From assembly GCA_963798085.1 (NCBI GenBank), contig CAWCRS010000007.1:1440001-1504000 (forward strand): a DNA stretch of 64,000 nucleotides, given 5' to 3'. The translations under genes and the position numbers were made by a program. The notes under the pieces were generated by a model. That model saw only the letters and a list, made by a program, of their open reading frames with translations. It made no database searches and had not been told where the DNA came from. The first letter of the stretch is position 1. Each line of letters opens with the position of its first letter. Source of the stretch: an uncultured Gemmatimonadales bacterium. GTDB taxonomy: Bacteria > Gemmatimonadota > Gemmatimonadetes > Longimicrobiales > RSA9. Positions 1-64,000 of this stretch are shown here, in pieces.

Positions 1-758
1 CAGTCTCTCGCGTGGCGGGTCGATGAACGAAGGGCTGGTGTCGACTCGCCTCGGCCTGATCGGCATTCCCAATGCGGCCGAAGACGTCGATGATCGCGCG
101 CGACCTGATGCTCGCGGAGCTGACCGGCGGCCGCATCCACATCCAGCACGTGTCCACGCAGCGCGGTGTGGAGCTGATTCGCACCGCCCGCGAGCGTGGT
201 GTGCGTGTGTCCGCGGAGGCGACGCCGCACCACTTCACGCTCACCGACGAAGCGGTCGAAGGCTACCGCACGGAAGCCAAGATGAACCCGCCGCTGCGCA
301 CGGCGAGGGACCGGCAGGCCGTAATCGAGGGCGTGGCGGACGGCACGCTCGACGTGATCGCCACGGATCACGCGCCGCACCACTACGACGAGAAGGAGCA
401 GGCCTTCGAGGATGCGCCCTTCGGCATTGTCGGCCTGGAGACAGCGCTGGGGCTGGCGCTCAGCGGGCTGGTGGACACGGGCGTGATCACGCTGGCGCAG
501 CTGGTGGAGCGCATGAGTTGCTCGCCTGCGCGTGCCTTCAAACTGCCCGGCGGCACCCTGCGCATGGGCGCGCCTGCCAATGTCACGGTATTCGATCCGG
601 CGCTGGAATGGACCATCGATGCGGCGCGTTTTCTGTCGAAGAGCCATAACACGCCGTTTGGCGGCCGGCACGTGCGCGGTCGCGCGCTGCTTACCGTGGT
701 GGGCGGCCGCATTGTGTGGGATGCGCAGCCGCACGCCGTGAGCACGACTGCGGGATGA
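1..758 (+). CDS. pyrC: Dihydroorotase, 5' partial, apparent extra-base frameshift near 88
   Basis: MNEGLVSTRLGLIGIPNAAEDV (one frame) continues into IARDLMLAELTGGRIHIQHVST, KMNPPLR and IATDHAPH (other frame). Confidence 0.9.
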
Positions 759-2053
759 GCCCGCGCGCCGCTCTGCCCGGCCCGCGACAATGGATCGGCG
801 AGGCGGAGGCGGCGTGGCCCTCGCCTGAGCGGATCGAACCCGGACAGAGCATCGTCGCCTGCTATGCTGTGCTGGCAGTCCACGCCGCCCGTGCCGCGGC
901 GGGCGATTTCCTGCTCACGCTGGAGCTGAGCGAGGCACGCGGTCGCGTGACCGGCCAGCTCATCACGTCGGAGGCGCCGCCCGACTGGCTGCGTGATGGC
1001 GTGTATGTGGGTGTGCGTGCGACGGCCGAGTCCGGGCCCGACGGAATCCGGCTGGCAATCGAGGAAGTGTCGCCACTGCAGGTGGCGCTCGAGGAGCTGG
1101 CGCTGTTCCTGCCGCGCTCACCCGCCAGCCTGGAAGCGCTCGAGCACGAACTGCAGATGCTCATCGGCGCCGTCCGCGATGTCGGGCTGGCGCAGGTGCT
1201 GTCGCTGCTGCTCGCGGCCGACAGCGAGACCGGGCGCGGCTTCCGGCTGGCGCCCGCGGCCACGCGCAACCACCACGCCTACCTCGGCGGCCTGCTCGAA
1301 CACACGGTTAGTGTAGCCCGCCTGGCAATGGCCGCCGGCGCGCAGTACGGCGCTGCCGTGGATCACGACCTGCTGCTCAGCGGCGCACTGCTGCACGACA
1401 TCGGCAAGGTGCGCGAGATCGGCGCCCAGGCGGGCTTTCCCTACACGGATGAGGGGCGGCTGCTGGGCCACATCCTGCTGGGGCTGCAGATGGTGCGCGA
1501 GGCGGCCGCGCAGACCGGCCTCGACGCCGAACGCCTGCTGCTGCTCGAGCACCTCGTCGCCAGCCATCAGGGTCGCTACGAGTGGCAGAGCCCGCGCGAG
1601 CCGCGCACGCTGGAAGCGCTCATCCTGCATTACGTCGATGACCTCGATGCCAAGGTCAACCAGGCGCTGCGCGTGCTGCACACCGTCGAGCGCGGCTGGA
1701 CCGACTACGACCGCGGGTTCGGTCGCGAGCTGCTGCGCCACGTGCGCCCGCCCGCAGCCGGGCCGGAGCGCATCGCCGGTGCTGAAGCGGCGGCGGACGC
1801 ATCGTCGCCCGCGCCATCGTCCAGAGAACACAGGGAGAAAGGTTCCGGCCGGACACGCGACGGCCGGCGCCGGACAAAGGCGCAGGGTCGGCGCAAAGCG
1901 AAACGGGGAAAGAAGCGCGGCTCCGCGGTGCGTGGCAGGCAGGGATCCGGCACGCGCATGACGCCGGAGCGTGCGCAGCGGGACGGCGGGTCGGCATTGC
2001 CGGGCCACCCCGGCTTCATCGACCGCGATACCCTCGACCTGTTCGCGAGCTGA
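755..2053 (+). CDS. HD-domain protein, YhaM/Cbf1-like 3'-5' exoribonuclease
   Basis: OB-fold-like N-terminus; APAA.RNHHAYLGGLLEHT, LLHDIGK, GHI, SHQG and HYVDDLDAK motifs; ATGA overlap with pyrC. Confidence 0.8.
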   Translation: MSPRAALPGPRQWIGEAEAAWPSPERIEPGQSIVACYAVLAVHAARAAAGDFLLTLELSEARGRVTGQLITSEAPPDWLRDGVYVGVRATAESGPDGIRLAIEEVSPLQVALEELALFLPRSPASLEALEHELQMLIGAVRDVGLAQVLSLLLAADSETGRGFRLAPAATRNHHAYLGGLLEHTVSVARLAMAAGAQYGAAVDHDLLLSGALLHDIGKVREIGAQAGFPYTDEGRLLGHILLGLQMVREAAAQTGLDAERLLLLEHLVASHQGRYEWQSPREPRTLEALILHYVDDLDAKVNQALRVLHTVERGWTDYDRGFGRELLRHVRPPAAGPERIAGAEAAADASSPAPSSREHREKGSGRTRDGRRRTKAQGRRKAKRGKKRGSAVRGRQGSGTRMTPERAQRDGGSALPGHPGFIDRDTLDLFAS

Positions 2054-2067
2054 GACGCAATGCGAAA

Positions 2068-2100
2068 GGCCCCGCGCTCCGACTCGCGAAGCGCGGGGCC
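2068..2100. terminator. Hairpin terminator between convergent genes
   Basis: GGCCCCGCGCT...AGCGCGGGGCC perfect 11-bp stem. Confidence 0.65.
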
Positions 2101-2121
2101 CCTTGCCGGCGAAGCCGCGTT

Positions 2122-2379
2122 TCAGACGCTGAGCTTCGCCACGTGCCGCGCCAGCTGCGACTTCTTGCGCGCGGCCTTGTTGCGGTGGATGTGATCACGC
2201 GTGGCCAGGCGGTCCAGCACGACGTACGCTTCACGCAGCGCCGTGTCGCCCGAGGCCGCGTCCGTCGCCGTCATCACCCGCTTGACTGCACTCTTGATGC
2301 GCGACCGCTGCGTGCGATTGTGCGCGCGCCGCCGCCGATCCTGCCGCATCTTCTTCTGTGCACTGCGCGTGTTCGCCAA
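2122..2379 (-). CDS. rpsT: 30S ribosomal protein S20
   Basis: ANTRSAQKKMRQ...IHRNKAARKKSQL; TTG start with GGAGG Shine-Dalgarno. Confidence 0.95.
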   Translation of the reverse strand: MANTRSAQKKMRQDRRRRAHNRTQRSRIKSAVKRVMTATDAASGDTALREAYVVLDRLATRDHIHRNKAARKKSQLARHVAKLSV

Positions 2380-2424
2380 GAACTGCCTCCACACGTCGTT
2401 ACGTAATCGGGAAACGACCCGCGG

Positions 2425-2454
2425 AAGCTACCGGCGCAAGGGGGTGTCTGTCAA
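2425..2454 (-). promoter_or_regulatory. Putative sigma70 promoter of rpsT
   Basis: TTGACA-N18-TAGCTT on the minus strand. Confidence 0.55.
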
Positions 2455-2515
2455 CCTGGCGTGACCCGCTTCGGGGTGGCGTCGCTTCGGGCTCCGTCGT
2501 TACCTTGACGCGACC

Positions 2516-3163
2516 ATGGATGTCCTCGTTCTGGTTCCGGTCCTGCTCTTCTCCTTCGTGGCGCACGAGTTCGCGCACGCATGGGTAGCCTTGAAGCAGG
2601 GCGATCCCACGGCGTACGAGCTGGGACGCGTCACGCTGAACCCGCTGCCGCACATCGATCTGTTCGGCACCATTCTCGTGCCGGCCATGTTGATTGCGTC
2701 CGGCTCCGGCATGCTCATCGGCTGGGCCAAGCCGGTCCCCGTCATATCGCGCAATTTCCGCAACTTCCGGCGAGGCGACATCCTGGTGTCGCTGGCCGGC
2801 GTCACCGCCAACTTCCTGATTGCGGTGAGCTGCACGCTGCTCATGATCCTGCTCGCGTATGCGGAGCGGCTGTTGCCGGGCACGGTTGCCTGGGCGCATC
2901 CGGTCGAGCGCATGCTGAGCGCCGGCATCTCGCTCAACTTCCTGCTCGTGGTCTTCAACCTGCTGCCGCTGCCGCCTCTCGATGGGTCACGACTGATCTA
3001 CCACTTTCTGCCGCCGGCGGCAGGCGTCTGGTATCGACGCTTCGAGCGCTACGGCCTGCTGATCTTCATTCTGCTGCTCATGACCGGCACCATCTCGGTG
3101 CTGCTCTGGCCGGCGGGAGAACTGGAGCGGCTGTCGTGGGCGCTGATCCACTGGTCCACGTAG
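2516..3163 (+). CDS. Site-2 protease family (M50) metalloprotease
   Basis: HEFAH and FNLLPLPPLDG motifs, hydrophobic segments. Confidence 0.92.
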   Translation: MDVLVLVPVLLFSFVAHEFAHAWVALKQGDPTAYELGRVTLNPLPHIDLFGTILVPAMLIASGSGMLIGWAKPVPVISRNFRNFRRGDILVSLAGVTANFLIAVSCTLLMILLAYAERLLPGTVAWAHPVERMLSAGISLNFLLVVFNLLPLPPLDGSRLIYHFLPPAAGVWYRRFERYGLLIFILLLMTGTISVLLWPAGELERLSWALIHWST

Positions 3164-3924
3164 CACCGGCACGAGACGCCGACGGCGCCTTCGTGGTCGA
3201 GCTGGATCGCTTCACCGGTCCGCTCGACCTTCTGCTGCATCTGATCCGCGAGCAGGACATCGACATCTTCGATATCCCGATCGCGCAGATCACGGCGCAG
3301 TTCCTGGCGGTGATCGAAGGTGTCGAGCAGCTGGGGCTGGACCGCGCGGGTGAGTTCCTCGAGATGGCCGCTTTGCTGGTGCGCATCAAGGCGCAGATGG
3401 TTCTGCCGCGGCGCACTGAAGAAGGCGAAGCCATTGAGGATCCGCGCGCGGAGCTGGTGCGGCGCCTGCTCGAGTACGAGCATTTCCGCGAGGCCGCGCT
3501 GTGTCTCGAGGAAGCCGAGTCGGCACGCCGCCGGCAGTTCCGGCGAGGCTGGGTGCCGCCTCGCCACGCGCCGCCGCCGGCGCCCGTCGCGCTGGAGCTG
3601 AGCTGGGCGGAACTGTTCGATGCCGCGCTCGTCGTCGGCGATCGAGCGAGGCCTCGCCTCGAACATCACGTGCGACCGCGCGCGGTCGCGCTGGAAGACA
3701 AGATCGGGCTGATCGTGCAGGTGTTGAAGCGACTGCCGCGCGTCGAGTTCGCGCGTCTGATCCGCCCCTTCGCCGACCGACTGCACGGTGTCATCACTCT
3801 GCTGGCCGGACTGGAACTGGCCAGGCGGCGCGAACTGGCCATGCGACAGAGCGAGCCCTTCGCGCCCCTGTGGCTCTACCGCGGGAAGGACGCATCATCG
3901 GATGAGGTTGACGCAGATCGTTGA
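3160..3924 (+). CDS. scpA: Segregation and condensation protein A (start uncertain; first in-frame GTG at 3193)
   Basis: FTGPLDLLLHLI, DIPIAQIT, EFLEMAA, DPRAELVRRLLEY. Confidence 0.9.
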   Translation, partial: VAPARDADGAFVVELDRFTGPLDLLLHLIREQDIDIFDIPIAQITAQFLAVIEGVEQLGLDRAGEFLEMAALLVRIKAQMVLPRRTEEGEAIEDPRAELVRRLLEYEHFREAALCLEEAESARRRQFRRGWVPPRHAPPPAPVALELSWAELFDAALVVGDRARPRLEHHVRPRAVALEDKIGLIVQVLKRLPRVEFARLIRPFADRLHGVITLLAGLELARRRELAMRQSEPFAPLWLYRGKDASSDEVDADR

Positions 3925-4648
3925 GGCGCTGCTGTTCGCGAGCGATGCGCCGCTCAGTGCGGCGGACCTCGCGCGCGTGGATGAGCGTCTCGACGAAGAC
4001 ACGGTTGCGGCCGTGATCGAGGAATTGCGCGCCAGTTACGACAGGGAAGAGCGCGCGTTCTCCATCTATGAAGTGGCGGGCGGCTACCAACTGCTGACGC
4101 GCCCGGACTTCGAGGCGGTGCTCGACCGGTACCAGACTGTACCACAGAGCGGTCGACTGTCGATGCCGGCACTCGAAGTACTCGCCATCATTGCGTTCCG
4201 GCAGCCACTCGGACGCAGCGAAGTCGAAGAGATTCGCGGCGTGCAGTCGAGCGCCGTGCTGCGCACGCTGCAGGAACGGGAGCTGATCGAGCCGGTAGCG
4301 CGCGGCGAAGGCCTGGGCCGGCCCATGCTCTACGCCACCACGAATCGATTCCTCGAGCATTTCGGTTTTCGCTCGCTGGAGGATCTGCCCAGACCGGATG
4401 AGCTTCCCGTCGTTCTGCGTGCGGTGCCACCCGCCGCGGCCGCACTCGCGTTCGCACCGCCCGAGCCGGACGAGCCATCGCCGCTGTCCGAGACCGCGGA
4501 AATCGAGGCGGAGGCGCTGCACCTGCACCTGGCGCCGGCAAGGGAAGACGGCGAGGTGCACGATTGGCCGGTCGAAGACGTGGTTGAATCGATCGTGGCC
4601 ACGGGCGGTGACGCGGGCGACCTGGCCGATGAAGACTCGCCAGCCTGA
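3902..4648 (+). CDS. scpB: Segregation and condensation protein B
   Basis: IVEALLFAS, EVAGGYQL, LEVLAIIAFRQP, GRPMLYATT..FLEHFG. Confidence 0.93.
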   Translation: MRLTQIVEALLFASDAPLSAADLARVDERLDEDTVAAVIEELRASYDREERAFSIYEVAGGYQLLTRPDFEAVLDRYQTVPQSGRLSMPALEVLAIIAFRQPLGRSEVEEIRGVQSSAVLRTLQERELIEPVARGEGLGRPMLYATTNRFLEHFGFRSLEDLPRPDELPVVLRAVPPAAAALAFAPPEPDEPSPLSETAEIEAEALHLHLAPAREDGEVHDWPVEDVVESIVATGGDAGDLADEDSPA

Positions 4649-5442
4649 TGGCCGCGCTGGTCCGTCTGCAGAAGCATCTGGCACGCGCCGGCATTGCTTC
4701 GCGGCGTGCCTCGGAGGCGGTCATCCTCGCGGGCCGCGTCCGCGTCAATGGCCAGGTGGTGCGTGAGCTGGGCACACGCGTCGATCCCGACCATGATGTC
4801 GTGGAAGTCGATGGCCGCCGGCTCGCTGTCCGCCCCGCGCTCTGGATCGCATTGCACAAGCCGCGCGGCTACGTCTGCACGCGCCGCGACCCGCAGCACC
4901 GGCCGACCGTATACTCGCTGCTCCCGCCGGAACACCACGACCTGTTCACGGTGGGCCGGCTGGACGCGGACAGTGAAGGCCTGCTCCTGCTCACGAATGA
5001 AGGCGATGCCGCACATCAGCTCCTGCACCCGCGCTTCGCTGTCGAGCGCGTGTACCTGGCGCAGGTGCAGGGCTCACCCGGCCCGGCTGTGTTGCAGCAG
5101 TTGACCCGCGGCATTCCTCTGGACGACGGCGAGGCGCGCGCACTCTCGGCGCAGCGCGTCAACGGGCGGGGTGGCGAGCGCATCCGCATCGTGCTGGCAG
5201 AAGGACGCAAGCGTGAGGTGCGGCGCATGCTCGAGGCCGTGGGCCATCCCGTGCGCAGACTGCGTCGCATACGCTACGGCCCCATCACGCTGGGCGCGCT
5301 GCCCGCCGGCCGGTGGCGAGCGCTGCGCGCAGACGAGGTCGCGGCGCTGCCTCGACCGAGGACGGATTCGCCGCCCCCGGCGGCAGCCCCTGACGACACA
5401 ACGCGCCCGCAACACGGCATTCCCCGCAACAAGGCAACCTGA
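4648..5442 (+). CDS. rluB: rRNA pseudouridine synthase (RluB/RsuA family)
   Basis: S4 domain RLQKHLARAGIASRR; VGRLDADSEGLLLLTN; follows scpAB. Confidence 0.88.
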   Translation: MAALVRLQKHLARAGIASRRASEAVILAGRVRVNGQVVRELGTRVDPDHDVVEVDGRRLAVRPALWIALHKPRGYVCTRRDPQHRPTVYSLLPPEHHDLFTVGRLDADSEGLLLLTNEGDAAHQLLHPRFAVERVYLAQVQGSPGPAVLQQLTRGIPLDDGEARALSAQRVNGRGGERIRIVLAEGRKREVRRMLEAVGHPVRRLRRIRYGPITLGALPAGRWRALRADEVAALPRPRTDSPPPAAAPDDTTRPQHGIPRNKAT

Positions 5443-5445
5443 CGC

Positions 5446-7098
5446 ATGGACATTGGCGGCAAGAACGTCCTGCTCCTGGGTGGGTCGGGACTGGTGGGGA
5501 TGGCGGTGGCGAGGGAGCTGATGCCGCACGTGCCCGCCATGCTCGTCATCTGCGGACTCACGCGCGATGAAGCCGAAACGGCCGCCGCCGAGCTGCGCGC
5601 GGAGCGTGCACTGCAGCCCGGCACCCGCGTCGAGGCGGAATGGGGCGACGTGCTGCTCCTCGAGTCCATGCGCGAGATGCGACGCAGCGACGTCGTGGCC
5701 GACCCCGCGCTGCGTGCCCGTCTGCTCGATGACCTGTTCGGCGAGATGAACGACGACGTGCTGCGCCGCTCCGCACTGGGCGCGCTGCTGCTGCGCCGCC
5801 GTCCCGACATCCTGATCGACTGCATCAACACCGCCACCGTCTTCGCCTACCAGAACATCTTCGAAGGTGCGCGCCAGCTGCGCGCGCGCGCCGCGGAATC
5901 GGGCGCAACGCTCGATGATGTGGAGCGCCTGCTGTCGACGATGTACACACCACAGCTGATCCGTCACGTGCAGATCGCACTGGAAGGGATGCGGCGCGCG
6001 GGCACGGGCTTCTATCTGAAGGTGGGCACGTCGGGAACCGGTGGCATGGGCCTCAACGTGCCGTTCACACATTCGGAGGAACGGCCCAGCCGCATGCTGC
6101 TGGCCAAGGCGGGCGTGGCCGGTGCGCACACACTGCTGCTCTACCTCATGGCGAGGACGCCGGACGCGCCCACGGTGAAGGAAGTGAAGCCCACGGCGGC
6201 CGTGAGCTGGAAGCGCATTGCCTACGGCGAAGTGCGCCGCGGCGGGCGCCCTATCGCGTGCTGGGATGCGCAGGCGCCGGTCGACCTTAACAGCGCGTTT
6301 GACGGCGCCGCCAGCTATGCCCCCACCGGAGAGGTGCTGCGCGGCGTGTACCTGGATGCAGGCGAGAACGGCCTGTTCAGCCTGCCCGAGTTCGAGACGC
6401 TCACCGCGCTCGGACTCATGGAGTACATCACACCGGAGGAGATCGCGCAGGATGTGGTGCGCGAAATCCGCGGCCAGCCCACAGGCCACGATGTGGTAGC
6501 CGCGCTGGATGCATCGACCTCGGGCCCGACGTACCGTGCCGGCGTGCTGCGCGAAGTGGCGCTGCAGCGCATGGCGGCGCTGGAGCAGGCCCACGGCGTG
6601 GAAAGCGTCGCCTATGAGATGCTGGGCCCGCCCCGCCTCTCCAAGCTGCTCTTCGAAGCGGCGATCCTCGGCCGGCTGTTCAGCGGCCTGAGCGAAGTGG
6701 CGGTGCTGGATGCGCAAGCAACCGCAGTGCGCGCCGATGCGCTGGTGCAGAGCGATGTCGATCTGCGGGTGCGTATCCTCTCGATCGGTCTGCCGATACT
6801 CCTTTCTGACGGGCAGCGGCTGCTGCGCGGGCCTGAGGTGAAAGTCACGCCGGCCGCCAATCAGCCGGCCACCGATCCGAAACTCCCCGACAATGGCTGG
6901 GTGGACCTAAGGTCCTCGAACTGGCGTAGATGGTGCACGCGCGCCGGTGACATCATCCGCGAGCGTCACGCGCACGCGGGACCCGAAGCGGGTTCGCGCA
7001 GCGAGCTGGAAACCGGCGACGGTGAGGGCATCCGGCCGGGTCGCCTGGCAGCCTGGGTTTTCCGCCGCGAGGACCGCGGAGCCCGGGTCAAGCGGTAG
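5446..7098 (+). CDS. Uncharacterised 550-aa Rossmann-fold (SDR-like) protein
   Basis: N-terminal [11 protein letters not shown] dinucleotide-binding motif; [11 protein letters not shown]. Confidence 0.65.
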
Positions 7099-7147
7099 TT
7101 CGGGTGTCAACGGGTTGGGATCCGCAGAACAGAGGGAGGGTCCGGCG

Positions 7148-8132
7148 TTGGAGGAAACGGCCGTCAAGACCGAGATCCAGGCCAGCCGCGACTTGACGCG
7201 GCGCATTACGCGCGAGCTGCACAAGCGCGTGGTGGGGCAGGACGAGCTGATCGAGCGCATCCTCATCGGGCTGCTCACAGGGGGTCACGTGCTGCTCGAG
7301 GGTGTGCCCGGGCTGGCGAAGACCCTGACCGTGCGTTCGCTGGCCGAGACCATCGACGCGGCCTTCGAGCGTATCCAGTTCACGCCTGACCTGCTGCCCG
7401 CCGATGTGGTGGGCACCATGATCTACAATCAGCGAACCGGCGAGTTCGCAGCCCGCAAGGGTCCGATTTTCGCTAATATCGTGTTGGCGGACGAGATCAA
7501 CCGCGCCCCGCCCAAGGTGCAGTCGGCCCTGCTCGAAGCCATGCAGGAGCACCAGGTGACGATCGGCGGGCAGACGTTCCCGCTGCCCTCCCCCTTCCTC
7601 GTGCTGGCCACGCAGAATCCGATCGAGCAGGAAGGCACCTATCCGCTGCCTGAAGCACAGGTCGACCGCTTCATGCTGAAGCTGCGCGTCACCTACCCGG
7701 ACAAGGCCGCGGAAAAGGAAGTGATGCGGCGCATGGCCGGGCAGCCGCTGGCCGCGCTGGAGCCGGTGGCGACCGCGGCCGAGCTCGAGGCGCGCACGCA
7801 GCGCCATTCACGGGCTCTACCTGGACGAGAAGATCGAGGACTACATCCTGGAACTGGTGCATGCTACGCGCGATCCGCTGGCGCACGGCATGCCCGATCT
7901 CGTCCCGCTCATTGAGTTCGGCGCCTCGCCGCGTGCCACCATCTACCTGGCGACCTGTGCGCGGGCGCACGCCTTCCTGCGCGGCCGCGGCTACGTTCTG
8001 CCGGAAGATGTGAAAGCGATCGGCCCGGACGTGCTGCGCCATCGCATCATCACGAGCTTCGAGGCAGACGCCGAAGAGATCACCTCGGACGACGTGGTGG
8101 AGCGGGTCTTCGCCGCGATTCCGGTGCCCTGA
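7148..8132 (+). CDS. moxR: MoxR-family AAA+ ATPase, apparent frameshift near 7790
   Basis: [56 protein letters not shown]-terminus GASPRA in a second frame; TTG start with SD. Confidence 0.9.
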
Positions 8133-8134
8133 CC

Positions 8135-9147
<1,013 letters not shown>

Positions 9148-9151
<4 letters not shown>

Positions 9152-10131
9152 GGCGAACCGCGGCTTTCCCGGTCCTGCTGACACTGCTGTTCGCGGCGCA
9201 GAACGCTGCGGCGCAGCAGGCAAGGACGAAGCTGGTCCCGGACTCGGTCACGGTGGGCGATGTCTTCCGTGCCACAGTGCGGGTGGCTGCTCCCGTGGGC
9301 GCGCGCGTCGTCTTCCCGGACACGCTGGAGGTGCCGGAAAACGTGGAGGCGACGGCGCGGCGTGAGGTGACCGTCGACAGCAGCCGTGCCGGTGTGCGCA
9401 CGTACATCGCGAGCTTCCCGCTGGCCGCGTGGAAACCGGGCTCGGTGCAGCTGCCCACCGCCACCGTGCGCATCGAGCTGCCGGATGGCGGACGCACCGT
9501 GGAGGTCGAGGCCGATTTCCCCCGCCTGCGCGTGCACTCCGTGCTGCCCGTGGATACCGCGGGCATCCAGCCGCGGCCGCCAAAGGATGTGCTCGGGCCT
9601 AGCCGTCTGTTATGGCCCGCCGCGGTGGGACTCGGACTGCTGGCGGCGTTGCTCGGCTCTCGCGGTCTGGCTCTATCGCCGGCGCCGGCCGAAACCGGCA
9701 CTCGTGGTTGCGCCGCTGCTGCCGCTGGACGCGGCGCTGGCGGAACTGGATCGCATCCGCCGGCTGGGCCTGCTCGAGTCGGGCGAAGTGAAGGCCTTCT
9801 ATTCCGCGGTGACACGCGTGCTGCGCGCAGTACGCAGCCGTGCTCGAAGGCAGCTGGAGCACGGACCTGACGACGGGCGAGCTGCAGGCCATCAGGCGTG
9901 GCGGCTGACGGCACGCACACACGCGGCGCCCGTGTCCGCCGAGACGGTCGCAGCGGCAGAAGCGGACATTCGCTCGCTGATCGCGTTGCTCGCGCGTGCC
10001 GACCTCGTGAAGTTCGCGGGGAAACGGCCGGCCTGAGCCGAGGGCCAGCGGCTCTGGAGCGACGCGCGCGGCTGGGTGACGACTTTCGCCTGGCCCAACC
10101 CGCGATCGAGCCGCAGGAGGCCGCTGCATGA
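9148..10131 (+). CDS. Bat-operon membrane-anchored protein, several apparent frameshifts (~9655, ~9830-9890, ~10030)
   Basis: Signal peptide, VTVGD, TM segment followed by LYRRRRPKP, AALAELDRI, KAFY and ADLVKFA spread over different frames; lies between DUF58 and batA. Confidence 0.7.
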
Positions 10132-11117
10132 CACTCGGCTTCGCGAATCCGTGGGCGCTGCTGCTGCTGCTGCTGGTGCCGCTGTGGATCTTCTGGGCGA
10201 AGCGACATCCGGGATCCCTCGTGTTCTCACGCGCCGGCACGCTGCGCCGCGTGGCCGGCGCCGCGGCCGCACGGCTCGCGCGCATGCCCGCATGGCTGCG
10301 CGGTACCGCGCTGGTCGCGCTCATCGTCGCCATGGCGGCGCCGCGCACGGGCGCGTCCGTCGTCGATATCAATGCGGAGGGCATCGCGATCGTCATGGTG
10401 CTGGATATTTCCAGTTCCATGCTGGCGGAGGACTTCGCGCCGCGGAACCGGCTGACCGTGGCCAAGCAGAAGATGGCCGACTTCGTGCGCGGCCGGCAGT
10501 ACGATCGCATCGGCCTGGTGGCGTTCGCGGGTGAAGCCCTCACGCAGGTGCCCATAACAATCGATTATCCGGTCATCTATCAGGCACTGGACCAGCTCCA
10601 GCCGGGCGGGCAGTATCTCGAGGATGGCACCGCGATCGGGACCGCCATCGCCACGGCCGCGAACCGGCTGCGGCGGGCACCCGGCGAATCGCGTGTCATG
10701 ATCCTCATGACCGACGGCGAGAACAACCGCGGCGAGATCGATCCGCTGACCGCCGCACAGGCGGCCGCCGCCTACGGCATCAAGGTGTACACCATCGGCG
10801 TGGGCACGGAGGGCATGGCGCCCATACCGGTGGCCGTGACGCCCTTCGGTCTGCAGTACGCCACGCTGCAGGTGCACATTGATGAGCAACTGCTCACCGA
10901 GATCGCGCATCTCACGGGCGGCCGCTATTTCCGCGCCACGAACGAGATGGCGCTGGACAGCATCTACCACCAGATCAACCGGCTGGAGAAGAGCACGGTG
11001 GACGTGCGGCGCTACACGCAGTATACACCGCGTTATCTGCCTTTCCTGCTGCTCGCCGTGCTGGCGCTGGCCGGGGAATGGTCGCTGCGCGCCAGCCCGC
11101 TGGGTAGGGTGCCATGA
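10128..11117 (+). CDS. batA: VWA domain protein BatA
   Basis: FANPWALLLL, LDISSSM MIDAS, DRIGLVAFAG, GTAIG, LMTDGENN. Confidence 0.9.
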   Translation: MTLGFANPWALLLLLLVPLWIFWAKRHPGSLVFSRAGTLRRVAGAAAARLARMPAWLRGTALVALIVAMAAPRTGASVVDINAEGIAIVMVLDISSSMLAEDFAPRNRLTVAKQKMADFVRGRQYDRIGLVAFAGEALTQVPITIDYPVIYQALDQLQPGGQYLEDGTAIGTAIATAANRLRRAPGESRVMILMTDGENNRGEIDPLTAAQAAAAYGIKVYTIGVGTEGMAPIPVAVTPFGLQYATLQVHIDEQLLTEIAHLTGGRYFRATNEMALDSIYHQINRLEKSTVDVRRYTQYTPRYLPFLLLAVLALAGEWSLRASPLGRVP

Positions 11118-12862
11118 GTTTCGCGCGCCCGGAGCTGCTGCTGCTCGCCATTGTCGGGCCGGTGTGCGCGCTGCTGGCCGTGCTGGCGTTCGCGCGCCGC
11201 CGCCGGCGGGTCGCGCAGATGCTGGCCGACAGCGCACTGCTGGAGCGGTTGGGCGGTGCCGAGCTGGTGCGGTTTCCGCGCCTGCGCCTGCTCCTGCTCA
11301 TGGCCGCGGCCGCGGCGCTGGGTCTGGCCGCTGCCGGCCCGCGCTGGGGCGTGCGGCAGGTGCAGGGCCGGTCCACGGCCCGTAGTGTCGTGTTAGCACT
11401 GGATGTGTCGAAGTCGATGCTGGCCACCGACGTGAAGCCCAGCCGCCTGGAGCGCGAACGCCTGTTCGTGCGCCGCCTGATGCGGGAAATGCCGAGCGAC
11501 CGGCTGGGTCTCGTCGTCTTCGCGGGACGGGCCTACGTGCTCTCGCCGCTCACTGTGGACCAGAGCGCGCTCAGTCTGTACATCGATGCGCTCGATCCCG
11601 GCATTGTGAGTCAGGGCGGCTCATCCCTGGCTTCGGCCATCATGCAGGCGACAGATCTCGCGCGGGGACCCACCGAGACCGCGGGCGAACGCGCGGTCGT
11701 GCTGGTCACGGATGGCGAAGCGCTCGAGGATGAGAACACCGTGCGCCAGGCGGCAGACCGTGCCGCGCGCGCCGGCGTGACGCTGTTCACCGTGGGTGTC
11801 GGTACACGCATGGGCTCCACCGTGCCCGAGCTCGATGCAACCGGACGCGACATCGGCATGAAACGCGATGAAGCGGGCAATGTTGTGGTCTCCAGGCTGA
11901 ATCCCGATCTGCTGACCGATGTCGCGCGCCGCGCGGGTGGCCGCTACTTCGACCTGGAAGACGCCTCCGCGACCAGCCGTCTCATTGGCGCGCTGGGCTC
12001 GGTTTCCGCTTCCCAGACGAGTGGCGGAAAGCGTCTCGAGCCGCGCGAACAGCAGGCGTGGTTCATTGCCGCCGCGCTGCTGCTCCTGCTGCTCGACACG
12101 CTGCTGGACGCGCGCGGCACCGCGCGCGTGCACCTCGGCGGCATCGGCCGTGCCGGGCAGGTTGCGGCATTGCTCGCGGTGCTGCTGGTCACATCGGCCG
12201 CCGGCTTCGGCGATCTGGAACGCGGCAACCGCTTCTACCGCGCCGGCAAGTTCAAGGAAGCGGTGGAGGCGTACCAGGCGGCATTGCGCGGCGGCACCGA
12301 TTCACCGGAGCTGCGCTACAACCTGGGTACGGCACTGCTGCAGCTGGGACAGTACGCAGAAGCGGAACAGCAATTCCGCGCTGCGCTCAATGCGGTGGAT
12401 CCGGAGCTGCGCGAGCGCACCTTCTACAACCTCGGGAATCGCTTCCTGGGTGCGTCGCGTGCCGAGCCGGGCCCGGACAAGCAGGGTCCGCTTCTGAAAG
12501 GCGCGATCGAGGCATACGAGCGAGCGTTGCGCATCGACCCGCAGGACGTCGAAGCGAAGTGGAATCTGGAGATGGCGCTGCGTGACGAGCGGCAGCGGCA
12601 GCAGCAGCAGCAGTCCCAGGGCGGCGGCGGCCAGCAGCCGCAGAACCCGCAGCCGCAGGGAGGCGGCGGAAGCGGTTCCGGGCAATCGTCGCCTTCGCAG
12701 TCACCGGCTCAGCCCCAACCCTCTGACGGGTCGTCACGACTGCCGCTTACGAAGGAGCAGGCCGACCGCGTGCTCAGCGCGGTAGAGCAGGATGAGCGCG
12801 ACCTGACGCGCGAGAAGCTCCGCAAGGGGCAGCGGCGCACGCCGGTCCGTCGCGACTGGTGA
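11114..12862 (+). CDS. batB: BatB(VWA)-BatC(TPR) fusion protein
   Basis: LDVSKSMLATDVKPSRLER VWA domain, then TPRs (YNLG), Q-rich linker, C-terminal RDW. Confidence 0.85.
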   Translation: MSFARPELLLLAIVGPVCALLAVLAFARRRRRVAQMLADSALLERLGGAELVRFPRLRLLLLMAAAAALGLAAAGPRWGVRQVQGRSTARSVVLALDVSKSMLATDVKPSRLERERLFVRRLMREMPSDRLGLVVFAGRAYVLSPLTVDQSALSLYIDALDPGIVSQGGSSLASAIMQATDLARGPTETAGERAVVLVTDGEALEDENTVRQAADRAARAGVTLFTVGVGTRMGSTVPELDATGRDIGMKRDEAGNVVVSRLNPDLLTDVARRAGGRYFDLEDASATSRLIGALGSVSASQTSGGKRLEPREQQAWFIAAALLLLLLDTLLDARGTARVHLGGIGRAGQVAALLAVLLVTSAAGFGDLERGNRFYRAGKFKEAVEAYQAALRGGTDSPELRYNLGTALLQLGQYAEAEQQFRAALNAVDPELRERTFYNLGNRFLGASRAEPGPDKQGPLLKGAIEAYERALRIDPQDVEAKWNLEMALRDERQRQQQQQSQGGGGQQPQNPQPQGGGGSGSGQSSPSQSPAQPQPSDGSSRLPLTKEQADRVLSAVEQDERDLTREKLRKGQRRTPVRRDW

Positions 12863-12869
12863 GGCCTGC

Positions 12870-15236
12870 ATGACCGGCCTCGCCCTGCTGGTACTGGCGA
12901 GCCTTGCCCAGACGCAGCAGGACTCAGTTCGGGTACGCGCCACACTGAGCTCCGACCGTATTGTCGCAGGCGAATCTACAATCCTCGAGGTACGTGTCGA
13001 GTCGGGCAGCGCCGCGCCCGAAGCCATTCGCATGCCGTCGCTGCCACCCGGCTTCGAGCCGCTTGAGACCCGCGACTTCACGCAGATTCAGATCGGCGTC
13101 ACCGGCACGCGCACGCGCGTCACCGTGCATTCCGTCGTGCTGACCGGCCGGGTGCCGGGCAGCTTCCTGATTCCGGGCATCGGCATTACTGTGGCCGGCC
13201 GCCGCTACCGCACGACGGCGCTGCCCATTGTCGTGACTTCTGCGCCAACCGGTCCGGCGCCTCCCGGCACGACGGACCGGGTGCGGCTGACCGCGCACGT
13301 CGAGCCCCGCCGTGCGTGGATTGGACAGCAGGTGACGTTTGTCGCGGAGGCGGTGTTTCCCCGCGAGCTGCGACAGCGGCAGACGCGGCCTGCCACGTAT
13401 CAGCCGCCCAATCCAGCCGGTTTCTGGGCGCAGGATCTTCCCGACGCCATGGTCATCGGGCTGCGTACGATCGGCAACGAGGTGTACGAGACGCAGACGT
13501 TCCGACGCGCGTATTTCCCGCTGACAGCCGGCCGGCACGCGTTCCCGCCCGCACAGCTTTCTTACGAATACCGGCCACGTCTCGGGGCGTCGCCCGAAGC
13601 CAGGGAATTGCTGTCCGATTCGCTGATCATTGACGTGCAGCCGCTGCCGGTGAAAGGTAGGCCGGCTGCCTTCGCCGGGGCGGTGGGGCACTATTCGCTG
13701 CACACCACCATAGACCCGCTTCACGTGGGCGTGGGCGAAGCCGCAACGCTGCGCGTAGAGGTGCGCGGCGCCGGAAATGTGAAAGCTCTGCCGGCGCCCG
13801 TGCTCACGCACGCCGACGCGCTGGAGGTCTTTCCACCCACCGAGAGCGCCAATGTCAGCGCCAACGGTGAAATCCTGGGTGGCACGAAGGCCTTCTCGTG
13901 GGTGCTGGTGCCCAGACAGCCGGGCCACATTGCCATACCGCCGGTCGAGTTCAGCTACTTCGACCCGGCCACCGAGCGGTACGAGCGCATTCGCACTGAC
14001 ACGATACGCCTGGACGTCAGCGGCGCGACGGTCGTGACACCCCAACCGCTGGACCTGCGGCCCCTGCATGGGCGGCCGTCCGGCAATCGACTGGGTTGGG
14101 TGCTGACACCGTGGTTCGCCGGCGCGCAGGCCATTCCCGTGCTGCTCCTGCTGCTCGCATGGGTCATGGGAAGACGGGCCGCCGTGCGCGCAGCCGATCC
14201 CGGCAAGGTGCAGCGACGGACCCGCACGCTCGAACAGCTGCGCCAGGAGGCGCTGGCGCCGGATCCCGGCTTCTGGGGCCGCCTGGCAGAGGCGGTGCGC
14301 ACCATTGTCGGCGACACGCTCGACCAGCCCGGCCTCGCAGCTGCATCCGCAGCCACAGTGGCCACGGTGCTGGCACAGAACGGCGTGCCGCGGCCCACTG
14401 CGAATGCCCTGGCAGAGCTGCTCGACGGATTGGATCGCACCCGCTTCGCGCCGGGCCAGGGCGTGCCGGCGGATGCGCCCGCGCTGGTGGACCGCGTCGA
14501 CCGATTGCTGGAAGCGCTGGCCTCCACGCGCTCGCGCCGCACCGAGACCGGCACGGCGGTCAGCGCGCTACTGCTGCTGACACTGCCGTTCGCGGCGCAC
14601 CAGATCGATTTCTTCCAGCGCGGCGTCATCGACTACACGGAAGGGCACTACGCGGAGGCAGGCAGATCCTTCGCGTCGTGGCTGCGCATTTTCCCTGACG
14701 ACGCCGACGCCTGGTACGACGCCGGCAGCGCATACTTCCAGGCCGGCCAGCCAGGGTCAGCCGTGCGCGCCTGGATCAGGGCAATCCAGCTGGAGCCCGG
14801 CAACCGCGACGCCCGCCACAATCTGCACACCGTTTCGCCGGATGCGGGCGCGTTTGTTCCACCCTTGGTCGCACTGGCCCTTCCCGAGGCGGCCATCGTC
14901 GCTGCTACCATCTGGTGGGTGACCTGCCTGCTCATGGCCAGGAGACTATGGCTGCGCCGGCCGCTCTGGCCGCTCGCCCTGCCCACCGGCGTGCTGCTGC
15001 TGATCGTCGCGGCCGCTGCCCTCGCGGGCCGATCTCGCTACGAGCTTGCCGTCGCGAACGAGCCCGAAATCTCGATCCACGCCGACCCCGCCCTCCGCGC
15101 CGACGAGATTCTGCGCATCCGCGCGGGCACCCCCGTCGCGGTCATCGAACGCCGCGAAGGCTGGACCCGCGTCCGCACCGCCTCCGGCACTCAGGGCTGG
15201 CTGGAGTCCGGCTCCGTGATCGAGGTCGGGGACTGA
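12870..15236 (+). CDS. batD: BatD-like protein fused to BatE-like TPR/SH3 domain
   Basis: Signal peptide, [21 protein letters not shown]-terminal TPR and SH3-like [16 protein letters not shown]. Confidence 0.8.
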
Positions 15237-15245
15237 GACGGCCGG

Positions 15246-15308
15246 AACGGCGTTTCTCGGGCTGGGCCTGGGCCCCCCGGAATCTCCGTTCCCATCCGTG
15301 TCCCGCCA
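15246..15308. repeat. Short copy of the composite intergenic repeat family
   Basis: GAACGGCGTTTCTCGGGCTGGG (reverse unit) followed by CCGTTCCC (forward unit start), matching units at 33.8-34.3 kb and 52.9-53.3 kb. Confidence 0.45.
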
Positions 15309-15354
15309 CCCTATAGTTCGCGCCGACGAGGGGACCACCGACAGTCGGGGAAAA

Positions 15355-15993
15355 ATGCACCAGTTTCCGAATTTCACGCTGATCGATCACCCGCTGATCC
15401 AGCACAAGATTGCCTTGCTCCGGCAGCAGGAAACGTCGAAGAAGACGTTCCGCGAACTGGTCGAGGAGATCACCGTGCTGATGGGCTACGAGGTCACGCG
15501 TGATCTGCCGCTGGAGGCGATCGAGATCGATACGCCGCTCGAGCGCACACACGGGCTGGTGGTGAGCGGCAAGAAGCTGGCATTGATTCCCGTGCTGCGC
15601 GCGGGCCTGGGCATGGTGCAGGGCATGCTCCGGCTCATGCCGTCCGTGCGCGTGGGCCATGTGGGCCTCTACCGCGAGCACGATTCGCTGCGGCCCGTCT
15701 CCTACTACTTCAAGATCCCGCCCGACCCGGAGGCGAGGGACTTCATCGTGCTCGACCCGATGCTCGCGACAGGCGGGTCCGCCAGCATGGCGGTGTCAGC
15801 GCTCAAGGCGAGCGGCGCGGCCAGGGTGCGCCTCATGTGTCTGGTCGCTGCGCCCGAAGGCGTGCAGCGCATGCTCGTCGAGCATCCGGATGTGCAGATC
15901 TTCTGTGCGGCGCTGGACCGCGAGCTGAACGAGCACGGTTACATCCTGCCAGGGCTGGGCGACGCCGGCGATCGGTTGTACGGTACCCGCTGA
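15355..15993 (+). CDS. upp: Uracil phosphoribosyltransferase
   Basis: [42 protein letters not shown]. Confidence 0.97.
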
Positions 15994-16014
15994 GCGGGTA
16001 GATTCCGTGCCAAC

Positions 16015-16088
16015 GGGCCCGTAGCTCAGCTGGTCAGAGCACCGGACTCATAATCCGAGGGTCGCAGGTTCGAACCCTGCCGGGCCCA
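16015..16088 (+). tRNA. tRNA with CAT anticodon (probably Ile2/lysidine, otherwise elongator Met); CCA not encoded
   Basis: Cloverleaf: GGGCCCG/CGGGCCC acceptor, TAGCTCAG D arm, CTCATAA loop, GGTTCGAACCC T arm. Confidence 0.93.
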
Positions 16089-16095
16089 TGATGTC

Positions 16096-16122
16096 GCCGC
16101 CTCGAAGAGGCGGCCTTTTTTT
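16096..16122 (+). terminator. Rho-independent terminator
   Basis: GCCGCCTC-GAA-GAGGCGGC followed by T7. Confidence 0.85.
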
Positions 16123-16175
16123 CCGGCCGCGACAGAGCCAGTGCTCTGCCGGTCCCCAGATTCCGGGAGTGTGTC

Positions 16176-17453
16176 ATGCGGATCCCGTCCCAGCGTAAAG
16201 CCCTGCTGAGCCTCGTCGCCTTCACGATTGCCGCGGGGAGCGCGCCTCTCGCCGCACAGCGCGGCGGCCCGCCCCCGTGCGATCCGGCGGCTTCCGGTCT
16301 CAAGCTGCCCGCCGGCTTCTGCGCCATCGTGGTCGCGGAAGGCGTACGCGGCGCGCGCCAGCTGCTGGTCGCGCCCAACGGCAATGTCCTCGTGGCGGCG
16401 CAGGGTGGACGCGGCGGCGGTGGTGGCGCCGTGCTCCTGCGGGACACCAACGGCGATGGCAGGGCGGACGTGAACCAGGCGCTGGGCACGGCCGGCGGCA
16501 ACGGCATCGCGCTCACGCCCGAGTACCTCTACGTCGCACCCAATGACGCGGTCCTGCGTTACCACTACAAGGCGGGCGCCCTGCAGGTCACGGGTGCCCC
16601 CGATACGATCGTGCAGGACCTGCCCAACCGCCCCGGACACGTCACCAAGACCATCGTGCTCACCAGCAATGGCAACCTCTTCGTGAACGTCGGCTCGCCC
16701 TCGAATTCCTGTCAGCGCGCGGACCGCACCAACAATGCGCCGGGCAAGGACCCCTGCGATGAGCTGGCCACGCGCGCCGGCATCTGGCGCTTCTCCGCCA
16801 GCCGCCTGCACCAGACGCAGAAGGACGGCGAGCACTTCGCGACCGGGCTGCGCAACGTGGTGGGCATGGCGCTGCTGCCCGGCACTAACGAGCTGTTTGC
16901 CATGCAGCACGGCCGCGACCAGCTGTTCGAGAACTGGGGCGACAAGGGTTACACGGCGAGGGATGGCGCGGACAAGCCGGCGGAAGAGTTCGTGCACGCG
17001 CTCAAGGGCGACAACTTCGGCTGGCCCTACTGCTACTTCGACCCGGACGCAGGCCACCTCGTGCTCGCGCCGGAATACGGCGGCGACACGCACACCGTCG
17101 GCCGCTGCGCCAGCATGAAGGAGCCGCTGGTCGCGTTCCCGGGCCACTGGGCGCCCGACGGACTCGTCTTCTACACGGGCACGCAGTTCCCCGCCAGCTA
17201 TCGCGGCGGTGCATTCATCGCGTTCCACGGTTCGTGGAATCGCGGGCCGCGGCCCGAGGATCAGCAAGGCTTCCAGGTCGTCTTCCAGCCCATGTCCGGA
17301 CAGACGCCAGCCGGCAAGTGGAGCACGTTCGCCGATGGCTTCCGCGACCTGCAGCCGGGCAGCCGCCCCGTCGGACTCGCGGTCGGGCCCGATGGCTCGC
17401 TCTACGTGGGTGACGACACCGGCGGACGGATCTGGCGGATCATTCACAGGTAA
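16176..17453 (+). CDS. Secreted PQQ-dependent sugar/L-sorbosone dehydrogenase family protein
   Basis: Signal peptide, LKLPAGF, FATGLRN, NFGWPYCY, AFHGSWNR, RPVGLAVGPDGSLYVGDD. Confidence 0.85.
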   Translation: MRIPSQRKALLSLVAFTIAAGSAPLAAQRGGPPPCDPAASGLKLPAGFCAIVVAEGVRGARQLLVAPNGNVLVAAQGGRGGGGGAVLLRDTNGDGRADVNQALGTAGGNGIALTPEYLYVAPNDAVLRYHYKAGALQVTGAPDTIVQDLPNRPGHVTKTIVLTSNGNLFVNVGSPSNSCQRADRTNNAPGKDPCDELATRAGIWRFSASRLHQTQKDGEHFATGLRNVVGMALLPGTNELFAMQHGRDQLFENWGDKGYTARDGADKPAEEFVHALKGDNFGWPYCYFDPDAGHLVLAPEYGGDTHTVGRCASMKEPLVAFPGHWAPDGLVFYTGTQFPASYRGGAFIAFHGSWNRGPRPEDQQGFQVVFQPMSGQTPAGKWSTFADGFRDLQPGSRPVGLAVGPDGSLYVGDDTGGRIWRIIHR

Positions 17454-17559
17454 CAGTCGAACGCAGATTGAGGGCGACGCTGCCGTAATCGGGTTGGCCG
17501 CGCTTCGGCAGGCGTGCCGGGAGTGGCCCGCCATGCTGCGTACAAGTGTGCGTGCCGCG

Positions 17560-17588
17560 TTGACACGGGCAGGGGGCACGGCCACAAT
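17560..17588 (+). promoter_or_regulatory. Putative sigma70 promoter of secDF
   Basis: TTGACA-N17-CACAAT. Confidence 0.6.
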
Positions 17589-17658
17589 AACAGGCTCCGA
17601 TTCCGCGCATGAACCGCGCGGCATCGACTGACGGGAATCTCGTCCACAAGGACAGACG

Positions 17659-19293
17659 ATGTTCGGCACCATCAAGGGCCGTATCGCGGTCATCGCAGTC
17701 GCGACCGTGCTGGCGCTCGCGGCACTGATCTCGAATCGCATGAAGACCGGTTCGCTGATCAAGCTGGGACTCGACCTGCAGGGCGGCATGCACCTCGCCC
17801 TCGAGGTGGATGATCCGCAGCACACGCTCACCGCGCAGGCTCGCCAGGACGCCATCGATCAGAATCTCGAAGTACTGCGCAACCGGATGGACCAGTTCGG
17901 CGTGGCCGAGCCACTGATCCAGAAGGTGGGCAGTGAGCGCATCATGGTCGAGCTGCCCGGCATCCGCGATGAAGAGCGCGCCACCAAGATCATCAAGGAG
18001 TCCGCGTTCCTCGAGTGGAAGCTGGTGCACCACACCCAGGACTTCCGGCAGGTGCTGCCGCGACTGGACCGCGCGGTTGCCGCGGCATTCGGGCCCGACT
18101 CCCTGAAGAAGGCCACCGCGGGCGCTGACACGGCGGCGAAGACACAGCAGAAACAGCTGCAGGAACTGCTGGGACTGACGGGCAAGGACAGCACGAAGTC
18201 GGACTCGGCAAGAGCGGACTCGGCGAAAGCCGCCGGCAGCGACACACACCCGCTCAGCAACCTGATCCTGGACAGCGGTCGTGACGGCGAGTTCCTGGTG
18301 CCGGAAAGCGATGTCGATCGCGTCAAGCACGAGCTGGCATTGCCGGGAGTGCTGGAGGCATTGCCGCGCGGCACCGAGCTGCGCTGGGCCGCGAAACCGG
18401 AAGGGCAGGGCGCACAACTCTACCGCTCGCTCTACTTCCTGGAGTCGCGGCCCTTCATTACGGGTGAGCGCCTGCGCTCGGCGACGGCGGGTCGCGACCC
18501 GCAGTTCAATCGCACGGTTGTGACGTTCGAGCTGGACCGGCGCGGCGGCCGCATCTTCGAGGACGTCACGGGCCAGCACATCAATGACCGCATCGCCATT
18601 GTCCTCGATACACTGGTGCACAGCGCCCCCAACGTGATCAGCCGCATCGGCGCGCGCGGCCAGATCGAAATGGGCCAGGCGCCCATGACCGAAGCCAGTG
18701 ACCTGGCGCTGGTGCTGCGCGCCGGCGCGCTCTCCAAGCCGCTCACGATTGTCGAGCAGCGATCGGTGGGTCCCTCGCTCGGCGCAGACTCCATCGCACA
18801 GGGCAAGTTCGCCGGCATCATCGGCATCCTGCTCGTCATATTCATCATGGTCGGCTACTACCACTTCGCCGGCCTGCTGGCCGTGAGTGCGCTGCTGATC
18901 TACGTGATCCTGCTGCTGGGCGGACTCGCTGCCTTCGGCGGCACGCTGACCGCACCCGGCATTGCCGGCTTCATTCTGTCGCTGGGCATGGCGGTGGACG
19001 CGAACGTGCTGATCTTCGAACGAATACGGGAGGAGCTGGCCGCGGGCCGCTCCACCCGGGTCGCAGTGGATGAAGGCTTCAAGCACGCCATGTCGGCCAT
19101 TGTCGACTCCAACATCACCACCGTGATCACCGGCCTGATCCTGTTCCAGGTAGGCACCGGTCCGGTGCGCGGCTTCGCCGTCACACTGACCATCGGCGTG
19201 CTCGCGTCCTTTTTCACCGCCGTGTACATCGTGCGCACGTTCTTCCTCATCTATCTGGACAGGAAGAAGCCCACAGAGCCGATCAGCATCTGA
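17659..19293 (+). CDS. secD: Protein translocase subunit SecD
   Basis: KLGLDLQGG, RMDQFGVAEP, VGPSLG, GMAVDANVLIFERIREE. Confidence 0.97.
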   Translation: MFGTIKGRIAVIAVATVLALAALISNRMKTGSLIKLGLDLQGGMHLALEVDDPQHTLTAQARQDAIDQNLEVLRNRMDQFGVAEPLIQKVGSERIMVELPGIRDEERATKIIKESAFLEWKLVHHTQDFRQVLPRLDRAVAAAFGPDSLKKATAGADTAAKTQQKQLQELLGLTGKDSTKSDSARADSAKAAGSDTHPLSNLILDSGRDGEFLVPESDVDRVKHELALPGVLEALPRGTELRWAAKPEGQGAQLYRSLYFLESRPFITGERLRSATAGRDPQFNRTVVTFELDRRGGRIFEDVTGQHINDRIAIVLDTLVHSAPNVISRIGARGQIEMGQAPMTEASDLALVLRAGALSKPLTIVEQRSVGPSLGADSIAQGKFAGIIGILLVIFIMVGYYHFAGLLAVSALLIYVILLLGGLAAFGGTLTAPGIAGFILSLGMAVDANVLIFERIREELAAGRSTRVAVDEGFKHAMSAIVDSNITTVITGLILFQVGTGPVRGFAVTLTIGVLASFFTAVYIVRTFFLIYLDRKKPTEPISI

Positions 19294-19305
19294 GAGAAAA
19301 GAGCC

Positions 19306-20256
19306 ATGCATCGACTATTCGACGGCGCTCACTACGACTTCATCGGCTTCCGCAGACGGGCGTACGTGCTTTCGGGCACGCTGCTGGCGCTGGGCTTCGT
19401 GTTCGCGCTGATCTTCCAGTTCGCGAAGGGCTCGTGGCTGAACTACGGTGTGGACTTCGCCGGCGGCACGCTGATCCAGGCGCAGTTCCACGACAACACC
19501 ACGGTGAGTGATCTGCGCGCCGTGCTGCAGCCGCAGTTTCCCGGCACCGAGATCACCGAGTTCGGCAACAGCAACGAATTCCTGATCCGCGCGCCGGAAA
19601 CCGGCACGGCCGCGAATGCCGGCCAGGACATCCCGGCAGCGCTGCGCGCGCGTTTCGGTCAGAATTCGTTCACCATGGGGCACTCGGAATCGGTGGGCTC
19701 GAAGGTCGGGTCGGAACTGCAGAGCAAGGCGTTGCTCGCCATTCTGCTCTCGTTCGGCGCGACACTGATCTACCTCGCCTTCCGCTTCGAGTGGCGCTTC
19801 GGCCTGGCCGCCCTGATCGCCACGATCCATGACATCCTGCTGACGCTCGCGTTCATCTCCGGATTCCGCATCGAAGTGGCGCTGCCCACGGTGGCAGCGG
19901 TGCTGACGATCGTGGGGTACTCGCTGAACGACACGATCATCGTGTTCGACCGCATTCGCGAGAACATCAGGACCTCGCGGCGCGAGGATTTCATTACCCT
20001 GCTGAATCGCTCCATCAACGAAACACTGCCGCGTACCACGCTGACGGTCGCGACCGTGCTGGCGACACTGGCCGCGCTCTTCATGTTCGGTGGCACGACG
20101 ATTCAGGACTTCGCGCTGATCATGATCGTGGGTATCGTGCTGGGCACGTACTCGTCGATCTTCGTGGCCTCGCCGGCACTGCTGTACATTGAGACGCGCT
20201 GGCCCGCCGAGCGCAAGAAGGCGAGAGTGCGGCCGGCCGCCAAGGCCACCGTTTGA
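19306..20256 (+). CDS. secF: Protein translocase subunit SecF
   Basis: GVDFAGGT, YLAFRFEW, GYSLNDTIIVFDRIREN, GTYSSIFVA. Confidence 0.97.
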   Translation: MHRLFDGAHYDFIGFRRRAYVLSGTLLALGFVFALIFQFAKGSWLNYGVDFAGGTLIQAQFHDNTTVSDLRAVLQPQFPGTEITEFGNSNEFLIRAPETGTAANAGQDIPAALRARFGQNSFTMGHSESVGSKVGSELQSKALLAILLSFGATLIYLAFRFEWRFGLAALIATIHDILLTLAFISGFRIEVALPTVAAVLTIVGYSLNDTIIVFDRIRENIRTSRREDFITLLNRSINETLPRTTLTVATVLATLAALFMFGGTTIQDFALIMIVGIVLGTYSSIFVASPALLYIETRWPAERKKARVRPAAKATV

Positions 20257-20289
20257 GCCTCGCGGTCCCGTACGCAGAGGCCGCCGCGG

Positions 20290-21078
20290 TTGCGTGACCG
20301 GGGCGGCCTTCGCACATCGGAGGGCGCCCTGTTCGATTCACACTGCCATCTGACCGACGACGCCTTCGCGGCGGATCTGCCCGACGTGCTGCAGCGTGCG
20401 CACGCTGCCGGCGTGACGGCTGTCACGACCATCGCATCCAACGCGGCCGACGCGGAAAACGCCATCGCGCTGGCCGCGGTACACGCCTCCGTCTGGTGCA
20501 CCGTGGGCATTCATCCGCACGATGCGGACAGCGCAGTCCGTGACTTTCCGCGCATTCGAGAACTGGCGGGGTCGCCGGGCGTGGTGGCGCTGGGTGAAAC
20601 CGGCCTCGACTATCACTACGACCACTCGGCGAGGGACGCGCAGCGCGCGGCATTCACGCAGCACCTGGCGCTGGCGGCGGAAACCGGAAGGCCCGTTGTC
20701 GTGCACAGCCGCGAAGCGGAAGCCGACACGCTCGCCGCACTGGCCGGCTCCGGGGTGCGCGGCGTGCTGCACTGCTTCAGCGGTAACGAGGCCATGCTGG
20801 AAGCGGCGCTGGCGGCCGGCTGGTACATCTCGTTCGGCGGCATGGTGACCTTCCGCAACTGGCAGGGGTCCGCGCTGCTGCGCCGCGTACCCGTCGAACG
20901 ATTGCTGTTGGAGACAGACGGGCCGTATCTCGCGCCCGTTCCCTATCGCGGCAAGCGCAACGAGCCCGCGTATCTGCCGCTCACCTGCGTCGCGGCGGCG
21001 GGCCTGCGGGGTGAGGACGCGGTCGAGCTGGGTCGTCTGACGGACCGTAACGCGCGCACCTTTTTCGGCATCGACTGA
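20290..21078 (+). CDS. tatD: TatD family hydrolase (start uncertain; possible CTG at 20329 after GGAGGG)
   Basis: DSHCHL, GIHPH, GETGLDY, VVHSREA, LHCFSG, LLETDGPYL. Confidence 0.93.
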   Translation: MRDRGGLRTSEGALFDSHCHLTDDAFAADLPDVLQRAHAAGVTAVTTIASNAADAENAIALAAVHASVWCTVGIHPHDADSAVRDFPRIRELAGSPGVVALGETGLDYHYDHSARDAQRAAFTQHLALAAETGRPVVVHSREAEADTLAALAGSGVRGVLHCFSGNEAMLEAALAAGWYISFGGMVTFRNWQGSALLRRVPVERLLLETDGPYLAPVPYRGKRNEPAYLPLTCVAAAGLRGEDAVELGRLTDRNARTFFGID

Positions 21079-21208
21079 ACGGCAGGCGCATCCGCGGCGC
21101 GTGGATTCTGTTGCCGGACACGTGTATCTTTCGGCTGTCACGCCGCGGCAGCCGCCATGGCGCATGCGTTGCGCGCGGCTCTCTCCCCGAACGCAGAAGA
21201 CGCAGGGC

Positions 21209-22963
21209 ATGCCCCGCCGCATTCACGTTCTGCACGACACGCTGGCGAACCAGATCGCTGCCGGTGAGGTGGTGGAGCGACCGGCATCCGTGATCAAGGA
21301 GCTCATCGAGAATGCGCTCGATGCAGCGGCGACGCGCATCGAGATCACGCTGCGCAACGGCGGCAAGACGGAAATGCGCGTAGCCGATGACGGCTGCGGT
21401 ATGGGTCGCGACGACGCTCTTCTGTGTTTCGATCGCCACGCCACCAGCAAGGTGTCGTCCGCCGATGATCTGCGCGGCCTGCGCACGCTCGGGTTCCGCG
21501 GTGAAGCATTGCCCGCGATTGCCTCGGTCAGCCGCGTGGCGCTGGAGACGGCGGAGCAGGGTGGTGTGGGGACGCGCGTGCGCGTCGCGGCAGGCCGCGT
21601 ACAGGGTGCCGACGACTGCGCGCGCCAGCGTGGCACCACCGTGACGGTGCGCAGTCTCTTCATGAATGTGCCCGCGCGCGCCCGCTTCATGCGCAGCACC
21701 GCGGTGGAGACGCGCTCCTGCGCGGATGTCGTGCAATCGCTGGCGCTGGCGCATCTCTCGACGGCGTTCCGTCTCGAATCGAACGGTCGGGTGCTGCTGG
21801 AGCTGCCCGCGGCGCCCGACCTGGCGTCGCGGGTGGCAGCGCTCTGGGGCGACGACACGGCCGGTCGCTTTCTGGCACTTTCGCACGCGCACGAGGGCAT
21901 GACGGTCGCGGGCCTGATCGAACGACCGGACGCCTCGCTCACCGGCCCGCGACGCGTGCACCTCTACGTCGATGGCCGTCCCTTCCGCGATCGCGAGCTG
22001 GTCTGGGCCGCCGAGCGCGCTTACCGCACCACGGTGCCCGAGGGCACGCGCCCGTCACTGCTGCTCTATCTCGGTGTGCCCGCCGGCGACGTGGACGTCA
22101 ATGTGCACCCGGCCAAGGCCGAGGTACGCTTCCGCGAGCGCTGGCGGGTGGAAGCGGCCATCGAGGCCGCCGTGCGCGCGGCGCTGGCGCGCGTGGAGAG
22201 CGCGGCCACACTGGATCGCGCGCCCACGCTGCCGCGCTGGCCGCAACTACAGCGTGTTAGTCCGCCCGCGCAGGGCTCGCCGCTGCCCGAGAACCAGCTC
22301 GCGTTCTTCGTGCCCGCCATGTCCCGTGCGCAGGCCAATGCGCAGCTCGATCCGCCGCGCGACGGAGCCGGAGCGGAAGCGTCGCCCGCAACCCGACTCT
22401 GGCAGATTCACGAAACCTACATTCTCGCCGAGACGCGCAGCGGCCTGCTGATCATCGACCAGCATTCGGCGCACGAGCGCGTGCTGTTCGAATCGCTGAT
22501 GCGCGCCTTCGGCAATGGCGGACAGAACAGTCAGCGTCTGCTGTTTCCCATCACGCTGCGGCTGGCGCCATCGGAATACAATGTGGTCGATTCGCTGCGC
22601 GCCATCTTCGAGCGCGTCGGCTTCGAGATCGAGCCGTTCGGCGGGCGAACCGTGATCGTGCACGCCGCGCCCGACCCGCACCCGTACTTCGATCCGGAAC
22701 GGTGCCTGCGCGAGATGATCGGCGAGCTGGCCGCGGGCAGCGACCTCACGCGCGCGGCGCACAACCAGCACGAGCGCATTGCCATGACGTTCGCGTGCAA
22801 GGCCGCGGTCAAGGCGGGGCAGACACTGTCGGCACGCGAGATCAGCGAGCTGTTCGAGCGGCTGTTCACCACCGAGCTGCCCTACCACGACGTGCACGGG
22901 CGACCCACCATCGTGAGACTCTCGCTCGACGAGCTGCAGCGGCGCTTCGGGCGCCACGGCTGA
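21209..22963 (+). CDS. mutL: DNA mismatch repair endonuclease MutL
   Basis: NQIAAGEVVERPAS, RHATSK, GFRGEAL, DVNVHPAK, DQHSAHER, ACKAA, HGRP. Confidence 0.97.
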   Translation: MPRRIHVLHDTLANQIAAGEVVERPASVIKELIENALDAAATRIEITLRNGGKTEMRVADDGCGMGRDDALLCFDRHATSKVSSADDLRGLRTLGFRGEALPAIASVSRVALETAEQGGVGTRVRVAAGRVQGADDCARQRGTTVTVRSLFMNVPARARFMRSTAVETRSCADVVQSLALAHLSTAFRLESNGRVLLELPAAPDLASRVAALWGDDTAGRFLALSHAHEGMTVAGLIERPDASLTGPRRVHLYVDGRPFRDRELVWAAERAYRTTVPEGTRPSLLLYLGVPAGDVDVNVHPAKAEVRFRERWRVEAAIEAAVRAALARVESAATLDRAPTLPRWPQLQRVSPPAQGSPLPENQLAFFVPAMSRAQANAQLDPPRDGAGAEASPATRLWQIHETYILAETRSGLLIIDQHSAHERVLFESLMRAFGNGGQNSQRLLFPITLRLAPSEYNVVDSLRAIFERVGFEIEPFGGRTVIVHAAPDPHPYFDPERCLREMIGELAAGSDLTRAAHNQHERIAMTFACKAAVKAGQTLSAREISELFERLFTTELPYHDVHGRPTIVRLSLDELQRRFGRHG

Positions 22964-22977
22964 GTCGCTCCGCCGTC

Positions 22978-23922
22978 ATGCTGCCGCGAACCGCCGACGC
23001 GCTGGTGATCACCGGGCCCACCGCGACGGGCAAGACTCGCCTGGCCATTGCCGTGGCGCGCACCCTGGGCGGCGAAGTGGTCTCGATGGACTCGCGCCAG
23101 ATCTATCGCGGCATGGACATTGGCACCGCCAAGCCCACCATTGCCGACCGACTGGGCGTGCCGCACCACGGCTTCGACGTGGTCACGCCCGACGAGCGCT
23201 ACAGTGCCGGCCGCTTCGCCCGCAATGCCACGGCCTGGATGGACGCGATCCGCAGACGCGGCCAGGTACCCATACTGGCAGGCGGCACCGGCTTCTACCT
23301 GCGGGCGCTCACCTCGCCGCTTTTCGTCGAGCCGGCCATGGATGCGGAACGCAGGCGGGCGCTGCGGGCTTTACTGGAAGGCCGGGACACGCAGACGCTG
23401 CGCGCCTGGGTGCACACGCTCGAGCCCCAGCTGGAGCTGGGGGAATGGGGTGGTGGCGGACGGCAGCGCCTGCTGCGCCGCATTGAAGTGGCACTGCTGA
23501 CGGGACGCACGCTGTCGTGGTGGCAGGCGCAGCGCCCGGCGCGACAGCCGATGACGGCAAAGGTTTTCGTGCTCGAGCTGCCGCGCGACGAACTGGTGCG
23601 CCGCATCGACGCGCGCGTGCTCGACATGGTGGGCCGGGGGCTGCAAGATGAGGTGCGCGGGCTGCTGACAGCGGGTTATGATGCGCACGACCCGGGCATG
23701 AACGCCACCGGCTATGCCGAGTTCGTGCCCTGCTTCACGGGCGAGCGATCGCGCGAGGAAGCCATCCGCCTGACGCAGGCGGCAACACGCCGTTATGCGC
23801 GCCGGCAACTCACGTGGTTCCGGCATCAGCTCGAGCCGGGCGCCATCCGGCTGGACGCGACCGGGCCGTTCGACATTCTCGCAGCACGCATCATCAACGA
23901 GTGGCAGGCAGACGAATGCTGA
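22978..23922 (+). CDS. miaA: tRNA dimethylallyltransferase
   Basis: GPTATGKT, DSRQIYRGMDIGTAKP, GGTGFY, TRRYARRQLTWF. Confidence 0.96.
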   Translation: MLPRTADALVITGPTATGKTRLAIAVARTLGGEVVSMDSRQIYRGMDIGTAKPTIADRLGVPHHGFDVVTPDERYSAGRFARNATAWMDAIRRRGQVPILAGGTGFYLRALTSPLFVEPAMDAERRRALRALLEGRDTQTLRAWVHTLEPQLELGEWGGGGRQRLLRRIEVALLTGRTLSWWQAQRPARQPMTAKVFVLELPRDELVRRIDARVLDMVGRGLQDEVRGLLTAGYDAHDPGMNATGYAEFVPCFTGERSREEAIRLTQAATRRYARRQLTWFRHQLEPGAIRLDATGPFDILAARIINEWQADEC

Positions 23923-25040
23923 AGATCGGCATCAGCTGTTATCCGGTGTACGGCGGCTCGGGCGTGGTCGCTACCGAGCTGGGCATCGAGCTGGCCCGGC
24001 GAGGCCACGAGGTGCATTTCATTACGTACGCGCAGCCTTTCCGGCTGCCCTACTTCGTGGACCGCATCTACTACCACGAAGTGGAAGTGCCCACCTACCC
24101 GCTGTTCGAGCATCCGCCCTACAACCTGGCGCTCTCCGTGTTCATCCATAATGTCACGGTGCAGCACGGGCTCGACCTGGTGCACGCGCACTACGCGGTG
24201 CCGCACGCCACCTCGGCGTGGCTGGCCAAGCAGATGCTCGGAAGACCCGATTTCCGCATTGTTACCACACTGCACGGCACGGACATCACGCTGATCGGCC
24301 AGGACCCGTCCTACCGGCCCATTACCCAGTTCTCCATTCGCCAGTCGGACGGGCTGACAGCCGTTTCCGAGTACCTGCGGCGCGAGACCATCGAGCACTT
24401 CAATGTGGCGCCCGAATCGATCCGCGTGATTCCCAATTTCGTCGACCTCGAGAAGTACAAGCGCAGCGCATACGCGTGTCTGCGCAGCAAGTTCTCGCTG
24501 GAAGGCGAGAAGATCGTCACGCACATCTCGAATTTCCGCTCCGTGAAGCGCGTGGAGGACGTGGTGGGCGTGTTCGCGCGCCTGGCGGCGCAGGTGCCGG
24601 CCCGTCTGCTGCTCGTCGGGGATGGCCCCGAGCGCGTGCGCGCACAGGAGCAGGCTCTGGCCTTCGACATTGTCGATCGCGTGCTGTTCCTGGGCAAACA
24701 GAACTCCGTTGCCGAGCTGCTCGCGTGCACCGACCTGTTCCTCCTGCCCAGCCACTCGGAAGCCTTCGGGCTGGTGGCGCTGGAAGCGCTGGCGTGTGGT
24801 GTGCCCGTGATCTCCAGCAACGTCGGAGGATTGCCGGAAGTGATGCCCCCGCCACCCGCGGGCCACATGCTGCCCGTGGGCAATGTGGCGGGCATGGCCG
24901 CTGCCGGGTTGCCGCTGCTTCAGGACGCGGAGCTGTGGGCGCAGGCCAGCGCACAGGCCAGACACGCGGCGGAACGCTTCAGCGCGGACACCATCGTTCC
25001 CATGTACGAGCGCTACTACGAAGAGGTACTGGCGACGTGA
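23916..25040 (+). CDS. bshA: N-acetyl-alpha-D-glucosaminyl L-malate synthase (GT4)
   Basis: KIGISCYPVYGGSGVVATELG, HAHYAVPHA, TTLHGTDIT, HISNFR.VKR, EAFGLVALEA. Confidence 0.9.
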   Translation: MLKIGISCYPVYGGSGVVATELGIELARRGHEVHFITYAQPFRLPYFVDRIYYHEVEVPTYPLFEHPPYNLALSVFIHNVTVQHGLDLVHAHYAVPHATSAWLAKQMLGRPDFRIVTTLHGTDITLIGQDPSYRPITQFSIRQSDGLTAVSEYLRRETIEHFNVAPESIRVIPNFVDLEKYKRSAYACLRSKFSLEGEKIVTHISNFRSVKRVEDVVGVFARLAAQVPARLLLVGDGPERVRAQEQALAFDIVDRVLFLGKQNSVAELLACTDLFLLPSHSEAFGLVALEALACGVPVISSNVGGLPEVMPPPPAGHMLPVGNVAGMAAAGLPLLQDAELWAQASAQARHAAERFSADTIVPMYERYYEEVLAT

Positions 25041-25927
25041 CGCAGCCTGCGGAGGGCGTGCGCCGCGCGCACGAGCTTTCCACGGTGGAAGATGAGGTCC
25101 TGCACCTCATCGATCTGGCGCTGGAAGAGGATCACGCAGCTTCCGACTGGACCAGCCGCTGGATCGTGCCGCCGCGGGCGCGCATCCGGGCGCGTGTCAC
25201 CGCGGGCGCAGCGGGTGTGGTCGCGGGACTCAACGCGTCGCTCGCCGCGTTCCTGCGCATGGATGGCCGCATCGAGACCAACCGGCTGGCGGAGGACGGT
25301 CAGCTCGTGGAGCCCGGCACGGTGCTCTACGAGGTGCGCGGTCCGGGCCGCGCGCTGCTGGGTGCCGAGCGCGTCGCGCTCAACTTCCTGCAGCACCTTT
25401 CCGGCATCGCCACCCTGACACGGCGTTATGTGGACGCGATCGCCGGCACCCCCGCCTGCATCCTGGATACGCGCAAGACGACGCCCGGCATGCGCTCTCT
25501 GGAGAAGGCTGCGGTGCGCGCGGGAGGGGCACGCAACCACCGGCGGGACCTGTCCGAAGCGGTGCTCATCAAGGACAATCACATCGTGGTCGCCGGCGGA
25601 CTCGGGGAAGCGCTGTCGCAGGTGAAGGACCACAACACGCGCGAACTGCCTGTTATCGTCGAGGTGGGTTCGCTGGAAGAGCTGGACATGGCGCTGCAGG
25701 CGGGTGTCGACCGCGTGCTGCTCGACAACATGAACGTCGACCAGATGCGCGAGGCCGTGCGCCAGGCGAAGCGCAGGCGGCCGCCGCCCGAGATCGAAGC
25801 GTCGGGCAACATGACGCTGGAACGCGTGCGCGCCGTGGCGGAGTGCGGCGTCGACTTCATCAGCGTGGGCGCGCTCACACACTCCGCTCCCGCCCTGGAC
25901 GTGTCGCTCGAAGTGCTGCGCGCGTGA
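25037..25927 (+). CDS. nadC: Nicotinate-nucleotide diphosphorylase (carboxylating)
   Basis: ERVALNFLQHLSGIAT, LDTRKTTPG, LIKDNH, LLDNM, ISVGALTHS. Confidence 0.96.
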   Translation: MTQPAEGVRRAHELSTVEDEVLHLIDLALEEDHAASDWTSRWIVPPRARIRARVTAGAAGVVAGLNASLAAFLRMDGRIETNRLAEDGQLVEPGTVLYEVRGPGRALLGAERVALNFLQHLSGIATLTRRYVDAIAGTPACILDTRKTTPGMRSLEKAAVRAGGARNHRRDLSEAVLIKDNHIVVAGGLGEALSQVKDHNTRELPVIVEVGSLEELDMALQAGVDRVLLDNMNVDQMREAVRQAKRRRPPPEIEASGNMTLERVRAVAECGVDFISVGALTHSAPALDVSLEVLRA

Positions 25928-26733
25928 CCGACGAACTTGCCCTGGACGCGTGGGAAACACAGCCCGTCGCGCACTGGCAGGCCGTCTGGCGCATTCCTGC
26001 GCTCTTCGCGTACGCTGCCGTAGCCTCCACCAACGACATCGCCATGCGCCTCGCCGGACAGGGTGCTGCGGCCGGCACGACCGTGCTCGCCGACCGCCAG
26101 ACCGCCGGCCGCGGCCGCGCGGGCAGGGAATGGCGCGACACGCCGGGCGGCAGTCTCCTGGTTTCCGTGATCCTCCGTGCAACCGCGATCACGGACTCCA
26201 GCATCATGCCGCTGCGCGTGGGGCTGGCGGCGGCGCAGGCCATCGAGAACGCGTGCGGCACGCGCGTTGGCATCAAGTGGCCCAACGATCTGATGCTGCC
26301 CGCGGGCGGCAAGGTGGGCGGCATCCTCTGTGAAGGCAGCGCGGGCGCGCACGGGACCATCGTCGTGGCCGGGATCGGCATCAACGTCCATCAGGAAGGC
26401 GACGACTTCGCTCCCGAGATCCGCGCGCACGCGACGTCCCTGCGCATGGCCGGCCGCGCGCCGGCCAGGTCTGCGCTGCTGGGTGCGCTGCTCGAGGAAC
26501 TGCGGCCCTTCACGGTAGCGGCGCCACCACTGGAGACGACCGCGCTCGCCGGCCTCGCGGCGCGCAATGTGCTGCGCGGCCGCACCATCACGGTGGACGG
26601 CGCCGTGGCGGGCCTCGCGGATGGTGTGGCGGCGGACGGCACGCTGCGCCTGCGCACCGGTGTAACAGTGCGTTATCTGCGCTCCGGCACCGTTCGCCTG
26701 GCCGGCGCAGCCCACCCCTCTGGCCTGACCTGA
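25924..26733 (+). CDS. birA: Biotin--protein ligase (no HTH domain)
   Basis: STND, QTAGRGRAGREW, IKWPNDL, KVGGILCE, GIGINV. Confidence 0.93.
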   Translation: MTDELALDAWETQPVAHWQAVWRIPALFAYAAVASTNDIAMRLAGQGAAAGTTVLADRQTAGRGRAGREWRDTPGGSLLVSVILRATAITDSSIMPLRVGLAAAQAIENACGTRVGIKWPNDLMLPAGGKVGGILCEGSAGAHGTIVVAGIGINVHQEGDDFAPEIRAHATSLRMAGRAPARSALLGALLEELRPFTVAAPPLETTALAGLAARNVLRGRTITVDGAVAGLADGVAADGTLRLRTGVTVRYLRSGTVRLAGAAHPSGLT

Positions 26734-26751
26734 CCGCAGGGAGGCGACGAT

Positions 26752-27543
26752 ATGATCCTGGCGATCAATGTGGGCAACACGGAAACCGTACTCGGTCTCT
26801 TCCACGAGCACGAACTGCTGGCGCACTGGCGCTACGCCACCGCTCCGGAACGGACCGTCGACGAGCTTGGCCTGCTCGTGCGCGGCCTGCTGCGCGAAGC
26901 GGGCTACAATGCCGGCGACACCGAAGCCGCCGTCATCGCGTCCGTTGTGCCGCCCGTGACGCCGGCGCTGGTGCAGATGTGCAGGCAGTACCTGAACGCC
27001 GATACGCTGGTCATCAATGCCACCATCCCGCTGCCCATCCAGCTGGCGGTGGATGAGCCGCTCACCGTCGGGGCGGACCGCATTGCGAACACGCTGGCCG
27101 CGTCCGTGCTCTACCAGCGCGATACCATCGCCGTCGACCTGGGCACCGCCACCACGTTCGACTGCATCTCCGCCGAAGGTGTTTTCCTGGGCGGCATCAT
27201 CAGCCCGGGCGTGCACACGGGCGCGGAGACGCTCGTACGACGGACCGCGAAACTGCCGCGCATCGATCTGGAGAAACCCGCCGCGGTGATCGGCAAACGC
27301 ACCGAGACCGCGTTGCGCAGCGGCATCTTCTACGGCGCGGTCGAGGCCATCAATGGCATCGTGCGGCGCATCCAGGAAGAGTGGGGACGCAAGGCATTCG
27401 TGGTCGCGACGGGCGGCCTGGCGCCGCTGATCGGTCCGCACTGCGTTACCGTCGATCACGTCGAAGCGCACCTCACGCTGTTCGGGCTGGAGCACGCGTG
27501 GCGCTACGTCAGCGACGCCGGCCAGCATCCGGAAATGGGCTGA
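26752..27543 (+). CDS. coaX: Type III pantothenate kinase
   Basis: LAI(N)VGNT, ASVVP, VGADR, VDLGTATTFD, GGIISPG, ATGG; follows birA. Confidence 0.93.
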   Translation: MILAINVGNTETVLGLFHEHELLAHWRYATAPERTVDELGLLVRGLLREAGYNAGDTEAAVIASVVPPVTPALVQMCRQYLNADTLVINATIPLPIQLAVDEPLTVGADRIANTLAASVLYQRDTIAVDLGTATTFDCISAEGVFLGGIISPGVHTGAETLVRRTAKLPRIDLEKPAAVIGKRTETALRSGIFYGAVEAINGIVRRIQEEWGRKAFVVATGGLAPLIGPHCVTVDHVEAHLTLFGLEHAWRYVSDAGQHPEMG

Positions 27544-27750
27544 GCCAGCGGGACCGGTGGCGAGGGCGGCAGGCGCGCGTCTGCTCAAGGTGGAATCCTA
27601 ACCACATGTTATCATGGCGCTGGTTGCGCGAGGCCTGCCCGGGCAGCACGAGTCGATCCAGCGACCACGCTGCAGGCCGATTGACTCCGGTACCTGACAC
27701 CGGATCGTCGCAACCATCGGGCACAGCTGACATGCAGTTGCGCGGTGCAT

Positions 27751-28950
27751 TCAGCGCCCGGCGCTGCTGATGCGACTCCACCACCGGCGCCACAACGGCG
27801 GAGCGCGCAGCGGCACCACCACGAGCGGGTCGCCAATGGCCACGAACGCGGCCCCACCTGCGTGCCGGCAGGTGCCTGCGCAACGCGTACAGCCTGGCGT
27901 CCCACAGCCCATCGATCACGGGCAGACCCCGCGCCAGCGCATCGTAGAACGCGGTCATGAACGGCGCCGCATCCCGGTCGCGGATGCGCCAGGCCGTGGC
28001 TACGAGCGAGCGTGCGCCCGCCTGCAGCAGTGGCGACGTGAGTCCCTGCACACCCTCACCGCCCACCTCCACACCGCGCGCGGCGCGACAGGCTGACAAA
28101 ACCACGAGGTCGGCATCGGGATGCAGCCGGGTCAGGTCGCCGGCGCTGACGAACCCGCTTTCGCCTTCGCCTGGCGCGAGCACCAGGGCCGTGCCGGCAA
28201 CCGACTGCTCATCCACCACGGCGTGTGTGCGGAAATGCAGGACGCCATAGGGGAGCAGGTCGGCGTGTTTCAGAAATGTCGCGCTGGCGGCAGAGCCAAT
28301 GTGCACATCGGCGGCAGGCGCGTATAGCGCCACCAGTGGGCCTCACGCGCCGCGCCCTGCAGGCGGGCCACGGCCCCAAACTCGTCGTTATCGCTATCGG
28401 ATCCGGCTGCGCCGTGACCCCTGGAACAGTTGGGTCAGACGATCCGGGGCCCGGGAAGCACTACTCTTGAGAGGAAACATGAGTTCCGACACGGAAAGCA
28501 CGGGACGCGGGCACCCGATGGCCCGGCGCCAGCAGGCGCAGGCTCGAGGCAGCCTGCGCGTGTGCGGGTCGCGCCCGCAATGTGGTCACCACCGCGGCGG
28601 AGGGGGCGATACTCAGGGCATAGCGTTCCACTGCGTACTGCCCGCTGGCCAGGCGCAGCGCATCGAAGGGCAGCCGGTGCAGCGGGCCATCGGGCACGAC
28701 GGTGATGCGGGTCACGCCTGCAGCCAGCAGCGTCAGCGCGGGGTCGAGCAGGCGGGAGCCGAGCCGGCGACCCAGCCTGGTCGCGTCGACGCCGCTCTCG
28801 ATGAGTCCAGCGAAGCGCGCGATGGCGGCGGCCAGCGAGTCGACCGGTCCCAGCCCGCGTGCCTGCACGCCGCTTTGCTGCACGACGAAGACCGTGATCG
28901 GCGCATCCTGCGCAGCCACGTATTCGAGCAGCGGTCCGTTCGTCCAGCAT
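27751..28950 (-). pseudogene. 5'-truncated, frameshifted CHAT-domain (caspase-like) protein
   Basis: VVPDGPLHRLPFDAL, APSAAV, LHF.THAVVDE, ADLVVLSAC, GEGVQGL, AGARS..ATAW and IGDP in several frames; no N-terminal TPR region. Confidence 0.75.
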
Positions 28951-28951
28951 A

Positions 28952-29167
28952 ACCTTCGCCTGGCACCCGGTGGCGGGAGCGCTCCTCTACACGCTGGAGG
29001 TGGATGCGGCGGACGGCACGGTGCGGTTCAGCGCGGCCACCACTGACACTGTGTTATCGGCGGCGCTGGACAGCGTGGCGCCGGGCGAGCAGCGCTGGTG
29101 GATCATCGCACAGATGGATGACGGCAGCCAGCGTCGCTCGACCATGAGGCCGCTGCGTCTGCGCTGA
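28952..29167 (+). pseudogene. C-terminal fragment of a small beta-rich (anti-sigma-like) protein
   Basis: TFAWHPVAGALLYTLEV...RWWIIA...RRS; abuts the truncated CHAT gene with no evident 5' part. Confidence 0.45.
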
Positions 29168-29229
29168 GTCCGCGCTGTGAACAATGGAGCGCAGCCGCAC
29201 AACAGAGCGGTCGCGGCCGGCATGCGGAC

Positions 29230-30532
29230 TCAGGCAGAACCCGCGGGCGGTGAAGCGGTGCCGCAGGCTGCGGCCCGGTCCAGCAGCAGCGAGCGCTCAC
29301 GCGAATTCTGCGTCATCGCGGCGGCGCGCTCGAACTCGGCCCGCGCCTCCAGCAGCCGTCCCAGCTTGAACAGGAGGTCGCCACGCACCGCGGGCAGGAG
29401 ATGGTATTTCCGCAGTGACGGCTCCGGCGCCAGCGCGTCGACCAGCTCGAGACCGGCCGCCGGTCCGAACGCCATCGCCACCGCTACCGCGCGGTTCAAT
29501 TCCACGATCGGTGATGGCGCCAGCTGCGCGAGTGCGTCATAGAGCGCCGCAATCCGTTCCCAGTCGGTCGCGTCCGGGTTGCGTGCGCGCGCGTGACAGG
29601 CGGCGATTGCGGCCTGCAGCGCGTATGGCCCCCGCGCGCCGCCCAGCTTCTCGGCGCGGGCCAGCGCGGCCAGACCCCGGCGCACCAGCAGCGGGTCCCA
29701 CAGTCCGCGATTCTGCGCCAGCAGCAGGATGGGTTCGCCGGACGGGCCGGTTCGTGCCCGCGCCCGCGACGCCTGAATCTCCATCAGCGAGACCAGCCCG
29801 TGCACCTCGGGCTCCTGCGGTACCAGTTCGGCCAGAATGCGGCCCAGCCGCAGCGCATCGTCGCAGAGAGCGGGTCGCATCCAGTCGTCGCCTGCTGTAG
29901 CGGAGTAGCCTTCGTTGAACACGAGATAGATCGCCTCCAGCACGGACGCGAGGCGCGCGGCCAGTTCGGCGCCGCGCGGCACCTCGAACGGTATCCTCGC
30001 CTCGGACAGCGTGCGTTTGGCGCGTACAATGCGCTGCGCGATCGTCGCCTCGGGGACGAGGAAGGCGCGCGCGATCTCGCTCGTCGTGAGACCACCCAGC
30101 AAACGCAGTGTCAGGGCCACCCTCGCCTCACGCGAAAGCACGGGGTGGCAGGAAATGAACATGAGGCGCAGCAGGTCATCGCCCACCTCGTCGTCCAGAG
30201 CGCGGTCGAGAGCCGGGACAGCGGATTCCTGCCGCGCTTCCAGTTCCCGGCCCAGTTCCTGATGCTTCGTCTCTAACATTCTGTTATGGCGCAGGCGATC
30301 GATGGCCCAATGTCTGGCCGTGGCCATGAGCCAGGCGCCCGGATTGTCCGGAATGCCGGACTCCGGCCAGCGCTGCAGTGCGATCAGCAGCGCGTCCTGC
30401 GCCAGATCCTCGGCCACGCCCACGTCACCCGCGATACGGGTGAGCCCGGCGATGAGCCGGGGCGACTCGAATGCGCCAGACGGCATCAATGGCCCGGTGC
30501 GCAGCCTGCGTGCGGACGCTGTCCGCCGTCAC
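29230..30532 (-). CDS. ECF42-type sigma factor with C-terminal extension, frameshift near 30470
   Basis: AIDAVWRI/ESPRLIAGL, AEDLAQDAL, DDLLRLMFISCHP, IAQRIVRAK, IYLVFNEGY, YALQAAIAACH; adjacent DGPF gene. Confidence 0.88.
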
Positions 30533-30754
30533 TGTCGCCGCATCATCTATTGCGTGAATTCCGGTGGCAGTCGAATGGCCGCGCCAGCGTGCGCGCGCGC
30601 GGCGGGTGCAGGCCGGCGGGCGCCATCAGCGCGGCAGCCGCGGGCGCCGGGCGCACCGTATAACACGGGATTACAGAGACACGCGGCGCCCGTGCGCGAC
30701 GGGGCAGCCCGGGCTGCGGCTGTCCAGGCGACGGCGCGGATGCCGCGCGTGCCG

Positions 30755-31171
30755 CTATTTCCTGAGGCTGGCATCCAGCTCACGAAAGCGATCAATGGCT
30801 GCACTGGGCTGGAAATCGTCGAGCTCATAGAGCTGCCGGATCTCGATCTGGCCATCGGCGTTGTCGCCGAAGGGGGCGGGGAAACGCTTGGCCCACTCCA
30901 GCGCTTCCTCGCGTGACTTCACTTGAATGAGCGTGTAGCCCGCGATCAGCTCCTTCGTCTCGGCGAAAGGCCCATCGATCAGCGTGCGCCTGCCGCCTGA
31001 ATAGCGAATGCGGGCGCCCCGGGCACTGGGCTGCAGCCCCAATGCGTCGAGCAGGACGCCGGCCTTCGCCAGCTCCTCGTGGTAGGCGGCCATGTCGGCA
31101 AACAGCTTGTCATCAGTGGGCACGCCCGCCTCGGCGTCCTTGTTCGACCTGACCATGATCATGAAGCGCAT
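30755..31171 (-). CDS. YciI/DGPF family protein
   Basis: DGPFAETKELIAGY signature. Confidence 0.93.
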   Translation of the reverse strand: MRFMIMVRSNKDAEAGVPTDDKLFADMAAYHEELAKAGVLLDALGLQPSARGARIRYSGGRRTLIDGPFAETKELIAGYTLIQVKSREEALEWAKRFPAPFGDNADGQIEIRQLYELDDFQPSAAIDRFRELDASLRK

Positions 31172-31245
31172 CGCTGCCTCCGGTTTGTGGCGGCTGGAGG
31201 ATGGCCGGTTTCTGGCCGTCCTCAGTGTCGTTTCTCACCCCATGC

Positions 31246-31272
31246 GTCGAGCGGGGGCGGGGAGAATCGACA
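31246..31272 (-). promoter_or_regulatory. ECF42-type promoter
   Basis: TGTCGA-N17-CGAC upstream of the DGPF-sigma operon. Confidence 0.65.
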
Positions 31273-31273
31273 C

Positions 31274-31461
31274 CCGGACCGTCTTGGCGTTCTTGGCTCG
31301 TGCGCCATCCTCGCATGGCGACCGGGCTGAGAGCATGCCGTTACCGCATTGCTTCGGGCCAGACGCCCATGCCAGGCGCGTCTTGGCATGCGGGCAGCCG
31401 CGAGGGGGGTGCCATGCCGATAGCATTGTGCGCCGAACCCACGAACGCCAAGACGGTCCGG
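31274..31461. repeat. MITE-like long inverted-repeat element
   Basis: Perfect 19-bp terminal IR CCGGACCGTCTTGGCGTTC/GAACGCCAAGACGGTCCGG, extending imperfectly to about 50 bp. Confidence 0.7.
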
Positions 31462-31685
31462 AAACTACGCTTTCCCTAAACCACTGTGCGTATGGCAGTT
31501 GCTTGCCTGCGGGGCTGCCTCTTCCCAGGCTCACCTTCACTTATGGCCCAATCTCACACGCCACTTCGAACACCGCATGCCCGTCCCGGAGATCACGGTC
31601 CCAGCCGCCGACGCGGCCGCCTGGATGCGGTGGCCCCCCTGGGCGCGCAAACTGGCGGGCGGAACGGCAGGCGGGCATGTGGCCC

Positions 31686-31713
31686 TTGACGCCGGGTTTG
31701 TGGGTGGTATCTT
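31686..31713 (+). promoter_or_regulatory. Sigma70 promoter of groESL
   Basis: TTGACG-N16-TATCTT with an extended -10 TG. Confidence 0.65.
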
Positions 31714-31723
31714 ACGGTGCTTA

Positions 31724-31750
31724 TTAGCACTCAATGTTTCTGAGTGCTAA
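31724..31750. promoter_or_regulatory. CIRCE element (HrcA operator)
   Basis: Perfect TTAGCACTC-N9-GAGTGCTAA upstream of groES. Confidence 0.97.
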
Positions 31751-31796
31751 TAAGCTGGACGACTCTCCTGGACCTGGATGAAGGAGGTACGAGACC

Positions 31797-32108
31797 ATGG
31801 CAACTGCTGCTGCAACGCAGATCCGGCCGTTGGCGGACCGGATTGTCGTGAAGCCGCTCGAGGAAACAGAGCAGATGCGGGGCGGGCTGTATATCCCGGA
31901 CACGGCCAAGGAAAAGCCTCAGCAGGGTGAGGTGGTGGCGGTGGGCCCGGGCAAGATGACCGATGAGGGGACGCGCATCGCGCCGGAAGTGTCGACGGGC
32001 GATCGCATCCTCTATGGCAAGTACAGCGGTACGGAAGTCACGGTGGGGGACGAGCAGTACCTGATCCTGCGTGAGACGGACGTGCTCGCGGTGATCAAGC
32101 TGGGATAA
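31797..32108 (+). CDS. groES: Co-chaperonin GroES
   Basis: IRPLADRIVV, GGLYIPDTAKEKPQQGEVVAVGPG. Confidence 0.98.
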   Translation: MATAAATQIRPLADRIVVKPLEETEQMRGGLYIPDTAKEKPQQGEVVAVGPGKMTDEGTRIAPEVSTGDRILYGKYSGTEVTVGDEQYLILRETDVLAVIKLG

Positions 32109-32143
32109 GGCAGGCAACACCAATCGCTGACGAACGGAGGTAG

Positions 32144-33787
<1,644 letters not shown>

Positions 33788-33797
33788 CAGGTTCGGA

Positions 33798-34330
33798 GGC
33801 GGTTCTCGGGCCCGGACACGGGCTGGGAACGACAACGAATCTTCGGTCGGGAGGCGGGGGTCCTGCAAGGGGCCCCCGCCTCTGCCTTCTCGGAGGCAGG
33901 GGTTCGTCCGGGGACTCGACCGAACGTCGTTGCTCGGGCCGGTGGCTGGAGACTCATTGCCTGAGGAACGGTTCCTGTCTGCAGCTGGCTCGCATCCGGA
34001 CCGGGACGCGCGCGGCCACAGACGATGCCGGCGGCACGCGCGTCCGCCATTGCACTCTAACAGGCTGCAAGGGGGTTCCATTTGTCACCCGCTGTCGCTG
34101 CGTACGCCGACGACTGTCGTACACGCCGCTGTTAGTGCCACACCGGCCCGGGGCCGCAACGCCGCCGGTCCGTTCCCGGCAAACCAGTCCGGGCAGCGCC
34201 GTTCGGTCCGTATCCGTTTCCAGCAACCAGCCCGGGCAACCAGCGCCAGCAACGCCGTTCGGCGTGTAGTGCGTTCCCCAGCAACCAGCCGAGCAAACGC
34301 CGTTCGGTCCGTACCGAGCAACGCATTCTC
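33798..34330. repeat. Composite inverted array of degenerate ~40-50 bp units (REP/BIME-like)
   Basis: Units CGTTCCC...GCAACGCCGTTC: two reverse copies (33800-33835, 33921-33972) and three to four forward copies (34155-34330). Confidence 0.65.
33851..33882 (+). terminator. Strong hairpin downstream of groEL
   Basis: GAGGCGGGGGTCCT-GCAA-GGGGCCCCCGCCTC; no clear U tract. Confidence 0.55.
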
Positions 34331-34342
34331 CGGACAACGGAA

Positions 34343-34373
34343 CGAGCCCACGCGCCTGCGCTGCGTGGGCTCG
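34343..34373. terminator. Hairpin between convergent genes
   Basis: CGAGCCCACGCG...TGCGTGGGCTCG. Confidence 0.55.
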
Positions 34374-34408
34374 CACCTGCGTCAGTGGGTCGTGGGTTTT
34401 CGGGCGCG

Positions 34409-34945
34409 CTACCGGATGGGCGCGCAGACCACGGTCTGGCCCGGGTTGGTGCCGTCACGCTCGTGCACGTGCAGACTGTACTGCCCGTCGTGCAACTGCT
34501 GCTGCGACAGCTTGTCGGCCGGAATGGTCACGTCTGCCGTGGCGTGGCCATTCGCATCGGGCGTGATCGCCGCGCCGATGCCCTTCAGGGTCTCGGTATC
34601 CGTGATGGCCAGTACGATCGGGCCATCCGCGTCACACCCGGCCTGGTGCACGTGCCAGGCGTGCGCGCCCTGAGCCAGACCGTTCAGGTCGACTTCGAGA
34701 CGGGTGTCACCATTACTCTCGCCCGTGATGAGCACGGTGCCGGTGACGTTGGCGCCGGCGGGGCCAGGCGTGAATGCCACGGAGTGCGCCGCTTCCAGCG
34801 CACTCACCGTGGCCATGGTGTCCGGGCGCGCCGTCTCCTGTGCGCTGCTGGCGCTCGAGTCGGCCGAGGTACGCGGTCCGCAGGCCCCAAGGACGGCCGT
34901 GCCCAGAAGCAGGGGCAGCGAATGCAACAGCTTGTTCGACTTCAT
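34409..34945 (-). CDS. Lipoprotein with Cu/Zn-SOD-like fold
   Basis: Lipobox LGAC; HAWHVHQAGC, LHVHE, VVCAPI. Confidence 0.7.
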   Translation of the reverse strand: MKSNKLLHSLPLLLGTAVLGACGPRTSADSSASSAQETARPDTMATVSALEAAHSVAFTPGPAGANVTGTVLITGESNGDTRLEVDLNGLAQGAHAWHVHQAGCDADGPIVLAITDTETLKGIGAAITPDANGHATADVTIPADKLSQQQLHDGQYSLHVHERDGTNPGQTVVCAPIR

Positions 34946-35057
34946 GGCTTCCTCCGGTGAATCGGGTAACAGACAGTCATCGGGTTGCGCGTGTGCGTTC
35001 CTTTCCGCATTCGATCCGGCGCGGACGACGCACGCTGCGCATCGCCCGCGCCGGCCT

Positions 35058-35207
35058 TCAGACGACGCGTCTGCCCGTGATGAGCTGAAGCAGCAGCACG
35101 GCCACTGCGATGACGAGCAGCAGCCAGATCCAGCCGCCCAGTGTGTAGGAGCTGATGAGCCCGAGGAACCACAGTACCAGCAGAATGAGGAATATCGTCC
35201 AGAGCAC
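35058..35207 (-). CDS. Small membrane protein, lmo0937 family
   Basis: MLWTIFLILLVLWFLGLISSYTLGGWIWLLLVIAV...ITGRR; GGGAGGG SD. Confidence 0.85.
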   Translation of the reverse strand: MLWTIFLILLVLWFLGLISSYTLGGWIWLLLVIAVAVLLLQLITGRRVV

Positions 35208-35484
35208 GGTTCCCTCCCGCGAAGCATCACCATCGATGTGCGACTCCCGCACATCGCGGGGGCGAATGCCGTGGGTTTGCGCATTCGCGATCGCGGCGAG
35301 GCACCGGGCGGCGCGCGTACGCACAATCCACCCCCGCCGCCGCGCGCATCCACTTGCGTACGCGCGGCCGTTCCGGTGCAGCAACGCCGCTGATTTTCCC
35401 CTCGTGCTTTCCCGTGGAGGCAACTCGCGTACCAGACGCTCGGCGCGCGGGCGGCCGACGCCGGATGCGTGTGCGCGGCTGCGC

Positions 35485-35513
35485 TTGACGTACGGCCCGC
35501 GCGCGGCCATTTT
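35485..35513 (+). promoter_or_regulatory. Putative sigma70 promoter
   Basis: TTGACG-N17-CATTTT. Confidence 0.45.
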
Positions 35514-35519
35514 TTCGTG

Positions 35520-35671
35520 TCACGCACGCGGAGCCTGTCATGCGAACGCTGCCCGGAAGCACCACCGCAACCCGCCGGTTCACCGGCAAGGGTGGGTCGC
35601 GCGCCTGAGCATTGGTATCGCAGGTCGGGTCAGCGCGGTCCCTCCCAGTGGAGCGGGCCGCGTTTTCGTTT
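35520..35671 (+). ncRNA. Candidate structured RNA (6S-like rod or thrS attenuator leader)
   Basis: Long irregular hairpin with a central bubble, between a promoter-like element and an intrinsic terminator. Confidence 0.35.
35633..35671 (+). terminator. Intrinsic terminator immediately upstream of thrS
   Basis: GCGCGGTCCCTCC-CAGT-GGAGCGGGCCGCGT followed by TTTCGTTT. Confidence 0.65.
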
Positions 35672-35695
35672 GTGCGCACTCACCATGCATCCGGA

Positions 35696-37621
35696 ATGCA
35701 GAGCCACATGATCGAGATCCGTCTGCCGGACGGCAAAGTCCTCGAGATGGAGTCGCCCACGACTGCGCGCCGCGTGGCGGAGCGCATTGGTCCGGGCCTG
35801 GCACGCGCCGCCATCGCGGCGCGCACGAATGGCAACATCATCGAGCTGGATCGACCGATCGAGTCGAGTACGGGACTCGAGATTCTGACCGAGCGCAGTC
35901 CGCAGGCGCTCAATGTGCTGCGTCATTCCGCCGCGCACGTACTGGCCACGGCCGTGCGACAGGTGCGGCCAGGCGCGGGCATTGGCTTCGGTCCGTCCAT
36001 CCAGGACGGGTTCTACTACGACTTCGAGGTGGATCATCCCTTCACGCCGGATGAGCTGGAGCGCATCGAGACCGCCATGCGTGAGGTGGCCGGTCACAAT
36101 GATGCGTTTGAACGCCGCGCAGTCACGAAGCAGGAGGCGAGAGAACTGTTCGCCGACGATCCGCTGAAGCTGGAGCGACTGGAAGAGCTGGGGCCGGATG
36201 AGGTCATCACCGTCTATCGCAACGGCCCGTTCCTCGATCTGTGCCGCGGGCCGCACGTGCCCTCCACGGGCTACGTGAAGCATTTCAAGCTGCTCCATAC
36301 GGCGGGCGCGTACTGGCGGGGCGACGAACACCGGCAGATGCTGCAGCGCATCTACGGCACGGCGTGGTTCAACCAGAAAGACCTCGACGAATACCTCGAG
36401 CGACTGGAGGAGGCGCGTCGTCGCGATCATCGCGTGCTGGGCACTGCGCTCGACCTGTTCTCCGTCGATCAGCGCGTGGGCCCGGGCCTGATTCTGTGGC
36501 ATCCCAGAGGCGCGATCATACGCAGCGAGATCGAGAACTACGAGCGCGAGCTGATCGTGCGCCACGGCTACGACCTGGTGTACACGCCGCACATCGTGAG
36601 CGAGAAGCTGTTCGAGATCTCGGGCCATCTGGAGAATTTCCGCGAGAACATGTTCGGCGCCATGGAAGTGGAGGGCGCGAAATACCGGCCCAAGCCCATG
36701 AACTGTCCGGGGCACATCGCCATCTACCAGTCACGACAGCGCTCCTACCGCGACCTGCCGCTGCGCTACGCCGAGTTCGGCACCGTCTACCGCTACGAGC
36801 GCAGTGGCGTGCTGCACGGGATGCTGCGCGTGCGCGGTTTCACGCAGGACGACGCGCACGTGTTCTGCACGCCGGAGCAGGTGCCGCAGGAGATCGCGCG
36901 GCTGCTCGACCTGGTGCACGAGATGCTGCAAACATTCGGTTATCCGTACACCATCGAGCTGTCCACCATGCCGGCCAAGGCACTGGGCACGGAGGCGCAG
37001 TGGCGCCACGCCGAGAAGCAGCTGGCGGCGGTGCTGGAGGGCAGGGAACAGGCGTACGAGCTGGACGAAGGTGGCGGCGCGTTCTACGGACCGAAGCTCG
37101 ACTTCAAGCTGATCGACGCGATCGGCCGCAAATGGCAGGGGCCCACCGTGCAGCTGGACTTCAACCTGCCGGAGCGGTTCGCGCTCGAGTACGTGGGCGA
37201 GGACAACAGCCGGCACCAGCCCGTGATGCTGCACCGCGTGCTGGTGGGTTCCATGGAGCGCTTCGTGGGCGGGCTCATCGAGCATTACGCCGGCGCATTC
37301 CCGCTGTGGCTGGCTCCCGAGCAGGTGCGCGTGCTGGCCATCACGGATGAAGTGCTGGGCAGTGCCGAAGCCCTGGACGCGGAGCTGCGCGCCGCCGGAC
37401 TGCGCTCGGGTCTCGACCGCCGCTCGGAGACGCTCAACTACCGCATCCGCGATGCCGAGACGCACAAGGTGCCGTACATGGCTGTCGTCGGTCCGCGGGA
37501 GGCGGCCCAGGGCACCGTGGCCGTGCGCCGGCGAGGCGCGGGCAACAAACAGGAAGTCATGTCACGGGAACTGTTCCGCGCGCGGCTGCTGGGGGAGGTC
37601 CGGAGTCGCAGCCTGGGCTGA
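35696..37621 (+). CDS. thrS: Threonine--tRNA ligase
   Basis: TGS domain, LRHSAAH, DLCRGPH, RDHR, KPMNCPGH, RVRGFTQDDAH, GAFYGPK. Confidence 0.98.
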   Translation: MQSHMIEIRLPDGKVLEMESPTTARRVAERIGPGLARAAIAARTNGNIIELDRPIESSTGLEILTERSPQALNVLRHSAAHVLATAVRQVRPGAGIGFGPSIQDGFYYDFEVDHPFTPDELERIETAMREVAGHNDAFERRAVTKQEARELFADDPLKLERLEELGPDEVITVYRNGPFLDLCRGPHVPSTGYVKHFKLLHTAGAYWRGDEHRQMLQRIYGTAWFNQKDLDEYLERLEEARRRDHRVLGTALDLFSVDQRVGPGLILWHPRGAIIRSEIENYERELIVRHGYDLVYTPHIVSEKLFEISGHLENFRENMFGAMEVEGAKYRPKPMNCPGHIAIYQSRQRSYRDLPLRYAEFGTVYRYERSGVLHGMLRVRGFTQDDAHVFCTPEQVPQEIARLLDLVHEMLQTFGYPYTIELSTMPAKALGTEAQWRHAEKQLAAVLEGREQAYELDEGGGAFYGPKLDFKLIDAIGRKWQGPTVQLDFNLPERFALEYVGEDNSRHQPVMLHRVLVGSMERFVGGLIEHYAGAFPLWLAPEQVRVLAITDEVLGSAEALDAELRAAGLRSGLDRRSETLNYRIRDAETHKVPYMAVVGPREAAQGTVAVRRRGAGNKQEVMSRELFRARLLGEVRSRSLG

Positions 37622-37638
37622 GCCGAGCGCATGCCAGC

Positions 37639-37668
37639 TTGACACAAGCTCAAGCGGGGCCTTAGGTT
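37639..37668 (+). promoter_or_regulatory. Putative sigma70 promoter of infC-rpmI-rplT
   Basis: TTGACA-N17/18-TTAGGT/TAGGTT. Confidence 0.55.
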
Positions 37669-37851
37669 CAGGGTCCGAAAAAGTGGGGAAGCGGGCGGGC
37701 TCGAGTCCGCCTCACCTTTCGGTCCGCTCCAGCGGTACCGCCGGGTCAGCGAATGGAAAACGAACCGCGTGCGCGCGGCTCGTCTTCTTTCCGGCGGGGT
37801 CTGCGAATGCAGGCCCCGTTCATTTTCCCCAAAGAGCCTGGAGGCTGCGCC

Positions 37852-38368
37852 ATATCGACGGAAAAGAGAGTTCGCGTCAATCGTCAGATTCGCATCAGCC
37901 CCGTGCGGGTGATTTCGGCCGAAGGCAATCAGAATGGGCATCATGGCCGTGGAAGATGCGCTGGCGGCAGCAGAGAGTTCGGGCCTGGATCTGGTCGAGG
38001 TGGCGCCCAATGCGCGGCCGCCCGTCGTCCGGATCATGGACTATGGCAAGTTCAAGTATGAGGAAGCCAGAAAGGCCCGACTGGCGCGCAAGAAGCAGCA
38101 TCAGATCCACATCAAGGAAGTAAAGTTCAGGCCCGGCATCGAGCCGCACGATTTTGCGTTCAAGGTGCGGAACGCGCGTCGCTTCCTCGAGGAGGGCGAC
38201 AAGGTGAAAGCGACGATGATGTTCCGGGGCCGTCAGGTGGCGCTGCCCGAGATGGGCCGTGAAGTATTGCGGCGAGTGGCCGACGTGCTGCAGGACGTGG
38301 GCAAGGTGGAAGTCGAACCGGCCATGGAAGGTCGCACCATGACCATGGTCCTGGGTCCCAGGAAGTAG
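37852..38368 (+). CDS. infC: Translation initiation factor IF-3; ATA start, apparent frameshift near 37933
   Basis: GGAGG SD then [23 protein letters not shown]; downstream frame [30 protein letters not shown]. Confidence 0.93.
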
Positions 38369-38396
38369 CGGGGCGAGAGTCCCGAAGCGAGATGAG

Positions 38397-38597
38397 ATGC
38401 CAAAGACAAAGATGAAGACGAACAAGAGCGTGGCGAAGCGCTTCCGCGTGACATCGAGTGGCAAGGTCAAGCGGCAGCACGCCTTCAAGAGCCACATTCT
38501 GACCAAGAAGACCTCCAAACGGAAGCGCCGGCTGCGCAAGTCCGATCTGTGTGCGCCGGGCGACGCACGGCGCATCAAGCGGATGCTGCGGGGCTGA
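38397..38597 (+). CDS. rpmI: 50S ribosomal protein L35
   Basis: [12 protein letters not shown]...SHILTKK. Confidence 0.96.
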
Positions 38598-38610
38598 GGA
38601 GGAGGCTGTC

Positions 38611-38976
38611 ATGGCGAGAACAACGAACGCGGTGCCACGGCATCGCAAGAAGCGGCGCATCTTTCGCGCAGCGCGCGGTTATTTTGGCGGTCGCTCCAAG
38701 CTCTGGCGCATTGCGAAGAACGCGGTCGAGCGGGGCTGGCAGTACGCGTACCGCGATCGCAAGCAGCGCAAGCGCGAGTTCCGCCGCCTCTGGATCACGC
38801 GCATCAACGCGGCCGTCCGCCTGCACGACGCGGAGCTCAACTACTCGCGCTTCATGAACGGGCTCCGCAAGTCGGGAGTGGAAGTGAACCGCAAGGTTCT
38901 CGCGGACCTTGCCGTACACGACGCGGCCGCCTTCGCCGAGCTGGTACGCCAGGCCAAGGCCGGACTCATGGTCTGA
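38611..38976 (+). CDS. rplT: 50S ribosomal protein L20
   Basis: YAYRDRKQRKREFRRLWITRINAA, NRKVLADLA. Confidence 0.97.
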   Translation: MARTTNAVPRHRKKRRIFRAARGYFGGRSKLWRIAKNAVERGWQYAYRDRKQRKREFRRLWITRINAAVRLHDAELNYSRFMNGLRKSGVEVNRKVLADLAVHDAAAFAELVRQAKAGLMV

Positions 38977-39149
38977 GGCGGGAGGGCCGGCGCTGCACCG
39001 GCCCTGCGTTCCCGCGGTCTGCGCAGGCTCGCGCGTGGTTGGCGCAATGATTCCCGAACAAGGAGCGGCGGGCGCGTGTCGCCTGCGCGACCACAGGGTC
39101 CGGGCCCGGCGCACGGACAGGGGTCGCGCGCTGCCGCTTTTCCGAGACG

Positions 39150-40184
39150 ATGCCGGCGAATGATTCTCTGATCGACCAGATCACCGCGCTGCAGGCGGAA
39201 GCCGAACAGGCGGTTAGTGCGGTGCGCACGGAAGCGGAGCTGGAGGTGGCACGGGTCCGCTTCCTCGGGCGCAAGGAAGGCCGCCTCACGGCCATCATGC
39301 GCGGCCTGGGCAGCCTGCCCGCGGAAGCGCGACCGGCGGTGGGCGAAGCCTCCAATCGCGCGAAACAGCATATAACAGAACTGCTGGACGCGGCTGCGGC
39401 GCGCATCGGTGCGGGCGGCCCGAGCGCGGGTGCACGGCTGGACCTCACGCTGCCGGGCCGTCACGCCTGGACGGGAGGGCGGCACCCGGTCACCCTCGTG
39501 ATCGACGAGATCTGTCGCGTCCTGGGCGACCTGGGCTTCACCCGTGCACGCGGCCCGGAAGCGGAGACCGACTGGTACAACTTCGTCGCCTTGAACACGT
39601 CGCTGGACCATCCGGCGGCGGACATGCACGACACGTTCTACCTGGCGCCCGGCGTGCTGCTGCGCAGTCACACCTCGCCGGTGCAGATCCGCACCATGCA
39701 GCAGTATCAGCCGCCCATCCGGATTCTGGCGCCGGGCATGTGCTACCGGCGCGACCCGTTCAATGCCTCGCACGCGCCCGCCTTCGAACAGCTCGAGGGA
39801 CTGGCCGTGGACGAAGGCATCACCTTCGTCGACTTCAAGGCGACGATCGCCGAATTCGCGCGCGGTCTGTTCGGGCCGGAAACACGCGTGCGCTTCCGCC
39901 CATCGTTCTTTCCGTTCACGGAGCCCTCCGCCGAGGTGGATGTCAGTTGCATCATCTGCCGCGGGCGAGGCTGCAGTGTGTGCAAGGGCACGGGCTGGCT
40001 CGAGATCATGGGCTCCGGCATGGTGCATCCGAAGGTGCTGGAAACCGTGGGTTATGATGCCGGGCGCTACACCGGTTTCGCCTTCGGCATGGGCCCGGCG
40101 CGCATTGCGCTCGTGCGCTACGGCATTCCCGATATCCGCCTGCTCTACGAAGCGGACACGCGCTTCCTCGAGCAGTTCGTGTGA
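39150..40184 (+). CDS. pheS: Phenylalanine--tRNA ligase alpha subunit
   Basis: HPAADMHDTF, LRSHTSPVQIR, FRPSFFPFTEPS, GFAFGMG. Confidence 0.98.
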   Translation: MPANDSLIDQITALQAEAEQAVSAVRTEAELEVARVRFLGRKEGRLTAIMRGLGSLPAEARPAVGEASNRAKQHITELLDAAAARIGAGGPSAGARLDLTLPGRHAWTGGRHPVTLVIDEICRVLGDLGFTRARGPEAETDWYNFVALNTSLDHPAADMHDTFYLAPGVLLRSHTSPVQIRTMQQYQPPIRILAPGMCYRRDPFNASHAPAFEQLEGLAVDEGITFVDFKATIAEFARGLFGPETRVRFRPSFFPFTEPSAEVDVSCIICRGRGCSVCKGTGWLEIMGSGMVHPKVLETVGYDAGRYTGFAFGMGPARIALVRYGIPDIRLLYEADTRFLEQFV

Positions 40185-40188
40185 TGCC

Positions 40189-42582
40189 ATGAACGTGAGT
40201 CATCGCTGGCTGCGCGAGCTGCTGCCCTCGCTGAGCGATCCGGCGCGCGTCGTGGCCGAGCGCCTGGCCATGCTGGGGGCGCCGGTCGACGAAGTGCTCG
40301 CCCTGGGCGAGCCGCTCCGCGACATCCGCATTGCGCGCGTCCTCGAGGTGCGTCGCCATCCCAACGCGGACCGGCTATCACTCTGTCAGGTCGATGCCGG
40401 CACGGGGCTCGCGCTGAGCGTCGTGTGCGGCGCGCCCAACGTGCGTGCGGGTGCGTGCTATCCCTTCGCGCCCGCCGGCGCCCGCCTCCCGGACGGCACG
40501 GCCATCCGCCGCTCGAAGATCCGTGGCGAAGAGAGCAACGGCATGTTGTGCAGCGCGGCCGAGCTGCAGCTGGGTCGCGATCATGATGGCATTCTCGAGC
40601 TGCACGGCGAGTTCCAGCCGGGCGCGAGCTTCGTGGATGCCGTGGGCCTGAACGACACGCGCCTGGTCATCGATGTCACGCCCAACCGGCCCGACCTGCT
40701 GTCGCACTGGGGTGTGGCACGCGAGCTGGCCGCCGCGGGCGAGGCGGACATGCTGCTGCCCGCATTTCCCGGTCAGCAGGCCGAGCGGCCCGGGGCCGCG
40801 CTTCGTCTGCTGCGCGGCGACGCCAGCGTCGCGGCCGCGGGTGTGCGCATTACCCTCGAGGACGGCGAAGGCTGCCCGCGCTACCTGGGCACTCTGCTGC
40901 GGGGCCTGCACATCGCGCCTTCGCCGGAGTGGCTGGCGTCGCGGCTGCGCGCCGTGGGGCTGCGCCCGATCAACAATGTGGTGGATGCGACTAACTGGGT
41001 GTTGTACGAGCTGGGCCAGCCGCTGCACGCCTTCGACCTGCGCGCGCTGGGCGATACCATCGTGGTGCGGCGGGCGCGCGCGGGCGAAGCCCTGGTCACG
41101 CTGGATGGCGAGACGCGCCGGCTGACGCCCGCTGTCCTGGTGATCGCCGACGCGCAGCGCCCGGTCGCGCTGGCCGGCATCATGGGTGGTCGCGAGACCG
41201 AGGTGAGGGCGGACACGACGGACGTGCTGCTGGAGTGCGCGCTCTTCGCGCCGCAGACGGTGCGGGCGGGTCGTCGCCTTCTCGGCATGAACACGGACGC
41301 GAGCTACCGCTTCGAGCGCGGCGTGGATCCGGACATGATGGAACGGGCGCTGGGTCGCGCGGTCGACCTGATCTGTGCCACCGCCGGCGGCCGGCCTGAA
41401 CTCGACGTCCCTTTTGCGGACGCCGGGCTGCCGTTAGCCGCCATGATCGAGCTGCGCGCGGCGCGCGCCGTGCAGGTGCTGGGCGTACCGGTGTCGCTGG
41501 ACGAGATGACAGCACTGTTGCGGCCGCTCGGTTTCACGATCCAGGCTACGACGCCGCACGCACTGTCCGCGCGCGTCCCCGGGCACCGCCGCTATGATGT
41601 GTTCGGCGAGGCTGACCTCATCGAAGAGGTGGCGCGGCGGAGGGGATACGACACATTCCCCGACGAGCTGCGCCCTTTTCGTCCGAGTGCCGTGCCCGAC
41701 AACGGGGTGGCCCGGCTCGAGGATCGGCTGCGCGATGGTCTGGTCGCGCGCGGGTTCCTCGAATCGCGGGGTATGCCGCTGGTCCCGGAACGCGATGGCG
41801 ATGTCGCGCTGCTGCTGCCATTGGCGCTCACCGAGAGCCGTCTGCGGCGGGCACTGTTGCCGGGACTCACGCATCGCGTGGAAGCCAACTTCAATCGTGG
41901 GGCACGGGATGTCCGGCTCTTCGAGATCGGCACGGTGTTCGCGCCTGGTGGCGAGGGTGGCCTGCCGCGCGAGGCGACGCACCTGGCCGCGATCATGACC
42001 GGCGGTCGTTCGCCTGAGCACTGGAGCGGCCCGGTCCCGGTCTTCGACGTCTGGGACCTCAAGGGGCTGCTCGAAGAGCTGGCCGATGAACTGGGCGGTG
42101 CCGTGCGCGCTGCGGAAGCTGGCGCGGGCGATCGTCTCGAAATGGTAGTGGGCGAGCCAGCGCGTATTGCGGGCGAGGCGTCGCGCGTACCGCCGGAGAG
42201 CATGGATGCGCCGGCCTGGGCCGCGCCGGTCTGGGGCCTGGAGATTGAACTGCTGCCATCGATGACGGCCCGACCGGGGGTAATGGCGCGCGCACTGCCC
42301 GCGCAGCCTGCGGTGGATCGGGACATCGCGCTGATCGCCCCGGAAGCGGTCACGGCGCAGGCACTGCTGCAGGCGCTTCGCGAGAGTGGCGGCCCGCTGC
42401 TCGAGACGGCGTATCCGTTCGATGTCTACGTGGGCGAGGGTATTCCCGCGGGGCGGCGCAGCATTGCGTTCCGGCTGCGCTTCCGGGCGGCAGACCGTAC
42501 GTTGACGGTGGCGGAGGTGGATGCGGTGCTGGGTCGCATCCTCGAGCGGCTGAAGCAGGAGCACCATGCCGAGCGACGCTGA
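40189..42582 (+). CDS. pheT: Phenylalanine--tRNA ligase beta subunit
   Basis: HPNADRL, VVCGAPN, TPNRPD, INNVVDATN, ASYRFERGVD, C-terminal FDX-ACB domain. Confidence 0.97.
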   Translation: MNVSHRWLRELLPSLSDPARVVAERLAMLGAPVDEVLALGEPLRDIRIARVLEVRRHPNADRLSLCQVDAGTGLALSVVCGAPNVRAGACYPFAPAGARLPDGTAIRRSKIRGEESNGMLCSAAELQLGRDHDGILELHGEFQPGASFVDAVGLNDTRLVIDVTPNRPDLLSHWGVARELAAAGEADMLLPAFPGQQAERPGAALRLLRGDASVAAAGVRITLEDGEGCPRYLGTLLRGLHIAPSPEWLASRLRAVGLRPINNVVDATNWVLYELGQPLHAFDLRALGDTIVVRRARAGEALVTLDGETRRLTPAVLVIADAQRPVALAGIMGGRETEVRADTTDVLLECALFAPQTVRAGRRLLGMNTDASYRFERGVDPDMMERALGRAVDLICATAGGRPELDVPFADAGLPLAAMIELRAARAVQVLGVPVSLDEMTALLRPLGFTIQATTPHALSARVPGHRRYDVFGEADLIEEVARRRGYDTFPDELRPFRPSAVPDNGVARLEDRLRDGLVARGFLESRGMPLVPERDGDVALLLPLALTESRLRRALLPGLTHRVEANFNRGARDVRLFEIGTVFAPGGEGGLPREATHLAAIMTGGRSPEHWSGPVPVFDVWDLKGLLEELADELGGAVRAAEAGAGDRLEMVVGEPARIAGEASRVPPESMDAPAWAAPVWGLEIELLPSMTARPGVMARALPAQPAVDRDIALIAPEAVTAQALLQALRESGGPLLETAYPFDVYVGEGIPAGRRSIAFRLRFRAADRTLTVAEVDAVLGRILERLKQEHHAERR

Positions 42583-42868
42583 TTCTGCGGCAATTCCGGG
42601 TTGGAACGAACTCGAGCAGACGGTGCGCCGACTGCTCGACGATCACGACGCGCTGCGCCAGCGCGCGGCGGCTGCCGAGAAGCGCGCGGGCGAGCTGGAG
42701 CGCGCGCTGCACGATGTCTCCGGTGGCCGCATCGACCCGATGGCGCTGGCCGAGCGCGCGCGTGCGCTGGAGCACGAGAATCGCGAACTGCACACGCGTC
42801 TCGATCATGCGCGTGAAACGGTGCAGCGGCTGCTGGCGCGTGTCCGCTTCAGTGAGGAGGAATCGTGA
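42566..42868 (+). CDS. Coiled-coil protein, ZapB-like
   Basis: Heptad-rich 100-aa ORF between pheT and zapA. Confidence 0.65.
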   Translation: MPSDADSAAIPGWNELEQTVRRLLDDHDALRQRAAAAEKRAGELERALHDVSGGRIDPMALAERARALEHENRELHTRLDHARETVQRLLARVRFSEEES

Positions 42869-43185
42869 GCGAGCCCGTTCGTCGCACGGTCGTCACCGTA
42901 CAAATCGCCGGAGAAGACTACACGATCCGCACGGACGAAAGCGACGAGTACACACGCGACTGTGCTCGCTTCGTGGATCGCACGGTGCGCGACATTATCG
43001 AGGGCGCGACCTCGCTGCCGCCGCACAAGGCTTCCGTCCTCGCCGCGATGGCCATCACGGACCAGCTGTTCAAGGCGCAGCGCGAGGCGGAAACCGCGCG
43101 CGCCGCGGCGGCGGGCCGGGCAAGGGCGTTGACGGCCGAGATCGCGCGACACCTCGAGCCGGGCAGCCTTGCGACCGCTTCCTGA
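42865..43185 (+). CDS. zapA: Cell division protein ZapA
   Basis: VTVQIAGEDYTIR, VLAAMAITDQLF; pheT-zapA-rny synteny. Confidence 0.88.
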   Translation: MSEPVRRTVVTVQIAGEDYTIRTDESDEYTRDCARFVDRTVRDIIEGATSLPPHKASVLAAMAITDQLFKAQREAETARAAAAGRARALTAEIARHLEPGSLATAS

Positions 43186-43310
43186 GCCGCCCTACCTTGC
43201 CGCTGCGGCGCTCCCTTCCGCGAGCGCGGCCAATTGTAGTGCGGGGGCCGTATTGATGATGGCCGGACGTCGCCTTCCCGAGGCGCCCCGGGCGCCTTTC
43301 TGGAGAGATC

Positions 43311-44876
43311 ATGAACGCACCGATGCTGATCGGCGTGTGGGCCGTCGGCGCGGGTCTGCTTGGCATATTGCTGGGCTGGAGGCTGGAACGGCTCCTGCTC
43401 AAGCGCGTGCAGGCGGACGCGGAGTCCGTCGCTCAACGCATTCGACAGAACGCTGAAGCAGATGCCGATCGGCTGCGTCTCGCAGCCGAACTGTCCGGCA
43501 AGGAAGAAGCACTCCGCTCCCGCGAGGAATGGGAGCACGAAGAAACCCGGCGTCGCGAAGAAGTCGACCGCGCCGAAGCCAGGCTGGACGAGCGACGCAC
43601 GTCGCTCGATCGCAAGTTCGATATCCTCGACGAAAAAGAGCGGTCTCTCGAGCAGCACGAATCCGCGCTCAATGCGCGGCAGGATGAACTCGAGAAACAG
43701 GCGACGGAGAATCGTCGCCTGACCAGCGAAATTCGCCTGCGTCTGGAAGCCCTCGCCGGGATGACGTCCGAGGAAGCGCGCAAGCGGCTGCTGCAGGAAC
43801 TCGAGGAAGAAGCGCGCGCGCGCGCCGCCAACATGATCCGCGAGATCAAGGAAAACGCCAAGCGCGAGGCCGACCGCGAGGCGCGCAACATTCTCTCCCT
43901 CGCCATTCAGCGCATTGCCGCGGATCACACGGCGGAGAGCACCGTGTCCGTGGTGAGTCTGCCATCGGACGAGATGAAGGGCCGCATCATCGGGCGGGAG
44001 GGCCGCAACATCCGCGCGTTCGAGCAGGCCACCGGCATCGACGTCATCATCGACGACACACCCGAAGCCGTGATCCTTTCCGGCTTCGATCCGATCCGCC
44101 GCGAGATCGCGCGACTGTCGCTGGAAAAACTGGTTGCCGACGGTCGCATCCATCCGGGTCGCATCGAGGAAGTCGTCGACAAGAGCCGCAAGGAAGTCGA
44201 CGAATCAATGCTGCGCTCGGCTGAAGAAGTGTGTTATCAGATGGGCGTACACGGCGTGCACCCGGAGATCATGAAGGTGCTGGGCCGCCTCAAGTTCCGC
44301 ACGTCGTACGGGCAGAACCAGCTGCTGCACGCCAAGGAAGTGGCCATGCTGGCCGGCAACATGGCGGCCGAGATGGGGCTGAACGCCACCATCGCGAAGC
44401 GGGCCGGGCTGCTGCACGATGTGGGCAAGGGCCTGACGCACGAGCACGAAGGCACGCACGTCGAGCTGGGCTGGTCTCTCTGCAAGCGCTACAACGAGCC
44501 GGACCAGGTGCTCAACGCCATCAAGGCGCACCACGACGAGGAGCCGCACCGCTACGCGGAAACGTTCCTCGTGACCGCAGCCAATGCGGTGAGCGGTGCG
44601 CGGCCGGGTGCTCGTCGCGAGATGTTCGAAACCTACGTGAAGCGGCTGGAGAAGCTCGAGGAGATCGCCAACGGTTTCGATGGCGTGGAGCGCTGCTTCG
44701 CCATTCAGGCGGGCCGGGAAGTGCGCGTCATGGTGAATCCCGAAAACGTCGACGACGTGCGCATGACCGAGTTGAGCGACCAGATCGCGCGCCGCCTCGA
44801 GGAGGAGCTGCAATACCCGGGTCAGATCAAGGTGGTCGTGATCCGGGAAACGCGTGCGGTGGACTTCGCGCGTTGA
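43311..44876 (+). CDS. rny: Ribonuclease Y
   Basis: TM anchor, coiled coil, KH domain [17 protein letters not shown] domain [15 protein letters not shown]. Confidence 0.97.
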
Positions 44877-44976
44877 GCCACGGCGCACGGCGGCCGTCGG
44901 GCAGGTTGCGCTATGACAGTTCTGTTGCCGGCGCGCGTCGTCGCCTGCGAACCAAGATGCGTCAGCGATTCGGAGC

Positions 44977-45900
44977 ATGGCGAAAGTAATCAGCGGCCAC
45001 GAGATCAGTGAGGTGATGCGCGCGGAGATCGCCGACGAGGCGACCGCCTTCCGTGCGGGCACCGGTCAGCTGCCCTGCCTTGCGGTCGTGCTGGTGGGCG
45101 AAGATCCGGCGAGTCAGGTGTACGTGCGCATGAAGGGCAAGGCGGCCGAGAAGGCAGGCTTCGCCTCGCGCACCATGGTGCTGCTGGCGAACACTTCGGA
45201 GGATGAGCTGCTGGGCGTGGTCGCCGGGCTCAACGCGGACCCTGATGTGCATGGCATCCTCGTGCAGCTCCCGGTGCCGAAGCACATCGATACCCAGAAG
45301 GTGCTGCGCAGCATTGACCCGGCCAAGGACGTGGACGGCTTCCATCCGCTCAACGCCGGTGCCCTGGCCAGTGGCGACCTCAACGTGCTCGCGCCCTGCA
45401 CGCCCGCCGGCATCATCGAAATGCTGATGCGTTCCGGCTACGATCCGCGCGGTCAGCACGTCGTGATAACAGGGCGTTCGACCATTGTCGGCCGGCCCGT
45501 CGCCATGCTGCTGCTGCGCGATGCACCGGGCGGCAACGCCACGGTGACCGTGGCGCACTCGCGCTCGCGTGACCTGGGCGCCATCACGCGGCAGGCGGAC
45601 ATCCTCATCGCGGCCGTGGGCAAGCCCGAGCTGATCCGGCGCGACATGGTCAAGCCGGGCGTGGTGGTGATCGACGTGGGCGTGAACCGCGTGGACGATG
45701 CGTCGTCGCCCAGAGGCTATCGCCTGGTGGGTGATGTCGCGTACGACGAAGTGGCGGAGGTAGCCGAGGCCATATCGCCCGTGCCCGGTGGCGTGGGTCC
45801 CATGACCATCACCATGCTGCTCCGCAACACGCTCGAGGCGGCGCGCCGGCTGCACGCGAGTGGCGCGCTCGCCGATCCTGCCACGGCGGGAGGTGGATGA
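44977..45900 (+). CDS. folD: Methylenetetrahydrofolate dehydrogenase/cyclohydrolase
   Basis: GILVQLP, KDVDGFHP, PCTPAG, GRSTIVGRP, PVPGGVGPMT. Confidence 0.97.
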   Translation: MAKVISGHEISEVMRAEIADEATAFRAGTGQLPCLAVVLVGEDPASQVYVRMKGKAAEKAGFASRTMVLLANTSEDELLGVVAGLNADPDVHGILVQLPVPKHIDTQKVLRSIDPAKDVDGFHPLNAGALASGDLNVLAPCTPAGIIEMLMRSGYDPRGQHVVITGRSTIVGRPVAMLLLRDAPGGNATVTVAHSRSRDLGAITRQADILIAAVGKPELIRRDMVKPGVVVIDVGVNRVDDASSPRGYRLVGDVAYDEVAEVAEAISPVPGGVGPMTITMLLRNTLEAARRLHASGALADPATAGGG

Positions 45901-47127
45901 GCGACGCCCATGCACCCGGGCCTGCGCGCCGGAGCGGCGGGCCACCGCGCGCGGCCGGCTGGTCGCTGGGCGGCGCACGGCCCGAAGCGTACACGGTCTC
46001 GGCGGTCAACGCGCTGGCAAAGGAACTCCTCGAGAGCAGCATCCCGCCGCTCTGGATCGAAGGCGAAGTAACCGGCTGGAAGCGACACCCCTCCGGACAT
46101 TGCTGGTTCGCGCTGCGCGATCGCAGTGCACAGCTGCGCGCGGTGATCTTCCGCGCCGAATGCGCAGCAGCTGCCTGCCGAACCGGAAGAAGGCATGAAG
46201 GTGCGCGCGCTGGGCCGGCTGACCCTGTACGAGGCGAGAGGCGAGTATCAGTTCGTGGCGCGCACCATCGAGGGCCTGGGCGCCGGCGGACTGTGGCGCA
46301 TCGCCTTCGACCGTCTGCACCGCAAGCTCGATGCTGAGGGACTGTTAGCGCCCGAACGCAAGCGTGCCCTGCCGCCGTTTCCTTCTGTCGTGGGCGTGGT
46401 CACCTCACCCGTGGGCGCGGCACTGCACGACATACTGCGCGTGATCACGCAGCGCGCACCGTGGACGCGCGTGCTGCTCTCACCGGCCCGGGTGCAGGGC
46501 GACGGCGCACCATCGGACATCGCGCGCGCCATTCGGCTTCTCGGCAGGGCCGGACTCGCCGACGTCGTCATTGTCGGGCGGGGCGGCGGCTCGCTCGAAG
46601 ATCTCTGGGCGTTCAATGATGAGGTTGTAGCCCGCTCCATCGTCAACTGCCCCGTGCCGGTGATCAGCGCGGTGGGTCACGAGGTCGATGTCACGATCGC
46701 GGATCTGGTCGCGGACTGGCGCGCGCCCACGCCATCGGCTGCGGCCGAGCGCGCCGTCCCCGATGGCCGTGCCGTGGCGCGTGACCTGGCGCGCCAGGAT
46801 CAGCGGCTGCGCCTCGCGCTGCAGCGCTGGGTGGCGGCCCGCCGCGACTGGCTCGGCGGGATGCGCGAATCCCTGCTCGCCGTTGCGGATGACCTGGTCC
46901 TGCGCCGGCGTGAACGCGCGGGTCACCTGGCCGCCCGGCTGAACGGTGTATCACCGCTGGCCGCGCTCGAGCGCGGCTTCGCCGTGCCGGTCGGGGAAAG
47001 CGGACACGTACTGCGCAGCACAGGCGAATTCGCGGGCGGCCGGCCTTTCCAACTCCGTGTTAAGGATGGCACCGTGCCCTGTCGCGCGGAAACCGTGGAC
47101 GCCGCCGCGCGTAGAGAAGTGCCATGA
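45897..47127 (+). CDS. xseA: Exodeoxyribonuclease VII large subunit, frameshift near 46160
   Basis: LWIEGEV, SGHCWFALRD; then GVVTSP.GAA, RGGGSLEDLWAFNDE, SAVGHE.D, RAPTPS. Confidence 0.93.
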
Positions 47128-47366
47128 GCACGCCCGTGGAAGCGACGACGCTGGAGCAGCGGCTGGCGCGCATCGAGGCCATCGTCTCGCGGCTGGAGAG
47201 CGACCGCCTCGAGCTGGACGATGCGCTGGCACTGTTCGAGGAAGGCGTCACCCACCTGCGCGCGGCCGAACGGATGCTGGCGGAGGCGGAACTGCGTATC
47301 GAGCGGGTGGTGGCGGCGGAGCGCGGCGGCATCCTCGTCGAGCGCATTACGCCGGAGCCCGAGTGA
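47124..47366 (+). CDS. xseB: Exodeoxyribonuclease VII small subunit
   Basis: LEQRLARIEAIVSRLES..LELDDALALFEEG. Confidence 0.93.
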   Translation: MSTPVEATTLEQRLARIEAIVSRLESDRLELDDALALFEEGVTHLRAAERMLAEAELRIERVVAAERGGILVERITPEPE

Positions 47367-48283
47367 TGGCCGTCGCGGCGACGCGCGCATACGCGCAGAG
47401 CGTCATGGCGGAGGAGCGTGTTCGCGTGGAGGAAGCGCTCGCGCGGCTGCTCGCGGCGCGCGTCGACGCGCTGCCAGCCGGGCTGGCCGAGCCCGTGCGT
47501 TACGCGCTGCAGGCAGGCGGCAAGCGGCTGCGCCCCGTGCTCGTGGTCAGCGCGTATCGCGCAATGCGTGAGTGCCAGAGCGCTGCGCTGTATGACGCAG
47601 CCTGCGGCATCGAGGTGCTGCACACCTATTCGCTGCTGCACGACGATCTGCCGTGCATGGACAACAATGACCTGCGCCGCGGCCACGCCACCACGCATCG
47701 CGTATTCGGCGTGCGTCGCGCCACGCTGGCGGGCGCCCTGATGATCCCGCTTGCCTGCGCGGCGCTGGAGCGTGGTGCCGCGGCTCTGGGCCTGGGCGGC
47801 ATCGCGAGGGCGCGCGTGGTGCGTGAACTCACCGGCGCAGCGGGCGCTGCCGGCATGGTCGGCGGGCAGCTGCTGGACCTGGCCGCGGAAGGTGAGGCCG
47901 TGAGCCTGCCGGAGCTCCAGGCGATTCACGCGCGCAAGACGGGTGCGCTGTTCGCCGCCTGCCTGCGCATCGGTGCTCGCCTGGCCGAAGCCGACGAATC
48001 GACCATTGACGCGTTCGGTCGCTGCGGCCGCTCGCTGGGCCTGGCGTTTCAGGTAATGGACGACGTGCTCGATGTTACGGGAGACGCCCACGCGCTGGGC
48101 AAGACGGCGGGACGGGACCGCGAAAACGGCAAGGCGACCTACCCGTCCCTCATGGGTGTGGCGGCGGCCAGGGCGGAAGCCGCGCGCGCTGCGCGCGAGA
48201 GCGTGGCCGCGCTGCACGGCGCCGGCATTCACGCCGTGGCACTGGAAAGCCTGGTCGAGTTCGTCGTGGATCGCGACCGCTGA
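47366..48283 (+). CDS. ispA: Polyprenyl (farnesyl) diphosphate synthase
   Basis: GGKRLRP, HTYSLLHDDLPCMD, GMVGGQ, KTGALF, LAFQVMDD. Confidence 0.93.
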   Translation: MAVAATRAYAQSVMAEERVRVEEALARLLAARVDALPAGLAEPVRYALQAGGKRLRPVLVVSAYRAMRECQSAALYDAACGIEVLHTYSLLHDDLPCMDNNDLRRGHATTHRVFGVRRATLAGALMIPLACAALERGAAALGLGGIARARVVRELTGAAGAAGMVGGQLLDLAAEGEAVSLPELQAIHARKTGALFAACLRIGARLAEADESTIDAFGRCGRSLGLAFQVMDDVLDVTGDAHALGKTAGRDRENGKATYPSLMGVAAARAEAARAARESVAALHGAGIHAVALESLVEFVVDRDR

Positions 48284-48322
48284 TAATCCGATGTTATACC
48301 TGCGCGTTCACAGGAGGCGCTC

Positions 48323-50234
48323 GTGGCGCTGCTCGAATGCGATAGAGAGCCCGGAAGATGTGCGGCGGCTGCGGCCGGACCAGCTGCCGCAGCTGGCGGC
48401 GGAGGTGCGGGAGCGCATCATCGACGTCATCAGCCACCTGGGCGGTCATTTCGCGCCCGGCCTGGGCGTGGTCGAGCTGACGGTGGCGCTGCACTACGTG
48501 TTCGACACGCCGCGCGACCGGCTCATCTGGGACGTGGGGCACCAGGGCTATCCGCACAAGATCCTCACGGGCCGCAACCGCGGCTTCGAGCGCATTCGCC
48601 AGCGCGGCGGTCCCTCGGGGTTTCTCAGCCGCGGCGAGTCGGAATACGACGTGTTCGGCGCGGGCCACGCGGCCACGTCCATCTCCGCCGCGCTGGGCAT
48701 CGCCGCGGCGCGAGACCTGAAGCACGAGGACTTCGGCGTGGTCGCTGTCATCGGCAATGGTGCGCTCACCAGCGGCATTGCCTACGAAGCGCTCAACAAT
48801 GCGGGCCACACGAATCACGCACTGACGGTGATCCTGAATGACAACGAGATGTCGATCTCGCGTAATGTCGGCGCCATGCACAAGTATCTCACGGCCCTGG
48901 TCACCAACCCGATCTACAACCGGGTGCGCAACGAGATCAAGAATCTGATCCACCGCACCAACAGCTCGATGGTCGAGTCCATGTTGTTGAAGCTGGAGGA
49001 GAGCGCCAAGGGCTTCCTCACGCCCGGCACGCTGTTCGAGGAGCTGGGCTTCCGCTACGTCGGTCCCATCGATGGCCATGATCTCGACGCGCTGGTGCAT
49101 ACGCTGCGCAGCGTGCGCACCTGGAAGACGCCCACGCTGGTGCACGTGCTGACACGAAAGGGCAAGGGCTTTCCGCTGGCGGAGGAGAATCCCGTCGTGT
49201 GGCACGGCGCCACGCCCTTCGACAAGATCAGCGGCGAGATGGCCAAGAAGAAGGGTGGACCGCCGGCCTATACCAACGTGTTTGGCAAGGCGCTGGTGGA
49301 GCTGGGCGCGCAGCATCCGGGAATGGTCGTGATCACGGCGGCAATGCCGTCCGGCACCGGCACCGTTCCCTTTGCTGATGCGTATCCGGATCGCTACTTC
49401 GACGTGGGCATCGCCGAGGGACACGGCGTGACGTTCGCAGCCGGACTTGCGACGGAAGGCATGCGACCCGTCGTCGCCATCTATTCGACGTTCCTGCAGC
49501 GCGCCTACGATTCGATCGTGCACGATGTGATGATCCAGAAGCTGCCCGTGGTGTTCGCCATGGACCGCGCCGGATTGGTGGGCAATGATGGGCCCACGCA
49601 CATGGGACTCTATGACATTGCGTATCTGATGGCGCTGCCCGGGTTCACGGTCACTGCGCCGCGCGATGGCGCCGAGCTGGCGGCGCTTCTTCGCCTGGGT
49701 ATCGAGCAGGATCACGGCCCCTTCGCGCTGCGCTATCCGCGCGACAACGCGCCCGCCGCCGTGCCGCCGGTGGACGAGATTCCGCGCATCGAGTACGGCA
49801 CGTGGGAGGTGCTGCGGCCGGGTGAAGGCGTGGCCATCCTGGCGGTCGGCACCATGGTGCTGCCCGCGCTGGAAGCCGCGCGCCAGCTGGAAGCGGAGGG
49901 CCTGGGCGTGAGTGTCGTGAACTGCCGCTTCCTCAAGCCTGTCGACGAGCGCACGCTGGCGTGGGTCCTCGCGCACCATGGCGCGGTGCTCACCGTGGAG
50001 GAGGGCACCGAGGTCAACGGCTTCGGCGCGGCCATGGCGGCGCGCTGCGAACACGCGCGTTCGCATGGTCACGGCCCGCTCGTCGACGTGATGGGTGTGC
50101 CGGACCGCATCATCGAGCACGCCAGCCGCGATGAGCAGCTGAAGGAAGTCGGTCTCACGGCGGCTGACATTGCGCAGCGGGCGCGCACGCTGGCAGGGGC
50201 GGTGCGCATGCCGGCTGTGCGCGAGACCGCCTGA
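48323..50234 (+). CDS. dxs: 1-deoxy-D-xylulose-5-phosphate synthase, frameshift near 48336
   Basis: AGGAGG SD then GTG; GGHFAPGLG, WDVGHQ, NDNEMSI, DVGIAE, IYSTFLQRAYD, DGPTH. Confidence 0.96.
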
Positions 50235-51126
50235 TGACCATGCCGTTCACCCGCCCGCCGCAGGGCCAGACCCGCTTCACCCGCATCGGCGTGTACGCAC
50301 AGCCCGGCTATCCCGAGCTGGACGACGTGCTCTCCCGGCTGCGTGCCCTCACCGACAGGCACGGCGCGCTGCTGCGCACCGGTAACGGCCAGTTAATGGC
50401 CGTGATTTCGCGCCCAATGACATCGACCTGCTGGTCACACTGGGCGGCGACGGCACCCTGCTGCAGGGGGCCCGCCTGGTGGCGCCCTTCCACACGCCCG
50501 TGCTGGGTGTGAACCTCGGACACCTGGGCTTCCTCACGGCCATCGCGCCCGATGAGCTGGAGCCGCACATCGAGCGCCTGTTTGCCGGCGACTACTGGCT
50601 GGATGTGCGTCTCACACTCGAAACGCGGGTGGTGCGCGCCAACGGCGATGTCAGCGCGCACGTGACGCTCAATGACGCCGTCCTGCACAAGGGCGGCCTC
50701 GCCCGGATCGTGCGCCTGGCCGTACAGGTCGGGCCCGACGACCAGGTGATCGCCACCTATTCCGCAGACGGCATCATCCTGGCCACGCCCACCGGCTCGA
50801 CCGCCTACTCGCTGGCCGCCAACGGACCCGTCGTCGACCCATCCGTCGAGTGCATCCTGGCCACGCCCATCTGCCCGCACATGCTCGTCATCCGGCCGCT
50901 CGTGCTGCCCGCCAACGCGGTCGTGACCGTGCGCTCGCTCTCGCGCACGGCCGAGCTGATCCTGACGGTGGATGGCCGCGACGGTGAACGTCTCGGGCCC
51001 GAGGACCGCCTGGTGATAAGCCGTGGTGAGCCTACCGTGCCGCTGGTGCGCTTCCCCGGGCAGAGCTTCTTCTCGACGCTGCGGCGCAAGCTGAACTGGA
51101 GCCTCGAGTCGGACGAGCGGCGCTGA
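50234..51126 (+). CDS. nadK: NAD kinase, frameshift near 50394
   Basis: LVTLGGDGTLL, GVNLGHLGFL, LND, DGIILATPTGSTAYSL. Confidence 0.93.
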
Positions 51127-51271
51127 CGCGTCGGCTGCCGGTACGCGCTCGCAGCCCAATGACGCCCGGTCCATGCAAAGGGTTTCAGGCGACAATGCCG
51201 CCTCGGGTCTGCGTCGCGCTGCGCCCAACACGCTATTGGAACGCACCGCCCATCCTGCCCTAGATTGCCGC

Positions 51272-52930
51272 ATGCTCATCGAGCTGCGCATCGAGAACTT
51301 CGCCGTCATCGAGAAGCTGGCACTGCGGCTGCAACCCGGGCTCACCGTGCTCACGGGCGAGACGGGCGCGGGCAAGTCCATCATCGTCGGTGCCCTGTCA
51401 CTGCTGCTGGGCGAGCGCGCATCAGCCGACGCCGTGCGCGCGGGTGCGAGTCGCTGCGTTGTCGAGGGCGTTTTCGATGTGCAGGCGGTGCCGGCCGTGC
51501 GCGATCTGCTCGATGCGCGCGGCATCGATGCGGAAGACGGCCTGGTGATCCTGCGGCGGGAAGTGGCTGCGGAAGGACGCTCCCGCGCCTGGATTAACGG
51601 CTCCGCGAGCACTGCATCGCTGACGGGCGAGATCGGCCGGCAGCTCGTCGACCTGCACGGCCAGCACGAGCACCAGTCGCTGCTGCAGCCTGCAGAGCAG
51701 GGTGCCATGCTGGACGCGTTCGCCGGCGAGATCGCGCTCGCGCTGGAGATCGCGCAGGCATACAGCGCGGCCCGTACGTTGCGCGAGCGGCTGGATTCTC
51801 TCGATGCGAAGCGGCGCGAAGTCGCACAACGCGCCGACCTGCTGCGCCACCAGGCCGGGGAGATCGAGCGCGCACAGCTGCGCCCCGGCGAGGAGGCGGA
51901 GCTGGAAGCCGAGGCCCATCGTCTGACGCACGCCGAGGAACTGGCCGGCCTGGCGCGCACGCTGCATCAGGCACTCTACGCCGCCGATGACGCGCTCAGC
52001 GGCCGCCTGGACGAGATCCGGCGCACGCTGGCACAGCTCGTACGCCTGGATGACGCGCTCGCGGAATGGTCGAAGCAGCTCGAAGACGCCTACTACGTCG
52101 TCGAGGAGCTGGGCCGCCAGATGGGCGAGTACGCTGCGCGGATCGAGGACGATCCCGGTCGCCTGGAAGCGATCCGCCGCCGCCAGGACCTGCTGTTCCG
52201 ACTCAAGGCGAGGTACGGCCCTGCCATTGAAGATGTGATCGCTGCCGGCGAGCGCGCGCAACGGGAATTGGCGCTGCTCGATGACGCCGCGCACGAACGC
52301 CGTGTTATGGAACAGGATCTGGCCCGCGTCGATGCACAACACCGCAAGCTGTGCGATCGGCTCTCCGGCAAACGCCGCAGTGCGGCGCGCCGACTGGACT
52401 CGGCCTTGTGCGCCCTGCTGCCCGAGCTGGGCATGCCCGATGCCCGCTTCCAGACTCTGCTCGTTCCGCTGGGTGAACCCGGCGCGCACGGCGGGGAAGG
52501 CGTCGAGTTCCGTGTGTCCGTGAACGCCGGGTTCGATCCCGCGCCGCTCGGGCGCGTCGCATCCGGTGGCGAGCTATCACGCATCATGCTCGCGCTCAAG
52601 GCGAGCCTCGCCCGCCAGGACCGCGTGCCGACACTCGTCTTCGATGAGATCGATGCCGGCATTGGCGGTCACGCCGCGCAGCGCGTGGCCGACTGCCTGC
52701 GCGCCGTGGCCGGCGAGCACCAGGTCTTCGTCGTCACACACCTCGCCCGCATTGCCGCCGCCGCCGACCACCACTTCCTGGTGGAAAAATCCGAACGCAC
52801 CGGCCGGGCCGCCACCGACGTACAGGAGCTGCGCGATGAAGCCCGCATCCGCGAAGTCTCCCGCATGCTGGGCGGCGACCCCGAGAGCCGGATCAGCCAG
52901 GCCCATGCGCGGGAACTGCTGGAGAGCTGA
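51272..52930 (+). CDS. recN: DNA repair protein RecN
   Basis: LTGETGAGKS, LHGQHEHQ, ASGGELSR, FDEIDAG, VTH. Confidence 0.97.
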   Translation: MLIELRIENFAVIEKLALRLQPGLTVLTGETGAGKSIIVGALSLLLGERASADAVRAGASRCVVEGVFDVQAVPAVRDLLDARGIDAEDGLVILRREVAAEGRSRAWINGSASTASLTGEIGRQLVDLHGQHEHQSLLQPAEQGAMLDAFAGEIALALEIAQAYSAARTLRERLDSLDAKRREVAQRADLLRHQAGEIERAQLRPGEEAELEAEAHRLTHAEELAGLARTLHQALYAADDALSGRLDEIRRTLAQLVRLDDALAEWSKQLEDAYYVVEELGRQMGEYAARIEDDPGRLEAIRRRQDLLFRLKARYGPAIEDVIAAGERAQRELALLDDAAHERRVMEQDLARVDAQHRKLCDRLSGKRRSAARRLDSALCALLPELGMPDARFQTLLVPLGEPGAHGGEGVEFRVSVNAGFDPAPLGRVASGGELSRIMLALKASLARQDRVPTLVFDEIDAGIGGHAAQRVADCLRAVAGEHQVFVVTHLARIAAAADHHFLVEKSERTGRAATDVQELRDEARIREVSRMLGGDPESRISQAHARELLES

Positions 52931-53322
52931 ACAGCGTTGCTGGGGCCCGGGCTGGGGCTGGGTAACGGATTACGGATTGAACGTCGTTGCTCGCGCAGGT
53001 GCCCGGACTGGTTGCCGGGAACAGAAAACGGATGGCGAGGACGTCGCTTCGTGTCGTGCACCGGGGCCGATGAACAGACTCGGTCACCAACTACTAACAT
53101 TGTGTCAGAATGCCGCGGGCCGTGTCACGCACCCGCGGCGTCGCCGCGCGCCGCACACGCGCAGCGGCTCCGTTCCCTCCCGCCGAGCGCATCCCCGGAA
53201 GAACGCCGTCAAGAAGTCCTTGTCGTTCCCAGCCCCGGCCCGAGCCCCAGCAACGCCGTCAGAAAGTCGTCGTCATTCCCGAGCTACCCGCCCCGGCAAC
53301 CCGCCCCAGCAACGCAGTTCGA
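52929..53322. repeat. Second composite inverted repeat array of the same family
   Basis: ~40-bp IR (52929-52968 vs 53223-53261) plus further units; GTTCCCGGCAACCAGTCCGGGCA and GAACGTCGTTGCTCG are shared with the 33.8-34.3 kb locus. Confidence 0.7.
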
Positions 53323-53331
53323 GACTCCTGC

Positions 53332-56166
53332 CTAGAACGCGTACCGCAACCTGAGCAGCGCCGTCGTCCCGATGTCGGGCACACCGGGGAAGCTGCGGTA
53401 CTTCGCGTTGAACAGGTTGTTCACGCTGAGCCCGAGCGAGACGCCGCGCATGGAGGGCAGACTGTAGTCGAGCACGATGTCCGCCAGTGTGAATGCCTTG
53501 ACGCAGGGCTCGACGTTGATGCTCGTGGGTGGCGTCGAGAACAGGCATGCGGTGCCCAGGTACACGCCGGAGCTGGCGGGGAAGCCATCGGTGTAGCGCA
53601 CGCGGCCCTCTGCGGAGAATCCGGCCTTGTCATTGTGATAGGCAAGCGAGCCGGTCGTCTTGAACTTGGGCGCATTGAGCGTGACGTCGGTGGTGTCGCT
53701 GCCCAGCACGTACTTGAACAGGTCGTCGTTCACCCAGGAAACGGATGCGCCCAGCGACCACTGGTCATTGAGCAGCGCGGTGGCGCTGAGATCCGAGCCC
53801 CAGAGGCTGATCGTCTTGTCGACATTGGCGTAACTCGCCAGCAGCTGGGCGCCGCTGGCATCGACGTCACTCGAGGAGATCACACCCAGCGGAATCGTCG
53901 CCAGACCCGGTGCCGTGGGCGAGCCTACGAGCTGACCCGCCAGAGCCTGTGCCGCTGCCTGCGACATACCCAGATCCGTAATGAAACGCGTGACCAGATA
54001 CGTGCCCATCTGCGGTCCCGACATCAGCAGCAGCGGCGTCTGCGTCGTGAGCGGCGTCACCAGGTTCTGCCGGCGCGAGAACCACACGTCCGCGGCCAGC
54101 AGCAGCTTGCTGCCCGCAATGCCCTGATAGCCCGCTTCGAACGTGGTGCTCGTTTCTTCACGGATCGGCTTGGTGTCCGGCAGATCGAGCGCCGAGAGCA
54201 ACCCCGTCGTGCCATTCACGGTGTTGAGGTAGCTCGTCGGGATCTGCGTGCCTGTCGGGTGCAGCGTCAGCAAGTATTGCACGATGTTGGCGGGCAGCGG
54301 CGTGCCCTTCAATGCGGCCTGCTGCGCCAGCACCTGCACGGCGGCCGCCCAGTATGCCGACGCATCCGCGGGCACGAGGCCCTTGGGTCCGCCACCCGCT
54401 GCGGGCGTGAACGGAGAACGCATCACGTAACCGCCGTTACTCTGCTTGAAATGGAAGCCGGTCTTGCCCGTGCCCTGCACGCGCACGCTGTAGCCCAGCT
54501 GTGCCAGGCTCGCGTTCGGTACTGCGGTGGGCAGGTCCAGGAACTGATTGAGCGATGAGGGCGTCGAGAATGCGCGGTTGTACGTGAGACGGAAGACCTG
54601 ATTCTGCGCCGGCTTGATCACCAGCCCCGCGCGCGGCGAAAAGATGGCATCGGGCAGCGCGGTGTGATGGTCGACGCGCGCGGCCAGCACGACGTCGAGT
54701 TTCGATGACAATGTCGTTTCCGACTGCAGATAACCGCCGATCTGCGTGGTCTGGTCGTCGTTCTCGTACTTGCCGTTGATGGTGCCTTCGGTGACGGGCA
54801 CCGTGTAGAGCAGGTCGCCGCCATACGTGAGTCGCTCGCGCTCGCCCAGCGAGACACCGTGCTGCAGCTGGCCCACCCACAGCTTGGACTTGTCGACAAT
54901 GGGTGCGCCGTTGCGCAGCAGATAGGTGTCGCCGGCATCGCTGGCATTGACGTAGAACTGACCGAAGAAGCGCTTGTAGCTGCCGCGCGCCTGCAGGTAG
55001 TTGTAGCGCCAGTCGCTGGCCTGCGCCGCGCCCAGGCCGGTCAGCTCGATCTGCGACGCTGTCGATGTGCCCATCGAGAAAATGGTGGTGAAGTCCGGTG
55101 TCACGCTCCAGTCGAGGCGAGCCTCGCCACCCCAGCGGGTCATGCCGAAATCGCGATTGCCAATGCGCGCAATACGCGTGTCCGCCTCCGCCGCGGTGAT
55201 GCCGGTTGCGTTGATCAGGTCCTGCTTGAAGAACGGGTTGCCCGCGAACTTCGCTTTCTCGGATGCCTCCACCGGATCGATGTAGTGCCAGTCGTCACCC
55301 TGCACGTACTGGCCGGAGACCTTGAACGCAACACGATCACTGAACTTCTGCGCGGTGCGGAACTGGCCCTGCCACACCTGGCGATTGCCGCCACTGAGCG
55401 AGAGCACCGTGCCCTGGTCGCGCAGCGGTGAGCGCGTGATGAAGTGCACCACGCCGTTCGCCGTGTTCGGTCCGTACAGCGCAGAGCCCGGTCCCAGCAC
55501 TATCTCAATGCGCTCGATGTCCTCGCTGTTCGCAGGAATGAAGTTCAGCACGTTGACTGCCAGGGATGGCACGCCCGCTATGCGATTGTCGGTGAGCGCG
55601 TGCACCGCGCCCGAGAAGATATTGTTGAAGCCGCGTACCACGACATTTGTGGACTGCAGACCCTGCGTGATCACGTCCACCGCCGCGGAATTGCGGATGT
55701 GATCCACCGGCGTCACTGTGGGCCGGGCCTCGATCTCGCGCTGATTGACCACTTCGACGCGCGCCGGCGCATCCAGCGCTTTCTCCTGCTGCCGTGATGC
55801 CGACACCACGACGGTGTTCAGCTCGATCGCGCGCGGCGAAAGCGCCGCATCCGCCTGCGCTGTGCCGCCCGCCGTGACCTCCACGTTCGCCATTGTCTGC
55901 GTGCCGTAACCGATCGCAGATGCGGTCACCGCATACATACCCGGCGCGACACCCGCAATGCGATAAACACCATCCTGATTGGAAGCCGTGCTCGCTACCA
56001 CGCGACCATCCGTGGTCAGCACCTGCACCAGTGCCTCGACAACCGGTTTGCCCGTGTCAGTTGCCGTCAAATGTCCCGTGATTGTTCCCGACTGTGCGGA
56101 GACGCGCGCGGCGCAGAACAGGAACACGATCGCGCCCAGCAGCAAGCCGCGTTTCGTGACGCTCAT
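53332..56166 (-). CDS. TonB-dependent receptor with N-terminal carboxypeptidase-regulatory-like domain
   Basis: Signal peptide, TVVVSASR TonB box, IERIEIVLGPGSALYG plug, NNLFN..Y, C-terminal aromatic residue. Confidence 0.93.
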   Translation of the reverse strand: MSVTKRGLLLGAIVFLFCAARVSAQSGTITGHLTATDTGKPVVEALVQVLTTDGRVVASTASNQDGVYRIAGVAPGMYAVTASAIGYGTQTMANVEVTAGGTAQADAALSPRAIELNTVVVSASRQQEKALDAPARVEVVNQREIEARPTVTPVDHIRNSAAVDVITQGLQSTNVVVRGFNNIFSGAVHALTDNRIAGVPSLAVNVLNFIPANSEDIERIEIVLGPGSALYGPNTANGVVHFITRSPLRDQGTVLSLSGGNRQVWQGQFRTAQKFSDRVAFKVSGQYVQGDDWHYIDPVEASEKAKFAGNPFFKQDLINATGITAAEADTRIARIGNRDFGMTRWGGEARLDWSVTPDFTTIFSMGTSTASQIELTGLGAAQASDWRYNYLQARGSYKRFFGQFYVNASDAGDTYLLRNGAPIVDKSKLWVGQLQHGVSLGERERLTYGGDLLYTVPVTEGTINGKYENDDQTTQIGGYLQSETTLSSKLDVVLAARVDHHTALPDAIFSPRAGLVIKPAQNQVFRLTYNRAFSTPSSLNQFLDLPTAVPNASLAQLGYSVRVQGTGKTGFHFKQSNGGYVMRSPFTPAAGGGPKGLVPADASAYWAAAVQVLAQQAALKGTPLPANIVQYLLTLHPTGTQIPTSYLNTVNGTTGLLSALDLPDTKPIREETSTTFEAGYQGIAGSKLLLAADVWFSRRQNLVTPLTTQTPLLLMSGPQMGTYLVTRFITDLGMSQAAAQALAGQLVGSPTAPGLATIPLGVISSSDVDASGAQLLASYANVDKTISLWGSDLSATALLNDQWSLGASVSWVNDDLFKYVLGSDTTDVTLNAPKFKTTGSLAYHNDKAGFSAEGRVRYTDGFPASSGVYLGTACLFSTPPTSINVEPCVKAFTLADIVLDYSLPSMRGVSLGLSVNNLFNAKYRSFPGVPDIGTTALLRLRYAF

Positions 56167-56721
56167 CGATCAACCTCAGGAAGAGGGAGTACCGTTCGGC
56201 GGGGGATGATACGAAATACAACCCGGCAACTGCGAGAGTGCGCGCGACGTGCGTTGCGTCGGAATTGCGCCGCGATGTGAGGGCTCCATGCGCTGGCGGG
56301 TCGCGACCGAAGCACCGATTTCGATGCTCTGATCCACGACCCGCCATTCCGACGTCAGCACGGTCAGTTCGAACGGAACGCGGGGGTTTTCAGGTCTGCG
56401 GCGGCGGAACCTTACTGGGTCTTAGGGAGAGGTCCATTGGGCACGCCTCCCGCATCCCTTCCCGCTCATCTCCCCGCCCGGCTGACGCCGGAGAACGGGG
56501 TCCAACATACCCGTCCGAAGAGGCCTCCGTCAAGCAGAATCTTTCGCCCCCGGAGACCCGTTTGACGGCGCGTCCGCCGCGGGTTCATTTTGCCCGTCCG
56601 CGCGCCCCGGAAGCTACCGGCAGGATCCCGAAAAGCGCCCGCGGCGTTCCATGTAAGTAACACAAAAACAATATCTTACGGAGTTCGGCCAGGCGCGGCC
56701 CGAGCCCCGGGACTGCATCCT

Positions 56722-58629
56722 GTGGAGCCCTTGAACGCAGCCTGGGAAATCACTGGAAATCACTACCTGGCTTTGCCTTGCATCGCCACCTCCGATGGGG
56801 CGTTGCACGAGGCCAATGTGGTGCACCACGGGATGGCCTCACTGCTGTCCTGGAGAGGCGACCGGAACCCGTCTCCCGAGGCCGTTCCGCTGCTGCGTCT
56901 GGGCCTCGCCATGGAGGGTCGGGAGCTGCCCCTCGAGGGCCTTCGCTGGGAACGGGTCGATCGCTGGATCCCGCGCTTTTCGGCCCGCGCCGGCGACCTC
57001 CGTGTGGTGGTGACCTTCTGCACGCCCGGCGGCTTCGACCCGCTTGCACCCGGTGGCGCCATCATCGTTCACGTCGAAGGGGCGACCGGCCCAGTCCGGC
57101 TCTGGCTCGAGGGATCCTGGAGCTGGTCGCTCCGCACCGTGGCGAGCACCCGGCCGCTCCGGGATGGCAATCGGCTGTGGCGCCCCGAGGCACCCGCTGT
57201 GGTGCTGGAAGCCGGCGATCCGCCTGCCGGCGCCGCCCTGGCCATCACGCTGGTCGAGAAGGACGTGTTCGTGCTGGCGGGTGCCGGCGACGACGAGCCT
57301 TCCACCTTTCCGTCCCACCACGAGCTGGCCGCCGCCAACGGCGGCCGGTTGCGGTTCCGCCTGGGCTGCGAGCGGCGGCCGGACGCGCGCCAGCGGTTCA
57401 CCGTGGCCTTTGTCCTGGGTGTAGCGCCCGAGCGAGATGGCGCCGTGGCCGCGGCGCTGCGTCTGGCCGGGCTGGGCGCCGACGAGCTGGTGCGTCGCGC
57501 CCGCCTGGACCTGGCCAGCCTCAACCGCATTTCCGACGAGGGGGTGGCCCGCGACATCGTCGCCCGTAATCTCGTGTTTCATCACTACTGGGCGGCCGCG
57601 CGCGCGGTGGACGACGACCGGCTCTACCCCGTGCTGTCACGGTCCCCCGAGCACGGCGAGTGCGCCGTCTTCGGCGAGCGCGAAGCGCTGGCCTGGAGTC
57701 TGCCCGCCTATGCCCTAACAGACCCGTTAGTGGCGCGCGAACTGCTGGTGCACGAACTCGAAGTGTATTCCGACCGGCCCGGCAATTTCCGGCGCTACCT
57801 CAATGGCGGCATCCTGGATGCGGGCTTTTCGCTGGGCCGCGCCTGCGAGTACGCGCTGGCCATCGAGCGCTACAGTGACGTGGCCCGGGACGCGGCCTTC
57901 GCGGACGAACCGCTGGTGCAGCAGATCCTGCGCGATCTGGATGACATGGCCTGGAGTCACCTGCACCGCGAGGTGTTCCTGGGTTCGTCGGAAGTACTGC
58001 CCGGCGGCGAGCGCGCGGACTACCCGTTCGCGGCCTTCGATAATGTCGTGTTATGGAAGCTCTGCGGGGTGCTGGAACGCCTCTGGCGGGCCGCGCCGGG
58101 CGAGGCACGGCCCCGCCTGCAGAAGGGCGAGGACGAGATCCGGGCCGCATTCTGGCTGAAACTCACCACGGACGTGCAGGGATTGCCCGTGATCGCCGCC
58201 AGCAGCGACCTGAGCGGACACGCTGCAGTCTACGACGACCCGGCCGGCAGCCTCGGCCTGCTGCCGTACTTCGAATTCTGCGAGGCCGAAGATCCCATCT
58301 GGTCGAACACGATGGAGCTGCTGCATTCACCGGACTACCCGCTGTACCTCGGCGGCCACCGGTTCCCGGGCCTCGCCGGTCGCAGCCAGCCACGCCAGGC
58401 ACGCTTCGCCGCGCTCTGCGCCGACCTGCTCACACCACGCCGGCGGGAGGGCGCCCTCGAAGCGCTGCGCGCGCTGAACCTGCCCGCAGGCGTCGCGGTG
58501 CGCGCATGGGACCCGGATTCCGGCTCCGTTGCCGCCGGGCCCTATGCTGCGTCCGAGGCGGGCTTCCTCGTCTGGGCGCTGCTGCACGAGAGCGCTGCGG
58601 CGCCGCGCAGGAAGAAGAGCGGCCGGTGA
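56722..58629 (+). CDS. GH125-like (alpha/alpha)6 protein, possibly catalytically degenerate
   Basis: ITGNHYLALP, RWIPRF, RNL.FHHYWA, LSRSP, YPF..FDNV, YDDPAGSL..LPYF; GTGA overlap with glgA. Confidence 0.6.
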   Translation: MEPLNAAWEITGNHYLALPCIATSDGALHEANVVHHGMASLLSWRGDRNPSPEAVPLLRLGLAMEGRELPLEGLRWERVDRWIPRFSARAGDLRVVVTFCTPGGFDPLAPGGAIIVHVEGATGPVRLWLEGSWSWSLRTVASTRPLRDGNRLWRPEAPAVVLEAGDPPAGAALAITLVEKDVFVLAGAGDDEPSTFPSHHELAAANGGRLRFRLGCERRPDARQRFTVAFVLGVAPERDGAVAAALRLAGLGADELVRRARLDLASLNRISDEGVARDIVARNLVFHHYWAAARAVDDDRLYPVLSRSPEHGECAVFGEREALAWSLPAYALTDPLVARELLVHELEVYSDRPGNFRRYLNGGILDAGFSLGRACEYALAIERYSDVARDAAFADEPLVQQILRDLDDMAWSHLHREVFLGSSEVLPGGERADYPFAAFDNVVLWKLCGVLERLWRAAPGEARPRLQKGEDEIRAAFWLKLTTDVQGLPVIAASSDLSGHAAVYDDPAGSLGLLPYFEFCEAEDPIWSNTMELLHSPDYPLYLGGHRFPGLAGRSQPRQARFAALCADLLTPRRREGALEALRALNLPAGVAVRAWDPDSGSVAAGPYAASEAGFLVWALLHESAAAPRRKKSGR

Positions 58630-60032
58630 GAATCCTCCATGTGACGTCGGAGGCAACGCCGTATTTCAAGACGGGCGGACTGGCCGATGTTTCGCGGGCG
58701 CTGCCGGATGCGCTGGCCGCCGCGGGTCATGACGTGCGCATCATCCTCCCGCTCTACGGTGTGGCGCGCGAGGGGCTCGATGCCGCCGCACACACGGAAA
58801 CCGTCGCCGTGCCGTGGGTCGGCGGGGAAGTGGCCGTGCGTTTCGTCACGCATCGCGTGGGCACCTCAACGCCGGCCGTGCTCGTGGATCAGCCGGGTTT
58901 CTTCGAGGCCGGCTCGCCGTACGAAGGCGCATCGCGCGAACCACTCGAAGTCGGCCGGCGCTTCGCGTTCTTCTGCCGTGCCGTCGTGCGCTACGCCACT
59001 GCATGGAAGCCCGACGTCATTCATCTGAACGACTGGCCCACTGGCCTGGTGCCTGTGTACGCACTGCTCGACGGGCTCGATGTCGCCACGGTCTTCGCCA
59101 TTCACAACCTCGCCTACCAGGGCAATTTCTCGCCCGTGCTGCTCGAGCAGATCGGGGTGCCCTGGGATTTCTACCGCACGGAGAACGGCATCGAGTTCCT
59201 GCACCACGCCTCGTTCATGAAGGCGGGCCTCGCCCTGAGCGACCGTCTCGTCACCGTCTCGCCGACGTACGCACGGGAGATTCAGACACCGCTGTACGGC
59301 GCCGGCCTCGACGGCTTGCTGCGCTACCGGCACCGCGTGCTGAATGGCATCCTGAACGGCATCGACACCGCCACGTGGAATCCCGCGCACGATCCGCACA
59401 TCGCCTCGCAGTACACGGCGGGCACGCTGGACGGCAAGGACACGAATCGCGCCGCGCTCCTCAGGGAGACCGAGCTGAACGGCGACGGTCCGCTGTTCGC
59501 CATGGTGGGCAGGCTGGCGCAGCAGAAGGGCATCGACCTGGTGATTCGCGCGCTGCCATCCATGGTGGAAGCCGGCGCGCGCCTCGCGGTGCTCGGCAGT
59601 GGCGAGCCTGCCTACGAGCGTGAACTGACCCGGCTCGCGCGTCTCGCGCCCGATCGCGTGGCCCTGTTCAACCGATTCGACGAATCCGTCGCGCACCGCC
59701 TCTACGCCAGCGCCGACTTCTTCCTGATGCCGTCACGCTACGAGCCGTGCGGCCTGGGCCAGATGATCGCGCAGCGTTACGGCACCCCGCCCGTCGCCCG
59801 GCACACCGGCGGACTGGTGGACACGGTCACCGATCGCAAGACCGGCCTGCTGTTCGACGATGCCACGCCTGAAGCCGTGACGTTCGCCGTGCAGCGTGCC
59901 GTCGCGCTGTGGCGGCAGAAGGGTTGGAATGCGCTGCGGCGCCGCTGCATGCGTCTGGACTGGTCCTGGGCGCGCTCCGCGGAGCTGTACGAAGAGGTCT
60001 ACCGCGCTGCCATCGGTCCGCCAACGGCGTGA
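58626..60032 (+). CDS. glgA: Glycogen synthase
   Basis: KTGGLADV, HNLAYQG, TVSPTYAREI, GILNGID, RLAQQKG, MPSRYEPCGL. Confidence 0.95.
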   Translation: MRILHVTSEATPYFKTGGLADVSRALPDALAAAGHDVRIILPLYGVAREGLDAAAHTETVAVPWVGGEVAVRFVTHRVGTSTPAVLVDQPGFFEAGSPYEGASREPLEVGRRFAFFCRAVVRYATAWKPDVIHLNDWPTGLVPVYALLDGLDVATVFAIHNLAYQGNFSPVLLEQIGVPWDFYRTENGIEFLHHASFMKAGLALSDRLVTVSPTYAREIQTPLYGAGLDGLLRYRHRVLNGILNGIDTATWNPAHDPHIASQYTAGTLDGKDTNRAALLRETELNGDGPLFAMVGRLAQQKGIDLVIRALPSMVEAGARLAVLGSGEPAYERELTRLARLAPDRVALFNRFDESVAHRLYASADFFLMPSRYEPCGLGQMIAQRYGTPPVARHTGGLVDTVTDRKTGLLFDDATPEAVTFAVQRAVALWRQKGWNALRRRCMRLDWSWARSAELYEEVYRAAIGPPTA

Positions 60033-60076
60033 GCCGAAAACCGGCGCGGCTCGGGTCCCGGCGTGCGCGTCTCGGG

Positions 60077-60106
60077 TTGACGATGCCGCCAGGCTGCGGC
60101 TATCGT
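60077..60106 (+). promoter_or_regulatory. Putative promoter of the tRNA pair
   Basis: TTGACG-N18-TATCGT. Confidence 0.55.
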
Positions 60107-60116
60107 TCAACCCGCC

Positions 60117-60189
60117 GCGGGCATAGCTCAGTTGGTAGAGCGTCTGCTTGCCATGCAGAAGGTCGCCGGTTCGAGTCCGGTTGCCCGCT
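60117..60189 (+). tRNA. tRNA-Gly(GCC)
   Basis: GCGGGCA/TGCCCGC acceptor, TCTGC-TTGCCAT-GCAGA anticodon arm, GGTTCGAGTCC. Confidence 0.96.
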
Positions 60190-60226
60190 TTCCCACCCGC
60201 TTCGTCGCACTTCGCGTGCTTCGTCC

Positions 60227-60298
<72 letters not shown>

Positions 60299-60834
60299 CT
60301 TCCATAACAACGAATTACGCCCGACCGACCGGCGCTGACGGGGTCGTGCAGGCAGGCCTGAACGACAAGGACTGCCTGTGCGGCGCCGCGATCGGCTGCG
60401 GCAGGGTCCCGCCCGCAGCATCGGCGATTCACCTGCGCGAGCCCGCCTGCCGACACTCACGCAAGGTACCCCCAACATTCAGGCACTGACGGGCGGGCGC
60501 TGACGCCCGCGTTGAGGACGGGTCACGACACGGCCGGTCCTCGATCGCGGCGAGGCGCCGAGCCGTCGTGACAGCGACAGGCCGGCGGCGCACCAGCTCC
60601 GGCCAGCACCGCGTACCCGGGGGAGCGGTCGAGCGCGTCGCACACGGCCAGGACGAGCCTTCCGGCAGGTCTGCAGGAGCGTGCGTACCGTTGCGGCGCG
60701 ACGGGGGAGGCGCGGGCATTTCCGCACAAAGATGTAGCATTTGTCGCCATCAAGAGCGGGCTTCGACTGCCGAAACTCGCAACATCGGGAAAGGGCAGGG
60801 AAGTCCGGCGCTCAAGAGGAGAGACGAGAATCCA

Positions 60835-61149
60835 ATGGATGGAATGACCGACCTTGTAATGCCGACGACGGGTGGCATCAGCTTCATCAGCGACTGGCTG
60901 CGCCTGCGCTTCGGCCGGGTAATCGATCTGCCGTCGGGCACCGCGGAGGCGGCGTGGCACGTGCACCGGCCGTCGCCGAGCCACGGCTTCACCGTGCGTG
61001 TCGCCGGTGATGCACTGGGTGCCAACCCCGAGCAGATCGAGGTGTGGCTCGAGACGCTCGCTGACCACGCCCGGGACCGCGCGCCGCACGCGCCCCGCCA
61101 TTATCACGTGACCAGTTCAGGACTGCGCATCCGCGGCGCCCGCAACTGA
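60835..61149 (+). CDS. Hypothetical protein (~104 aa)
   Basis: Purine-rich AGGAGAG upstream, GC3-biased codons; no recognised family. Confidence 0.55.
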   Translation: MDGMTDLVMPTTGGISFISDWLRLRFGRVIDLPSGTAEAAWHVHRPSPSHGFTVRVAGDALGANPEQIEVWLETLADHARDRAPHAPRHYHVTSSGLRIRGARN

Positions 61150-61243
61150 CCTGCCGCCGCCGTGAAGCGGCCCCGGCATTATCTTCCCGCAAGAGCGGTC
61201 GCGCTTTGAGCCTTGCGGCCGCGTCAGTCTTGCGGGAGGCGGC

Positions 61244-62290
61244 GTGGCAGGGACGACGGCGGACGACGCCATTCGGGCCAGTGCACTAACCAAGACATAT
61301 CGAGTGAAAGTGCGGGATTCGGGACTGCGCGGTGCAGTACGCGCGCTGTTCCGCCCGCGCTACCGCGAAGTGCACGCCGTGCGCGATGTCAGCTTTCGCC
61401 TGCAGCCTGGCGAGATCGTGGCGTTCCTCGGGCCCAATGGCGCGGGCAAGACCACGACGCTCAAGATGCTCGCGGGCCTGCTCTACCCGACCTCCGGCAG
61501 CGCGCGCGTGGCCGGCTACGAGCCGTGGCGGGGTGGTTCGCCGTTCAAGCGGCGCATCGCGCTTCTGCTGGGCAACAAGCAGCAGCTGCTCTGGGATCTG
61601 CCGCCCGAGGAGACGTTCCAGTTGAATCGCGCCATCTACGCCATCCCCAAGCCGGCGTACCGCGAACGGCTGCGCGAGCTGGTGCAGCTGCTCTCGCTGG
61701 AAGGTCTGCTCGACCAGCCCGTACGCCAGCTCTCGCTCGGCGAGCGCATGAAGTGCGAGCTGGTGGCCGCGCTGCTGCACCGCCCGGAGGTCCTGTTCCT
61801 CGATGAGCCCACGCTGGGACTCGATCTCGCCGCGCAGGACGGCGTGCGCCGCTTTGTCGCCGCCTATCGCGAGCGCTACGGCGCTGCCGTGCTTCTTACA
61901 TCGCATTACATGGCGGATGTCACGGCACTGGCGGAACGCGTGCTGATCATCAATCGCGGAAAGCTGCTGTACGACGGACAGCTGCACACCCTCGTCGAGC
62001 GCACCGCGCGCACGCGGCGCCTGCAGCTCGTGCTGACGGACGGCGTCAGTGCGGAGCAGCTGGCGCGTTTCGGCACGGTGCGTGAGTTCCGCTATCCCAA
62101 CGCCACGCTGGAAGTGCCACGCGAGTCAGCCACACGCGTGAGCGCTGCGCTGCTGACATCGCTGCAGCTGGCCGACCTCTCCATCCAGGATCCGCCCATC
62201 GAGGAAGTGATCCGGCGCGCCTTCGAGGCGGAAACGGAGTCAGGCGACGACGCCGTGCCGGCGGCCGGCGCGACGCGGGACGCGCCGTGA
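61244..62290 (+). CDS. ABC transporter ATP-binding protein
   Basis: GPNGAGKTT, LSLGERMK, LFLDEPT, TSH. Confidence 0.95.
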   Translation: MAGTTADDAIRASALTKTYRVKVRDSGLRGAVRALFRPRYREVHAVRDVSFRLQPGEIVAFLGPNGAGKTTTLKMLAGLLYPTSGSARVAGYEPWRGGSPFKRRIALLLGNKQQLLWDLPPEETFQLNRAIYAIPKPAYRERLRELVQLLSLEGLLDQPVRQLSLGERMKCELVAALLHRPEVLFLDEPTLGLDLAAQDGVRRFVAAYRERYGAAVLLTSHYMADVTALAERVLIINRGKLLYDGQLHTLVERTARTRRLQLVLTDGVSAEQLARFGTVREFRYPNATLEVPRESATRVSAALLTSLQLADLSIQDPPIEEVIRRAFEAETESGDDAVPAAGATRDAP

Positions 62291-63108
62291 CGCAGGGCGT
62301 GCGCGCCCTGCGCGGCTGGACCGTTCGCTACGCCGCGCTGATCCGCACGGCATGGCTCGTCGATCTGCAGTACAACGCCGCCATCCTGCTGTGGCTGCTC
62401 TACGCGATGCTGGAGCCGGTGATCTCGCTGGGCATCTGGTGGACAATTGCCGGCGCCGGTCCCGTGCAGGGTTACGACCGTGCGGCCTTTGCGCGCTACT
62501 TCTTCGCAGTCGTGCTCGTGAACCAGGCGACGGTCGCGTGGGATGCGTTCTACATCGATCAGTGGATCCGCGGCGGCGAGATGAACTTCCGGCTGGCGCG
62601 TCCCATTGCGCCCATACACGAAGCCATCGCTGACAACATCGCCTACAAACTGCGCACCGCCACGCTCATGCTCCTTCTGTGGCTGATCATCGCACTGCTC
62701 TGGCCGCCTGTGCGGCTGCCGTTTCATGCCGGCTTCTGGCTGCTCGGCCTGGTGGCCACCGTGCTGGCCGCATGGATCCGCTTCCTGAACGGCTACGCCA
62801 CCGGTCTGCTGGCGTTCTGGATCACGCGCGCGACAGCACTCGTGAATCTGCAATACGGTGTTTCCACGTTTCTCTCCGGTCGTATTGCGCCGCTGTCGCT
62901 GCTGCCGGCCGGTGTCACCGCGGTCGCGTCATGGCTCTGGTTTCCGTACATGCTGTCATTTCCGGTGGAACTGGTCACGGGTCAGCTGCACGGCGCCGCG
63001 ATCCTGCGCGGTTTTGCCCTGCAGCTGGCGTGGGCGGCCATATGGATGCTGGCATGCACCGTGGTGTGGCGCCGTGGCATTCGCCGTTACGCGGCGGTGG
63101 GCGGATGA
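62287..63108 (+). CDS. ABC-2 family permease
   Basis: Multiple TM helices, IRGGEMNFRLARP, FLSG.IAPL..LP, RYAAVGG end. Confidence 0.9.
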   Translation: MTQGVRALRGWTVRYAALIRTAWLVDLQYNAAILLWLLYAMLEPVISLGIWWTIAGAGPVQGYDRAAFARYFFAVVLVNQATVAWDAFYIDQWIRGGEMNFRLARPIAPIHEAIADNIAYKLRTATLMLLLWLIIALLWPPVRLPFHAGFWLLGLVATVLAAWIRFLNGYATGLLAFWITRATALVNLQYGVSTFLSGRIAPLSLLPAGVTAVASWLWFPYMLSFPVELVTGQLHGAAILRGFALQLAWAAIWMLACTVVWRRGIRRYAAVGG

Positions 63109-63884
63109 TCGCCGTGGTGCGCGCGCTCTGGCGCGCCAGCCTCGCCGAGGAGCTGCAGTATCGTGGCAATCTCGTCGCCAGCATTGTGGGAACGCTCTTC
63201 TGGATGGCGATGGCACTGCTCACCCTGGCGGTCTTCTTCCATCAGACAGCGACGCTGGGTGGCTGGGAGTTCTGGGAGGTGGTGGCATTGCTCGGTATAT
63301 TCAACGCGCTGGGCGGTCTGATCGAAGCCGTGGTGCGGCCGGGCCTGACCCGGCTGGTCGAGGACGTGCGCAGCGGCGCTCTCGATCTGATCCTCGCGAA
63401 ACCCGTGGAATCCCAGACGTACGTTTCCTTCCGCCGTCTCGACGTCTGGCGCCTCACCGACTTCGTAACGGGCCTGGGGCTTTGTGCGTTCGGCGTCTTC
63501 CAGACAGGGCGTTTGCCAACCGCTGCAGGGCTGCTCGCGTTCGCGCTGGCGTTCTGCGCCGCGGCCCTGGTGCTCTATGCGTTCTGCGTGGCGCTCATGA
63601 GCACCGCGTTCTGGTTTGTCTCCGTGGAGAACCTGTCCGTGGTATTCGACACGCTGTACGAAGGCGCGCGCTACCCCGTTTCCGCCTACCCGGGCGCGCT
63701 GCGCTTCCTGTTCGTGTACCTGATTCCCATCGCGTGGACCACGACGATCCCGGCGGCATCGCTCAGTGGGCGGCTGCGGCCCGCGGTTTCCCTGGTCGCC
63801 TGCGCACTGGCCGTGCTCGCGCTCCTGCTGACACGGCTGTTATGGCGGCACGCGCTGCGCCGCTACACCAGCGCCGGCGGCTGA
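63105..63884 (+). CDS. ABC-2 family permease
   Basis: LQYRGN, GGW, VRSGALDLIL.KP, RYPVSAYP, RYTSAGG end. Confidence 0.9.
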   Translation: MIAVVRALWRASLAEELQYRGNLVASIVGTLFWMAMALLTLAVFFHQTATLGGWEFWEVVALLGIFNALGGLIEAVVRPGLTRLVEDVRSGALDLILAKPVESQTYVSFRRLDVWRLTDFVTGLGLCAFGVFQTGRLPTAAGLLAFALAFCAAALVLYAFCVALMSTAFWFVSVENLSVVFDTLYEGARYPVSAYPGALRFLFVYLIPIAWTTTIPAASLSGRLRPAVSLVACALAVLALLLTRLLWRHALRRYTSAGG

Positions 63885-63909
63885 GCTCCGTGCGCGAGGA
63901 GCAGACCGA

Positions 63910-64000
63910 ATGACGCACCGCCCGATCCGCCCCGGCATACGGACCGGCCGGGAAGACGAAGCCGACGAGCCGGCGCGACTGCTGCGCGAGGCGTTCTCCT
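63910..64000 (+). CDS. 5' fragment of a possible GNAT acetyltransferase (runs off the window)
   Basis: MTHRPIRPGIRTGREDEADEPARLLREAF resembles a GNAT N-terminus. Confidence 0.4.
   Translation, partial: MTHRPIRPGIRTGREDEADEPARLLREAFS

Follow-up and report, generated by a model that had tools for sequence, protein, structure and literature searches.

Introduction

Motif-bound G>A and C>T errors have been described in bacterial assemblies built from nanopore reads alone (Hammerhead, PMC11610603; Modpolish, PMC10687267; PMC12506013; PMC11170131), and the accessible portions of these reports also mention incomplete penetrance, indels close to methylated positions, errors a single base away from N6-methyladenine (6mA) and lineage-specific pentanucleotide motifs. 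The errors analyzed here, in a 64,000-nucleotide stretch of DNA from an uncultured Gemmatimonadales bacterium (the window) and in its genome as a whole (G000), share these traits. They differ in that they have been deduced from finished assemblies, through a bias towards the + strand of the sequence file, and in that neither CGATG nor VGATG is among the motifs reported in those portions.

The closest described enzymes are the FokI-type two-domain methyltransferases (GGATG/CATCC), exemplified by a Dam-family gene located next to a FokI-domain endonuclease on plasmid NZ_PP589684.1. Like the candidate enzyme discussed below they belong to the D12 class, and the half that the candidate resembles is the N-terminal one, which, according to the accessible part of PMC3985630, recognizes GGATG and shows star activity at AGATG. 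The candidate enzyme differs from the FokI type in lacking the domain for the CATCC strand, in being associated with a VGATG-like error motif instead of a strict GGATG and in its housekeeping context. Dam and CcrM, two conserved orphan adenine methyltransferases, modify both strands of palindromic sites. The candidate is likewise solitary, lineage-wide and surrounded by shared neighbor genes, but its predicted site is asymmetric and would be marked on one strand. Finally, an m5C methyltransferase has been reported for CATCGATG (PMC11954522, seen in part), a site that contains both CATCG and CGATG; that enzyme differs in using C5 chemistry on an 8-bp palindrome, whereas no such flank extension is seen here and the other genomes sharing the error signature have no C5 enzyme.

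Results

A preliminary description of the window listed eleven positions at which Asp is the family norm and the assembly reads AAT, always as C-AAT-G. All 11 do read so, in frame within the named genes according to gene calls and Pfam identities, and relatives bear out the norm, with Asp in 11/11 columns and Asn in no relative at any of the sites. Located on the + strand, with CAATG in place of CGATG, these Asp>Asn changes affect the amidohydrolase gene at 90-758, previously termed pyrC (578..582; Asp in 1/1 relatives, 2/2 in a fuller check), miaA, coding for an IPP transferase (residue 83, 23223..23227; 2/2), a GT4 glycosyltransferase gene previously termed bshA (residue 323, 24881..24885; 2/2, fuller check 3/3), birA (residue 215, 26565..26569; 1/1, one relative being aligned), the type III pantothenate kinase gene coaX at both its N-terminal Asp (residue 6, 26766..26770; 7/7) and residue 201 (27351..27355; 6/6), thrS (residue 73, 35911..35915; 4/5, the other being Glu), pheS (residue 205, 39761..39765; 6/6, fuller check 8/8), the RNase Y gene rny (residue 421, 44582..44586; 10/10, fuller check 12/12), the first Asp-rich motif of ispA (residue 101, 47665..47669; 9/10, the other being Ala) and the GDG motif of dxs (residue 133, 48755..48759; 10/10, fuller check 12/12). 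An additional probable miscall of the same kind, absent from the original list, lies at 10370..10374 on the + strand (Asp in 3/4 relatives), and weaker candidates, based on one or two relatives, are found at 12389, 16383 and 16668. AAT also encodes genuine Asn, as described before, and does so in the same context, for instance at 22100, 40975, 46615, 48798 and 50671.

Across the Asp-conserved columns of 354 genes, AAT occupies 49/325 positions at C|RAT|G and 13/844 elsewhere (Fisher p=8e-18). The change is hence linked to the proposed motif, yet partial, with CGATG/CATCG still outnumbering CAATG/CATTG genome-wide (29,924 vs 15,736). Other frames are affected too, the motif giving rise to Ser>Leu changes (7/47 inside, 0/676 outside); inside the motif Arg>Cys/Trp changes number 0/26, and false stops at CAT|TGA show no enrichment (1/27). 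The suggestion that many C-ATT-G codons are the silent mirror of the same change fared less well. In + strand genes these codons are largely natural: the same-genus genome G001 is likewise enriched in C|ATT|G (166/1030 vs 80/1306), and an independent sequencing run, X1, reads T at 4/4 CATTG in its eight listed long records. Conversion was at first put at 27%, with no difference between silent and missense sites; this proved too high in view of the natural excess in G001 and the strand skew of the window, and the argument for an absence of selection built on those equal rates was discarded as too simple.

In run X1 the base at 49343 and at 55507 is G. The former lies in a silent CAATG for CGATG in dxs (49342..49346, +) and is the sole difference in a 295-base X1 contig; the latter lies in another silent CAATG, within a minus-strand gene (55506..55510, +). 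These represent 2/4 of the A>G rows of X1, the chance yardstick being 26 such positions among the 3,291 A in the compared stretch. X1 is also devoid of the extra A at 2/2 one-base gaps, both of them CGAATG. The first (46157..46162, +) splits xseA (45897-47127) into two frames, and its removal yields a single 409-aa open reading frame, the halves of which match the XseA OB-fold and Exonuc_VII_L in Pfam; the second (48334..48339, +) is an extra A in an intergenic CGATG between ispA and dxs. In the eight listed long records 1/4 CAATG are read with G, and 7/8 of the CAATG/CATTG sites agree with the assembly. The X1 contigs are shallow (depth 2.5-5), derive from a library that is not on record and differ from the assembly elsewhere too, and the five named sites in the compared stretch fall outside the cover of the listed records. 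Two further runs, X2 and X3, contained almost no matching words and gave no usable cover, and no RNA data set was among the matches listed.

The errors follow the orientation of the sequence file. CAATG exceeds CATTG on the file + strand (9,082 vs 6,654), in the same direction in 12/12 contigs, which mildly supports the integrity of the genome bin, and the orientation bias recurs in 34/34 bins, whether their GC skew is positive or negative (p=2e-54 and 5e-49). No strand asymmetry is seen in control contexts, and with the motif masked no other k-mer goes beyond |z| ~4; CAATG is the most strand-asymmetric 5-mer, a first rank that applies to strand-split counts and not to plain Markov k-mer scans. 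At Asp columns, the change is seen at 38/203 positions with CGATG on the file + strand and at 11/122 with CGATG on the file - strand. Such a bias of the consensus is an indirect sign that the mismatch is limited to reads of one strand. The genes of the window lie mostly on the error-prone strand.

These data bear on two biological explanations. A motif-specific G>A hypermutation by deamination, fixed in the organism, would fit the natural C|ATT|G excess of relatives and the agreement of X1 with the assembly at most listed sites, but real mutation is disfavored because the error tracks an arbitrary file orientation. Essential catalytic Asp residues are moreover affected, the A insertions are absent from X1 and no evolutionary footprint tracks the methyltransferase gene described below: a pooled OR of 3.3 in sampled stretches with the gene, against 1.35 without it, found no support when whole genomes were counted, the comparison of 51 with 9 many-contig genomes pointing the other way (p=0.10). 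We thus consider hypermutation very improbable. Even less credible is a genomic A corrected by A-to-I mRNA editing, which by the logic of the genetic code would read AAT as IAT and yield Asp, but which sits poorly with changes at silent positions and on the opposite gene strand (Ser>Leu, silent Ile) in place of a genomic A confined to the coding strand, with the dependence on file strand and with the G read by the DNA run X1 at two sites. The preliminary description had rejected codon reassignment and ranked mutation and editing low, an order with which file-strand dependence, motif enrichment, X1 and the symmetry of 64 many-contig genomes all agree. The apparent Asp>Asn changes in essential genes are sequencing or assembly errors rather than biology.

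Besides substitutions, there are inserted A's that shift the reading frame of genes. Among 1,132 candidate +1 frameshift events, AGAATG occurs 94 times (6.6 expected), CGAATG 88 (11 expected), GAGATG 53 (9.7 expected) and GGAATG 21 (10 expected), so that CGATG and AGATG are affected as much as GGATG or more. The enrichment of the first three is present for both gene orientations, and AGAATG shows no strand asymmetry across the family genomes. Insertions at AGATG, and probably at GGATG, widen the motif from CGATG to about VGATG, a width that depends on insertions counted by a heuristic frame detector, the substitutions being confined to CGATG with none at AGATG or GGATG. A longer or bipartite motif, such as a type I site or CATCGATG, was ruled out by flank tables that are flat beyond ~4 bases, and CTGAG, which looked like another insertion motif (68 events in sense and 11 in antisense orientation), was traced to an effect of the detector at stop codons.

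The strand asymmetry is present in 8/8 few-contig genomes of the family that carry an orthologue of a D12-class adenine methyltransferase (z 4.7-17.5) and absent (z 0.7) from G036, the sole few-contig genome without it; in the 64 many-contig genomes of the family the two strands are balanced (z -2.0 to 2.8). Family members are non-independent samples, and the eight signature genomes span seven genera of a single family, homologues being labelled Longimicrobiales. This co-occurrence supports the earlier proposal of a methyltransferase encoded elsewhere in the genome. The gene is solitary and encodes a 354-aa protein (G000:C5:177724-178788) that matches PF02086 (E=1.4e-26, 94 bits vs a cut-off of 22), with motif I and the catalytic DPPY intact and conserved in the alignment. 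Orthologues occur in 62/72 family genomes, and 6/178 genomes of the other two families yield distant matches (33-42%). The protein shares 34% identity, which by itself sets no specificity, with the N-terminal half of the two-domain methyltransferase adjoining the FokI-domain endonuclease. It aligns only with residues 7-335 of those 675 aa and spans positions 1-327 of a 646-position PADLOC model; the fused FokI-type architecture is hence absent from it. No cognate endonuclease was identified within ~1.5 kb on each side of the gene at 12 loci, where the neighbors map to G000 housekeeping genes and a few open reading frames have no match, and a PDB sequence search with the protein gave no match. 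We regard this D12 enzyme as the likeliest candidate writer of the mark.

Type IIG enzymes typically methylate one strand of asymmetric sites, and the same 6mA artefact might be due to a type IIG-like methyltransferase of 1,122 aa (G000:C1:262758-266126), which has Eco57I/MmeI-type domains and an NPPW motif, lies beside a helicase-like gene and is found in 61/72 family genomes, every signature genome among them, and in 0/178 of the other two families. Its gene is nevertheless present (48% identity) in G036, which shows no signature, although this genome alone separates the two candidates and might not be a nanopore assembly. Nothing ties the type IIG-like gene to xGATG, whereas the D12 protein groups with GGATG-strand methyltransferases, and we deem a type IIG writer unlikely.

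The preliminary description correctly took the changes for an artefact of a motif-linked modification, but placed it on a cytosine (4mC, 5mC or another mark) of CATCG called as T. In its favor, a C>T change is the same as G>A on the opposite strand, which leaves the marked strand hidden in the consensus; PMC12506013 (in part) documents C/G>T/A errors at 5mC, and G000 encodes a type III Mod as well as a C5 enzyme, some DPPY type III Mods making m4C according to the accessible part of PMC8259958. However, among the seven other signature genomes, which are 95-98% complete, 0/7 carry PF00145 and 1/7 carries PF01555, the sole C5 gene of G000 adjoins an EcoRII-C endonuclease and CCWGG shows no strand asymmetry. 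The methyltransferases common to the signature genomes are adenine methyltransferases. Because C5 enzymes are missing from the other signature genomes and N4/N6-family enzymes from six of them, the mark is probably 6mA in G(m6A)TG and a cytosine mark is quite improbable. Methylation of a 5-bp asymmetric CGATG by the type III Mod/Res pair at G000:C8:328243-333298 is more improbable still: the pair is complete and enzymes of this kind modify a single strand at short asymmetric sites (PMC8259958, in part), but the query finds no match in 18 family relatives, signature genomes G010 and G013 among them, six signature genomes carry no PF01555 match, and the signature in genomes lacking the pair already largely refutes it.

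Discussion

We assign a probability of about 0.7 to a nanopore-type consensus error at VGATG, with 6mA as the most likely mark and the D12 enzyme as its most likely writer. The data establish the artefact, the motif of the errors and the co-occurrence with the gene; the platform, the modified base and its position, and the writer are inferred. The true DNA is CGATG, coding for Asp, and the A a consensus error of a long-read assembly, most likely nanopore as judged from its 12 contigs of up to 1.9 Mb and the types of error. A mark on one strand, N6-methyladenine in the G(m6A)TG of VGATG being the best candidate, would lead reads of that strand to call A for the G just 5' of it in CGATG, or to insert a spurious A (giving AGAATG, CGAATG or GAGATG); reads of the unmarked strand would be correct. 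The consensus would resolve this near-tie wrongly at ~19% of CGATG on the file + strand and ~9% on the - strand, over a background of 1-3%. Both G>A errors one base away from 6mA (PMC12506013) and strand-specific G2A/C2T errors (PMC11610603) are documented in the accessible parts of those reports. The error type itself is thus known; in the literature searched we found no report of the VGATG/CGATG motif or of this D12 enzyme.

More tentatively, and with the odds somewhat against us, the orphan D12 protein might be a single-domain, FokI-like housekeeping enzyme, lacking a restriction partner, that marks only one strand of asymmetric VGATG genome-wide, in the manner of Dam or CcrM but permanently one-sided. 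If so, the methylation motifs of this and perhaps other unculturable lineages could be derived, with no need for reads, from strand-biased k-mer counts of publicly available long-read assemblies.

The assembly contains at least ~2,300-2,400 false substitutions by the strand difference, and probably ~4,000-4,700 as estimated from Asp-column rates, together with at least ~200 false frameshifts, and the same fault affects at least seven further public genomes from this family. Before any biological claim is built on apparently dead catalytic residues or split genes in these genomes, their context should be examined for CAATG/CATTG and MGAATG. File-strand k-mer asymmetry is also an inexpensive way to screen catalogues of long-read genomes for methylation motifs, and in this poorly known soil family the errors provide a first testable motif for an uncharacterized orphan methyltransferase carried by 62 of the 72 genomes.

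Context of the aspartate-to-asparagine changes

The genome assembly containing the window, here termed G000, comprises 6.23 Mb in 12 contigs (designated C plus a number; the window is C7:1440001-1504000) with 67% G+C and a completeness rated at 90%; the sole sequencing run found to contain part of the window is labelled as a soil metagenome, and homologues of one G000 protein carry the label Longimicrobiales. The preliminary description had pointed to conserved Asp residues read as AAT in a C-AAT-G context, and this reading was confirmed at 11/11 coordinates, with orthologue alignments placing Asp in the relatives at 11/11 sites and Asn at 0/11. The proposed context enrichment is borne out by an enlarged comparison of Asp columns (576 orthologue pairs, 354 genes; identity of at least 55%, local identity of at least 7/10), in which AAT occupies 49/325 Asp-conserved C-RAT-G columns versus 13/844 in other contexts (p=8e-18). 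The change of CGATG to CAATG is partial, and the reverse test gave values near zero, with A at 0/125 motif columns in the relative G001 and at 5/326 when all relatives were pooled. Ser-to-Leu changes are found at 7/47 xCA-TYG columns versus 0/676 outside the motif, and Arg-to-Cys/Trp changes at 0/26 CAT-YGx columns. Comparison of the flanks revealed no motif longer than CGATG.

Dependence on the file strand

Codon counts were restricted to the 4,265 genes with a score >40 among 4,865 called with our own hexamer model. Genes on the + and - strands of the G000 file differ in the Asn share of C-RAT-G (0.387 versus 0.265) and in the T share of C-ATY-G (0.291 versus 0.403; p=5e-49 and p=2e-54), and control contexts are equal on both. 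The direction of this bias is the same in 12/12 contigs, although C11 contributes very few sites, and in 34/34 bins, of which 13 have a positive GC skew and 21 a negative one. Genome-wide, the file + strand holds 9,082 CAATG versus 6,654 CATTG, and CGATG is depleted there to a corresponding degree (13,802 versus 16,122); a strand-asymmetry scan with the motif masked returned no 4- to 7-mer above an absolute z of about 4. Since contig orientation is arbitrary, the cell cannot generate a rate that depends on the file strand; a consensus program resolving strand-split reads, on the other hand, could do so. Hence, the Asp-to-Asn changes are an artefact and not biology. The false bases in G000 have a floor of about 2,300-2,400 and are estimated at about 4,000-4,700 from 38/203 and 11/122 at Asp columns after subtraction of background.

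Two features of word usage were observed separately. CTAG (O/E 0.17) and GAGCTC (O/E 0.33) are strongly depleted across G000 without strand asymmetry, and the many-contig relatives G001, G004, G006, G007 and G008 present a natural ATT excess in C-ATY-G relative to other x-ATY-G contexts (OR about 2-17), which does not track the D12-class methyltransferase described below in whole-genome counts.

Comparison with an independent run

Contigs from an independent sequencing run (X1; library unrecorded, depth 2.5-5, with further differences from the assembly at other places) read G at 49343 and 55507, each the first A of a CAATG, and are one base shorter at 46159 and 48336, each within CGAATG. These account for 2/4 A>G differences and 2/2 gaps over 35600-55599, a stretch that holds 26 CAATG among 3,291 A and 10 CGAATG/CATTCG. 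The base at 46159 breaks xseA, and its removal restores a single frame of 409 residues. Among the X1 records listed, the eight long ones agreed with the assembly at 3/4 CAATG and 4/4 CATTG, and the five named sites in 35600-55599 were not covered.

Insertions and width of the motif

Substitutions were observed at CGATG only, whereas insertions involve a broader set of words. Among 1,132 +1 frameshift candidates returned by a heuristic frame detector, AGAATG (94 versus 6.6 expected), CGAATG (88 versus 11), GAGATG (53 versus 9.7), CAGATG (22 versus 9.8), GGAATG (21 versus 10) and TGAATG (13 versus 6.1) are enriched, and GAATC, GAATT and GAATA stand at background level. Because the xseA break escaped this detector, each count is a minimum and the motif's boundary is uncertain. 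We read the mark as sitting at VGATG, possibly GATG, with the type of error set by the 5' base. Split housekeeping calls at C5:166487-167742 and C5:181848-183116 (HisF-like, inositol-monophosphatase-like and amidohydrolase) likely reflect further frameshift errors.

Candidate methyltransferases and distribution of the bias

Counting CAATGT by strand across 251 genomes belonging to the order singled out eight and no others as asymmetric at a z of 4.0 or more (G000, G010, G013, G046, G051, G065, G087 and G102), with z from -2.2 to 2.1 in the other 65 family genomes and from -2.7 to 2.6 in 178 genomes of other families. When CGATGT counts are included, z becomes 4.7-17.5 in the eight, 0.7 in G036 and -2.0 to 2.8 in 64 many-contig genomes. 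One of the eight, G087, is a single contig, in which a replication bias would cancel. The family members are kin rather than independent samples, and the unpublished G015, G016, G043, G147, G020 and G101 count within the family and order tallies and within the z range of the many-contig genomes; the eight genomes, G036 and the orthologue alignments include none of these.

The search for methyltransferases proposed in the preliminary description returned five candidate loci in G000. A C5 methyltransferase, HTH-fused and adjoining an EcoRII-C endonuclease, lies at C11:1610-4544 (locus L017), on a contig of 8.6 kb that has lower G+C and shares the genome's CAATG excess. The locus at C8:328243-337430 (L016) comprises a type III Mod/Res pair, a further ORF and an SNF2 helicase scoring best as DrmD, and its Mod has no match in 18 family relatives. 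The type I locus at C3:about 930000-939000 (L067, L068) is fragmented, with HsdM in two pieces and HsdR in several, and contains many xGAATG/xAGATG words. The modified cytosine in CATCG originally suggested as the mark is disfavoured, as PF00145 has no match in the other seven asymmetric genomes (0/7) and PF01555 none in six of them.

The two remaining loci provide adenine candidates. The locus at C1:262758-269680 (L015) encodes a type IIG-like protein of 1,122 aa and, after it, a 215-aa ORF and a helicase-like gene. The IIG-like protein occurs in 61/72 family genomes, including all eight asymmetric ones and G036, and in 0/178 others; its locus is unusually stable for one of the defence type. 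A solitary D12-class adenine methyltransferase at C5:177724-178788 (L069:1495-2559) has orthologues in 62/72 family genomes and distant matches in 6/178 others. Its gene co-occurs with the bias in long-contig assemblies: the eight comprise every family genome assembled into 40 contigs or fewer that has a D12 orthologue (57-70% identity), and G036 is the sole family assembly of that contiguity lacking one. The D12 and IIG-like candidates are thus separated by one genome only, which may derive from a different sequencing platform.

Motif I and DPPY are unbroken in the D12 enzyme, which has >2,000 homologues at E<=1e-40 and no sequence match in the PDB. Most of 12 loci share the same housekeeping neighbours, and no endonuclease was identified beside the gene across them. 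Related single-domain enzymes recognise CATG, for which k-mer and frameshift counts in G000 gave no error signal. The D12 enzyme also resembles (34%) the N-terminal half of a FokI-type, two-domain methyltransferase adjoining a FokI-domain endonuclease. According to PMC3985630, the N-terminal half of M.FokI recognises GGATG, with AGATG as a star site. Homology therefore supports, without fixing it, a putative xxATG site.

Origin of the errors and implications

The direct observations are motif-bound false A calls, A insertions and the file-strand bias; in the mechanism that we propose, 6mA on the GATG strand would disturb the signal so that, on that strand alone, the adjacent G is read as A. 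Methylation-linked consensus errors are an already known class. For Salmonella, PMC12506013 describes C/G>T/A errors with 6mA one base off, and for Neisseria it describes indels that coincide with methylated bases or adjoin them. PMC11610603 reports G2A/C2T errors on a single strand, adding that the type and position of the mark are not deducible from the error pattern; the same class appears in PMC10687267 and PMC11170131. In the literature covered, no paper links such errors to CGATG, to VGATG or to an orphan methyltransferase of the Gemmatimonadota; REBASE, subscription journals and supplements may hold the motif. The finding calls for caution with the public genomes that bear the same fault, at least eight in number, and its by-product is a motif that can be tested for an orphan methyltransferase occurring family-wide.
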